A stretch of 64,000 nucleotides of DNA from assembly GCA_021613535.1 (NCBI GenBank), contig CP075492.1, positions 16,616,001-16,680,000 of the forward strand, read 5' to 3'. Made by a program: the position numbers and the translations under genes. This document shows, piece by piece, positions 1-64,000 of the stretch (position 1 is its first letter; the number at the start of each line of letters is the position of its first letter). The stretch comes from Adineta vaga (lineage: Eukaryota; Animalia; Rotifera). The notes under the pieces were generated by a model that saw only the letters and a list, made by a program, of their open reading frames with translations, searched no databases and was not told the origin of the DNA.

Positions 1-30
1 TGTTCCTTATGCATTCAGTACGCTCAAGAA

Positions 31-60
31 AGGGTGGGTATGAATACAAGAAACCCTCAA
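31..60. repeat. Telomere-like inverted repeat, copy h1 (short, degenerate)
   Basis: AGGGTGGGTATGAATACAAGAAACCCTCAA(G): G-rich left arm and ACCCTCAA right arm, as in the other copies. Confidence 0.6.
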
Positions 61-234
61 GTTGAGTCAATAACATGAAAACATTTATATTTTTCAAGAG
101 ATAGCATGACACATTCGATATAATGTCGTCATCATTTCTTGCGTAATAACCTACCTACATGTATAAATAATCTCGCTTTTTCCTTCGTTCTTTACATCTA
201 TACATGATTTATCACACAGTAATCGGTAATTCTT

Positions 235-1242
235 ATGGACTCTTCATTAAATTTATTCAATCATTCGACAATTGTCTATCGTTCAATAGAAAAACATGAA
301 CAACAGCAAGCACTTGATATGTTGTATTCTGTTTTTGAGAGTATTTCTGGTTGTTTTCAACGAGATTTTTCATCGGAAGCTTCGCCCAATTATCAAAACG
401 GTGATGCATTGGGTGCATGGCATAATGATAAATTAGTGAGTACCGTATTTATCCGACGTTTGATATTACGATCAAATGAAGATAATTTGGAATATCTATG
501 TGGTGGAATTTGTGATGTGGCTACCATACCTGAATATCGAAGACAAGGTCTCTCTCGACGTCTATTGACAATGGCTATTGACAAGATGGAGAAAAGTAAT
601 GCATTTGATCTTTCGATGTTGGGTACAGGCATACATAATCATTACACGACTTTGGGTTGGGAACAAATGCATCAACCTCATCCGGTAATAATTGATTGGA
701 AAAATATCATTGCGATACCTACAGATGTTACATGGCATTCGGCATCCGATATTTTGTCTAAGAACTCTGAGTCTTTGTTGAAAATCCATTCTAATAAACC
801 ACGCATCTATCAGATCGATCGATCACCCATTACAATATTTCAACAGTGGGTAACATGGGAATGGCAAAATGCTGAAGCAATTATCTGCGTTGAAGAATTT
901 GAAGGAGAGCAAGGATATATCGTGATCAGTAAACCAGACAATGAAACAGATGTATGTGTACTGGAATGGCGAGCTCCGAGTCTCAATCTCGAGAAGAAAC
1001 TTTTATCTCTTGCAGCCACAGAAATTCGTCGACGTCATGGACAAACAGTACCCATTCGTTTACATACATTACCACAGTATATGACAATTGACCAATTAAC
1101 AGAATGGGCGGGTCTAGTTAAGACTGAAATAAATTCAGATATAATGTTACGGAATATTCGATTACCAGACAATATTTACAACAAGATTAAAGAGGCCTTT
1201 TCTGATGGTCGTGCTACACATTGGACTGGTGATTTTTTCTGA
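235..1242 (+). CDS. GNAT-family acetyltransferase (Eis-like), intronless
   Basis: 335-aa ORF with acetyl-CoA motif A (GGICDVATIPEYRRQGLSRRLL) and a Y..LGW motif. Confidence 0.85.
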   Translation: MDSSLNLFNHSTIVYRSIEKHEQQQALDMLYSVFESISGCFQRDFSSEASPNYQNGDALGAWHNDKLVSTVFIRRLILRSNEDNLEYLCGGICDVATIPEYRRQGLSRRLLTMAIDKMEKSNAFDLSMLGTGIHNHYTTLGWEQMHQPHPVIIDWKNIIAIPTDVTWHSASDILSKNSESLLKIHSNKPRIYQIDRSPITIFQQWVTWEWQNAEAIICVEEFEGEQGYIVISKPDNETDVCVLEWRAPSLNLEKKLLSLAATEIRRRHGQTVPIRLHTLPQYMTIDQLTEWAGLVKTEINSDIMLRNIRLPDNIYNKIKEAFSDGRATHWTGDFF

Positions 1243-1332
1243 TTGACTTTATGTACAATAGACGTTCATAAGAATTGTCATTTTGAAAATATATTAGTCG
1301 ATGACCTTTGAGAACGGATGTGACTATTAATA

Positions 1333-1393
1333 GAGGGTGAAGAAGTCAGTGTTGGTATTGCATCGATTTGAAACCCATCCACACCTTCACCCT
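1333..1393. repeat. Telomere-like inverted repeat, copy h2
   Basis: GAGGGTGAAG...CCCATCCACACCTTCACCCT; AGGGTGAAG and CTTCACCCT are exact reverse complements; lies between two genes. Confidence 0.75.
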
Positions 1394-1581
1394 AGTAAAT
1401 TTGAAGGATGGCGATATTACAAAGCATAAAATAACGATAAGAAAAAATGAGTTAGATGTCATTATCTATATGTAAATATATATATTGTGTTTGTCTATTC
1501 TTATGGTAGCACGTCACACTTTGTATATAAATGCGTTTATCAGTTTGAATTTTATTCTATTTCACAATTCTACACTGTAAT

Positions 1582-2484
1582 ATGTTGTATCAAACTATCA
1601 TTTCATTCGTATTGATTACTATTGTCTTCACCGACAACGGTCCGTTGATCAATTTGAAAAATGGTTCACATCTGAAATCATTAATCAAAGAAGAGAACAC
1701 TTTCACAAAAAGTTCGAAGATGATAAATTGTCTTAGTTCGTGCGTTTTCGAGCTTTCTTTCAACGGCTCATTTACCATACCATCAAGTTGTACAACTTAT
1801 GTACCATCCAGAAAATGTTCAATAAAACTTTCGATAGATTATATAAAACACAAAGGTTCTGCCTTCTTCGAACGCGATAATGTAATGGATGATGATTTCG
1901 ATGTTAGTATTAAAGCATTCGGTCGATTCTCTTTTAAAGAAAATCATAACGAACAAAATATAATGTGGACCTATGATTGTTCCATCAATGATAATTGTAG
2001 TGTTAATTATTTTAATAAATATATTTTACATTATATTGGATTAACTAAACAACTTCAAACTTTATATGATCAATTTTCTACATTACTTGATTATTCTGGT
2101 AGTCATTCACCAAATGTACAACAATGTTATAGTAATCCAAATACATTAGACAATTGCATGAATGGAACTTGTGTATATAATTCAGTCCGTGAACAGAATG
2201 TAACTACTCAGTATTGTAAATTCTCGCAAGATTTTACCCGAGTTCTTTATGAAATAGTTCAAACAACTCCATCCACTCGGTCAATTTCATTTTTTGATGT
2301 AGTCACATTTGAATGCAATATAGACAAATGTAATTCTCTTGAAACTGCAGCAGCAGTCAACAAAGCAATTGAAGAAAATTGGGGTGGTATTTTGGACACG
2401 AATTCTTCATCAATAAACTTAATTAGTTTGCCTTTTTATATGTTAGTGAGCATTCATTTTCTTTTAATAAACCTTTTTCTTTGA
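1582..2484 (+). CDS. Secreted Cys-rich protein, probably GPI-anchored (Ly6/uPAR-like Cys pattern)
   Basis: N-terminal signal peptide, two Cys-rich halves ending YDCSINDNC and FECNIDKCN, C-terminal NSSS followed by a hydrophobic tail. Confidence 0.7.
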   Translation: MLYQTIISFVLITIVFTDNGPLINLKNGSHLKSLIKEENTFTKSSKMINCLSSCVFELSFNGSFTIPSSCTTYVPSRKCSIKLSIDYIKHKGSAFFERDNVMDDDFDVSIKAFGRFSFKENHNEQNIMWTYDCSINDNCSVNYFNKYILHYIGLTKQLQTLYDQFSTLLDYSGSHSPNVQQCYSNPNTLDNCMNGTCVYNSVREQNVTTQYCKFSQDFTRVLYEIVQTTPSTRSISFFDVVTFECNIDKCNSLETAAAVNKAIEENWGGILDTNSSSINLISLPFYMLVSIHFLLINLFL

Positions 2485-2983
2485 ACAATATATTCGAATA
2501 TTTCAATGAAATTTTGTTATTGAAATGTATAAAAAGAAGGAGAAAGAAAACATTTGCTTTTGTTTCAAACTCGACAGTTTGTTGTCTATAATCCTGTCAA
2601 TTGACAAAATTTTCGAAGTAAAACAAAAATTTGATCGATTCTGTTTCAATATTAAAAAGAAAAAAATTCTTATTTATGTTAAGTATTTCTTTCGTTTCTC
2701 TCATGATGAAAGAACGAATGTGCAAAGAATATTTCAAATCATGATTTGATTGTCAGAAAGTAACATCTAGGTTTGTGTGAAGTAAAGAAATAAATAATTA
2801 TAGTCAGTTTTTTAAACGTATGATTTTTTTCCAACAGTTCCTTATTTTAAATAAAAAGTCATGAATATTCATAAACTCTCTTCCATGGAACATATATTCT
2901 TTGTACAGTTTGTCAATATTGGCATTAGCAATTATTTGATAGATTTTTAGTGATATTTTATTTCTAATACATTAGATATTCAA

Positions 2984-5367
2984 ATGACTGAAGTAGAACC
3001 ATCTCCATTAGTCGTAATAGTTTCTGGTGGTGGACCAGTTGGTTTAACATTTTCTTTAAATCTCGTTATGATGATGGATAAACATGTAAAAATTATTATA
3101 TATGAAGGTCGTTGGTTTGTTGATGAAAATGGTATTACACGATGGCAAGGTGAAGAACAAGGTAAAATGCGTCGAGATCAAGTTGTAACTTTACAAGATC
3201 ATGTGATAGAACAAATGCCTATTTATATACAAGAAGGTCTTTTTAAACATGTTAATGAAAGAGTTTGGCCAACATCAAGAAATATTCCCATACGAGAAGT
3301 TGAAGATCGATTATTTGACTTAATTCAACCATTTGTACAAACAGGTCAAGTAGAATTAATTACTGAATCATTACAAGAACAAACAGAACGTCTTGTACAA
3401 GGTGATTTTGATGTATTAATTGGTACTGATGGTTCAAATTCTTTTGTACGTCGTTATTGTAATATATCAATGGTTAGTGAAGGAGTAGAATATGCTTGTG
3501 GTGTAGCTTATAATATTCCCATAGAAATACCTATCTCAGAAGAACCATTACATCAAGCATTGAATTGTATATTAACTGTTGCTCAAACACGTTATTTAGT
3601 TAATTCATCATCGAGTCGTCGTGGTTATTTAAATATACGTTTAATTAAAAGTGAATATGATGAATTACGTGAACGTTTACAAGAATCTCAAGAACGAAAT
3701 CAAACATTAGATTTATTAGATGTAAATACATGTCCAAATTCATCTCTTATTTGGAATATTGTTCGTCAAGGTTTAGAATTTTTTAAAATTCATTCAAGAT
3801 ATGTTTTTCGCGTTGCACCAATTGAAATCAATGTTCGACATGCAGCAATTGTTGTTCGAGAACTTCGTTTTGAATTGAAACAAGATGTTAATATTGGAAA
3901 GAAACAATATAAAACTGTTTTAGCTTGTTTAGCTGGTGATGCAGCTTTAAATGTTCATTTCTGGCCCGGCCGTGGAATGAATAGTGGCATGAAAGCAGCT
4001 ATGGCTCTTGCACGAAATATTCTTCGTTCTTGTACATCAAAAACATTACCACAAACGATAATTGTTCGTAAACCATTACGTTTTCTTGATTTTCTTGATT
4101 ATGAAGGTTTTATGGCTCGTCTTCGTGCACGCGAACAACAAGGACGATCTTTACGTGTTCTTATTGATCCAATTGATCAAAGTGTTGTAGAATCGTACTC
4201 TTATGCAGCAATGAGTCATTGTCATGTTCGATATATGAAACGATTAATTCGAAAATTACAAGATATGCGTCAACGTCTTCAAGAAAGATCAGATTGGCCT
4301 CATCAAAATCGACCAATTACAGATGAAGAATTACAACATGCATCAAATCGAATATCACCTAATGCTATAGCTCAACTTTCACTAGCAAATCCATGGCCAA
4401 CACGAGAAATGGGTGGAATGGATGTTCTTGTTCAAGATACATATCCATTTGATCTGAAAAACTTTTTCGATGTACCACAATTGAAAAAGAAATCATTAAC
4501 TCGTATGCCAAGTGTCTTTATTCGACAACGTCCTCTTTCATTATGGATTGTTGATCAAATAGTGAATGATATAATTAAGAATTTACCAAAAGAACCATCA
4601 ACTGAATATAAAATTGTTAATACAATTGAAGAAGCAAAAGGATGGATTATAACCAATCGAGAATTACTTCGAATACCAGGTACTTCTTTTAAAGTTGTCA
4701 TTGCTTGGTCAGAGATTAATCAAATGATAGCTGTTAATTTTATACGAACAATTCGTAATGAAGAAGCACATGTTCCAATATTAATTTTTACAAATAAAAG
4801 AGATGAAATTCAACCAGCATTGGAATTTCCTAATGTTACTGCAACTGATATACATTTTGATCTTTATGAATTTATTGGAATTAATCAAGAAACACAATGG
4901 AATATGGGTTGTCGTGTTTCACATTTGGAAACGTGACTGAACCAAATATTTCATCAGTTGTGTTTCGACAATCAATGAAATCATTTGCATCACTTATCTT
5001 ATGGATTGATTCGGCTGATAATGATTCAATAGTAGTAGAACGATTAAAAACGATGTATCCACAGTTTCAAATTGAATTTACACCAACTTTAAATGAAACA
5101 AGAACATATCTCGATAAAAATAGAAAAGATATCGAACAACGTTCAAAATTTATTGTTATTTGTCGTGGTCATTATTCCGATGAATCAAAAAACGTTCTTG
5201 ATGTTATAAAACTTTTAGATGAATTTAATTTAAGTATTTCACTTGGTGTTTATACTAAAGATCGATTACGACTTTGTCAAAAAATAACAACTATTCCAAA
5301 CTATGTTCAAGTTTTTGATAAACGAGAAGAATTAATTCAATTCGTTGTTGATGAACTAAACAAATAA
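2984..5367 (+). CDS. FAD-dependent monooxygenase-like protein with C-terminal receiver-like domains; frame break near 4910-4960
   Basis: GGGPVG dinucleotide-binding motif, DG motif (GTDGSNSFVRR), GD motif (AGDAALNVHFWPGRGMNSGM). Overlapping ORF 4897-5367 (LILWIDS...) continues in another frame. Confidence 0.7.
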
Positions 5368-5683
5368 ATTTTTTTTCTATATTATTTTTCTTATGAATAA
5401 AAAGATTCATTTTCACTTTATTTATCAATCAACACATGTTGTCATAAGTTCAGGTGATGATTCAAATGCTAGAAATAATATGTTGATCACTTTGCACTTA
5501 CAAATAACTGATGAAATACTCAAAACGTATCTTAAGATATACAGAATATATTTAAAAAATGGCAATAATAAGAGAAAGAGGAAAAAACCAAGAGGAAGGT
5601 TGACGGAATTGGCTTAACAGAAAAGAACGAAAAAAGGTGGTAGTACTTGGCAAAATCCGTATTCAAAAGTATATAAAGGACAA

Positions 5684-5706
5684 ATATATATATATATATA
5701 TATATA
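5684..5706. repeat. (AT)n microsatellite
   Basis: Run of about 11 AT units read directly. Confidence 0.9.
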
Positions 5707-6062
5707 CGTGTATATCTTTCTTCGTATATGAGAAAATATACTGCTTGTTGGAAATCAGAAATAAAATTGATTCATTTTCTTAAGGTTAAATACATCACAA
5801 AAAGCAATTGCTACACACAGTGATTGTTTTTCTACGTAAGTATGTTTCTATTCTATATACTTCTATTTGTCAGACTGAATTTTTGAATCAGTAGAAATTG
5901 TAGTCGCAGCAATAGTGAGAAAGCTCTGTAACTATAGATTTGAAGTATTCTTTTAAAGATTTTTTATTAATTTTATGATCGTAATCTCAATTCTAATAAT
6001 ATGAAGTTTATCTTTTAGTATTTATAGAATAAAACCTGTTGATTATCGTGATAAAAGATTGA

Positions 6063-8771
6063 ATGCTTGTTTCATTTAGGTCCAATACTTCGTACCATTT
6101 ATCAGTAATGATTACTAACAAATATAAAACAACATCATTATCGACTCATCAGTTGCAACAAAACATAATTCAAAACTATTTGCTCATGTGGGTAGATGAC
6201 AACCTTGATGAAGAGCAGATTGATTATCAAATTGTATTTAAACAATTATATCATATTGTCAATCAGGTTATAATTTGCAGAGATCAAGAACATTGCATTA
6301 AGTGTCTTAATCAGATGAATGATGGGAAGGCTTTCGTCATCATATCAGATACTTTAAGTCATGATCTTGTGCCACGAATTCATGATATGGAAAAAGTTCA
6401 AAACATTTACATATCTTGTGGCAATAAGACAGAATATAAGCAATGAACAAAAGAATGGTCCAAAGTTGAAGACATAATTACTGGAATTAAATCTTTTTCT
6501 CAGTCGTTAAGAAAGGTCACGCGCCGACTTGATCATAATGAAATACCAATGAGCTTCATTTCAAAGCAGGCAATCTCATTAGTAACATCATCAAGACATT
6601 CAAATCTCAATCAATTAGAACCTATTTTTATGTATTCTGTTTTATTCAAGGAAATTATATTGGATATTGATGATGAAGATGAGACAAAATCTGTCAAAGA
6701 TCTATTGGCCTATTGTCATCTACACAATATTTCTGAACAACAATTAGATGAGTTTCAAAATGAATATCAGAAGCAATCACCAATTCAATTGTATACCAAA
6801 TGTATTTTTCTTTACCGCATGCTTAATCAGGCTCTGCGAATATTTGAAACAGAATCCATGATCAAAATGAGCTTTTTCATTCGCAATCTTCATCGACAAT
6901 TAGAAAAACTTCAGAAAGAACAAATGAATACCTATAACGACAAGTTTATCGTTTATCGTGGTCAAGCACTTAGTCAACAAGATTTTCAACGTTTACTTGA
7001 TATCAAAGGTGGCCTTCTTTCGTTTAACAATTTCCTATCAACGAGTAAAGAGCGAGAAATTGCTATGGCATTTGCTGAAAGTGTATTAGATGATGATACT
7101 GGAGTTATGGCTGTTATTTTTATAATAACAATTAATATTGATCAAGTATCTACTTTAACTACTCCGTTTGCCATCATTGCTGATTATAGCGATTTTCCAC
7201 AAGAGGAAGAAGTTTTGTTTTCAATGCATACAGTGTTCCGCGTTAGTAACATTGAACAGTCGGTTACTTATAATCATCTCTGGGAAGTAAAACTGACATT
7301 AACAGATGATAATGATCCACAACTAGTTGATCTTACGGAACGAATGAAAGAAGAAATCGATGGGAAAGGATGGAATCAAATGGGTAAATTAATGTTGAAA
7401 GTAGGACATTTCGATCAAGCTGAAGTACTTTACAATGAATTACTCAAGAGTGCTTCAACTAATAGCAACAAAGCAGATATATATCAGCGATTAGGAGAGA
7501 TAAAACATTGGCAAGGACAATTTCAAGAAGCTATTTCATTGTGCGAAAAATCCTTAGAAATAAATAGAAATTCTATTCAGGAAAATTATACCTGTTCGGC
7601 TGCTAACTACAATTCTATCGGTCTTACGTATTGTGCTATGGGTGATTTTTCAGAAGCACTTGGTTTTTTCGAAAAAGCACTTCATATTAGAGAAAATTAT
7701 TTGTCTTTAAATCATCCTGATTCGGCTGAATCTTGCAACAATATTGGTCTGGTATATAACAACATAGGTGATTTTTTGAAAGCACTTGAATTTTTCGAAA
7801 GGGCATGTAAAATCTGGCAAATAGCACTTCCTTCGAATCATCCTTCATTGGCTATTTCTTATAATAACATCGGTGGAGTTTATGAAGACATGGGTGATTA
7901 TTCGAAAGCACTCGAATTTTACGAAAAATCACGTACACTGTTAGAAACAGCATTGCTTTCGAATCATCCTTCATTGGCTACTTCCTACAATAACATCGGT
8001 ATAATACATAGAAACATGGTTTATTACTCTAAAGCACTCGAGTTTTACGAAAAATCTTGTAAAATATTAGAGATGACTCTTCCTGCAGATCATCTTAGGT
8101 TGGCAACTCCCTATGATAATATGGGTATTGTATATAATAACATGGGCGATTATTCGAAAGCACTTGAATTTTATGAAAAAACACTTAAAATATTACAAAA
8201 CACTCTTCCTTCCAATCATCCACATTTGGCGGCTACAATTAGTCAGTTCGGAAGAGTTCATCGCAGTTTGAAAGATTATCCGAAAGCGTTAAATTATTTT
8301 GAAAAATGTCTCGCAATAATGCAAGAGAGTTTGCCTGAAAAACATCCAAATATAGCTATTACATACAGTAATATTGGCGATGTCCATCGATTAATGGGTG
8401 ATTATGAACGAGCATTAACATTTCATCGAAGAGCATTGAATATTCAGGATAATATTACATGTAGTCTACTTGAATGTGCCGATACATACGTAAATTTAGG
8501 CGAAACATGTCATGATATGCAAGATTATAACATGGCATTAGTATATTTCAGAAAAGGTCTGTATGTCCGTGAAGAGAAATTATCAGAAGATCATGATTTG
8601 GCAATAGTTCATCATAGTTTAGCAAAACTATATTTGTCTACCGGTGAATATCAACTTGCAATGGAAAGTGTTCAACAAGCCATTACAATCGGTGAAAAGA
8701 AATTACTTTCAACACATCCAGATATTGTTGATTATCGAGAAACGTATGAAACGATTCGAAAGAAAATGTAA
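6063..8771 (+). CDS. ADP-ribosyltransferase (R-S-E class) with TPR repeats; in-frame TGA at 6444-6446
   Basis: ORFs 6063-6446 and 6549-8771 share a frame and are joined by open sequence (YKQ*TKEWSKVED...). ART motifs VYRGQ, FLSTS, EEEVLF; about 11 kinesin-light-chain-type 42-aa TPRs. Confidence 0.85.
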
Positions 8772-8974
8772 TTTTTCTTCAAAAATAAATTCAGCTATAC
8801 GAATTTAATAAAATGACTGTTCACTCGTAAACTTGAAATTGGACAATAAGTATAGCTTAGACATATCATTAACTTGATCATTTCAATTGAAAATTTCATA
8901 GAAAAAAATTATTTTTATTTATAAGTAAATTATACTAACAATTTTTTGGTACGACAAATCATGATTTAATAGAA

Positions 8975-9538
8975 TTATGTATGTATTTCAAGTTTCATAA
9001 TAAATTCACGATCCTTCCATTCACCAACAGGATAATCGTATTCACCAACTTTAATAAAACCGTAGTGCTTATAAAATTTCTGTGCTTTATAATTTTCAGA
9101 CAGTACAGATAACCATATTGGTCGATTGGGACAATGTTCTTCTAACCATAATAACATCGCATTCATTAGTTGTTGACCAAAACCATAAGTTTGTCGATCA
9201 CGTTGAACATATAAACGATTCACTGCTCCATCTTTACCTGATTGAACATCAGGATGAGGAAAATCATTTGCGTCACAATAACCAGCAATGCTATATGCAA
9301 CAAGTTCTTTGGTTTGTTCATCTTCAATTACCCAAACAGCATATTGAAGATCATTACATATTTTCTTGGCAAAATACTCCGGAGTTGTCGATAATTGATA
9401 ATAAGAATTAATATCATTCGCAGAATATGGAATTGCAAAATCTTCAACAAATGTTTCAGCAAATGTTCTTCGAGAAAGTTTAGATAATGCATCTACATCC
9501 ACTATGATGGCACGACGAAGTTTATATTGACTATTCAT
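8975..9538 (-). CDS. GNAT acetyltransferase (PaiA/spermidine acetyltransferase-like), intronless
   Basis: RLYVQRDRQTYGFGQQLM, IWLSVLSENYKAQKFYKHYGF and GEYDYPVGEWKDREFIM resemble bacterial PaiA-type GNATs. Confidence 0.85.
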   Translation of the reverse strand: MNSQYKLRRAIIVDVDALSKLSRRTFAETFVEDFAIPYSANDINSYYQLSTTPEYFAKKICNDLQYAVWVIEDEQTKELVAYSIAGYCDANDFPHPDVQSGKDGAVNRLYVQRDRQTYGFGQQLMNAMLLWLEEHCPNRPIWLSVLSENYKAQKFYKHYGFIKVGEYDYPVGEWKDREFIMKLEIHT

Positions 9539-10026
9539 CGATAAGTAACCTGAAAGTTTAAGTCATATTTCAATGCATTGGAGATAAGAAAAATATATCC
9601 GATTGAATTACTGTTCTCTTTTTTTTTCGTTCTTATCAAAATGAAATGAGAAAAAGCAATTAATTTTTATCCTATCGAATAGAGAAAATTTGATACAAAT
9701 TGAATAAAATATTTTAAAAACGATCGAATCGAACTTACAATTTTTCCAATTCATACGATCAAACATTAATTTCTCGCATAAATTTTTCTCAGAGTGAATG
9801 AGAAATCATTAAATCATAAGAATTATTCGTCATCCTTATCGACTTAATCGTAGGTTTAGAATAAAATGTGTTTGTGTTAAAGAAAAAATATTGAATAAAA
9901 AACATTTCATCTTTTTCCTATAAGAAAAATATAGTTCTTTGGATCATCATTTACAATATAATCAATATTAACAGAGATTTTTTTCTCTATGTAGCTCCGG
10001 AATACTTTCTCATTTTGAGTGCGTAC

Positions 10027-10082
10027 GGGTGGGTGTGGGTTGTGAGTGAGAATCTTCTATACTATATCCTCATCCTCACTCC
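10027..10082. repeat. Telomere-like inverted repeat, copy h3
   Basis: GGGTGGGTGTGGGTTGTGAGTGAG...TCCTCATCCTCACTCC. Confidence 0.7.
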
Positions 10083-10601
10083 AAATTTTTGGTGCTGCTC
10101 CCATAGGTCGCAAGGAAGGTTGACGGGAGATTGACATGGCTATTGGAGAAGGGGATGGAAGTAGGGGCCCTGGGTGAAATTTCATCCATTTGATTATGTG
10201 ATGGCTAAGGAAACTAAACTGTCCACGACACTTCCGTATGTACAAGGAAAAGGCGAGAGAGATGAAATACGGAAAGTGGTTGAAATTTAATCCGTTTTTG
10301 AGCAGCTCATTTGATCGATCTTTAGAGTATCCATATATTACTACGTTTTCGCCTTGGTATAGTTGTGGCACCTGGAAGTGAAAGCTATTTAAAAGTAAAA
10401 TACTTACACCCACAGAATATTCTTTGGGCTATCGTGCCTTTTCGTCGATGCACGTATATTCGTCGTATATGAAATGTTAACCTGAAGTCTAAGGGTTTCC
10501 AGATCCGGACTGAATTGGAAATAGATTTGGGCGGGAACTGTTATAAAACGTGTGAATGCGGAATGCTATGCAATATAACTTCTTCTAATTAAGATATGCA
10601 C

Positions 10602-10640
10602 GAGGGTGAGGGTCTCTTGTATTAACACCCACACCCTCAA
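10602..10640. repeat. Telomere-like inverted repeat, copy h4
   Basis: GAGGGTGAGGGT-CTCTTGTATTAAC-ACCCACACCCTCAA(GATG); 12-bp arms with one mismatch. Confidence 0.9.
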
Positions 10641-11821
10641 GATGATGTAAATGTGGATTTTGATATTGAATCAAGATGAATATTAATAGGATAAGTTGAT
10701 TTGATGAAAAGACTTTGAAAACGTTGGTTGAGATTTTAAAAGATCTGGTAGCATTGCAAATGATCGAAATATTCGAATAGATCATAGAATATTTCATCTG
10801 TAAGATCTGCAATCTTCAGCATCTTTGGAAAATGTATGTATGGAATTTAAAGAATACACACAATCTTTTTTTTATTCTGTCGACAGCAGAGCTCGTGATC
10901 GAATGAAATAGGAAGAAGAAAAAGGAAATCAAGAATCTATGCCCTGCCATATTGAGATAATAAATTTCAGATGGATCGTATGATTGCATACATTCATCAT
11001 CAATCTTAAAACGAAAAGGAAAGAAAACTTAAGATTAGTTTAGAAAAATTGTTATTTCCTTGTTTAACCGTTCATGAAAACTATGAATTGACACTGAATG
11101 CAAATTTCTAGTGTGAGTGACTAGTACTGTTTGATAATAAATGAGACTAAAAACTAGCTTCGAGCTGAAATTCGTTAGAGGAAAATGAGTATACTTAAAA
11201 GAAAATATGGTTTGAATTTGTGCATGACAACATTTCCTGTTTCTTTTTTTCTAGAGTATAACGTACTGAACAATTGTCATATAACTATCTATACCCGATA
11301 ACAGTGTGTTTGTTTGTTTTTCTTCGATATATTCTCATTTATTTGAATCTTTTTGTTTATTTTCAGTTGTTATGTAGATCTCGTTTGAAAGTAGATTATG
11401 AAGTGAAGGAACTATGTATTACAGATAAAGCAACATCGAATTTTATTTAACTACAACTTTTTCTCTTCAACTAAAAGAAGGATCATATAAAAAATAGTTT
11501 CTGTGTTTGTGACAGGGTCAAAAAAGCATTCTCCTTAAAACGACCTTAAAAATTGAAAATCGAGAGTATGGTGGAGATAGTTAGAGGGTAAATATAAATG
11601 ATCATCTAACAAGAAAATGTTGTGCTATCTATCACAACTGCTTGCAGTCATACATGTAACTCCGTTCCTCGAGCTATTAGGAGTGGCGGACCATAGAGAC
11701 GACAACAACCAACTGTAATACAAACAACACCACATTTATTTTAAAAGATTTCAATACATATAATATGATAATATAATGAGATGAGGGTTATTTATCTGTT
11801 ACTGAAATAAAAATTATTTAG

Positions 11822-12793
11822 TTAATGTTGTAGACAACGACACATATTGCGCAAAACACGTTTTAGTTCTGAACGAAAAGTTTTTGATACCAACATATGT
11901 GTATAACAACTAATACCATTCTCGATAAAATATACGAAAGATATTAATAAAACACTATATTGTTCAATCAGTTGTTGTTCTATGCTTTTTTTATTAAGAT
12001 ATGTAATTTCTTGATAGATGTAGTATATTGTAATTGGAAATTTGAACAGAATATAACTGATAAGATCCACAAGTAACATACGAATCATTTGTCGATCTCT
12101 TCTTTGAAGTATTTGTGGTCTACCAATCACACCAACATTTAGATTAGTCGTGCCTGTATGGAACGTTGCAAGACGAATTCTACGAATATTTTTCACTGTC
12201 CAACATCCAAAAGTCAACATGAGAACAGGTGGAAGCAGGCCATTGATAAAAAGTGAATAATAAGAGACAAATGTTGTATATGCACCTGGTTGATGATAGC
12301 AAATAAAATAATCAGGTCCATATTGAAGAATTTGTACATAAATTAATGCATGAACATGGAAAATTGCCCAAAACAAACATATAACAATGATAGTTGTTAT
12401 AATAAATCGACTTGTGCTAAGTTTTCTGGTTGATGCATTTGATGAAGTGATTAATGTTCGATCAATCGAGGCTAAAATGAGGCACGATGGTTCCCAACAT
12501 GCGAGAACGAACGTTATATAGTAACGAAATCGGCAGAAGCTCATGTTACTTATACTTATATTAATATTATAACCGTTTGCGAGCACTGTAAAAAGAATAG
12601 ATGCGTAGAAGTAAATAAGATTGACACTATTGAAAATGATTAAACATATTGTACATGGATTTTTTCGTAGAGTATTCTGCGTGAAGACCATTAGATTTAA
12701 TATGGCACCTATAGTACCAAGAGCTATGAGTATAGGACCACCATACTTAAATAGATTTTCTTGAAAATAGTAGAGAAATACTGATGTCGACAT
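11822..12793 (-). CDS. Class A (rhodopsin-like) GPCR, intronless
   Basis: Seven hydrophobic segments; TM3 CRFRYY...ASIDR; basic SKTFRSELK helix 8. Confidence 0.85.
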   Translation of the reverse strand: MSTSVFLYYFQENLFKYGGPILIALGTIGAILNLMVFTQNTLRKNPCTICLIIFNSVNLIYFYASILFTVLANGYNINISISNMSFCRFRYYITFVLACWEPSCLILASIDRTLITSSNASTRKLSTSRFIITTIIVICLFWAIFHVHALIYVQILQYGPDYFICYHQPGAYTTFVSYYSLFINGLLPPVLMLTFGCWTVKNIRRIRLATFHTGTTNLNVGVIGRPQILQRRDRQMIRMLLVDLISYILFKFPITIYYIYQEITYLNKKSIEQQLIEQYSVLLISFVYFIENGISCYTHMLVSKTFRSELKRVLRNMCRCLQH

Positions 12794-13007
12794 TGATGTA
12801 ATTGAGCAAAGAAATTAAAATGAATGTGAAAGAAAAAGTATTTCAGTGACAGATAATTCTGACACTACACGGATAATAAAGTTAATAATTTTTGTGAATA
12901 TTAAAATGTAGAAAATAAAAGCTCATGTATTATTTAAATATATTTAATAAACTCACTCAATAAGCGAGATTAAAGAATAATTTGTATGATTTACTCATAT
13001 TGTTATT

Positions 13008-13365
13008 CTCAGACTAAGCTAAAAGGAATTTCTTTCATTCTACTTTTCTATGCTATTTGATTATACTTTGACAAAATGCCATAAAAACTAAATTTTCGGT
13101 AAGACTTGTTTTTCTTTTCGAAAACAATTATCATAAGTATTGCCGATTGAATTGTGGAGCTTTTGAAGCTGCATTTAGTGACATATTTTGCTTGCTAATA
13201 TAAAAGTATTAAGGCTTTGAAAATTGTACTGAACACTTGCTACGAAAATAAGTGATAGCAAAACAAGTTTTTACCGAGAATTCAGTTTTTATGACATTTG
13301 TCAAAGTATAATCAAATAGTATAGAAAAATAGAATGAAAGAAATGACCTTTTAATTTACTCTGAG
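13008..13365. mobile_element. MITE/foldback element with ~105-bp imperfect terminal inverted repeats
   Basis: 13008-13112 (CTCAGACTAAGCTAAAAGG-AATTTCTTTCATTCTA...TTTGATTATACTTTGACAAA) is the reverse complement of 13260-13365 (TTTGTCAAAGTATAATCAAA...TAGAATGAAAGAAAT-GACCTTTTAATTTACTCTGAG); no ORF. Confidence 0.8.
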
Positions 13366-13505
13366 GCAAATAAGACTATCGCGACATTAATTTTGGATTA
13401 CCCTAGGTAGTAATCAATTTTGATTGAAACGGAGAAAAAACTAATTTAAATTATTTAAAAAAAAATGACTTCATCAGAGAAATTATTGTAAGAAATCAAG
13501 TAAGA

Positions 13506-13558
13506 AAGGGTGTGGGTGAAGAAAAACACTTTTATCCTTACCCTATGGGCACATCCTT
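13506..13558. repeat. Telomere-like inverted repeat, copy h5
   Basis: AAGGGTGTGGGTGA...CCTTACCCTATGGGCACATCCTT. Confidence 0.75.
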
Positions 13559-13657
13559 GAAACATGCATACATAACTGTATTACTGTTTATTTTAAAAAT
13601 AATTATATTTCCGAGAAAAGACAATCCTTTTTTTTTGTTATCAAAAGAAAGTTATGA

Positions 13658-16600
13658 TCATGAAAAGAAAAGATTTTCCTGAGATACATTTGGTAAATTA
13701 TCATTAGTAGTGATGACACTGCTGTAATGGTTTCCATCATACCAAACATGTAACTGATTAGTAATATCATCAGAACCAGGAATTAACCAAGGTTGTTTGC
13801 CTTTTTCATGAATAATTATATTTTGATTTAAAACAGCTGCCGTACTAAGAATTATGGGATGATCAGCATAAGTTCCATTTTCTGTCATACGTTCAATATA
13901 ATCATCTACTGTTGGACCTATATCTTCATGAATGAATGGTGCGAAATAACGTCTATTTCTCATAAGATAATTTATTGCTTCAGAGCGGATATTTAAATGA
14001 TCATAACGTCTATTCAATTGATGAGAAATTGCACGAAAAAAACAGTTACCATCGCCTTGTATTTCAAACATTTTACAACCGATACCATTAAGTTGTTGGC
14101 GTATATCAGCTGACTCTAACTCATTCATTTTACGTTTTTCTTCGATTTCTTTCCAGTTTCGAAGGAGATATTCTTGTTCTCTATTTAAACCACGATTATT
14201 ATTAGTCGTTATCGGTGGAAAGTTCTGAGCGGTGTTAAACAAAATCGAATCTTGAATATTGTCGAATGATACTGAAGAACTGTCAGAAACTTCTTCACCA
14301 ATTTCTGAAGGCTGCTGGGTGACTTGTTCCTCGTCGTCAGAGGGTTTGGGTTCACGCTGATCAATCTCTGGTAAATCTAAACATTCATACGAAAAGAACA
14401 TTGATAGTTTGTAAAATATCACAAATATGAGCACTAGACAGTCAACGTCGAAATGTTCAGCTTAAACTCATATCAGAAATCTACCTTACCTATCCGTTCA
14501 TATTTTTTATGATATTCTTCATACACAAAATGCAAATACGCTAAATTTGCCCGATCTAAATTGACAATATTCTTCAATAAATTTACAAAAATTATTTCAT
14601 GAAATACCAATGTTTTCCAATGGATACTGAAAAAGACAATAATCAATACGATTTATGAATATGATATTGAATATTAAACCCATAATTAAACGAAAAAATG
14701 ATGATGCAATACCAATAAAACAATCTAAGAACAATTTACGTTAAATCTTACTTTCATATAGAAATGTCTTACTAGCAACTAGAATAAAATATTGTATAAC
14801 ATTAGCCAATTTATTCTTAAGATTATTGTTTCTGCCATGAGCAAGATCAATGAATCGACTACTGGATTTTGCCATAAGTGATTGTAATAGATATAGAATC
14901 AATATAGGCACGATGAGCTCTAATATCCATTTGAAAGAATGAGAAAAAAGCCAAATCATATGAAGTAAAATAGTAATAAGAATTATTAGATGAAACGTAA
15001 TAACAAAACCTCCAATTGTATATCGAATCAGATAACCAGGATACTGAGTCGATCTCGAACGCATTTGTTTTTCTTTTACTTTTTTTGCCATTTCTTTGCT
15101 TATTTCATCATCTTCTTTGTGATAGTTTTTAATATCTTCTCGATAAATTTTCATGCCAAAACATAATTGAATGGCATAGATCAATGCTGTTGCAACAATA
15201 CTAATACAAATCTCGCTATGAAATAAATTATCTCTAACATCTAAAGGAAAAATAGTTGAAATTTCCGATCAATGTATTTGCAAAACTAACCAATATTAAA
15301 CAATTGTTCAAGAATATTTATTATAAACAATATTGGACTCATCATTCTTGTTGTATATAGAAAGGTAAATGTACATGATAAATGATATAAAATGATAAAA
15401 TTGACTGTATATATAGAGATAACCATTGAAGTAAATGAGAAATCATCATCCCATTTATAAATTCTATCAAGAAATGATTGATTATCAATTGTTGATCGTG
15501 ATACTTGTATCGGTTTTGGATGAGACTGTTTCTCTATTTAAAAACGAAGAAAATTTCAATAATTTATAGAACAAATCTCAAATACTGACCGTAATCTTTT
15601 GGTTTTTTACCACATAAAGTAAATATAAGACGCATACCAAATTCTGCACCACTGTATGAAAGTAAAAACAAATGTGGTAAATTTGCAATTAATCCATAAG
15701 TAATAAACCGAGTACCAAGTTTCTAAAAGAAAAATTCCTTTGATTAGTAACGTTTGTTTTCTTGAATACGAAATCTATTACAATACGAAGTTGAATTTCA
15801 TCTTTCGCTGAAAAATTCTCAGAATGTGGTAAAAAATCAAGACAAAAACTTTGTCGAATAATTGTATATATTATGATGCCAATTATATAAATGAAAGTTA
15901 AAAATTGAGGTATAACATGTTGTAAACGTAATGAAAACAAGATTGGATAGTATCGGAATCTAAAATAATAAAAAATATAATCAATAAATTAATCGAAGAA
16001 TATTAATAGAGCCCAATAAGCATTGTAATCAATATTCGCTTGAGAAGTATAATTATTATTCCATCATTTGATGTTCCACTGATGGCAAGTAGAATTTCAT
16101 CAAAAAATATTAATATTTCAGATGTAAGAATACCAAAAATGGCAGCTATTTTATATCGATTAGTTTTATCAATTGGATTGGCAAGTGATGAAAGTCCTAT
16201 GATGTATTAATAAATCATTTTCTTATAATTTTTTTTCTTAAATACCAGATGCGGGTCTTTTCACCTTCAACGGAGTTAATGTTTCCGAAAGGGGAATATT
16301 TTCACCAGATGACTGAACTGTCTCATTACGGGATTGCTCCGTTAATAGAGGATCAGCCTCAGGGTTGTTACACTCTGTATTGGATGACGGACGACTCATC
16401 GATTGATGTTGTTTCGATGGCAAATTTTTAGGTGAGGAATGATTTTCTGTCGATTTTCGTTCACATACCAAGAAAACGACGGTAAAAATAATTGAAATAA
16501 TCAAGAAAATAAGATCGTTCCGTGGAAGTAAAGATTTACGTTCACATTTTTGAAACATTGATAACGCTTTGTCAATCAATGAATGAAGTTTTAATGAATC

Positions 16601-18055
16601 AATATCATGAGTAGGAAACGATTGATATTGAAAAGCAGCTGGAATTATAAGAAGTGGAAAGAAAAAAGTAAGAAACAAAATAATAACTCCAATTGAACGC
16701 TTTCTTCGTAATTTACTACAAACAAATCGATTTCTCATAGCTAGTTTTTGTATTGATTAAAGACTTACTCTTCCGGTGTTTTTTTATCATTTTTTTCATT
16801 TTTCTCAGTTGTTTGTGATTTACAACATCTAAACAAAGTAGAACAAGCACCACTGGGAAAGTGTAACATCTCGCGAGAAACTTTGGGATATAACTGAAAG
16901 AATGAAAGAATAATAATAAGAATTCCACCAATGATCATTTGTATCGCTTTCTGTGCCACTGTCAATCGATTAAATAAGCAATTTTTATGATATAAAAAGA
17001 GAAAAATCTATCGTACCTTTTTCACACAAAACACCATCGTACAGTGCTGAACAAGAACATTTGAAACCTTGAACAATATTACGACATTCACCATGTTTTC
17101 CACATATTACATTACCAAAACAAAAGTCAAGTACTAAATGTTAACAATAATTCTTTACTATTCGATTTTACAATACTGAAAACAACAAACCATATTGACA
17201 AACATATTCATAAGTTGAATTGAGATCAATATCATTCAATGAACAAATCAATTTATTCGAGATTTTATAAGTTGAAAATAAAAACACATGCGAATTATTA
17301 TTCAAAACATTCCATGCGAATTGATGACAAAGACCACGAATGTTATTGAATCGTTCGAAAATATCTTTTTCATTATCAGATGAATAAATATCTATGTTTT
17401 CTTCACTTTCATTTTTACCAACTCTATTCATGAGCTCGAATGACTTTCTTTCAGATGTAAATTTTACTCACGCTTCATACAACTTGTCTTCCATTATTTG
17501 CCATTCGTTATGTTCATTTGTGAGCATTGAATCAACAAATATCTTACCTAGAAATTTATACGAAAGTCGATAATATTTCATAGTAGTAATCTACTTATAC
17601 TTTTCAATAGTTGTGGATCAGTTTCAATCAATAATTCTGTTAGATTATACGTCATATATAAATGAGCAGCATAAGATAATTCAGCGACATGTCGAATACG
17701 CATCACGTGTGTATTATTACCATAAAGACGATAACATGTTCGATTGGCTTTATCAGCTATTGTGATCATAATTGAAGGATAATAACATGAACCACCAAAT
17801 TGTTTCCATCCTTTCAAACATCGAAATCGACTAACTACACGATCATTAGCATTTAGTTTTCATCTTTGTAAGTAACTTACCGATTTGTTGAGTTCGATTG
17901 AAGAATGATGGAAGCTTTTTAGCTTGTGAAAATATATCAACAAGATTCACATTTAAACTTTCAAGCACTGGAGCACCTTGATATTCGCTGACAACCAAAT
18001 ATGTGATGATAAGAAAGACAGATAAAAACAGATGAGACACATTTCGTTCAGCCAT
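13658..18055 (-). CDS. Multi-exon membrane protein: C-type lectin-like + EGF + STRA6-like TM region + OTU deubiquitinase; in-frame TGA at 17468-17470
   Basis: Manual exon joining gives an N-terminal hydrophobic segment, CLKGWKQFGGSCYY, an EGF (CFGNVICGKHGECRNIVQGFKCSCSALYDGVLC), STRA6-like motifs (NRYKIAAIFGIL, GFRYYPIL, YKWDDDFSF, LDRANLAY) and a last exon with DGNCFFRA...GNHYSS joined in frame. Confidence 0.7.
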
Positions 18056-18496
18056 TTTATTAAATATCGCGACAATTTGATTGAAACACAAATTGATTAT
18101 TGATACAAATGATAAAAATAAAGTAATTTCTATAATTATTTGTGAAATATCGTAATTCCCTTTTTTTTTAAATTTAGTTTTACTCGATGAAAAAAACTTT
18201 AAAAAAAAACACTTCAATGTCGATCGTATTTTTCTCGTTCTGTCATAGTTTCGATGGATATTTACTTATGAAGCACAAAAAGAAAGAGCGCAAAGAAAAA
18301 CCGTCTGAGTGTCTGATGGTGTAAAAAGATATTTATTTTAGACGTCAATATTGCTGTATTGTGTGATATGTGACAAATGTCGTTGACATGTGTGGAAATT
18401 ATAGGATTGATTTTTAATATGCGTTTTACTATGCAGAACTTGTATATGATGAGCAATGAAAAGAAATCAAAAATGCATGTATGGGACAAGCTGGCA

Positions 18497-18559
18497 CTTG
18501 ACGGTGGGTGTGGGTGACGGTGAGACTATATTCTCTTGACTTTCATCCACACCCTCAAG
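18497..18559. repeat. Telomere-like inverted repeat, copy h6
   Basis: CTTGACGGTGGGTGTGGGTGA...TCATCCACACCCTCAAG(ATG). Confidence 0.85.
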
Positions 18560-19185
18560 ATGATCTTTTTAAATCTGTTCCTGACATAACGGTTGCTGAT
18601 TAGAGTAGTTGTTGTCACTGTTCTATTCTTTGTTGATAAACAAACATTCAATATCATTATTGAAAGTTATTGTTGTATGACTTTACTAACTTCTATTACT
18701 CGTCACACCCTGTTTCAAACCTGACTTTTTCATAAATTATTTCTCTTTTCAGACTTTTCATTGAAGACGTAGGAAATACATTTGTTATTCTCTTCACTGT
18801 AAAATAATTTCTATTCTAAAGCAAATATTCGTATTTGTACTTTTACAGTTTAATCAAGATTAAATTTAACTTGTTATCTGAATTTCTAAAGTAAATTACA
18901 TAACAATGATGAAATCTGACGGTGTTCAATACATTGTCTTTAAACAGTATAGAATGCTTTTTCCAGGAAAAAAGTGCTATTAACTATATTAAATATCACG
19001 CACTGTCAACAAAATATAACTGAAAGTAATTCAAACATTGTTATTCATTCGAGAAGTTTCCATGAGCCACCTCCACCTCAACTTCTTCTATATAAATGTT
19101 GTATTACTAATAGTAATTCTATCATATACAATAATTGATGAACAAGACTGTTATCAGTTGAAGATATTTTAGATATTTTTGTATA

Positions 19186-22100
19186 ATGGGATCATTATGT
19201 TTTCGAATGCGAGATGGTTTGATCAATTTAAATCTTTTTGAAAGTGGATTAACCGAAGCGAAAATTCTTCGACAAGAACGTTGGTCAACTCGTATTTATC
19301 TCGTTTTACTTATTATAGCTATTGTAATATTAGTTATTTATACGGCTTTTCAAATAGAAACAATTCATGTTACTATCAAATCACCTTCAATAGAAACATT
19401 TGAAAAACTTCAAATGAATTATGCAAATGTATTAAAATGTCCTTGTTCACAAATTGCTGTTAAATATGAACGTTTTACTCATATGCAACCGATCTATCAT
19501 CAGGTAATAAGGATCATATAGTAACAATTTAAAAAAAATCATTTAATAGGTATGTTCAAGTGTATTTATCAATGATGATTGGATTTCATCGACATTTCCA
19601 ACTGATATATTTAATTTATGGCCAATGGATGTTCGAAGAATTCTTAGTGCTCATGCACAATTTCTTCGGTCATTTTGTAAAAATGCTCAAAAAGGAATTG
19701 ATTATGCATTATCCAGTGTTCTTTCTGCATCATTAGTTAGTGCAGAAATTCTTTCTCGAGCTTTAGTACAATTACAAGTTAATATTCAATATGACTCTGT
19801 ACGATCAGCAGGTCAATGGCATTTATCTGTTTTAGTTAGTTCTCTTCGTCTTGTCATGACAGGTAGTCGTCTAATGAATGGTCTTAGTACAAATAGTTAT
19901 TTAACGATAACATCCAATGATTCTTTAACAGCAAATATTGGTATTAATATTTATCAATTAAATAGTTCGACAAGTCCTTGTTATTGTGTAACAATGGATA
20001 ATTGTGCAATGCCAGGTGCAATATATACAATTCCACGATTCCCAACATTTGGTTATTATAATTTAGAAAATCTTACAAATTATTCCATTCCAATTCAAGG
20101 TATTCAATCAGGTTGTTATCCTTTAGAAGGTGTTCTTAGTTCAACATTAGAATGTTATTATAATTTAACTTGTATTAAACTTCTTATATCAACTAATCAA
20201 TCATTTCAACCTTTATCAACAATATTACCAACTCGTTTTCTTCAATCAACAACTATTGAAACTCTTCTCAATGAATTACTCGTAGAAGAATGGTTAGTAA
20301 ATAGTTCTTATGAGAAGTATTTTAGTGAATGTGCTCCATTAACATGTGAATATTCATATAATCAACGAAATAATTTCTTAATTATTTTAACAACAATTAT
20401 TGCTTTAATTGGTGGTTTAAATACTGCATTAAGAATATTTATTCCGTCAATAATTCGACTAATTGATCAATTAATTGTACGAAATCAAGTTTCTCATCAA
20501 CGTCCTGTTGTTATTTGTTATGAAGAAACATCAAAAATGACTAAAATAAAAAAGAAATTTCTTTGGTTATGGTTAAAAATAAAAATGATTAATTTATTTG
20601 ATTCAGAATCAAATGATATTACAAAACAAAAATATGAACGTCATACAACTCGTTTATATATTTTCATAATTATAATTGCTTTCATAGCACTTCTTTGTTA
20701 TACTGTTATTACGGAAGAAACAATTGTTTATACAATTCGAAATCCATCGTTAGAAACTTATGAAAAACTTTATCAAATATATTCAAATACACTTCAATGT
20801 ATTTGTACTAAAATATCAATACCATATTCAAAAATTATTACTGTTCAAGCAAGTTATCATCAAGTATGTACAAGTTTATTTGTTGATCCAACATTTTTTT
20901 CACAATTAGCATATATAAGAAATGATATGTCTTATTATTCAGCTGATTTTATATTATTAAGTATTGAATATTTTCAATGGTTAACAACATTTTGTCGACT
21001 TTCTCAACTTGTTTTCTATAATCAATTATTAGCATTTCAAACAGATCTTTTTATTAATAATAAACTTCTTACTCGTGATACATTCGAAATTCAAGCAACA
21101 CAATTAGCTGATTTCTTTATAAATGATGTTCAACTTTATTTCGCTCGTGGTATTAAACAAATGCGTGAAATGTTCGGTATAACTCAACTTATATCAGCAA
21201 CATCAACTCTAACATATAAATTACCCATTAGACAAACAATATCTGGTAGTCAAATACAAGTTTTACCTCTTCAATTATTTTCAAATTGTTCATGTTTATC
21301 TAATCCAACATCATGTTCAGATAATGCAGCTTTCTATATATATAATTCACTAACTCAATCATTTGATATAGATTTTAAAATTGAAGGTATATATATTGCA
21401 TGTAGTTCAATGGAAACACTTTTTCAATCGAATCTTGCTTGTTGGTATTCATCAGATTGTTATCAAACGGTATGAAATTTAGAGAAAAAATGTAATAATA
21501 GAATTTATTTTTAGGTTATTAAATATTGGCAAAATCGAACTTATTCTCTTTCTGGATTACCAACTTTACTTAATAATTCAACACCTAGTCGATTTGAATC
21601 TTCAACATCATTATCAACTATTATTGAACATTTAATGGTTGATAATTGGTCGAAAAATATTTCATTTAATTCATATTATACAGAATGTATTCCTCAATAT
21701 TGTACGTATTCAATTACTCAACGAAGAAATATTCTTATCGTTATTACTATTTTAATTGGCCTTTTTGGTGGTTTAAATATTGTATTAAAACTAAGTATTC
21801 CATTAATAGTTCAATTAGGAAGTTGGTTTATTACACATCGGAAAGGTTAATATCAAAATAAAAGTCGTTTTTCTATTCACCCACATCCTCAATCCGACAG
21901 GAATTGTGCTAATAGCTTTTGATTTTTATATAGGATGTTTCAATCTATTTCGTTATAATATACGAGAATTACCTTCTAAATTTGTTCATTTAAATTTATT
22001 TTATCGTGAACAAAAATCATCTGAATTAACTCTTAAAAAAGAGTATCATTCTACACGATTATATATCATACTTTTATTCTTATCTATGTTAACATTACTT

Positions 22101-23207
22101 TTTTATAATACATTCATTCAATCAACAACAACAATAACAATTTTAAATCCAACACAATCTATTTATGAAGAATTTTTACAAAGAAAAGCTATATCATCAT
22201 TACAATGTCCATGTACTCATGTATCAATATCATATGGAACATTTCTTCAAGTAAATACAACATTACATGAAATATGTTCAAGTTCATTTATTGAACAAAA
22301 ATGGATTGAAAGTATATCGGCAAATGGTGATTGGACGAATTTAAGTCTAATTGATTTTTATGGACGTGGTGTACTTTATTTTCAAGGTCTTCAATCATTA
22401 TGTTCTTTCTTTCAAGAAAACATTACACATTATGTATCAGATTTTCTTTCTAGTACTTTGATTAGTGCACAAGTTTTATCTGAAATACAATTAATGACAC
22501 ACATTAATGATACAATTGAATATATAATAAGCTCAAGTAAATCAGATAAAAGATTTTTTTTTGGATTTGCAAAAGAATTAATGAATAGTAATCAATTAAT
22601 GACGATTTTTTCATCAAATTGGATTTATTCATCGATTAAATTTGATCCGAATTTAAATGGATTAGGAATTCCTTTACAACCTATTTCACATGGAAATTGT
22701 TCATGTTCTATATCGTCAAATTGTACTGAACCAGTTACTCATAATGGAGAAATAATTCCTGGTTTTGCTGTAGGTTGTGCACCTATTAATTCTCTTTTTC
22801 AATCATCTCTTATTTGTCTTTATAATCAAACATGTTTAAATCAAATTAATATTAATCAAATACCAATTACACCATTAATTGCACCTTTAAATAATAAATA
22901 TTCAATAAATCGAACAGTATCACAATTAGTTGATAATGTTTTTGATAAACAATGGTCAGTAGATACAAGTTATACTCACTATTTTAAACAATGTCAACCA
23001 GCAAGCTGTTCATATTCGTTCAATCCACGTAAAAATTTCTTGGAGATTATTGTCATTCTTCTAGGACTTTACGGAGGTTTAACAGTGGCTTTAAAAATAC
23101 TTTCACCGTATATTATTGCTTTTTTTCATTGGATCTTTTTTCGATATAAACAAGTCAATAATAATAACAACAACAACGTTCATCCAATGGATCATACTCG
23201 ATATTAA
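19186..23207 (+). CDS. Multi-exon membrane protein of three tandem 2-TM Cys-rich modules
   Basis: Exons about 19186-19503, 19550-21469, 21515-21845, 21934-23207 with GT-AG introns. Each module: NLF..TR(L/I)Y-TM, CxC..I...Y, (HQ/HE)xCxS, W....S(Y/F)..Y...C.P..C.YS, then TM with GGL. Confidence 0.8.
21877..21892. repeat. Half-site of the telomere-like repeat inside an intron
   Basis: TCACCCACATCCTCAA, one mismatch to the consensus right arm, within intron 21846-21933. Confidence 0.6.
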
Positions 23208-23272
23208 ACATAATTATTTTTCATGTTGTAACTTTGTTGTATGTACATACATTCGTTTTCTATACAATAAAC

Positions 23273-23308
23273 GTGGGTGACCGTCTTCGTCCTACAACCA
23301 CCCTCAAG
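23273..23308. repeat. Telomere-like inverted repeat, copy h7
   Basis: GTGGGTGA...CCTACAACCACCCTCAAG(ATG), directly after an AATAAA. Confidence 0.7.
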
Positions 23309-23910
23309 ATGGTCTCTATCGTCCAGAACTCTGTTTTTCTCACGATCAATTTTATACAGGATGTTCAAGAGCGACGAAATCTAATTGCTTAAAGATTCAA
23401 GTCAAAGACACTCCTAGACAGGGTAAAATGAATAATCAAACAACTGTAACAGATAATATTGTTTATCAGGAAATTTTTTCATGAATTTCACATAATTAGT
23501 TTTATCAGTTCATTATCTTAGTAATATTTTTAGTATTTGATCTTTTTGATATTTAATAAATCAAAATACTAATTTAAGACTTTCAGTGAGTCAAATTTTC
23601 CGCTAATGCCAAAGTCGAACTATACACAGGGGTCTCTAGCTAATATAAAACTAAATTCTCAACTGAAAACAAGTATTTCCTCTTCATTAATTATATTTTC
23701 AATAAAAAAAAACAAAGTAACATCTGTTCTTTTTATTCTATTCTTCATTATACTTAGTATTATACAAAAAAGAACAATAGTAAATTATACCATATAAATA
23801 TCAACATATGTCTTTAGAATTAGATTTTAAACATCCTGCAGAAAAAAAAGAACTTTTTCTTCTTTATAGATCTGATATTTTAGAATTATTCTAAATGTGT
23901 TTTAGTTATT

Positions 23911-25445
23911 ATGAATAAAATACAAGTTGTTCAAGTAAATTTTTTATGAAGACAACAACTAACTTTGAGTATTTTTTCATCATTTTAGTTTCAATCAAGT
24001 GAATCAAACCCATTAGAAACATCGACTTCTCACTTAAGAATATTGTATGAATTGATATAATTTCATACTTTATCTTTTCTTTTACTCTGTAGATGTGAAT
24101 ATGTTCGAAGGAACCTGATAAAGATTTTGTTAATTACAATTATTTCTGTATTAATCTTAGTTATAAGTGTTATTCTAACGGTTATTGTAGCAAAAAAACA
24201 ATCCGATATACTTATAACACCAACAAGAATAACTACCAGTACAACAACAACAACAACAACAACAACGACAATAACAACAACGACAATAATAACAACGGCA
24301 ACAACAAAAGGTAAAGTTCTGTGGGAAATATAAGATCAAGTAGATCTTTAGTGATAATCATATCTTTACATACAGTATACATTAAAACTAATTGACATGA
24401 TTCAAGATTCATAGTTTGTACTTATATATGTATTTACTTAGAACGAATAAAGTCTAACACATCACATATACTACGAAGTTGTCATACGGCAACATTGCTC
24501 ACAAATAGTCATATATTAGTTACAGGTGGACAATATCCGGGTTTAGTTTTCTTTGAATGTGAATTATATGATCCATTAACAGATCAATGGACAATCGTTG
24601 CTAACATGTCTGTTGAAAGAGAATATCATACTGCATCTATGTTAAAGAATGGATTAGTTTTAATCATTGGTGGACGAAGTTATTTGGATGTATACCACGC
24701 TAGTGCTGAATTATACAATACATCGACGAACAAATGGATAACTACAGGAAATATGAAATATCCACGAGCTCAACACACAGCTACTCTATTGCATGATGGA
24801 GAAGTATTAGTGACTGGTGGAAGAAATAATCATGATTATACGCTAAGAACTGCTGAGTTATATGATCCAATAACAGGTACTTGGAGTCTGGTAGAAGAGA
24901 TGCACTTTGTACGTTCAAGTCATACAGCATCTCTATTATCAGATGGAAAGGTGTTAGTGGCTGGTGGAAATTGTCTTGTATGCCAAGATTCGATTTCAAG
25001 CGATAGTGAATTATATAACCCAATAACAAATAAATGGTCAATAACAGGGTACATGAAGAATGCACGAAGGTATCATACAGCAACTGTATTAATGAATGGA
25101 AGAGTTTTAGTTACTGGTGGTTTAAATAACTCGCTAAATGAATTAGACACTGCTGAATTGTATGATCCATTAACAAATCAATGGACATTCACTGGTAAGA
25201 TGAATATTCCAAGAAGCAGTCATACTGCATCTCTATTTTTAAATGGAACAGTCTTGATTAATGGTGGATTTAATGGAGGTATATTAGATAGTACTGAAAT
25301 ATATGATCCATTAACTGGTATTTGGTCAATTGCTCGCAAGATGAAATTACCACGTGTCGATCATACAACATCGATATTAATGAATGGAAGTGTGCTAGTC
25401 ATTGGTGGAACAGCTTCCAAATACGACACTATAGAAATCTATTAA
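23911..25445 (+). CDS. Type II membrane protein with Thr-rich stalk and Kelch beta-propeller
   Basis: Small 5' exons from ATG 23911, TM and poly-Thr exon (~24093-24310), last exon from ~24442 with about seven R..HTA(T/S)LL..G.VLV.GG...E(L/I)YDP.T..W repeats. Confidence 0.8.
24241..24307 (+). repeat. (ACA)n coding microsatellite (poly-Thr stalk)
   Basis: ACAACAACA... run inside the Kelch gene exon. Confidence 0.9.
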
Positions 25446-26485
25446 TTATTGATAACATCGAACTATCATAATCGATAAGCAATGGAAATCAAATTGTCTG
25501 TTTTTCTACTTAAATCGATGCCATTGGTGTCTTAACGATAAAGGTGATCGATCAATTGATAAGAAAAGTTAATAAAAATTAATTCTGAATATTTCATGAA
25601 AATATTTTGATTCTTAATTTAAAAGGATATCATAATTTGTTCTTATACAATCGAATCTAGTTCACTTTGTATTTGACATGTAAACAAGAATTAAATTTTA
25701 TAAAATTATAGGTCATCACGAAATAAAATAAGATAAAACAACGCGTTTTACATTTAACCAGTAAAATTGCCACTAGCGTAAGTTTGTAAATGAACGGATA
25801 TAATATAATATTAAATTTTATAAACTAACTCGTAATAATGAAGTAAAGAGTATAACGCAGTAAAACGTATTTTATAGATCATGAACCGAAATGGTTAAAA
25901 GTTCGTTTGAAAGATCTTCGAAATGAGTTGCTGATCTATAGTTGCATAAGAAAGAAAATCATGAAAAGATAGAGATTACAAAATTCTCGTATTACGGACG
26001 AGAAAATTATTATGCATGCCATCGCAAAATGTTCAATCAAAATTCAATGTATATAGAAATATAAATGTTTTCAATCGATCAGTAAATATGTGAATGAATA
26101 AAAGATAAATGAATACATCCACAACCTAATTAACAATAAAATATGACATTTTATCGTCGTTTCAATTATAATGGTGTTAATATTTATATAGAAAAAAAAG
26201 AACAACAAAAAAAACAACTGATAATTCATTTTTGTGTTCTCTGTTCTGATTTTTCTACTAACGGTTGGAAGAGACAGTCATTATTTATCGATATTAACTG
26301 TAAAAACTCTAACATAACGGAATAAAAGCATATGTGAAGAAACAGTATTTTTACAATTGATTCTGTATCGTTTGAATTGTAATAAAAAAGCACTTATCTC
26401 GTATTTTATCATACTCTCTTTATTCTTCAACGTCACTTACACATTTTTCTTTCTTTTTTTGTTTTCATTAGATTGAAAAGTTTTT

Positions 26486-29312
26486 ATGATGAAATATTCA
26501 ATGGAGAAGATGAACATTGTATTTCTATTACTATTGATATCCAAATGGGAGATATTAGCGATTAAATATGAATCAAGGGATGATAATCACGATTTTAAAG
26601 TAGCACTTAGTGATAAATTTATTATCGGCGCTTCGAATCTTCGAAAAACTTACATTTTCTATTCAATATCCAATATAATTGAAAACTCTTCATGTACCAT
26701 TAACAATCCACATATTGATCTCAATATCTATGGCCTTTCCGTTTTAACAACGAAACTAAATAATATCGTCTCATTCATTCAACTTGCTGAAAATAAGACA
26801 TCTAAATCGATTGTACTTTCTCGAATTATTATGAATTTGACAATATGTGATAATGATCCTGTATTACAACCTGTTTTTCATCATACAATAGTTTGGAATA
26901 AAGGTCATCAAGAACATATGTTTCTCAAAGTTGATCCACAAGAAAAATTCGCATATATTTTTGCTGATTCATTTGTACTTTCTTATGATTTGTTTATCGA
27001 TCAAATCAAACAAATCAATCGAACTAAGTCTATCATGTTCGATAACAATTATGAATCATTTACTCCTTATGCATTTGATCTAAAAAATAATTGGGCTGCT
27101 ATTGTTGGATTTCATTCCATACAAAATAATTCTCGTAGTAAACAATGTCTTATATATTTGGACTTCAACCATTGCGTGTAATTAATAGTAGTTCTATTGG
27201 TACGAATGATATCCAAGGATATGAAAGAACTAATTACAATAATCAAGATTATGATATGTCACTTTCAATTAATCCTTCGGGAACAGTATTAGCTATTGGT
27301 GATGTCCAACTAAATAAAGTAACAATTGCATATATGGATGGGAATGAAACGTTTCGATTTGTTTCGAAATTTCATGAAATTAGTGAATCAGAAAATTGGA
27401 CTGGTTTTGGTCGTTCAGTTATTTGGCTCAATGATGATGATGAAACACTTGCTATACTTGTACTTAAATCGAGAAATCACATTTCATCTCAATCAGAAAT
27501 TCAAGTATATAGAAACATATCTCTTAATCGAACTCGTGGTTCAATTATACCAAGTTTTGTTATTCCAAATAATCAACAGACATTGAATGATATTCAACGC
27601 TCGAAATCTTGGCGTAAACATTCTTTTCATCGTATTCGAACATGTTCGAATAATTTATTAATTCTTCTAAGAAATGCTGATATTGTATATATTCCATCTG
27701 CTGATGCTGGGTTTTGTTCTATGAAACTCTTACAATAAATTTCAGAAATTTGTATGTTTTACAACCAAGACCATGTGTAAGTGGATCGTATAAAAATATA
27801 TCTGGTCCTGGCCCATGCACGATTTGTCCACCGGATACAAAAAATTCTGGAGATTATCCATCAATTAAATGTCAACCGTGTAATACAACTGCGTTTTGTC
27901 CATTGGGTGCCACAAACGAAGTTAATTTAACTAACTTTAATTCATATATTCAAACATTCAGTTATCCAGATTCACCTATTATCGATGATTATGATGATTT
28001 ATTATTATTAAACTTTTTTCCTACTAATATGAAAGTTAGTTGTTTGATTTTTACACCTCTTTTCTGGACTGTAGTGGCGACAATTTTATGTTTAATTATG
28101 TGGTTTATTATGTTTCTTATCAAACGACGACGTCCAACATTGTTCAATACTTATCGTCAACGAGCAAAAGTCGTTTTGAAACATAATGATCTTATTGGAG
28201 AAGGAGAACGATGGATTGGTGGTCTTGCATCAATCATCATTTTTACTATCATCATATATTGTTCGATATTTTCTTTCTTTTACTTCTATTCATATCCGAT
28301 CGAGACAACAGAAGCAGTTAACAAAGCATGTGATAACAATCAACGGAATACAAAATTCGATAATGCACTTCAATTACCTTTACCTGGAATTGATGGTAGT
28401 TACTGGAGAATATTCGAAATGCTCAACAAACAACCATTCACTACGACTATACATCTGATAAATACACGAGTTCGTTGTGATGATATTACTGTTGAACGCA
28501 ATAGACATACAGGTACTCCTTTATCGATAGTCGAAACAAATTGTACATTGTCACCAAAAGATGTTAGTACTTCGGTCAGTTTTGATCTGCCTACTCATAC
28601 GTCAATTGTTCGAGCTAGTATCAATGGACCTTATTTCATCGGAGCACTTCGCCTATGTCTATATGGAAAATCTGATGTTGAAACTGAAGATTTTACATTA
28701 CATCGGCTACGTGAACTTGATGTATGTACTCTTTTTTATACGAACAATCAAACTATTGGACTCTCAACAAGTTTCACTGTACGTCTTATCAAAGTTATTA
28801 ATGTAACAAAGCCATTAAGACGCAATGATAGAACATATTATGATGGTATATGGGCTCCATTTATAACTTATACCGATATTCTTTCGGATGAATCGTATTT
28901 TGCAGAAAAAGGAGAATACTTGCGATATGCTTCTGAACAATTGACTATTAATATTCAGTTTACAGAAGAAATCTATTTTGTTCAAAACAATCAGTCACCA
29001 ATTATTCGTCGAGGAGCACTTTTCTTTCGTACAGTTCTCTTTAGTTTTTCGCTTATAGAAATATTTGCAATGATTTTTCTTCTGTACAAACTCTGGTTCC
29101 ATCCCATTCATCGGCGTATTCTAACCTCTGATGGTGATCTAGCTGAAGATGAATTTCAGATGAATCAGCCGCAAATATCTATAGATGTAAGTTTGTTTTT
29201 GATGCTATGGAAATTTTATACTATTTCTGTTTGTTTTTCTCAGTTGAACTCACAGCTTATCGTCATCATCATCAAAACAGCAGACATTGTCCAGAACAAG
29301 AAGTGCAAATGA
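26486..29312 (+). pseudogene. Large multi-pass membrane protein with a Cys-rich (ephrin-receptor-like/GCC2-GCC3) repeat, broken by two frameshifts
   Basis: Three overlapping ORFs (26486-27181, 27145-27738, 27714-29312) with no intron signals at the joins. Signal peptide, PCVSGSYKNISGPGPCTICPPDT...CQPC...FCPLGA, three TM segments. Could be an intact gene with assembly indels. Confidence 0.6.
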
Positions 29313-29631
29313 TCAATATCGTGAAAATCAATGGACCAATCAAAATGTTCAAAAACGCCAACGTGCGAAGGTTAATAAAAAACATTTGATAAAATCAGGG
29401 ATCGATGAATACTTAGACGAATCGTTATCATCGCCGGCTCTTTTAATGACTGCCTTAACCACTCGTGTGAGAGTTTCATCCAATGATTCAACTTCGGAAT
29501 AGACACATGAATAGCTTGATCAAATAAAACATTTTACAACAGTTCAGCATAATGACTCTCTCATGCAACATTGTGTTAATATTCTATAAGATTATTGAAA
29601 ATAGCCATAACTAATGATATAATAAACCCCT

Positions 29632-29684
29632 AGGGTGTGACTGATGTTCTGGGAATTCTTCTTCACCCTTATTCACACCCTCAA
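29632..29684. repeat. Telomere-like inverted repeat, copy h8
   Basis: AGGGTGTGA...TCACCCTTATTCACACCCTCAA; AGGGTGTGA and TCACACCCT are perfect 9-bp arms. Confidence 0.8.
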
Positions 29685-29847
29685 AACTATTTTAAAAGAC
29701 GGTAGTAACGCGCCATCTCTTGAGATTTACCTGATTTTAAAGGGTAGGTTCTTGATATCTTACCAATCAAAAGAAAAAATAAACAACATCATTATTGTCT
29801 CCTTCTCCTTCATCATCATGTGCGAATAGAAGCAAAAGAAAATAATT

Positions 29848-30748
29848 ATGACTAGTCAATTATTTTCTGGTGAAGATCATACAGCAAAATATCGTCTTCA
29901 CAGACCTAGTTATCCAAAAGAATTATTCGAACATATTATTAAGTATTATTTTAATGGAAAAAATACAAATGAAAAAATTCCATTAGCACTTGATGTTGCA
30001 TGTGGAAGTGGTCAAGCAACAGTAGATCTTAGTACGTAAGTAGTTTCATTGAATGTATGTTTTTATAAATAAAATTTTATTTTTCCTTAAAAGATTTTGT
30101 GAACGTGTTATCGGTACTGATGTTAGTACAGATCAAATTTCTCATGCCATATCAAAAGATAATATTGAATATCGATGTAATGCAGGCGAAGATTTATCTT
30201 TTCTTCAATCAAATTCAGTTGATTTAATTACAATTGCAACAGCATTACATTGGCTTGATGTTGAAAAGTTTTTTGAAGAAGTTAAACGTGTACTTAAACC
30301 ACATACAGGTGTATTAGCTGTATGGACATATTCATTTGGCACATTAGATAATGCCGATGCTGATGCTATTTATCGTGAATTTTATCAAGTTTTCTTACAA
30401 CCATATTGCAATGCAAAACAACATCTAGCGAATAGTTATTATGAATCACTTTTACCACTTTTTCCATATAAATCAACATTTCAGCAATATAAAATTGAAC
30501 CTCGTGGGGAAACAACACTTGAAAAATTTATTGGTGTGATTGAAACGATGTCACCTTGTCAAACATATAGAAAACAAAATGGTGAACAAGCATATCAAGA
30601 TATGTTACATACATTACGTCAAAAATTCATTCAGTGTTATATGAAAACAGAAGTTAGAAATGATAATGATGAACCTATCGATATTAATCGTATTAAGATA
30701 ATTTTTCTGGGACCTATTCGTCTTTACTTAATGAAAAAACAAGATTAA
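29848..30748 (+). CDS. Class I SAM-dependent methyltransferase (trans-aconitate methyltransferase-like), two exons
   Basis: Y..HRPSYP, ALDVACGSGQAT, SVDLITIATALHW, RVLKP; intron 30036-30093. Confidence 0.85.
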
Positions 30749-30839
30749 CATATTGAATTTTAATAAATAAAAAGATCATACTATACATAATCGAGAGTGT
30801 AAACAAAATATTCTTCATGATTGCTGCTTTAAAAATTCA

Positions 30840-32130
30840 ATACTTTCTTTCGCATTTTTAATGCTACGATGAGTTGGAGGTAATAAACGTTGCCATATAT
30901 CCAGAGCGTGTTCAAAATATACAAGTGCTTTCTTATGTCCATCAAATGTCTGTTCGATTAATACAATATAAAGCTCGTCAGCCTTATTAACTTGACCAGT
31001 TTAAAGTAATAACTCACCCAATATTTCCCATCCAGTACCATCAACTTCTTCTCGTATTCGATCACTAAGTAATCGTAGTTCTTGGTCATCATCCAAGGCT
31101 AATTGTAATTCCACTTGATAAAGTTGATTCTTACTGTCTATCTGTTTAATTGCACCTACTCGAAAGACAGTGTGCATTGAGAAGAGAATTTCATCTTCTC
31201 CCTTAAAATAACTCTCCTCTCTAATGGAAGCAAATGGTGCTGATGTTGAACAAGGATCAATGGGCATTATGAAGAAAATACCGACCATATCGAGTTTTGT
31301 TGAAGTATCTCGAGCAAAACTGAGAGACACACTTTTTCATTTGTACTGATGGACAAGAAATTGTTAAAGGAAATTAGCCCACTTTTTGTTTTCTCAAGTT
31401 TTTTAAAGTCTGATTTCGTAAAACCTTGTCCTCGATAAACTACAAACGATTTGCCATCATAAGTACTAATCTGTTGGTGTACATCACGTAGAAAGAAGCC
31501 CATGTTTATTATTACATCGGCATTCAAAGTTCGAAGTGCTTGATTGAGCATTTTGTAGGTGAAACATTCACGTGTATATCATCATATTGCTTTTTCTGAA
31601 ATACAGCCATGTTCAAATTTATTAATCATTTGTAATTCAATTGCATTATCACCCCATTAATCGATATCAAGGAGAATTTCTTTCAATATCTGAGTATACA
31701 TAAATGGTCAATTGAAACCATTTCATTTGCTGTGACAAAACCTACAGCTATGATATCTTGATCACATTGTTCAACAGCCAACTGTAATCCTTGACAGATC
31801 TCATTCATATTTGTATAAAGGCCTTTAATTTTTGTCCAGTTTTATTGCCATAGAAGATGTAAATTGTATCTAGTTGTGATATTTCATGAATTTCAGGAAT
31901 CAAATATTGGCCCAAATAGTCTGATATGATGACGAAGACACGTTCATTGTCTACTTGCTTGAGTAAATCGATGTACTGATTCGGTTGAGTACATAAGTTG
32001 ACGTTGTTGATCACGTTCTTTAGTTGAACCAATGCTTCTTGGTATAGTCTTTGTTTCCTTCGTCGATGCTAGAATTTATCTAGAGAAGAAGGTAATTTTG
32101 AGCGATGCGTTGTCGTGATCGACGAATATT
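30840..32130 (-). pseudogene. Decayed ART-TPR paralog
   Basis: Fragments in different frames (VYRGQG, SFNNFLS, EDEILFSMHTVFRV) homologous to the 6063-8771 gene; multiple stops and frameshifts; TPR region mostly lost. Confidence 0.85.
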
Positions 32131-32884
32131 GGATGAAGGTATCGATTTCAATTTGTCAATATATGTTGTTAGAATGAAAAGAAAGATCACTCTTATTCTT
32201 TTTTCTCCATTTTTCGAATATTATTTCCGTTGTTTTGCTATCGCGTAGGAAGAAACTTCGCCTAATTACTTTTTAAAATAATATTGTAAAGATCAAGAAA
32301 CAGAACAAACAAGATGATTTTCTTTTTATTATTTCTAACTTTCTCTCGTCTTTACCTTCGTCTACATGATTACTGTTTTTCATCGCAGCTATATACAGAA
32401 AAAGAATTCTTGTGTCGAATTTTTGTACATCCAAATCATTAAAACAATAAAAAGAATAGTGCGCTAGTTACGCAAAATGTGCTATGTAAGATGTATTTGA
32501 ACACTGAATCACTGAATTAATAATCGTTTGAGTATTAATTCCTATGGGACAGTTCTATGGTATTATTGATAAATTTTATGTTTTTGGAAAAGCATCGACA
32601 CCACCTGATATCTGACGTTTAGCAAATCCTTAAATATTTTTCCTTTTTTTCTTTTATCACCAATAAAGATTCATAATTCAAGTCATTACCAAGTAGTATA
32701 GGCGGCACTGTACATTGCTCGCTCATCTTGAAGAATAAACAGAGTGACAGAAAAGCGAATGAATCGCATGAGAAGAATTTGAAAAAAGAATCTAAATGTA
32801 TTAGTAGAAAAGTAGATTGATTCGTCATGTAGTAAAATCTTCATTTTCTGTAACGTTTTGTTTTCGTATTCTTATACCTTTGTT

Positions 32885-32938
32885 TTGATGGTGGGTAGAC
32901 ACGGATGTACGATTTCTTTAGTTTCAAACATCACCTCA
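32885..32938. repeat. Telomere-like inverted repeat, copy h9 (degenerate)
   Basis: TTGATGGTGGGTAG...ACATCACCTCA. Confidence 0.45.
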
Positions 32939-33740
32939 GGATACAAAAACGAAAAGTTTGATTATTTTCTTCATACAGAGATGAAGAAAAAGAAACAAAA
33001 ACTTTTAACTATACATTTAGAACCTTTCGCTTAGGTATGATGATTATGATCCATTCATGTTCATCAGAAGCAGCACGCCCATATTATGTTGTTTAAATAT
33101 TTCTTTGCAATTTTCAATGTTTTTATTCTCAAATTCGAAACTGCTCGATTCTTTGGTAAAATTCATTTGTTTATTTCTGTCACGTTACAGATGTGCGTGA
33201 ATAATAATTCTGTTGACGTTTTTCTTTGACATTGATGAATGATTGTTGAATATTCGAACTCAAAATTCATTTTTGTTCTTTGCTGACAGTCTAAGTGATT
33301 TTGCAACCATAAAAAACACAAGTTTATTAATGTACATTGATATGTTTATTTTCTGAATCGCCCTCTTTAGTTTTGATTGAAAAAGAGAAATTCGCGTTAA
33401 GTACAAAAATGTTTAAATGTCCTTATGAATAATAGTTGAAAAAGATAATAGATGATGACATTATATCTTTTCTATAGACTGTCTATCACTTCTTTTAATT
33501 GATAATCAAGCAAATAACTGACGAGAAATCATTTTTTGGGCGTTAACATTACGTTTAATCATGAAGGTATCTATTTTTCTCTTTCCTATCGAAGAGAAAC
33601 AGAGAGAGACTAACGGGCTGTCTCTCTCTTTTTTTGTTTGAAAATTAAAAAACAAAAAGTGAATGCCACTATTCTGTGTATAAAAAGCAAGTGAAAAAGC
33701 CAAAATAGTTAAAAACAATTTTATTTCAATCAAGTTTCAA

Positions 33741-34527
33741 ATGATTCCGTCTGCTCGCTATCCAAATTCGCATCAAGCAAATGCTGGTGTCAATGGGAGC
33801 AATTCCTTCTCACAATTAAGTACCTATGGGTAAGTAAAGATGATAATTTGAATGAATTATCTCAACAAAATATGTCATTTTATGATAGAGCTGTAAAGAC
33901 AGGATCTACGAAAACGATAGTGTTATGCGTTGCATTTACACTATTGCAACAGCTCTACTTACAGCTGCGATTGTAGTGCCTGTAACACTTGCAGTAACTA
34001 ATCAAGGTCCTTTCTCAACAAGTGCAGCAAATAGTACAGCAAACAGTGGAACAACCGTTGCATCGACCAGTAAGATACTTTATTGTTTTAATATGATCTA
34101 TAATGTGAATAATGTTCTTTTAATAGCTGTAACTACAGTAGCTACAACTACAGCTGGTTCATTTTCTGAATGTTCTTCATACACTACTATCACTGATGCA
34201 ACAAGATTAACAACAGCTGGTGGCGGTTCAACATGTGATAGTTCGACATTTTCTTCAAGTGCCACATGGGTTCGATTCAGTGGAGCAGGTGGAACGCAAC
34301 TTGCAACAACTGCTCCATCTTCGAATCAGTGTGATACACAAGGTACTGGTTGGTATTCAAGCTCATTGCCATCGTCAGGTACAACAGTAAATGGAACAGT
34401 ATGTTATGTATGGAGTTCGAATAATTGTAACTGGTCAAATGATGTAAGAGTAACTAATTGTTCATCGTTCTATGTATTTGGTCTTATTGCACCCCCAGTG
34501 TGTAATCTTCGTTATTGTACTGCATGA
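33741..34527 (+). CDS. Type II membrane protein with a uromodulin/GP2/OIT3-like D8C domain
   Basis: Exon 1 33741-33829, exon 2 from 33891, likely in-frame intron ~34070-34126. TM, Thr/Ser stalk, WVRFSGAGGTQL...CDTQGTGW...VCY...VTNCSSFYVF...CNLRYC. Confidence 0.8.
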
Positions 34528-34905
34528 AGAACGAATTGAAATTTTATCATTCTTCTGTTATTTATTCTTTTCTCTCTACTATTTTTAATATTTAACGGTT
34601 TTCCTTTTCTAAAATAAATTATTTAGATTTTCTTTCCTTTCATTGGATCATGAATATTGACAGTGTTTTGATAATACTTTTTCTACAATATTAGAAATTC
34701 TAATCAAATTTCAAAACTGAATATTCGATTGAGTGTGAATGTGTTCAGGTCACATGTACAAAAATTTAATGATACGATTCTCTCATAATTATTTATTTTC
34801 GATAGAATCTACTTCACATTTATCCGAAATAACGAAAAAAAATTCGTTAGCATGTGAGCGTGAATGTCGTCGATTAACACTGTACGGCTGAATATATCTA
34901 TCTTA

Positions 34906-34966
34906 TTGAGGTAAGGGTAAGAGTCAAGAGAATATATTCTCTCGCGCATCCACATCCACACCCATC
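34906..34966. repeat. Telomere-like inverted repeat, copy h10
   Basis: TTGAGGTAAGGGTAAGAGTCAAGAGAATATATTCTC...CATCCACATCCACACCCATC; spacer matches the reverse complement of the h6 spacer. Confidence 0.75.
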
Positions 34967-35735
34967 GTTGCATTTCATAAAGTGTCATGAAATAATTATT
35001 TGACGATTATTAGATTTCTCTCATTGCATTCAAACTAAATAATTCATTTTGAAGTAGACATGTATATATATATGACAGAATATAGTGGTATAGTTGCGAA
35101 TATTTCTATAAAATTTTCTAAATCTCTCTTTTAAAATATGTTGATTTCATAGTAATTGAGGTATGACGAAAGATTGACCATTATCATTATACTCACAATA
35201 GCACAATTATTTTTATCCGATACAAGTAGTTGATGTTCACAATCGAATAGTATATCATACAATCCTGGGAATTTTTCTTTAATAGAACATTCGAACTTAC
35301 GATGAAAACAAAATTGACATCTTATAAGGATAAAGTCTACGTCGAAACTTCAAAGTATTTTTTCCAATTATTTATTATTCCTTTTTTTTATAGTAGAATG
35401 ATTTTCTATAGGAAGTAGATGATTAAAAAAAAAGAAAGTCTTTGTAAATAACAGCAGAACATACATTGCTATTTGTTGTTTTACCCATTTCTCTCCTCGC
35501 CATCCTATTCCTATATAAATATAAGCAGAGCTTTTGGAAATAATTATTTTTGAAGATCTGCTTATATAAACATGAAAGAGTTTCTCTCACGCATCTAATT
35601 CTTAAAAAAAGTTTCCGCTTATATTTGCATAATGAAATTTATTCGTTGGCTTTTGTAATATCATAGGTTTCCTTTCAATTTGTTGTCTTAGATTAAAAAG
35701 AAAACTTTTCACTACATAATAATACTTTATTAATA

Positions 35736-37589
35736 ATGAAACGCAAAGCAACATCAGTTGGTACAAGCAAAAGAATAAAGGTGTTCAATAATAAAGTTAA
35801 TTCGGTGAAAAAAGACATTCTATTTGTTTGGGTTGGTACAAATGTCGAAGAAAGTAGACAAATACAAACAGGCATCAAAAAATTGAAATCATTAATACCA
35901 TGCGCTCTCGCAACGAATGATTCTGAACAGTGTGAACAATGGCTGAAAGAATATATCGGAGATGAAAATATTCTTCTGATTGTATCGAATGATTTAGGAA
36001 TGCAAATCATGCCACATATTCATTCATTATCATCGATTGTTGTTGTGTATACATATGGGACAAATCGTAGAGGTAATAGCGAATGGATTAAAAACTATCC
36101 TAAAGTACGCAACGTTGTTCCTAACATAACACAATTAGTAGAAACAATATCAATGGATTTGAAAGATGTCAACCAACATGAGAATATGAATGTGGAATGC
36201 ATTCATCAACAATCAACCAGAAATTTTACGGATCAGTGTAATCAAAAGCAGACTCTGAAAAGGAACAAAGAAAATACGAAGAGTACGTATTCTATTAAAT
36301 CTTTTCCATTATGAATGAAAATTTGTTTTTAAGCAGGTATTACCAACTTCCAATTTTTTCTCATTGATGTGACAAAAAATTTAAATGAACATGCGTGTGC
36401 CATGTTGAAAGTTTTGATTTCGATGACACCAACAGCGATTCATATTTTTGATCATTGTTCAAGCATTGATTATCGGCAATTACCCAACAAACCTACGTTT
36501 CTCCTTGTTAGTAGTGTATTTGCTGCTACAATGAATGATAAACCAAAACAAGTCGAAGGGATTCTCATTCTGGAAGAAAATGGAAACCCAGTCGATCATC
36601 GAACACATTTCGAAAATGGTGAAGATCTCATTTTCGAATTAGCAGATGAAATATACCGATGTTACATAAAAGAAGCGAATCAATATTCACAATCTGGCGG
36701 TAGCATGATAGCAGAAATAAAAAAAGAACAAGCAAATCAAGTTCATAAAAATATAAAGGAAGCATATAAATTGGTCTTCAACAATCATGATAGTATCCAA
36801 AGTTGGTAATGCTGCTGTTTTTTGTACATGGACTCTTGTGTTTACGTGTTTTGAAGAACAATATTTTTTCATCAAAGTGATCCAATAAACATATTGACTA
36901 TTTGTCAGTTTTAAAGAGCTTTATCCCGTTATCTTTGACTTTCAATTTAATTTTTAGCACTATATTTCGTTTCGTGACGAGTATAGAGAAACACCACTTT
37001 TCTTCTCTTTCGATAATACGACATATATGATTATTTTTCTTGATTATAGATGAAAACGATTGATAATATTAGATATGATGGTAACTTATATCAATCTACA
37101 ACTTATGGAGCTTCCTTACTTTACGAAAAGAACGGTATATCATTAGTAATACCTTTACCAAATGCTGATCTCATGTCGTTTGTTGAACCTTTTGATCAAA
37201 TTACACGATGCCAAAATCATGTGGAAAACAATCTCAGGAAAATAATTACATTGTTTGCTTGGGATGATAATATACAAAAATGGTTAAGTTGTGTTAGAAG
37301 TATACCACCAAATATTCATGAAATCAAGATATTCTGTGATTCATCTAATCGACAATGTATCAATTCATGGGTAAGACGATACAAAAATCAACTGGAGAAT
37401 GTTATATTCGACATAATCTCATGGGATAAACTCAATTATAATTTGATGTTATTTGGAGTTGATCATTTAAAAAAGTTATATACGAATTTTCAACCAAATT
37501 CACCAGAATATCGACAATTAAATCTCAACTACAAGCGAGTTTGTCATGCATTAGCTAATTACTTTTGGTACGAAGCCAATAGTGAATAA
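35736..37589 (+). CDS. Multi-exon protein with degenerate receiver-like domains
   Basis: ORFs 35736-36314, 36369-36809 and 37050-37589 with plausible GT-AG joins. ILFVWV...CEQWL...ILLIVSNDLG.QIMPHIH resembles the N-terminal domain of the ART-TPR genes. Confidence 0.55.
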
Positions 37590-37990
37590 ATCAAACGAAG
37601 CGATATAGACTACAGATATATGTTTAGACAAATAGTTTTTGTGTTCGTAGTGATTTGAAATATGTGAACGCTATTGTTGTTATAATAAATGTACTCAGGA
37701 TAGGAGGAAAAGAACGTTTCGAATGATGAAATTTCTTATCATTAGAATAAACTGTGATGATATCTTAAACCCTAGTGCACCATACAAAAAAATAATCACA
37801 ATGTACAGATTATCAACGGAGGCCTTCATGCAAGTGCATTTACTCTGATGCGATATCATCATTATTAAAATAAAAATATACTTCATCATTCTGAGAGCGA
37901 TTTCTTTTTTTTTGCTTTGTCATAGTAATCTATGTGAATGAGTATAAAATGGCTGTTGTGAAATAGACGTTAAAATAAAATCGTGTGAAA

Positions 37991-39402
37991 ATGCAACAAG
38001 TGTTATTTTTAACTTTATTCGTCTTTTTCTTATTATTGATCGATAAATATTTATGTCAAAAAGGTTTTCCACAACAATTTCAAGCAACAATCTTTGTTAA
38101 AGGAGTAAGTCCTGTTCAACCACAATTACAAGGTGTCCAATATCTACTATATGATTCGGTTAAGCTAAGAGTTCGAGTTGATGTTCAAGGATTGCGATTG
38201 AAACAAAATGAAACTTATATGATAAAATATAAACCCGAAGGTGCTGAAGCAGATTCTGTAAGTAATTAAATGTCATTTATATAGAGAGAAATAGTCTTCT
38301 TTTTATAGCCAGCTTCACAAGATTATGTTATGTTTAATTTCAATCCTGATTATCCTACGATAACTAAAGTAGGAAGATTTAATGTGTTTTGTTGTTGATA
38401 TAACGTCTGACTGATTGGTATAGAATAATTGTTGGTATCGAACAAATCCAATAAGTGATATTGGTCCATTTCCAATGTCATGGTTTAATTATGAAAGAAC
38501 TCATTATGAAATAAAAACATGGTTTCAATTACCACCAAATATGATCCAAAAAGGTGAAGAATGGATTGAAGAACTTCAAATAAATGCAACAGTGAGTATA
38601 TTAGTCGACGTTCTTCAATAATGAAAATATGATATTTTATTTTTTAGAGATATGATTCATCAGAAATATGTGATCTTAGACAATCTGGAATTGGTAAAGT
38701 TCCATGTCTAAGTTATTTTGAAACATCAAATCAACCAGTAAAAACAATAGAAGCACATATTGGTCGTGAACATATTGTTAAAGATGAGTTAGTAAAAGAG
38801 TTGCGAAGTATAGATATCACAAATTATTATTTTTTTGTTATCTACATGTTAATAGATATACAAGTAAAATTTATTTATCATTTATTGATTTTATTCCATC
38901 AGAATCAGAATATTTATTTAATCTACCAAATCAATGGCCTTCTTATTGTGGTAATGCAAATGCAGGTAGATGGGAAAAACTAAATAGCTCGTTTCCTTGT
39001 TTATGTATTCAATCAAATATTTGATTAGGTTTTCGTATAACTCCAATTCGTCCATTTGTAGTCACTCCAAATGGTGAAGATTATTTAACAATAAGTATAG
39101 AAAGTCCACCAGTTCATGGACTTGGTGATCAAATTAAAGTTGAATTTCAATTACAACCATCATATTATTACAATGGTACACGTTGTACAAATTTTAATCC
39201 GATAATTTTTGATCGAAAAACTTGGCAATATCCTCAACAAGTAAATATGTCATTTGATACATACGGTTGTTGTCAATATGCAATTCGAGGAAATGGTGGC
39301 GGATATGAATGGCAATATGAAAATTCAACAATAACTGTTTATGCATGTGATGGATACGCTGGTACAGCTTGTAAAGGAAAATATCCATGTGGAGCTAAAT
39401 AA
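37991..39402 (+). CDS. Multi-exon secreted protein, possibly ependymin-related at the N terminus
   Basis: Signal peptide, FPQQFQATI...YDSVKLRVRVDV, about six short exons with GT-AG introns, last exon ending CKGKYPCGAK*. Confidence 0.6.
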
Positions 39403-39631
39403 ATATTTATGAATAAATATTCAAGAAAATAAAACTTTTACTTCACAATATAATATGACTGTAAAGTTGAAAGAATGTTTATTGATAATTTATGAGTGAG
39501 AATGAAGATTTAAAAGAATGATCAGTGTATTGCTCATACTTTCGTTAATTCATTTATATCGTCAACCTAAGAAGTGTTTTATGACGAAAAAGGTTCTTCT
39601 TTGTTCAATATAATTTCTATGAATATATTTT

Positions 39632-39702
39632 CTTGAGGATATGAGTGTGATTATTCTTTTAATCGTCACCCAAACACTAATGCCATTACCTTCATCCACA
39701 TC
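39632..39702. repeat. Highly degenerate telomere-like inverted repeat
   Basis: CTTGAGGATATGAGTGTGA...TCACCCAAACAC...TTCATCCACATC, between two genes. Confidence 0.4.
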
Positions 39703-39849
39703 GGCACAATTTGGATGAAAAGTTTTTTCATTCAATTCTGCCATCTAAGTATCTATCGCATTATACGTTGAAATATATACACCAATAAAAAAATCTCTAT
39801 TCGTATTGTTGTTATCATATGAAATGTATATATATTCAATGATCGAAAT

Positions 39850-40578
39850 ATGGAAAGAACAGTTTCATTTAAAGATTTTGATGATAAACAGTATGTGATT
39901 ATTGAATGGCAATTACAACAACATGGCAGTTTTAGTAGTGGTGGACGTTCACGAGATATTTCACTCACACAATTTTCTTCAACAGAACAATTGAAATTTT
40001 ATTTATCTGATTATATTAAAAAGTATAATCAACAAGTGAATATTTTCGATAAAGAGTACACCATTGTTGATCTTTGTCAAATATCAATCGATCAATCAAA
40101 CAAATTATTAGTTGAAAATTCCAATGAAATTTCTCGTGTTACCAGTCGACATGTTTGGCCATTAAATCATAAACTCTTTATGGGCTGTTGCATCGATGCA
40201 CATATAGTTAGTACCTGTTATGATGAATATACATTAAATGAACAAAAACAACTAGAAGAACAATATGACGACAATACGAACTATTGTCTTATTACTCAAT
40301 TAGGTAATCATCCTACACACGTGAAATTTGTACATGGTACTCATTGTTTACGAGATGAAATTTTGCAAAGATTCAAACAGCCATTTTGAACAAGTTTTAT
40401 TCCTTCGCAAGAACAATTTGATTTATTTCTTCATAAAATTCAAACCTTATCAATACAACAATTCTGTACTTATGTGACAAATAAAAAATGGTACAGTCTC
40501 GATATACAATTTTCCGGTGTTCTTGTTGATTTTATTATTACTGGTGAAATTTTACTTTTCAACAAGCAAATAATCTAG
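39850..40578 (+). CDS. Hypothetical protein; TGA at 40387-40389 followed by 62 open codons
   Basis: 179-aa ORF; the same frame stays open to TAG 40576-40578. No recognisable domain. Confidence 0.5.
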
Positions 40579-40640
40579 ATATTATTCAAATGCAAAACGA
40601 TGTACAAATTACGTGTCATTACAGTTGAAGAAACCTTTCA

Positions 40641-40686
40641 GAAGGGTGTGGGTGAGTACTACATTTATCTAATACGCACATCCTTC
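40641..40686. repeat. Telomere-like inverted repeat, copy h11
   Basis: GAAGGGTGTGGGT...ACGCACATCCTTC; 13-bp arms with two mismatches, between convergent genes. Confidence 0.85.
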
Positions 40687-40765
40687 GCGAATTCTTCTTT
40701 TGACTTTGAAAAATAATTTTATTCAAAATTAAAATCAAGTTTTTTGTTCAATTTCGATAATTTTA

Positions 40766-42479
40766 TCAAGAAATTATTTCAAACTTCTGAATGCGATGAT
40801 TGTACAGATCGGTAACATAAAGATTTCCTTCCAAATCAAATGATAAACCATAGGGACGATAAAATTGATTTGATCCATTACCTTTTCCATTTCCACCAAC
40901 AACAATTTCACCCACATTCTTTCCTTCACACCATCGCATTATTCGATCATTCAAATAATCAGCTACATAGATTTGTCTCCATTGATCAACAAACAATCCT
41001 CTAGGATAAGACAATTGATTAAGACTATTTCCACAACCATTTCCACCTGCAACAATTATGCCTTCTCGAGCATCTTTTGTCCATTTCATCACACGATGAT
41101 TGAAACTATCCGATACATAAACAGATTGTTCCTCATCAACAAAGATACAAGTAGGAAAACTGAGTTGATTGAGTTTAGCTCCTATTCCGTTTCCTCCAGC
41201 TACTAATATTCGTTCTTTATCTTTCTCTCCAATTTCCCATCTTCTCACTTCATTCTTCTTTGTATCAGAAATATAAAGAAATCCATATTTATCCATTGCT
41301 AAACTATCACAATCAATATTTTCAATAAGAATTTCTTGTTGATTTTGGCTCAAACATCGAACTATTCGTTGATTTCCCCAATCAGCAATGATGAGTGAAT
41401 GATCAGACTGATCAACAATCACATCTGTCGGTCTACTCAATTTATCAGTTCTATTTCCATCTGCAATGATTTGTCCTTGTTTGTCATTATATTTCCATTG
41501 AACAATTCGATGATTCCAATAATCAGCAATATAAATATCTTTGTGTTCATCAACAAAGATTCCATAAGGTTCATTGAGTTGATTTAATTTCTCATCTTCT
41601 CCATTTCCACCAGCAACAGTGATTCCATGTTTTTTGAATTTTGTTCCTAAAAGACAACAAACAATATAAAAGATATTTGTTGATGAATATATTTCAATAA
41701 AATATCAAAAGTAAATTACCTGAAAGATTATTTGATGTGATATTATTAGGTAAAGTTATTGATTCGAATTGTAATAATGGTGATACAATTGTTTGAAATG
41801 GTGGAAGCTGTTCACGTAAATGAATGATGAATAAATCATCTGTTGCTTTCCATTTTCTCACAACTTGAAAGTAAGTTCCAGGAAGAAGAAGAATTTCATT
41901 CTGTTCTTTAAAATAAGAATGTGATTGAATTGATTTTCCACTAAAACATTCAATGTTAAAGACAGTTCTCGTCGAATTATTTTTCATAAATTTTCCATGT
42001 TTTGATATTGTTTCCGTACAAGAACTTAATCCCCACCAGAAATGATCATCATTATATTGATCGGATAAATTTCCCTTAACACCACGCCAGATTGTTCCTC
42101 GATACGATGGAAGTTTATACAAAGCTGTGAAGAAAAGTTTAAGAAAAAAAAACCATGGAATTAAGTTATTTCGATCGTATGATCGAAGTCTTTCATTAAG
42201 TAATATAAATAAACTTGAATGAGGTTGAGGCCATTGCATTGTATATAAATGAATTGAAGCTGATTCATCTTGTGTTAAACCATCTGCAGGGTTTCTTGAA
42301 TTTCTCAAAGCAATTTCAATCATTGCATCACAATTATAAAGTAAGGATTTAATTGGTTCAATTGATTCTTTGAGAGAAACAAGTGGATAAATTTCATATC
42401 CACTAATTGGTGTTAAGATTTGTTGAGGTTCTTGATCAGCATCAAGAAAACGTTGAGGAAGATTTTCTCCTTCAGTCAT
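40766..42479 (-). CDS. ADP-ribosyltransferase fused to NHL repeats, two exons
   Basis: Exon 1: ESASIHLYT, IWRGV, WWGLSSCT, QNEILLLPG. Intron 41647-41719. Exon 2: NHL repeats (VAGGNG.G...NQL..P, YVADY.N.RI). Confidence 0.85.
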
Positions 42480-43515
42480 TGATCAATAGAGTAAAAAAAC
42501 AGTTTTAGAGAAAGAAAATATACTCGTTGTAATGGTTGAATGATTTTGTTTCAGTAATATTCTTTTATATATAAATAACAAAATAAAAAGAAAAGAATAT
42601 CCAGATGAAAAAGAAGAAAAAAACACGTGTTATAATGAAATAGGAAATTTGATTTGATTGCTGAATAATTTCCTTTGTAATTTGAGATAAAATAATTCGA
42701 ATATCTTTATTTGATATTTGAAGATATTTACAAAGTATTTTTGTAAATAACGAATGATTATTTGTTACTTCATTTGGTAAACACGAAGAAAGAATTAATG
42801 AATTAATTTCTGGTTTTATAAAATGAAAAACCTTATGTGGATAAATTTCCTCCTCTGCTTGTTTCCATTGTTCATTACAAAAATAATAAAATGTTCTGGA
42901 AATCTTCCAAATTTAAATTAATTAGTTCTTGATCGGTATAGATTATAAATCCAATTTGTTTTAAAATCAAACTCATATCTCTTGCACTATCGATTGATTG
43001 TGGTAAATGATCACACATATCATAAAAACTATTACCAATAATCAATGCAAATTTCCAGTAAAAGCAAAAGTCTCGGAAAAGAATTTTATTTTATTTATTT
43101 CATTAAATTTTGTGAATCAACAAACAATCGTGATGGACAAGACGATTGATTCAGACTATTTCCTCTTCTATTACCATCAGCAATATTGATTCTATTCTTT
43201 ATATTTCGATTATGAAAAATTGCCGAAAGAAAACCTTTTTCCTCTAAAATAAAACCAGCAATACTCTCTGAAAATATAAAATGGTATTTCTCACTTCGAG
43301 AAAGTATTGTCTCAGTTTCATTATAATTTATTTCTCAATGGATTTTTCGGAGTTTCATCAAAACGAATTGCTTTATGTAAATAGACTTTTTTCAATATGA
43401 AAGAAAAAACTTTCTCTTCGTCGAACGATGCATTTGTCCACATCAAAGTCTTTACTTTTCTGAGATAATGGAGAATTTGATTTTACGGCAAATTCAAATC
43501 GACGCTGATATTTTC

Positions 43516-43570
43516 GAGGGTGGGTGTGGGTATTCGCACATATCAAGGCGTACCCACATCCACATCCTTC
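43516..43570. repeat. Telomere-like inverted repeat, copy h12
   Basis: GAGGGTGGGTGTGGGTA-TTCGCACATATCAAGGCG-TACCCACATCCACATCCTTC. Confidence 0.9.
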
Positions 43571-43767
43571 ATCAATAAAATATGTTTTTGTTATGAGAAG
43601 AAAAAAAAGTAAAGATGCCGATATTAAAAAGAAAAAGATACATTTCATAGAATTTAAGTTTTTTCAATATGTTCTACAATTTAGTTAATTTTATATTTTT
43701 TATGTCGATTATTAAATTAAATGAATTAGAAAAAAAAACTCATTTTTAATTGATGTGATAATGAGTT

Positions 43768-46700
43768 TTATGGATGAAGATGTAAACGTGTGCGAATATT
43801 TTGTCGATACCGTTTAATAGTGTTTTTCAATACTACTCTGTAAGTTTGTGAAGGCAAAATAAAGATGAAAAAAATAAGCATTGTTGGAGTAAATGAAATC
43901 AGATATCCGATAAGAAATAACCATGAACTACTGGTTGATTTCATACAACCGCCGACAAAAGAAATAATTAAACGTGGTAACGCAAGAATAATTAAGAGGC
44001 ATGGAGCAGTTAATAAATGGTTATAGTGTTTAAGTTGTATTCGTAATTGATTTTGATAACTCTGTTGCTTTTGTACCGTAGTTCGTTGTCGAGTTGTCAT
44101 TATAATAATGATCACAGCTGAGATAACGTTAAGAAAAAACGGAAGAAAAAAATGAAACATCACTATAAATAAATTGAATGTTCGGAGACTATTTGAGAAC
44201 TTCAGAGTACACCAGATTCTTCTTTCATTTATACCGTCACCATCCTCATCGGTAAGCTGTCGATGAAGAGGATCATGAATAGTTGTGCTAATCGCCATAA
44301 TGATGCCAACAAAAGTAAAATATTTTGCCATTTTTCTACTATTTTTCTTATCAAAACTAGTTCCTTTGATCACCGTTATTGCCCTGTCTACACCTACAAA
44401 TGAATTCAACCATTGATCAAGAGTAAGACCAACTCGTAGAAGAAAATCAATTGAAATACATTGCAAAGATAAAAATGGTCGGTTTTCTATATATGTCATT
44501 TGTGCAATAATCAATATACCATATTTCAATGCAAATATAATTAGGGTGAATAGACTTAATATCGATGAACTTAATAAATAAATACCAGAGCCAGTTTGTC
44601 GTAAATCTTTGTTTTCGAACGTAATTATGCATAAAATACTATTGACGATTCCAAATAGAATTAAAATTGTGACCAGTATCATGCTGAACTGTACGATAGA
44701 TGGCTGATATATAAGAGGAATATTCGGTTGTATATGATAGCCGAGTATAACATCAAATGAAAGATCAAATAAATTTGAACTGAACTGACATAATGTTCCA
44801 TAAAAACATTTCGGACAGATGCATACTGATGTTTGTGGACATATTGCTCTATCTTGTACACAATGTGCTCCATGTTCACAAGTACTTTGGCCCAAACAAG
44901 TATGCTCACTATGATGATTGAACTCAAAACAATTTGTTGAGCGTCGATGATTATGATCAGAACATAAACAGATATGTTTATCATCATAGAAACAAGATAG
45001 AACTGGTGAATGTTGTTCACACGGTAGTTGATAATATTTAATACGACGTAATGGATGCAGTTCCAAGATAGTCTTGTTTAGTACTTGACTTATATGTTCA
45101 CAACGATCTATTGGATTAATTGTTCGTACGACAGTTGACATTGGTTTATAATGTTTTTGAACAGTAACTAAGTAGTAGTTTCTATTGTAAAGATCCAGAA
45201 AAGCTACATGAAAGGGACGTGACCATCGGACAGTGATTGCGTTTTGGTACGTGAGAATCGTTTTAAATGTCGAACCATTTTCAGGTGGACCATTATCCAT
45301 AACACGAATAAAATGAATAAGTACTGTCTGTGGCAGAACAATATCTTTATGAAATGATAAAATGAGTTTATTATCTTCTGTTTCACATCTTTCTCCCGTA
45401 AATCCTTGGGAACAAATACAACTGTATTCTTTACCAAAGCTGACGGAATCATCGTTAGGAATGCATTGTCCATTATTCTGACAAGTTGCCGTTCGATTTG
45501 CAAAGCATATTTGATTGTTAAGTAGACAGCGCGAACCCCATTTATGCAGAGGACATATACAAATAGATCGATTGGTTACGGTTATACCGATAGAGCGTGA
45601 ATCAGATGAACATCCACTTACATATGAAAGCGTACAATATTTTCCATACCAGCCAGAATCACATTGACAAAAGCAAACATCGTGGGATGTCTCCACATAT
45701 TTGATACGTTGTCCATGAACACATTGATAATCTGAACAGTGTTGTAAATTGCCTCTTGAACGAGGAATGTATAATTCTTTCGCAACCCGATGTACAGGTA
45801 AAAACGGATAATTGATTGCAACCAAATAACTTCCTCGATAGATCCATGAAATTTTTTCGTAAATATCGATGTGAATCGAATAATTTTTTGTGAGATTTTT
45901 TGGTCGACTTGAATAAAGCAGATAGATATTGAATTTCGTTTGACAATCTCGAATGTAGAGATAGGTTAATTGATGGTATGAATGAATATTACGTTCGACA
46001 CTATCATCAATAAGTGAGATGATCAACGTAAATACTGTTCGTCGAGAATCCGAATATGTTTGAATTCGCAAAGTGAGACTGACACGTTGATTTTGATATT
46101 GACACGCATTCCCATAAAAGCTAGGTGGGCAGAGACATGTTTCAATGGATAAATTTCGTTTCGTATTGAACCAAACTTGCAAAGGAAGGCCACGTTGACA
46201 GCGCTGTCTCTGTTGATGAGCATTTATCTGTCTAATGGGAGAATCGAAGATCATGTCATTTGTCTGTTGTAGTGCCATTTGATCAATGGAGTCGGTTAAC
46301 TTGCCGAGTGAAAAATATTTTATTTTTGGCTTTTTCACATCGATCTCGCGTGTACACAAGAAATTTTCGACGCCGGAAGGACGGCTGCCATAGGCCTCCT
46401 TACGAATATTTCTTTTTTGCATCATGTCAGGACTTGTATAACAAAACTTTTCATCAGCGTTGATTTCGTAATTATTTAAGGGACATAAATGTTTATAAGC
46501 AACACAATATTCACCTAAGTTTGTTCGACAATAGAAATTTGTGAAACTTGGATGATGATCAAGCGATCGACATAATTGTGGCTCGTCTGTACCACCAGCA
46601 CAATCAATACGACCATCATTGGCTTTCGCAAGAGGTAGACACGTCAGTTGATTTGTTTTCGGCGAAACGCAAATATGCTGATACTCATCTGTACAATTGA

Positions 46701-48570
46701 ACAACAACAACGTGGATAATGCATGACAACCAACTTCGTCAGCTCCATTAAAACAATTCCAAAAGCCATCGCATCGTGTATAAGTATTATTACATTGCCA
46801 ATATTCACATTCCGTTTCATCTGTTTCGTTACGTCCGTTAATGATAATAGGTGTGAGTTCTGTAAAGCCGTCACAAATAGTCGGAAATGATATCTGACTT
46901 CTACTATATAAAAGTGATATTTGTTCATCTTCGCAAACACCGATTTCATCAGTGGAGCAATGACACTCGCGATCTTGAACCAATGCTGGAGAGATGCACC
47001 AATTTTGTGTGTTACATTTGAAAAGATCATCTAATCCATACAGTAGACAGGAGCCATTGATCGAAGAACATTGTTCATCATCACTGTAGTCACAATCAGC
47101 CACAAAATTACAAAGACGATATTTTGGAATACATTTCGATGAATTCATACATTGGTACATGGTTACATTATTACAACTTGAAGAATAATTATGATTAATT
47201 TTGTTACAATGAGACAATTTTTGGTACAAAGGCAAAACATATTTGTTTAACCAAGTATGTTTAGGAGGTGGTCGGCCAAAATCTAACGGAAAATCAACAG
47301 GATGTCGACAGGTGGAAGTATCGAACGAAAGTAACGATTTATTCGGATAGAATCCATCACAAAACTGATCATTATAGCATACGTATCGGGGTGGTAACAT
47401 TCGAAATAAGGGGTCGAGTAGGTCTTGTTTGGTGTAAACAAAAAATATATGACCGAAAAGAACTGCACCGGCTGGTACGTTAATCATATCTGGACAGGTA
47501 TGATTGATAATATTACTGCATGTGAAACCGGAACAATGACTATAACATTGTTGGTTTGGTAGCTGTATAATATTTAACTGACATATGACTGCAATCCAAC
47601 AATCATTAGATATTAAGGCCGGTGCTGAATCGAATAACAGTTGACCGAGAAGCTGATTACGTTTTGAGGTACATGAACTTGTTAACCTAAATAAATTACT
47701 AGGAGAATCGTACCGTATTGGGCATATAATATCCTCTTCTTCAAATGCTGGTTCACCGAAAACAACTTGGTTCAATCCGAAATTGTTCGTTCTAATCTTG
47801 AGATATTCATCTGTCGCATCAAGACATTCGAAAGAATGTGGTCCATCATGTAAAAATGATTGCGATATACATTGTTTGTTAGCACATTCGTATTCATCTT
47901 GTGCACAATGACTTATTTTTAATTCCCAACACGATCCTTCGTCGACTCTATCTTGACAATCAACAGTTCCGTCACAAATTTCACTCCAATCGAGACATAT
48001 CGATTTCGAACCTCGGTTACATGCTAAGTGCATGTAACATGTTAGATTTTCCGGATTATAGTCTTGTTGATAAAATTCATGAATCACTTCATACAATGTC
48101 GAATCATTAGTTTTGACAATGTAGCTATCAAATGAATATTGACATGATGTGCCAAATCTAGGCGATGTACAATTGTAAAAAACTTGCTTTGCTAGTGCAG
48201 CTGATTGATTGGCATTGGAAAGATGATTTAAGTAATACTCATAATGTTCCATAACATCCAAAGGTGCTGACCAAAGGTATAATTGTTCTGTGGTAATGTT
48301 TTGTTTGTAGAGATCAGCAAACGTCAACTTTTTATCAATACTATTCTCTTCAATAGTCCATTCTAGTGGCCATTCAGTTAAACAATAATGAATTATGAGA
48401 TGAGTCTTACTGTCTTTTTTGACAGAAGCAGGAATATGAAAACAGTCATGTTGAAATACAATACCACTGTTATTAGCATCGAGTTCATTAGTAGAATAAA
48501 GATTCATTTGAGGGAAAGCGGTAACCCAATGTAGTAGAGCACAATACAGAAAATCGACGAAGAAATACAT
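43768..48570 (-). CDS. LDLa/EGF-repeat rhodopsin-like GPCR (GRL101-like ectodomain), single 1600-aa ORF
   Basis: Signal peptide, several LDLa repeats (CDGTVDCQDRVDE, CDGFWNCFNGADE), EGF repeats (CQNNGQC...CICSQGFTGERC), C-terminal 7TM. Confidence 0.9.
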   Translation of the reverse strand: MYFFVDFLYCALLHWVTAFPQMNLYSTNELDANNSGIVFQHDCFHIPASVKKDSKTHLIIHYCLTEWPLEWTIEENSIDKKLTFADLYKQNITTEQLYLWSAPLDVMEHYEYYLNHLSNANQSAALAKQVFYNCTSPRFGTSCQYSFDSYIVKTNDSTLYEVIHEFYQQDYNPENLTCYMHLACNRGSKSICLDWSEICDGTVDCQDRVDEGSCWELKISHCAQDEYECANKQCISQSFLHDGPHSFECLDATDEYLKIRTNNFGLNQVVFGEPAFEEEDIICPIRYDSPSNLFRLTSSCTSKRNQLLGQLLFDSAPALISNDCWIAVICQLNIIQLPNQQCYSHCSGFTCSNIINHTCPDMINVPAGAVLFGHIFFVYTKQDLLDPLFRMLPPRYVCYNDQFCDGFYPNKSLLSFDTSTCRHPVDFPLDFGRPPPKHTWLNKYVLPLYQKLSHCNKINHNYSSSCNNVTMYQCMNSSKCIPKYRLCNFVADCDYSDDEQCSSINGSCLLYGLDDLFKCNTQNWCISPALVQDRECHCSTDEIGVCEDEQISLLYSRSQISFPTICDGFTELTPIIINGRNETDETECEYWQCNNTYTRCDGFWNCFNGADEVGCHALSTLLLFNCTDEYQHICVSPKTNQLTCLPLAKANDGRIDCAGGTDEPQLCRSLDHHPSFTNFYCRTNLGEYCVAYKHLCPLNNYEINADEKFCYTSPDMMQKRNIRKEAYGSRPSGVENFLCTREIDVKKPKIKYFSLGKLTDSIDQMALQQTNDMIFDSPIRQINAHQQRQRCQRGLPLQVWFNTKRNLSIETCLCPPSFYGNACQYQNQRVSLTLRIQTYSDSRRTVFTLIISLIDDSVERNIHSYHQLTYLYIRDCQTKFNIYLLYSSRPKNLTKNYSIHIDIYEKISWIYRGSYLVAINYPFLPVHRVAKELYIPRSRGNLQHCSDYQCVHGQRIKYVETSHDVCFCQCDSGWYGKYCTLSYVSGCSSDSRSIGITVTNRSICICPLHKWGSRCLLNNQICFANRTATCQNNGQCIPNDDSVSFGKEYSCICSQGFTGERCETEDNKLILSFHKDIVLPQTVLIHFIRVMDNGPPENGSTFKTILTYQNAITVRWSRPFHVAFLDLYNRNYYLVTVQKHYKPMSTVVRTINPIDRCEHISQVLNKTILELHPLRRIKYYQLPCEQHSPVLSCFYDDKHICLCSDHNHRRSTNCFEFNHHSEHTCLGQSTCEHGAHCVQDRAICPQTSVCICPKCFYGTLCQFSSNLFDLSFDVILGYHIQPNIPLIYQPSIVQFSMILVTILILFGIVNSILCIITFENKDLRQTGSGIYLLSSSILSLFTLIIFALKYGILIIAQMTYIENRPFLSLQCISIDFLLRVGLTLDQWLNSFVGVDRAITVIKGTSFDKKNSRKMAKYFTFVGIIMAISTTIHDPLHRQLTDEDGDGINERRIWCTLKFSNSLRTFNLFIVMFHFFLPFFLNVISAVIIIIMTTRQRTTVQKQQSYQNQLRIQLKHYNHLLTAPCLLIILALPRLIISFVGGCMKSTSSSWLFLIGYLISFTPTMLIFFIFILPSQTYRVVLKNTIKRYRQNIRTRLHLHP

Positions 48571-49562
48571 CGTTGAACACTTTGTGAAAGTCTCGAGTGA
48601 ATATAATTATATGAAAATTTTTCCTAATTATCCATATACATATCTCACTTTCTCGATGAGAAAATGTTGAGTTAAAAGTTTTTTTTTATTATAAAATATC
48701 ATGATGGATGTTGACAGAAATTACTTCTGCTCACATCCTGTTTGTTAAAATTTTAGAAGCCTCTGTAATATCATGCAGATTTTATCTAGTAGTGAACATG
48801 TGGCATTCTTCTGCACGGAAACAAATCTGAAAGCAACAATTTACTCAATACTCTATGCATTTTGTTTCATTCTAAATGCTAAAACCAATATTGATTCAAG
48901 TTGCCTTTGCGATCACTTATGCCACTGTCATGTTTCTTTTATTCAGGAATGTTCGATGCGAATGGTATATTTCGAGCCTTTTGTAAGATCAGGATTCGTC
49001 TTAAGGATTAACTTAGCTCGAAGTAGATAAAATTATTGAGAGCATCGTATTTTAGTCTGAAGATGCGAGACTGTTGTGCATACAAAATCTTTCATTGATG
49101 TTTGTAGACAATCTATTATAGATGTGGATATATAATTATAATATTTTCAGAAAGAATAATAGACAGAGAACATCTTTCCGATGTTCAACTGACTCTTGGT
49201 AAACATCGTTATCTGTTATCATGATATCATCATTCGAAGTTTGTTGGTCAGCTGAGAAGCGAAAAATACCATATTTTTATCTGACGATATTAGCTATGTC
49301 TTCACTCGAGAGACGAATCTCAATCTGTTTATTCGAAACGATATGAAAAAGAATGTGTATAGAAGATAGGAGAAACAGAAGAAGAAGAGTATGTAAAAGC
49401 ATGTTTGTATACATGCCTCCCCACCGATGAAAAATGAGCATACATTGAATAAAAAAAGACGACACGTGAAAAAATTCGAAGAGCAAACAAAATAGAATAA
49501 TAGTAGTGCACGAATATGAATTGTTCAGTGAAAAACAAAAATTTAATATTTGAGAACTGGAA

Positions 49563-49610
49563 TAGGGTGTGGGTATTCGCACATATCAAGGCGTACTCAC
49601 ACCCACCCTA
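49563..49610. repeat. Telomere-like inverted repeat, copy h13
   Basis: TAGGGTGTGGGTA-TTCGCACATATCAAGGCG-TACTCACACCCACCCTA; 32 bp identical to h12. Confidence 0.9.
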
Positions 49611-49929
49611 ACCGCTTTCACGACTTAGTTTATCAACCGGTTTTCGGCGATAATTCGATTTCTGATTACAGGTCAGACACGTTTAGAAAAAATAGGCGTC
49701 GAAACGTCTGCATCTTTTACGCAAATTTCACGAAAAGTTTGTTATGTGAACTTGTGAAATAGTCAACTGCAAAAAAAATAGTTTTTGCTTATATACTTTT
49801 CTTTTTCGTCCGTTTTACGGTAGCAGTCGGGAACGCCGATTGATGCCGTAAAACGCGATAAAGTTATATAGTGTTCAAACGCGTTTTTCAACTGTCTTGT
49901 CTGCTTGGGTATGAGTATACATCTCTCAA

Positions 49930-50603
49930 CAGCATTTCTTAATAAATAAGAATAGAACCATTATTGTTATTATTATTATTATTCCACTCTAACGAAGTCA
50001 GTGTTACAGTGACAGTTTTTCAGTATTTGTACTGAAATTGCGCGTCTTTAGATTAAAAATTATATGAATGGTTTTAAAGATTGAATTCAATTAGAAAATA
50101 AAATGTTGTTGATATTCGACGATACCTTTTGCATAAATACTTGAAAAAATATAAATATTTATTACTTTAATATCGTCATCATTCATAAAATTATTAAAAT
50201 CATTATCCATCTCACCTTTCTTTGATACATCGCCAGCCGATTCTTCTGCATTTTCTTTCCTTTTAAAGTAGGAAGTCAAAGATTTTTGTCTTGACGACAT
50301 TCGTTGAACGTTATATTACCAAATGAAATAGAACAATACGAACGATATAAAAAATACAACGTAAAGAACAATTAGTCTGATATGAATGAACTTTATTCAT
50401 CTTTTTGTTCTTTTGAATGGACATCATGATCTATAACGAACAATAGACAATTTAGTACATCGATAAACTGAGTTGTGTAGTGTTCATATCCGACTGTTCT
50501 ATTCTTTTCTCATCAAAAAGCATATGCTATACATCCCTGATTAATAAAGTCGGCGAACCGAGATCTCGGGTGGGCGCCGCCCAACCCTCTGAGTAAAACA
50601 CTG
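49930..50603 (-). mobile_element. Internally deleted hAT-like DNA transposon
   Basis: Flanked by the direct repeat TCTCAACAG (49924-49932, 50604-50612). Minus-strand end reads CAGTGTTTTACTCAGAGGG with a GC-rich subterminus. Short ORF 50091-50300 begins MSSRQKSLTSYFKRK, like hAT transposase N termini. Confidence 0.6.
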
Positions 50604-50897
50604 TCTCAACAGATACCAAGTGAATGACGTATTTACAGGACAGATAACTACCGATATAGTCACACGCTCATAAGACATCACTCTTGTTCGTCAACTATAA
50701 CAAAGTATGATTAATCGTTACGAATCAAAGCGAATTAGAAGATTGCTTGAAATCTAATGACAACACTTTCATCATGTTTTCACCTTTTCAATCCTGTCAG
50801 AGATTGCGCTACTAAGCTTTTATTAATATGATTAAGGAACAAAAAAATCATGAATTTATAACCAGTTATTGAGAAATAGATTGAGAAGATTAGATCA

Positions 50898-51900
50898 TCA
50901 AGTATGAAGTGTAGGATCAATTACATTTATATGTCGACGTCCAAGTCGACGACCTATGACTGTTCGACGAAATCGATTTGATGAGAAAAAGAAAACATAA
51001 AAACTTGCCTAAAAAGAATAAAAAAAAAGAAAATTTATATAAGAAATAATGATAGAAAAAACATACAGCATGATAAATTGATACTTCAGTACTGATAATT
51101 GCATGTGCATAATATTCTTTTGATAATCTATCCGGACTTCTAACATCTTCAGTTGTAATTATAAGGTATGCATACAAACTAGCCAATGGAATACAATAAA
51201 AAAAAGAAAGAATAATTTGTAAAAATGTCATTTTGATTAATTGTCGATCAGCTCGTTGTTCAGCAAGAACTCTTGTTTGACGAATATTTCGATAAGTTAA
51301 AAATGCAAACATAATCATAGTCAATATAGGAATTATACAAATAATAACAAGATAAAATATTGGTATGTATCTATTAAATGTTGGATTTATTCCAGTACAT
51401 AGATTAACGTATGGTAATATTCCAGTATATAAATAAAATGGAGTTGAATGAAAACAACAGAGAATAATCACGATAATAACAATTCGATAAGATATTTTCA
51501 TTTGACTCATTTGACGTAATGATGGTTTTGATGATGTTATTAAATATTGATCAATTGTTGATAAACATATCGCAGTTATTGATACTGTAGATGACATAAT
51601 TACAAGTGTTTGTCGTAATTTACACCAAAACCATGATATATTAACAAAATCATATCCATAACTATAAGATATTGACCGAGGTAAAAGATTAATCACAAGA
51701 AAAATTGTTTTAAAAATTGATTCAATAATAAAATAAAATGTTGTTGGTGTTTGACGATATGTTGTAACACTTGAAAATATGTAAATATTTATTGTATTAC
51801 CAATTATTCCAAAAATAAGTAGAATTATTCCACTATAAACAATTATTTGTTGACAAATAAATACAAAAGACATTCTATTTGTTGAAGAAGATATTGACAC
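50898..51900 (-). CDS. Class A GPCR with one 3' intron
   Basis: GIIGNTINIYIF, WCKLRQ, LSTIDQY, seven TM segments. Intron ~51009-51066, then ASFYVFFFSSNRFRR. Start is GTG 51900 or ATG 51873. Confidence 0.8.
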
Positions 51901-53559
51901 CTTGACAGTTAATGCAACCTTGTAAAAATGAATGTGAGAAAAAAAAGAACATTGAAGGATAAGCTGTTTTTTTACTTAACGACGTCAATTTTTGTTTTTA
52001 TGAAAATCACGAGTATGACATAGTAATTAATCTGTCTAAAGCGACTTATTTTTATAATGAACTAAAGTTTAAAACATGTTCTTTTATTGTATACTCAAAA
52101 AGTGAGTGCACTACTAAAATTCATGAGTGTATCCGGCCGTTTACACCATAACTTTCCAAAGAAGACGCAGATTGAGGTGACATTTTGTATATAATTCAGT
52201 CTCATCAATATCTCGGTCGAGTTCGAAAATGAGAATGATCTTTCAAAAAAAATGACCGAGTTATCGAAAAAGTTGTCATTAAGATATTAGCTTTGAACTA
52301 GGTCGTATTTTTATATCGAAACTTTGCCTCAAATGCGCAAAAACTACATCCACCAATCAATTTTCCTTAATATATCTTAGATGACCAGAAATTTTAGGGT
52401 TTCCCAAATGTCTGCTTTTGTAGCTATTGAAAAGGACGATGAAATGGTAAAAACCCAATCACGATAATTATCGATATTATTGAGCTATTATGCAAATACT
52501 AATGTTTGCATCTATCATATACCTTTTATCAATTCATACAGTTGCTTAGGACTGAAATCTTAACAGAGAATAACACAAAATATTCATTGAAAAGATTTTC
52601 TATATTAATTTTGATATGCAAATATTCCAACATAATGGATCTCTCCCATATACTTTTTGCAGCACACATAACTTTCAGATAAGATCCAAAGTTTTCGCAT
52701 TTATTATTGAAATAAGAATAGCTAATTTTAACCATCTTTCTCCTATCTAGAATTACAAAAGATTAGTTAATTTCTAAATGATCTACGTAACACCGAACAG
52801 TTATCAAACGACAGTATAATACATTCTTCAATACTGTTTGTTTTCTTCTTTTTTAAGTTTTCTTACCATTATGAGCAATGCGTATAATTTAGTTTATAAA
52901 TATTTATAATTCTATTAGAAAGATTAATTGTAAAAAAAATTATTCGAATAATTTTGATTCGTTTTAAATTGTCCGGAAAAAGAGAGTGTCGATACGAGAT
53001 GAATTATTTTATTAGACCCAAACATGATAAAAATAATCATTTTTTCCAGACAAGAAAGTCAGAAACGTTATATTTACATTATTTCAAATTGTGATTTATA
53101 TTATCTTTACTGATTCAGTTTTTATCGTTTTTTCGAAGGTTAGCTGGTCTATTCAGTATACCAATTCGTCTTTTTTCAATGAAATAAAAGATTAAATTCG
53201 TTTGTACAAGATTATGATTGTGAATATAAACGAGGTTAATATAATGTTCAAAAAAAATATTATTGAGCGCATATTCCTATCTTTTCTATGAGAAATGTAC
53301 TTTAAGCATAGCTTTATCTTTAATAAATAATTTACTGAAAGATTATTGCGTTGTAGAAATAAATTATTCATTTTAGAATATTAATCAGATAGAAAATATA
53401 TATTGATTTTGTTATTCATTTAAATTATACGGTCATATTCATCGATTATAAAGATAAATAAGTAAATATCTCTTCAATTATAAATTACTTTAATGTATAT
53501 TCTATTGATGAGAATCGATTCTATTCACATTTAAAACCTTTCTCATGTTTATTTTTTGT

Positions 53560-54664
53560 CAAATATCTAGACACTTATCTTTTTATTGACGATAACCATT
53601 TTCTTATAGAATATCTTTTTCCAACATAGATATTCATTTCTTTATCTAATATTAAGTATGCGAGATACTTTTCATGTCCATCGTCATTTTTTTCACCTAA
53701 TAATATTCTTCCAATTTGATCATTTTTTTCCATATCCAATATATACATATCTTCTGTCTGACTATCAACAAATATACTTTAAAGTAAATTAACACCATTC
53801 GAAGCAACGGTTATACCAATTGCACCTTGGTGAGGATCAAATGATTCAGTTAATGAATACTTTTGAATACGATTATTTTTTGTATCGACAACATAAAGAT
53901 TATCATGAACATTATCAATAAACAAATCTTCTGGTAAGCAGAGTCCACTTTCATTGAAATAGGACAAGATGATGATATTATCATTTGAATTGTTGATGCT
54001 GAGTAATTATTTAGAAAAGAAAAATCAAAGTAATCATAATATTCACGATGATTAGAAAAATATAGAATTAGGATAAAAGAACTTATGTACATTGTTCCAG
54101 AGAATTCGGTGGGGATTAATCAATTCTAATTCTTGTCAATGAGCATATATTTACAAATTGTTCTAATGATAGAAATTCTTTTCAATATATATTGCTTCTT
54201 ATACATTCGACAAAACTTGTTCGAATGCTGCACATTTTTTATAATATAATTTCATTTAGAAAATACGTTAATTAAGAATATTAGAATACTATTCCAATAA
54301 AAAATCTTGCTAACTTTGAAGTTTTGATGTGAATTTAGTTGTTGTTGTGTTATATAATATATGTGGAGTTTGAGTGGATGTTTTCAATAAAATTACTATA
54401 ATGACAACTAATAATAGAACTATCACTATTAATACACATAAAAGAGCAATTAAAATTTGTTTGTACGTTACAATCAAATAGTTTCTATTTGTCTGATTAT
54501 CTTCACCAGGACGAAGACGAACATAACCAGTTGAGAAAGAAGTCGTTGGTTGATCTTCTACGATATTATCCATCTGAAAAACTGAAACAAACAAAATCAA
54601 AAGTATTTTATTTTAACTAAATTCATTTTTTGTTTAATTTTCATTGTTCCTTCATCAATTCCAT
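53560..54664 (-). pseudogene. Degraded type II membrane NHL-repeat gene
   Basis: TM exon (ILIALLCVLIVIVLLLVVIIVILL) and an NHL fragment (PEDLFID...LYVVDTKNNRIQKY) in broken frames. Confidence 0.55.
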
Positions 54665-55151
54665 GTAATTTAATTCTTCAAAATTCTTTTTCTTATTTAA
54701 CGGATATCAATGAAAAAAGTGCCGATGTAATTAAAAATGTACTTTCGTTAAATATCATTATAAAATAAACAATTTTCATAAAATTGTTTTAATAATGTTT
54801 AATAGTAGTTGATTGCATTGAAATATTTTCTAAATGAATATTAATGACTAACGATCGAATGTTTCTTTGATTATTTTCCACAAAGTCACATGATATCATA
54901 GCTCTTTTTCTTATCATATCGTTTATTGATTTATTTTTTAGATTATAACAAATTTTATAATATACAAAGTTCACATGTTGTACGTGATGACGAACCTTTT
55001 TTTGAAAATCCTATTTCTCGAAAAAAATGTGCTTGTTGACCAGACCATCCCTGAGGGAGGAGGTATTAAGGGGTTTTAAATTTTTTTCTCAAAATTATTT
55101 CAGACATATGAATCGACTCAGTTTAAAAGCTGATTCCAAATATAGTGTTAG

Positions 55152-55224
55152 TTTTGAAAGGTGTGTGTGGATTTGGTTGTACTAGTCATAAAGTAAGGTT
55201 AATGTGACACCCACACCCTCAAAA
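55152..55224. repeat. Telomere-like inverted repeat, copy h15
   Basis: TTTTGAAAGGTGTGTGTGG...CACCCACACCCTCAAAA. Confidence 0.8.
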
Positions 55225-55875
55225 TATTTAATTCAAATATCGCACTATTAAAGTGAACATATACTATAGGCACATAAATGTCTTAACGTTAATACTAAAT
55301 GATGGACAGACTGACTTATTTAGACGATAATATCTTTGTAGTTTCTTTCTTCGTTCGCGTGTTCTCTTTTTGCATCATATAATTCGATAAAGAATCTTTA
55401 GACATAATATCATGTAATAATAATTGATATAATCTAGCAACTAACTGCCATACAAAATTAACTTGCAAATGTATTGAAAGAGGGCGTTTGTATCACATTT
55501 ATTTTCTCTGAATATTTTTATTCTGTGATATTGAATCACATGAGAAAATGTTATTAACTAAAATAAACTCTTAAATTCGCCTACATACATCCTCATTAAA
55601 ATGATATACATCATGTGATTCTACATCAAGTATTGAATTGATGAAAAAAAAAGTTCTTACACGATCATCATGTGCTTTTTACCGTTATAAATCGTTAATG
55701 AAAAAAAAACATGTATTTAAAATTCTATGATATATTATTTCTTTTTTTTTTATGAAATTAAAGTCCTTTTCTCAAGTATTCTAGAAAAATAAATACATAC
55801 TTTCATTACGACTCATAAAATACATATATATTAACTTTTTATCTAAATAATTGTTGTATTTCTGTAAATATTATA

Positions 55876-57417
55876 ATGAGAGTTGTCACGCGGTTATATT
55901 TATTTATTATTCTTCAATTGTTGAATTGTATTCAATTCACAAAAGAAGATCGATCTAGCTCAATAATTAGTAATTTCGGTTGGGAATTTCGTCCTTTTGA
56001 CAATTCTTTTCCTCCTTTACTGACAATTACAACAAAAAGAGTTCTGTATTGTAGTATTCAATGTAATCAACATCCAGATTGTCGCACATATGATTTTGAT
56101 TATGATTCTACACAATGTCGTTTATGGGATGCTGATATAACAACAGGTTCAATTATAGTTTCATCATCGAAACCAAAATCAATTGTTGGTACTATTCGAT
56201 TCTCTTCTGATATGTATGAAAATATTTATAATCAATCATGTGATAAATGTATTCGAAGTCGATATTTAACATGTGATATAAATACAAATACTTGTCAATG
56301 TCCTTTAAATACATATTGGAATGGTTCAATGTGTTTAAGACAATTATTTCGATATCAAATTTGTTCAATGGTAAATGCTTGTCGAACAGATTTGAATCTT
56401 ACTTGTGAACCACAATGTGATTTAACTTATCGATGTTCATCAAGTATGTTAAATTTGTCTATAGATTTGTTTATTAATAAATTTGATTTAGTTTCACCTA
56501 TTGGTGTTGGTCAAACAATAGTTGGTTCTTGTAATGGTACTACTGGTATAGGTTCAACAGCATTAGTAGGTCCCTGGGGTATTCATATTTCTCCACTTGA
56601 TGGAAGTTTGTACGTTGCTGATTGCGATGGTCTAACATTTAACAGTTATTCAACATTTTCACGTACAGGACAAATAATTCTTTCGAATAATCTGCTCCAA
56701 CCACTGGACATATTTGTTGATAAGACAGGAACTGTCTATATGACTGATGGATGGTTCAATGATGGTGCTCTGTTTATTCAACGAAATGGAGTAATTAATA
56801 GAACTATTCCTGAGACAGGATTATCAACAGGTTCTTGCCTTAATAATGGACTCCATAGTGCTTATGGTGTGGGAGTGGATCAATTTGGTAACATATATAT
56901 ATCATTATGTACATGTGATATTGTAGTTAAATGGGCACCAAATGTTTTGAATGGTACAGTTGTCGCTGGACAGCGATTAAGTCCAGGATCAACAAGTACT
57001 AAACTGAAAAATGTTAGATTTGTTCATATAAACGATAATCAAAACGCATTTTTTGTTAGTGATTATCAAAATAATCGTATTCAAAAATTTATTATTGATG
57101 GAAATGGAACAGGAATCACAGTAGCAGGAAATGCTGTTGCAGGAATAGGTTTAAATCAGCTGAATTCACCTGCTGGTATTTGTGTAACACGTGATGGACA
57201 AACTCTTTATGTTGCTGATTATAATAATCATCGAATTATGAAATGGACAATCGGTGATAGTCAAGGTTCACTTGTAGCCGGTAGTGCTTCTGGTGTAGCA
57301 GGTAATACTGCTCAACTTCTCAATAAACCTGCTGATATAGCTCTCGATCCAAGTGAGACGTATCTCTATGTTTCAGACTATAACAATCGTCGAATTCAAC
57401 GATTTCGTCTTCGATAG
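55876..57417 (+). CDS. Secreted PAN/apple + Cys-rich + NHL-repeat protein
   Basis: Signal peptide, CSIQCNQHPDCRTYDFD...CRLW, CQCPLNTYWNGSMC, NHL repeats; probable in-frame intron ~56444-56491. Confidence 0.85.
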   Translation: MRVVTRLYLFIILQLLNCIQFTKEDRSSSIISNFGWEFRPFDNSFPPLLTITTKRVLYCSIQCNQHPDCRTYDFDYDSTQCRLWDADITTGSIIVSSSKPKSIVGTIRFSSDMYENIYNQSCDKCIRSRYLTCDINTNTCQCPLNTYWNGSMCLRQLFRYQICSMVNACRTDLNLTCEPQCDLTYRCSSSMLNLSIDLFINKFDLVSPIGVGQTIVGSCNGTTGIGSTALVGPWGIHISPLDGSLYVADCDGLTFNSYSTFSRTGQIILSNNLLQPLDIFVDKTGTVYMTDGWFNDGALFIQRNGVINRTIPETGLSTGSCLNNGLHSAYGVGVDQFGNIYISLCTCDIVVKWAPNVLNGTVVAGQRLSPGSTSTKLKNVRFVHINDNQNAFFVSDYQNNRIQKFIIDGNGTGITVAGNAVAGIGLNQLNSPAGICVTRDGQTLYVADYNNHRIMKWTIGDSQGSLVAGSASGVAGNTAQLLNKPADIALDPSETYLYVSDYNNRRIQRFRLR

Positions 57418-57510
57418 ACTTTTAAAATTTATAATTTAAATATTGTTTTATTTCAAATGATCTTAAGAAAATAGAAAAAAAGTGACATGCATTATTTTTT
57501 GTTTTGAATC

Positions 57511-57547
57511 TATTACTGTTGAGGGTGTGGGTCTGTCCCTCGTAATA
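57511..57547. repeat. Telomere-like inverted repeat, copy h16 (compact)
   Basis: TATTAC-TGTT-GAGGGTGTGGGTCTGTCCCTC-GTAATA, between convergent stop codons. Confidence 0.75.
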
Positions 57548-57566
57548 ATTCGTTTTTGAGAAAGCA

Positions 57567-60500
57567 TTAACATAGTGTCGTTAATACTTCGAAAAAGTCT
57601 ACTTCAACTTCTTCAGAAGTAAGAACAGAAGGACTATCCAAAAAAACAAAGGTTTCCATGTACGGAAAACGATACCGTCTGCAAAATGTATCAAGATCAT
57701 CATTTTCGCTTTTTACATTTGGAATAACTTTTCCTGATAGTAATTGTTGAACTTCAAGAATAGACATAATATCTAGTTGTACCAGTCGTATTAACCATAT
57801 CATAGCAAGTCGTCTTTGACGCATTGAGCTTGATTTCAAATAATCAGATAATTTTTCAATACCTTCACGATCTGCGATATGAATACTATCAAAATAATAA
57901 TTAATATTACATTGAAGTGGCGAAAAATCATCGAGACATATGGCAAACATCATGTCAACGAAATCTACAGTGAGTTTTCCAAAGCTGACATATATTCTAA
58001 GACATACATTTCGTTGCTCCATCGTTAGTCCTCGTTCATTGAATAGTCTCAAAGCATTTTTGAATTCTTCTTCACCAAACTTACTCAGTCGTACAGCTTG
58101 GCAAAATTCTTTACTGTTTTCGTTAACTAATTTGTTTGTTACAGCTAAATAATTCGGTATTGGATTCTGAAATTCGTGAGATCTAGTTTGAGTAATCAAG
58201 TAACTGTGAAGATCAGTAACGAACTGTCCAAGTAACTCATTTCGATGCAAGGTAATGAAGTAGGCCGCTTTTGCAAACCAATAAGAACGTTCTTGCCATT
58301 CAATGACAAAATAGCTAGTATTCAATATAAAGACAGTATATATATCTTGAAGTGTTAGTTCGAACATCGACTTTAGTTCTGGTAAAGCTTCGTCATGGTC
58401 ATCGTCCATATGCGAATAAAGACAGGCTTGAAAATGACGTTGTACATAAACTGGGCTCATTTCAATAAACTGTGTGAAATCATCTAAATCGTTGAATAAC
58501 GATCTTTCATTGTTAAATTCATCTTTGCTATTGGTTAAAGCAACCATATATGCAATAAGTTGTGATTCAGATAAACGTTTTTCTTTATCAGATATAGAAG
58601 AGTTTCCATTTTGGAAGTGAGCGTTCAGCGTATTGAACAATATCTTTTTGCCACGTTCCTGAGATGCTAAAGTGTAAACTACAGCAATTTGTACATTGGG
58701 CAGGTTTGCATTATATAACAAAGCATGAAGCAAATCAAACAAACTATCACACCATGTTTTTTGCTTACATTGCCGGACAATATGAAACAGAACAAAAGCA
58801 ATATATTTGTCTTCTATCTGATCTTCAGTCACTAGTAATCGAGATATGTAAGCATGTATATCGGAACCATCATTGTTAAATGTTTCATTGATTAAGCTTA
58901 GTATAGAAAAGTTCGAATATAAATCTTTCTTGTCACATATACGTAAACGTTCACGTTCTGTTTCTAATAAACTATTCATCTGTTGAATAGTTGACATAGA
59001 ATATAATGTACAGGTGCCACCTAGTGATTTGATCATTAAAGTTCGAATACACTGCCATATCGAGCTACACCATCTGTAATCGTTCATCGCTCCAATAAAA
59101 AGATCCGTTGGTATAAAACACAAACGTATACCTTGACGAATCAAATCATTTTTACTCGAAAGTCCTTCAGCAATTATCGTTTCAACTATCAAGCGTATTG
59201 TCGGAATCATATCATGTTCATCTTCAATCAGTAAAATAACAGCCAATATGGCAATCGATGCACGCTGATCATCATCATAGTATTTTAACCAACTTTCCAC
59301 TATTGGACGATCGTTCTGGTCTTGAAAGCCAGTACATTTTATAAATTTCTTGAGCGGTATATTTTCGAGCTCACTCGAGGATGACGAGGATATGACAAGA
59401 TGGTTTAGAAGTATTACTTCTTGATGAGTCAATTTTCTGTAATTAATTTTCCACGATTCTTGCAGCATTTGTTTCACATAGAAAGAAGCAAACTTCATAG
59501 GTGTTGGAATCATCTCGGGAGTGAACTGCACCAGAATTTGAGCATCAATCGTTACTTCTACAATATACAATTGAGCCAATAGAACAGTTTCAATGGGTGT
59601 AAATGTTCTATCTTGAAAAATTTGATGGAAAATTGATGAATTAAGTTTTAAGAAGGTCAATCGATGGAAATTTGGGTGAGGAATCAATGTTTGGTGATGA
59701 CCAATGACATGTTGAATTATTTGGAAAATGGCTGCTTGATCTAACTTTTCATCTTCACAATTTGGTTCATCTTTTAATCGCCTCCAGATATCTTTTAATA
59801 ATCGATCCAAAGACGGATGTAAGTTTTCTTCAATGCAAGTGCTTAAAATAAATGTTAATGTTAGAAGCGACATCCCGTCGATTGATAAATTCTCTAGAAC
59901 AACAATCAAAGCTTCTTGTATACTGTAATAATATTGTGTGTCAGTATAACGACGCACTATTTGTCTTATATGACGAAGACATAGGATTTGCAACAATGGA
60001 TCCTTGATTATTAGTGCAGTAGTTTTGATATCTTGAAGTAATTCCTTATTTCTATTTTCAGATAAAATGAGAAGGCGAGTGAGACCGATTGATGCAGCAA
60101 AAAGCTCCAAATCTGATGACGAACGAAGCCGTTCACGTTCTCTATCTATAGCTAATTCCAAAGCTTCTTTGGCTTGATCGGTTGTCAAATCTCTATACTT
60201 TTCGCTAAAATGCCAATCATTACAATTATTCAACATTTGTGCACTGTACATAATTGCTTGAGAACAACTTTCTAATCGGCACTGTTGAATATCACTGTGT
60301 AATATTTGTAGAAGTAAAAGAAGCTGAATGGAAATTTCGTTAGGAGATTTTGAGAAACTTTCTTCCACAGATAATATGACTTCAGCTAAAAGTACAGCAA
60401 GTATTAACTTTTTGCTATGCGATACTTGTGCACTTGTTACCAATCGTTCAAAAAGCAGTCGGAACTTTGACGAAATGAAAGCAACAGGAAAGAGTGGATA

Positions 60501-63500
60501 ATGGCAGTATATCTGAAACGGATGTTTACCATGATGCCATTTTATACTATCGTCTTTCGTATCCTTGCTATAAGGATATAATATAAGATGCAATACTTGT
60601 GCAGAACAACAAGAAGGATCTGCTATTAACTTTTCCTTTGTTGAAGTTGAAAGTGATATAGATTGATCTGATAAATTTTGAGATAACAATGTATGAGAAA
60701 ATAAATGAGTGTATGCTGCATTGTATGCTATTAAAAACGAGTTCGCATCTGATACATGAACTTTTTCATCTGTTATAATTTTTTCTAATATCTTGTAACC
60801 TTCTAATTTAGTGTATTTCCTATCTGGTGTCGGAGAAATATCTCCAGAATTATTATTTTTTTCTTTCAGATAAAGCTGACGTAAATAATACAAGGTCAAA
60901 CGCATCCGATAAAGTGCCACTGGTAGTGCACGATAATGTGATAACTCTTCATAAAAGCAAAGCTTATCAAGACCACGAAGACATATTAGTGTAATAAAGG
61001 CGTCAACGACTTGTTTCGACACATCATTAGTAGATGATGCGATGATAATCGCATGACACTGTTCAATGAAGACATCAGAGGACATTCGAATTGCTGTTTA
61101 AAACACTATTGAAATAATTCAACAAAATATCTGACAGAGCAGTCGATTGATGCATTCTTTTTACGTTGAATTGTATCAGTGTTGGTTTATATGGATCATT
61201 ACATAATAATGAAGCTATATCTTGATCAGCATGGTGAAGACCACCGCAAAGAATGATTAATAGAGATAAAACTGCAGGACACATATTTGTATTTTTGACG
61301 ATTAAATTATCAGCAAATCTATTCGCCATTTGTAATATCGTATATTCATGGGATTCGTCAGATCTATGGCGCAAAATCCAATCAACCGTTGTTTGTACAT
61401 CCACATTTACACCATGACATGATTCCAGCTTAAGAAGATGTGTCTCTGACATCCAGCTTTTCCAGAGAATTTTATCATTTTCGTTTTTTTCAAGTGAATT
61501 AACAAAAATTTGGCGAAGTATTTCTCCATTGATCTCTTGACACAAAAGATTTTCTGTAAAATAACAAATCATTTGCATTTCAATCATTCCCGAAATGAAA
61601 TATTTGATCAAGTATTCGTTAAAAAATGGAGAAACTAATGCGTTAAAGAGACTAATTAAAAGTTGAACACTATGCACTGAGAGATCTTTTAGTGCACTCA
61701 ATATGAAGAGAGCACCAATAGGTATTTTACCGATGAATCTCTGTGATAATTGTAGACAAAATGCGTCATAATCTTTTGGTTTCCATGCCAGTTTGAGCCA
61801 TTCGACTGTTAACTTGAGAGGTTGTTGAAAATTTGGTTTTAAAATGTGCATTAATAAACGATCAAGTACCAAATTAATGTCATCGATAGGTGATTTCATG
61901 AATCCTTGTGCAACAAAATATTCTTGAAATGAACGATGTGAAAATCCATAGGCATCAAGACCTCGAGCACTTACAAAGCCGACCAAATTTGTTGTTAAAG
62001 CACTTACGAATGCTTCAACTTGACCTATTAGCGTTGTCCTGACTTGAGGAGTTTTTTTGATATCATAGTAATTTTTCAGAGATATGCAGAATAAATGATT
62101 CATATCGAATGCATCTATTAAACCTGATGGACAATGAGTATGAATATAAATAGCCATATCGTATAGAAGCCAATATGCTACTTCACTATCGACTATTGTT
62201 TGACCTTTGTGTGACCACGCATCAAAGACAAACCGAACTGTTGCTTCATATAATTGCAGAGGAGATGTTAACTGAATGCTTGTTGCTGTTGGTTTGCATA
62301 GTAAAGGTAAAATGAGCGAGAGTAACATCGGATGAGACCAATTTTTTCTATCTAAGCAAAAAACTGTTTCTGTTATCCATGTTTCCATTTTTCTTTCTTC
62401 CAATCTGATACTTTCTATATTCATACTGTCCAAAGTAGTATTATGATGAGAACTATATTGAGCATGAATAAGCCAATGTTTGACAAATGCCTGAACTTCG
62501 TCTTCATTCATTGATTCCAACGTGAATAGTGACGAGAGTTTACCCTTTATAGGATATAGATAGTATCCAGTAATTCTTGACGTAATGATCACTTGATTTC
62601 CGCCAACAAATTTTGGCTGTTGACAATTTAAGCCACCCCATTCATCGATAGTTTCGTGTCGTCGTTTACCGAAATATGTTCCGGAGTGTATATGTATTCT
62701 TCTATGAATGTTTCAATAACACGCACAATGTTCTTTCGTTCTGAATAATTCGCTACTTCATCAAGACCATCAAAAAGTAGAAGAGAATGTCCATGATATA
62801 TGAAATCGCATAAAAATTTCCTATCTTCAACTTCTTGTTTTATATAATAACTTTTGAACCAAGTATGTTCCTTTACATAATCAATAATTTTCGATGATGG
62901 ATGAACTTCCAACCATGTGATCAATTCTCCTATACGAATTAGTATAGGCAATCGTAATAAATATTTATTACAAAAAATTGATGACTCTGGTTGATCTGGT
63001 TTTTGAGAGTTTGAATTAAAAACATCTTCTTGTTGCGAAAGAGAACGTGTAAATTGCAACAAAATCCATCGGAGTAAAGTCGTCTTTCCACACCCTGGAT
63101 CACCTAAAACTATAGCCCATCGAAACGTTTTTAGGAAATCCTCACAACTGAGGTTGCTTTTCGAACTAATGTATGTCTCTTTTTGTGAAGGTATGAAAGG
63201 AGCTGATATGTTTTGTTCTACTTCAGCTAAAGATGATAGATTTGATACCACAAGAGTAGATGCTGACAGATGTAAAGGTATATCAATTGTTCTGACTGAT
63301 GCATGTTTTTCTTTCGTTACTTTTCTTTCTTCATTTTCACTGTCGACATCAAAGTTTTGCACAGGTACAGTGGAATGAAAAGAAATACATTTTGCCAAGT
63401 ATTCAGCAAGAAGCACATGGTATTGTTTACATAATTCACGTAAAGTTTTTCGCGGACCATGTATGGCTTCGAATTGTTTATTTCTTCGATCGAGTTCGTC

Positions 63501-63935
63501 CTCATACTGTTTCACACGCTGGTGTTTTAAACAGATCGGATCGTTACTGTCCGGAGCATATTCCCATTCCAGTGGAATATTTCGACATTCATCGTAGAAA
63601 TGTTCCCATGGATCAATTAAATAATTTCTTATCATATCATCATCGATCTCTGGTTCAGTCGAACGCTTGATTTCATCGGGCATACCGCATATTGTTCTGT
63701 CAACACGACGAAGAAAAGAATGTGTCCATTCATCTTGAAACTCTGATTGACTGTAATTGGTTAGCCACTGCACTGCTTTAAACACTTGAACGAAAGCTAA
63801 TTTATCATAAGTATTGTCAAGACCAATAGTATCCTCATCCAAAGGCCATAGAATATCTTCCTTCCGAGGATCTCGATATAAAGCTGCACAGACACGTCCT
63901 TCAAACGATTCTAAGCGTTGAAGCATGTTCATCAT
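57567..63935 (-). pseudogene. Large NACHT (STAND) NTPase with a long helical C terminus, broken by two frameshifts
   Basis: Walker A VLGDPGCGKTTLLR, LPILIRI, Walker B LLLFDGLDEV, IITSRITGY, YGFSHRSFQEYF. Three consecutive ORFs joined by frame changes near 62640-62680 and 61080. The 5' end may extend upstream. Confidence 0.75.
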
Positions 63936-64000
63936 CTTCTTTTACAAGTATTTCTTTCTTCCATTCGGTTGTTATATCCAAAATGAAGCAAGTGTGTTTT

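Follow-up and report, generated by a model that had tools for sequence, protein, structure and literature searches.

The question raised by this locus is why short, inverted tracts of telomere-like repeat recur between the genes of a bdelloid rotifer chromosome. The window, by which we mean the whole 64,000-nucleotide stretch of Adineta vaga DNA analysed here, belongs to a chromosome of 20.35 Mb, the end of which is 3.7 Mb away. A sequence-only reading had described some 16 imperfect palindromes in it, plus a weak one, and had offered scars of telomere-healed fragments, recombination cassettes, boundary elements or a tiny mobile element as possible origins. Palindromes are present at all the places listed, but only 13 are clear, the other four being weak or one-armed (Table 1). 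We favour, with somewhat better than even confidence, the first of these origins: the hairpins would be joints at which DNA ends, each first healed by the addition of telomere repeats, were fused. The cassette interpretation gained no positive support, and the mobile-element one is disfavoured.

Table 1. Hairpin joints and associated features of the window, with the class of each hairpin copy.
Feature	Position	Strand	Class	Details
Hairpin joint	31..75	.	clear	short G arm; CTCTTGTATT-family spacer; C arm terminating in CCCTCAAG
Hairpin joint, long spacer	1333..1400	.	clear	stop codon of GNAT gene 90 nt before
Hairpin joint	10027..10085	.	clear	G arm strong, C arm decayed
Non-coding repeat, ~430 bp	10170..10600	.		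34 genome matches
Hairpin joint	10602..10650	.	clear	C arm, then TCAAGATG
Hairpin joint	13506..13565	.	clear	G arm perfect, C arm decayed
Hairpin joint, -31.6 kcal/mol	18497..18565	.	clear	TATATTCTCTTGAC-family spacer; C arm, then TCAAGATG
Complete block, one gene of unknown function	18551..23279	+		94% identical to C5:2021504-2026225
Hairpin joint, short arms	23273..23312	.	clear	outer edge of C arm (23306) is the start of a further repeat family
Hairpin joint	29632..29690	.	clear	
Hairpin joint, decayed	32885..32950	.	weak	
Hairpin joint	34906..34975	.	clear	G arm decayed; spacer family as at 18497, opposite orientation
Hairpin joint, decayed	39632..39700	.	weak	
Hairpin joint	40641..40705	.	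clear	G arm perfect, C arm decayed
Hairpin joint	43516..43575	.	clear	22-nt spacer with only 2 occurrences genome-wide, the other at 49563
Hairpin joint	49563..49615	.	clear	22-nt spacer as at 43516, direct orientation
Doubtful copy	49904..49960	.	one-armed	G-like arm only; C arm not convincing
Hairpin joint	55152..55225	.	clear	G arm decayed, C arm perfect
Perfect TTGAGGGTGTGGGT tract	57511..57560	.	one-armed	perfect G arm; C arm poor, vestigial at most; between two convergent stop codons

All of the hairpins fold, with energies ranging from -8 to -38 kcal/mol, and their arms are composed of GGGTGT/GGGTGA repeats, i.e. the telomeric hexamer of the species. That this hexamer is TGTGGG, as the sequence-only reading had stated, is borne out by the literature (PMC8494291, PMC7943196) as well as by arrays in the present genome. 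The 14-mer core, with up to two mismatches allowed, was found six times, compared with 0.05 expected. The observation that the G arm always comes first holds true, but says little alone, because it applies to any palindrome on either strand. The informative asymmetry is that between G-then-C and C-then-G pairs. When the 100.8 Mb of the genome (6 contigs) was scanned with a strict pattern comprising a G-rich arm, a spacer of 9-56 nt and a C-rich arm, 763 G-then-C joints were found as opposed to 5 in the reverse order. In the 264 kb around the window, the corresponding counts were 41 and 1 with 7-mer seeds, and 55 and 9 with 6-mer seeds; given this local density (41-55 copies per 264 kb), the whole genome probably contains thousands of copies. 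Head-to-head structures of the same type, with arms of up to 76 nt, were also identified in Adineta steineri and two Rotaria species.

The two arms of a hairpin were made independently of each other: the complementarity of arms scores 8.67 within a hairpin and 8.49 across hairpins, and the identity of the outer flanks is 3.15 both within and between hairpins (P=0.48). Arm length and register are variable, no conserved core site is present, and in many copies one arm is heavily decayed. With regard to the outer ends, the 102 half-sites exhibit a nested start motif, with TGA in 36, TTGA in 29, CTTGA in 16, ATCTTGA in 13 and CATCTTGA in 6, whereas at most 0.01 occurrences of the 7-mer ATCTTGA are expected. 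This motif is mostly found on one side of the hairpin only. It is not restricted to hairpins, as about one-fifth of some 100 listed starts of longer internal GGGTGT arrays carry a motif of the ATCTTGA type when judged by eye, and a 12-repeat array in L001 also begins with it. Each arm thus looks like a separate, de novo telomere tract, often with a putatively templated ATCTTGA start.

The sequence-only reading had asked whether breakpoints between related sequences fall in the hairpins, and the ends of homology do coincide with the arms. The 94% identical copy on C5 covers exactly one block, from the C arm inside its left hairpin to the G arm inside its right one. Five of 41 paralogue ends lie in hairpin footprints, which make up 2.3% of the sequence (P=0.002). 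For the ART-NHL gene family, the best paralogues begin at 40690-40698, within the joint at 40641, and several copies of the ~430 bp repeat stop at 10600, 2 nt short of the next G arm. The before/after pair, a single case from a different genus, comes from Rotaria sp. Silwood2: to the right of a 60-nt C tract, starting at its outer edge, L046 and L045, from two assemblies, share 99.9% identity, while the sequence to the left is unrelated and L045 has no telomeric tract there. This is one tract-free allele, but its left flank differs too. For the hairpins of the window, no empty-site allele was found, the two that were checked being present in both haplotype contigs. In A. steineri, allelic copies have been restructured while their flanks remain 91-98% identical. 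The joint at 40641 was recovered in DNA contigs from samples of 2015 and 2022; one probable RNA contig spans it and another stops 10 nt before it.

The spacers are not random filler. Some belong to families which recur with consistent ends amid unrelated flanks, many others are unique, and purine/pyrimidine skew is observed in 59% compared with 36% of the background, AGAGA and GAAGA being enriched; simple end joining would predict neither the families nor the skew. Some of them resemble the linker that follows the hammerhead at the 3' ends of Athena/Terminon elements, where the order is hammerhead, GTAGAATGCTTTACTC, C-tail and TCAAGAT; one spacer family reads CAGGCTTTACTC... The C arm followed by TCAAGAT is identical to the 3' tail junction of Athena/Terminon copies in L031, L033 and L036, and the literature describes Terminon 3' tails as (ACACCC)n or (TCACCC)n (PMC6431247). 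Hammerheads were found only at true Athena ends elsewhere, and a search of the window against Rfam gave no match of any kind. In a manual count, the arm bearing ATCTTGA showed no correlation with spacer orientation (11 versus 11), and therefore one template cannot give both the motif and the spacer. The spacer shared by the joints at 43516 and 49563, which lie 6 kb apart and flank a 1600-aa EGF-domain gene with unrelated outer sequences, is left unexplained by the joint model.

As for the enzyme that acts, the order of events and the mode of end ligation, all of which we infer, the 3' end of each of two DNA ends would gain a short telomere-type tract before ligation. Extension of the left fragment would place GGGTGT repeats on the top strand, and extension of the right fragment would place them on the bottom strand, the top strand then reading ACACCC; joining would therefore yield G-then-C only, never C-then-G. 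The tracts may be seeded by a reverse transcriptase (RT), either telomerase or a telomerase-related Athena enzyme, whose putative template would carry ...ACACCC-UCAAGAU, so that many tracts would start with a copy of ATCTTGA of variable length. The spacer would be whatever sat between the tracts at ligation, in a subset possibly material like the linker 3' of the hammerhead at Athena/Terminon ends. The segments between joints would have been double-stranded pieces capped at both ends, which, once broken off, were either reunited at the original site or became fused to, or were copied into, a different one. The joints thus look like marks of the cutting, copying and reassembly of gene-rich chromosome-end regions.

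The placement of the hairpins bears on several other readings. Only 1 of 55 copies in the 264 kb lies inside an ORF of at least 120 aa, although such ORFs occupy 43% of the sequence, which upholds the claim of intergenic placement. Blocks holding exactly one gene, which had also been pointed out, do exist but are no more frequent than chance: with a crude gene model, 6 of 13 blocks hold one gene compared with 6.1 expected under random intergenic placement (P=0.70). A Pfam search of the window's ORFs returned cellular gene families only, and among these ORFs neither an integrase, tyrosine or serine recombinase domain nor a transposase or RT was detected. This leaves without positive support an attC-like system, in which cassettes of one gene each would pass from array to array through a recombinase that recognises the palindrome in its folded form. 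Imperfect intergenic palindromes, the duplication on another chromosome of a block delimited exactly by arms, and one gene bracketed by two hairpins with a common spacer would all suit such a system, yet its sites would here be telomere repeats of variable register, and in Rotaria the alternative haplotype lacks any site where the breakpoint falls; we consider it quite improbable. We give as little credence to a selected cis-element, which might act as a bidirectional transcription terminator, as an RNA hairpin at 3' ends or, through a telomere-repeat-binding protein, as an insulator. The intergenic placement would suit it, several copies are found 60-250 nt past stop codons, convergent gene pairs outnumber divergent ones around the hairpins (16 versus 5), a probable RNA contig ends just before one hairpin, and the structure type has been kept across bdelloid genera. 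However, gaps in the background are already convergent in 18 cases and divergent in 8, another probable RNA contig runs through the same hairpin, the distance to 3' ends is inconsistent in tandem gene pairs, and, relative to the gene upstream, RNA hairpins are no stabler in the sense direction (13 of 29, P=0.67). The heavy decay of single arms and the restructured A. steineri copies likewise speak against sequence constraint, also for a boundary element.

A tiny non-autonomous mobile element, whose G arm, spacer and C arm would multiply together as one unit that persists only between genes, appears unlikely. It could spread, for instance, through reverse transcription of a small hairpin RNA by the Athena RT or as a foldback or MITE-type DNA element. 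Recurring spacer families with consistent ends and a copy number in the thousands would be expected of it, and the C arm with TCAAGAT, being the Athena 3' end, is a plausible recognition module for an RT. Nevertheless, no target-site duplication was observed (longest shared flank word 4.22, compared with 4.39 in random pairs), no termini are common to both ends, the terminal motif being one-sided in most copies, and a hairpin's own arms match no better than foreign ones. In addition, many spacers are unique and one has only two copies in the genome, the homology of duplicated blocks stops inside the arms rather than running through an inserted unit, and the window encodes no transposase or RT. 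A MITE or TIR transposon was rejected for the lack of target-site duplications, of termini conserved on both ends and of a transposase in the window; a snap-back product was rejected because the arms are no more complementary than those of different hairpins; and an RNA element is not evident, RNA stability being without strand bias. Finally, the hairpins might be mere remnants of the head-to-tail Athena/Terminon chains, added one by one at the chromosome end, that have already been described. Chains of this kind exist nearby: in L026, positions 1-800 contain two C-tails with a 5'-truncated, hammerhead-bearing element between them, one strand of L030 carries a pair of C-tails, and host genes captured between Terminon units have been reported (PMC6431247). 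Sequential terminal addition, however, would give one tract orientation per chromosome arm, whereas here neither kind of tract outnumbers the other and the two form G-then-C pairs 9-56 nt apart, and the window has neither hammerhead nor RT. The orientation data already contradict this reading, which we regard as very improbable.

Fusion of telomere-healed ends is therefore the origin that we favour, given the G-then-C order, the two independently made arms, the ATCTTGA starts, the lack of target-site duplications and the homology ends within arms. As a tentative extension, which we hold to be possible but rather less than probable, bdelloid subtelomeres might grow by accretion, with chromosomal or foreign pieces fusing end-to-end after telomere seeding at both 3' ends. 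These pieces would be fragments from desiccation breakage or foreign DNA and would fuse to a chromosome end or to a break; every fusion would leave a G-then-C hairpin, and the distal cap would become the new telomere. If so, the massive horizontal gene capture near bdelloid telomeres would have a concrete molecular route, the hairpins would constitute a countable and datable record of each capture or repair event, and ATCTTGA would reveal the sequence beside the template of the rotifer telomerase RNA or of an Athena mimic.

Among known systems, integron attC sites and bacterial REP/BIME elements are also imperfect palindromes between genes, but the likeness is one of appearance only: the rotifer joints have telomere-repeat arms of variable register in an animal host, the window's ORFs include no integrase, other recombinase or REP-associated transposase, and one gene per block does not exceed chance. 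At the fusion site of human chromosome 2, where two chromosome ends were once joined, a G-strand array precedes a C-strand one. The same G-then-C order, together with a break of homology at the junction and independently made tracts, is found at the rotifer joints. Head-to-head fusion relics such as that site (PMC5037601) are, in contrast, single and have long arrays, whereas the rotifer arms measure 8-76 nt, are separated by spacers and recur every few kilobases. Athena/Terminon elements have in common with the hairpins the C-rich tail, (ACACCC)n or (TCACCC)n, with TCAAGAT after it in the present genome; their truncated copies are capped by telomeric repeats, and genes of the host are found between units (PMC6431247, PMC8557442, PMC3846280). 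Terminon chains are nevertheless head-to-tail, with a single tract orientation, and consist of RT-bearing units, whereas the hairpins are head-to-head, have no upstream hammerhead or RT/accessory ORFs and flank ordinary cellular genes.

In mutation-accumulation lines of A. vaga, deletion breakpoints carry neotelomeres, with TGTGGG repeats and Athena fragments, and it was proposed that neotelomeres form and are then removed, leaving scars (Sci Adv 2026, PMC13564844). Those additions are one-sided and at recent breaks; fixed head-to-head tract pairs are not described, and the text does not use the terms hairpin or palindrome. The short interstitial telomeric sequences (ITSs) of primates and rodents, including the TERC-ITS loci, are likewise short tracts of the species' own hexamer at former breaks (Nergadze et al. 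2007, PMC2246262). At mammalian double-strand breaks, the repeats that telomerase inserts are accompanied by a few nucleotides copied from the sequence 3' of its template, the break ends show microhomology to the template, and fragments of non-template RNA are at times co-inserted, which parallels the Athena-linker-like spacers (PMC2246262). In mammals a single end was extended, so that each ITS is one tract with one orientation, whereas both ends would have been extended in the rotifer, giving inverted tract pairs. The rotifer joints also differ in that they probably number in the thousands and are concentrated in the subtelomeric megabases, at the ends of duplicated or rearranged blocks.

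Our analysis suggests that the telomere-like hairpins of the window may be joints between two DNA ends, each of which would have been given a short telomere-type tract at its 3' end before ligation. The palindromes described in the sequence-only reading are real: a G arm of GGGTGT or GGGTGA units, a spacer and a complementary C arm were found where they had been placed, with folding energies of -8 to -38 kcal/mol. Of the approximately 16 copies and one weak copy claimed, 13 are clear, whereas those starting at 32885, 39632, 49904 and 57511 are weak or one-armed. It had also been stated that the G arm comes first, which is true but holds for either strand of any palindrome; the informative contrast is that between G-then-C and C-then-G structures. 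With a strict pattern, this contrast amounted to 763 versus 5 matches per strand in the whole genome. In a 264 kb sample, comprising the window and twenty 10-kb samples of the genome, it was 41 versus 1 with 7-mer seeds and 55 versus 9 with 6-mer seeds. As the strict pattern captures only 4 of the 55 catalogued copies, the genome probably contains several thousand hairpins. On contig 1, strict matches are found from 0.13 to 2.4 Mb and again from 11.5 Mb onwards, with a density that rises toward the end, and the central 9 Mb contain none among the matches listed.

The intergenic placement was borne out, a single copy out of 55 lying within an ORF of at least 120 aa, when such ORFs represent 43% of the sequence. 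Several blocks do hold exactly one gene, as had been noted, but no more often than by chance: 6 such blocks out of 13 were observed versus 6.1 expected from random intergenic placement (crude gene model). The hairpins at 40641 and 43516 were recovered in contigs from DNA sampled independently in 2015 and 2022, a diverged haplotype among them, and are therefore not assembly artefacts. No hairpin-lacking allele was seen among the assembled DNA contigs; that DNA contigs break at hairpins is uninformative.

With regard to the limits of homology, a BLAST search of the A. vaga genome with the window revealed a 94%-identical copy of 18551-23279 on contig 5. The match begins within the C arm of hairpin 18497 (ACCCTCAAGATG...) and stops within the G arm of hairpin 23273 (...GTGGGT); past either arm, BLAST found no contig-5 homology. 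Three further ends of paralogue families are listed in the table. Of 41 distinct match ends (identity of at least 80%), 5 fall within hairpin footprints, which cover 2.3% of the sequence (P=0.002). Self-BLAST of the 264 kb returned tandem repeats only and no informative block duplicates, and no contig encoding a window protein was on record. As homology ends at the arms, the two arms of one hairpin belong to different neighbouring segments, and the blocks between hairpins appear to be real units. Each segment has a C tract at its left and a G tract at its right, a pattern characteristic of double-stranded fragments whose 3' ends have both been extended.

Hairpins are also present in other bdelloids. 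In contigs fetched via homologues of a window gene, G-then-C structures were identified in Adineta steineri, Rotaria sp. Silwood1 and Rotaria sp. Silwood2, with arms of up to 57-76 nt in Rotaria and one A. steineri hairpin carrying ATCTTGAG. Didymodactylos showed 0 hairpins in 19 kb, a sample too small to interpret. Two assemblies of Rotaria Silwood2 are 99.9% identical for 6.8 kb from the exact outer edge of a 60-nt C tract and unrelated to the left of this tract; the hairpin is complete in one of them, and the other lacks any telomeric tract. This pair would represent the before and after of a break that was capped and then joined to another capped end. One allelic hairpin of A. steineri has been restructured, 54 nt being replaced by CTTGAGAG beside the G arm together with an indel in the C arm, and its flanks are still 91-98% identical. 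This suggests either that the joint was broken and healed more than once or that the palindrome is unstable. A 2.8-kb indel between the A. steineri contigs L039 and L040 was discarded, as it abuts an N in the assembly. Unlike the hairpins, a 410-bp insertion in Rotaria sp. Silwood1 (L048, see table) has the look of an ordinary MITE-like polymorphism.

The A. vaga genome comprises 100.8 Mb in 6 contigs, with (TGTGGG)n arrays present, and the window, with a GC content of ~30%, is located 3.7 Mb from the right end of contig 3 (20.35 Mb). In the chromosome-level assembly, transposable elements and genes acquired horizontally abound in the subtelomeres (PMC8494291). The window ORFs belong to ordinary accessory families: GNAT acetyltransferases and an FAD monooxygenase, ADP-ribosyltransferases fused to TPR or NHL repeats, rhodopsin-type receptors, OTU, Kelch and methyltransferase proteins, an EGF-domain giant protein and NACHT. 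Reverse transcriptases, transposases and recombinases were not found among them, nor were tRNAs or Rfam families found in the window.

Features of the window (plain coordinates), of other A. vaga loci and of Rotaria contigs
Feature	Location	Observation
Non-coding repeat, ~430 bp	10170-10600	34 matches at 67-89% identity on all six contigs, core regions included; several copies end alike at 10600; no ORF or Rfam match
Paralogue family end	10600	Two bases before a G arm
Large minus-strand gene	13658-18055	OTU deubiquitinase domain at its end
Paralogue family end	23306	Edge of C arm
Paralogue family end	40690-40698	Edge of C arm
ADP-ribosyltransferase and NHL-repeat gene	40690-42650	>40 paralogues at 74-85% identity on all contigs, mostly in subtelomeric parts; DNA-contig depth 10-30x that of neighbours
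Classical head-to-tail Athena-type unit	L026 1-800 (C3:16.82 Mb)	C-tail, ~730 nt with hammerhead core, C-tail
36-bp minisatellite	L027 8598-9012 (C3:16.848 Mb)	Contains GTGGGTGT; copies >99% identical
Athena/Terminon 3' end, type I hammerhead	L030 1501-1760 (C3:19.5 Mb)	Two hammerhead ends in tandem, 177 nt apart
Athena/Terminon 3' end, type I hammerhead	L031 (C3:17.5 Mb)	
Athena/Terminon 3' end, type I hammerhead	L035 (C1:16.76 Mb)	
Athena/Terminon 3' end, type I hammerhead	L036 (C5:2.55 Mb)	
Tandem array, units of ~70-150 nt	L041 16400-17230 (Rotaria sp. Silwood1)	Adjoins a large G-then-C hairpin; unit is a GTGTGG-type arm, a core with CTGATGAAAC and a CACACC arm
GGTAAC-rich palindromic insertion, 410 bp	L048 9111-9522 versus L050 (Rotaria sp. 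Silwood1)	In one assembly only; CGCAACTA duplication at flanks

Several other origins of the hairpins were considered. Insertion of a MITE, or any endonuclease-dependent insertion, was rejected, as the search for target-site duplications (TSDs) found no direct repeat between flanks above chance (4.22 vs 4.39). Snap-back or self-primed synthesis, cruciform copying and the copying of one arm from the other were likewise rejected, given that complementarity is no higher within a hairpin than between arms taken from different hairpins (8.67 vs 8.49); the outer flanks of one hairpin are also no more alike than those of different hairpins (3.15 vs 3.15, P=0.48). Selection on an RNA hairpin was not supported either, as no bias in sense-strand stability was observed with respect to the upstream gene (13/29, P=0.67). 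No fixed distance from hairpins to gene 3' ends was found, and neither the hairpins nor the tandem array of Rotaria (L041) gave a hammerhead ribozyme hit in Rfam.

The spacers measure 9-56 nt (median 22). A single RNA template for ATCTTGA and spacer was rejected, since the orientation of the spacer bears no relation to the side of ATCTTGA (11 concordant vs 11 discordant, manual count). A polarity along chromosome arms was set aside as well, as spacer orientation is not significantly related to the chromosome strand (12 vs 20, P=0.22). Some spacers form families, one of which, CAGGCT[A/T]TACTC..., resembles the Athena linker and starts close to where the ribozyme would cleave. Taken together, spacers show a strand skew (59% vs 36% background) and an enrichment in AGAGA, GAAGA and AAGAG; in A. 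steineri and Rotaria, too, purine-rich spacers of a similar kind were seen. These families and the purine skew are only partly understood and are not explained by the proposed mechanism. Hairpins 43516 and 49563 share an identical 22-nt spacer, in direct orientation and absent from the rest of the genome, and bracket (43516-49615) an intronless 1600-aa EGF-domain gene. Their outer flanks are unrelated and their arms differ at several positions despite the identical spacer. Joints may have been duplicated or converted locally; the joint model does not predict this shared spacer.

Among 102 half-sites, many have a nested motif at the outer arm edge, before the first GGG: TGA in 36, TTGA in 29, CTTGA in 16, ATCTTGA in 13 and CATCTTGA in 6. 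Variable-register priming on a template ...ACACCC-UCAAGAU would give such a graded start. Most hairpins have ATCTTGA on a single side, and whether one side carries it looks independent of the other. By eye, an ATCTTGA-type motif also precedes about one fifth of the ~100 listed starts of longer GGGTGT arrays elsewhere, one example having 12 repeats and lying 170 nt after a methyltransferase-like gene; the remaining listed starts are preceded by unrelated sequence.

To the observed geometry, arm independence, templated start, lack of TSDs and coincidence with homology ends, the joint model adds the enzymes, the template and the ligation step that we infer. A double-strand break or a free DNA fragment would expose 3' ends, and a telomerase-type reverse transcriptase would seed a short tract on each, often copying ATCTTGA first; an Athena 3' RNA fragment may sometimes be copied onto the tract. 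The extended ends would then be united through end joining, or the reverse transcriptase would jump from one extended end to the other as its template. Extension of both 3' ends followed by their union necessarily gives the G-then-C order. The reported formation of neotelomeres in A. vaga and presence of Athena fragments at deletion breakpoints (PMC13564844) fit the seeding step.

If the hairpins are joints of doubly healed ends, the genome would contain thousands of fixed, sequence-readable records of breaking, healing and joining. The hairpins would then delimit the subtelomeric units that undergo duplication and rearrangement, would link neotelomere formation, Athena retroelements and end joining, and would indicate the likely template neighbourhood of the rotifer telomerase RNA. 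The joint model would also be open to direct tests. Bdelloid rotifers survive massive chromosome breakage and, to our knowledge, exceed all other animals in their number of foreign genes, which are mostly located near telomeres. Head-to-head, hairpin or inverted tracts are undescribed in the literature examined, where telomeric tracts are mentioned only as 'short stretches of telomeric repeats' (PMC2861651); an earlier description of inverted tracts may exist elsewhere.

Two known systems resemble the hairpins. In mammals, telomerase acting at double-strand breaks copies, along with the first repeat, a few nucleotides adjoining the 3' side of its template (PMC2246262), which provides a precedent for the ATCTTGA start. 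Athena/Terminon 3' ends, located via their hammerheads (31.6-33.6 bits for the type I hammerheads in the table, slightly under the Rfam cut-off), consist of the hammerhead, GTAGAATGCTTTACTC, (ACCCAC)n and TCAAGAT, followed by unrelated flank. According to the Rfam alignment, the predicted ribozyme cut should fall right before the linker that precedes the C-tail. The unit in L026 shows that same-orientation Athena chains coexist with head-to-head joints. The junction of C-tail and TCAAGAT is common to the 3' ends of these elements and to the hairpin arms, and it is consistent with the published view that Athena attaches to a tract already seeded beforehand (PMC6431247, PMC8557442).
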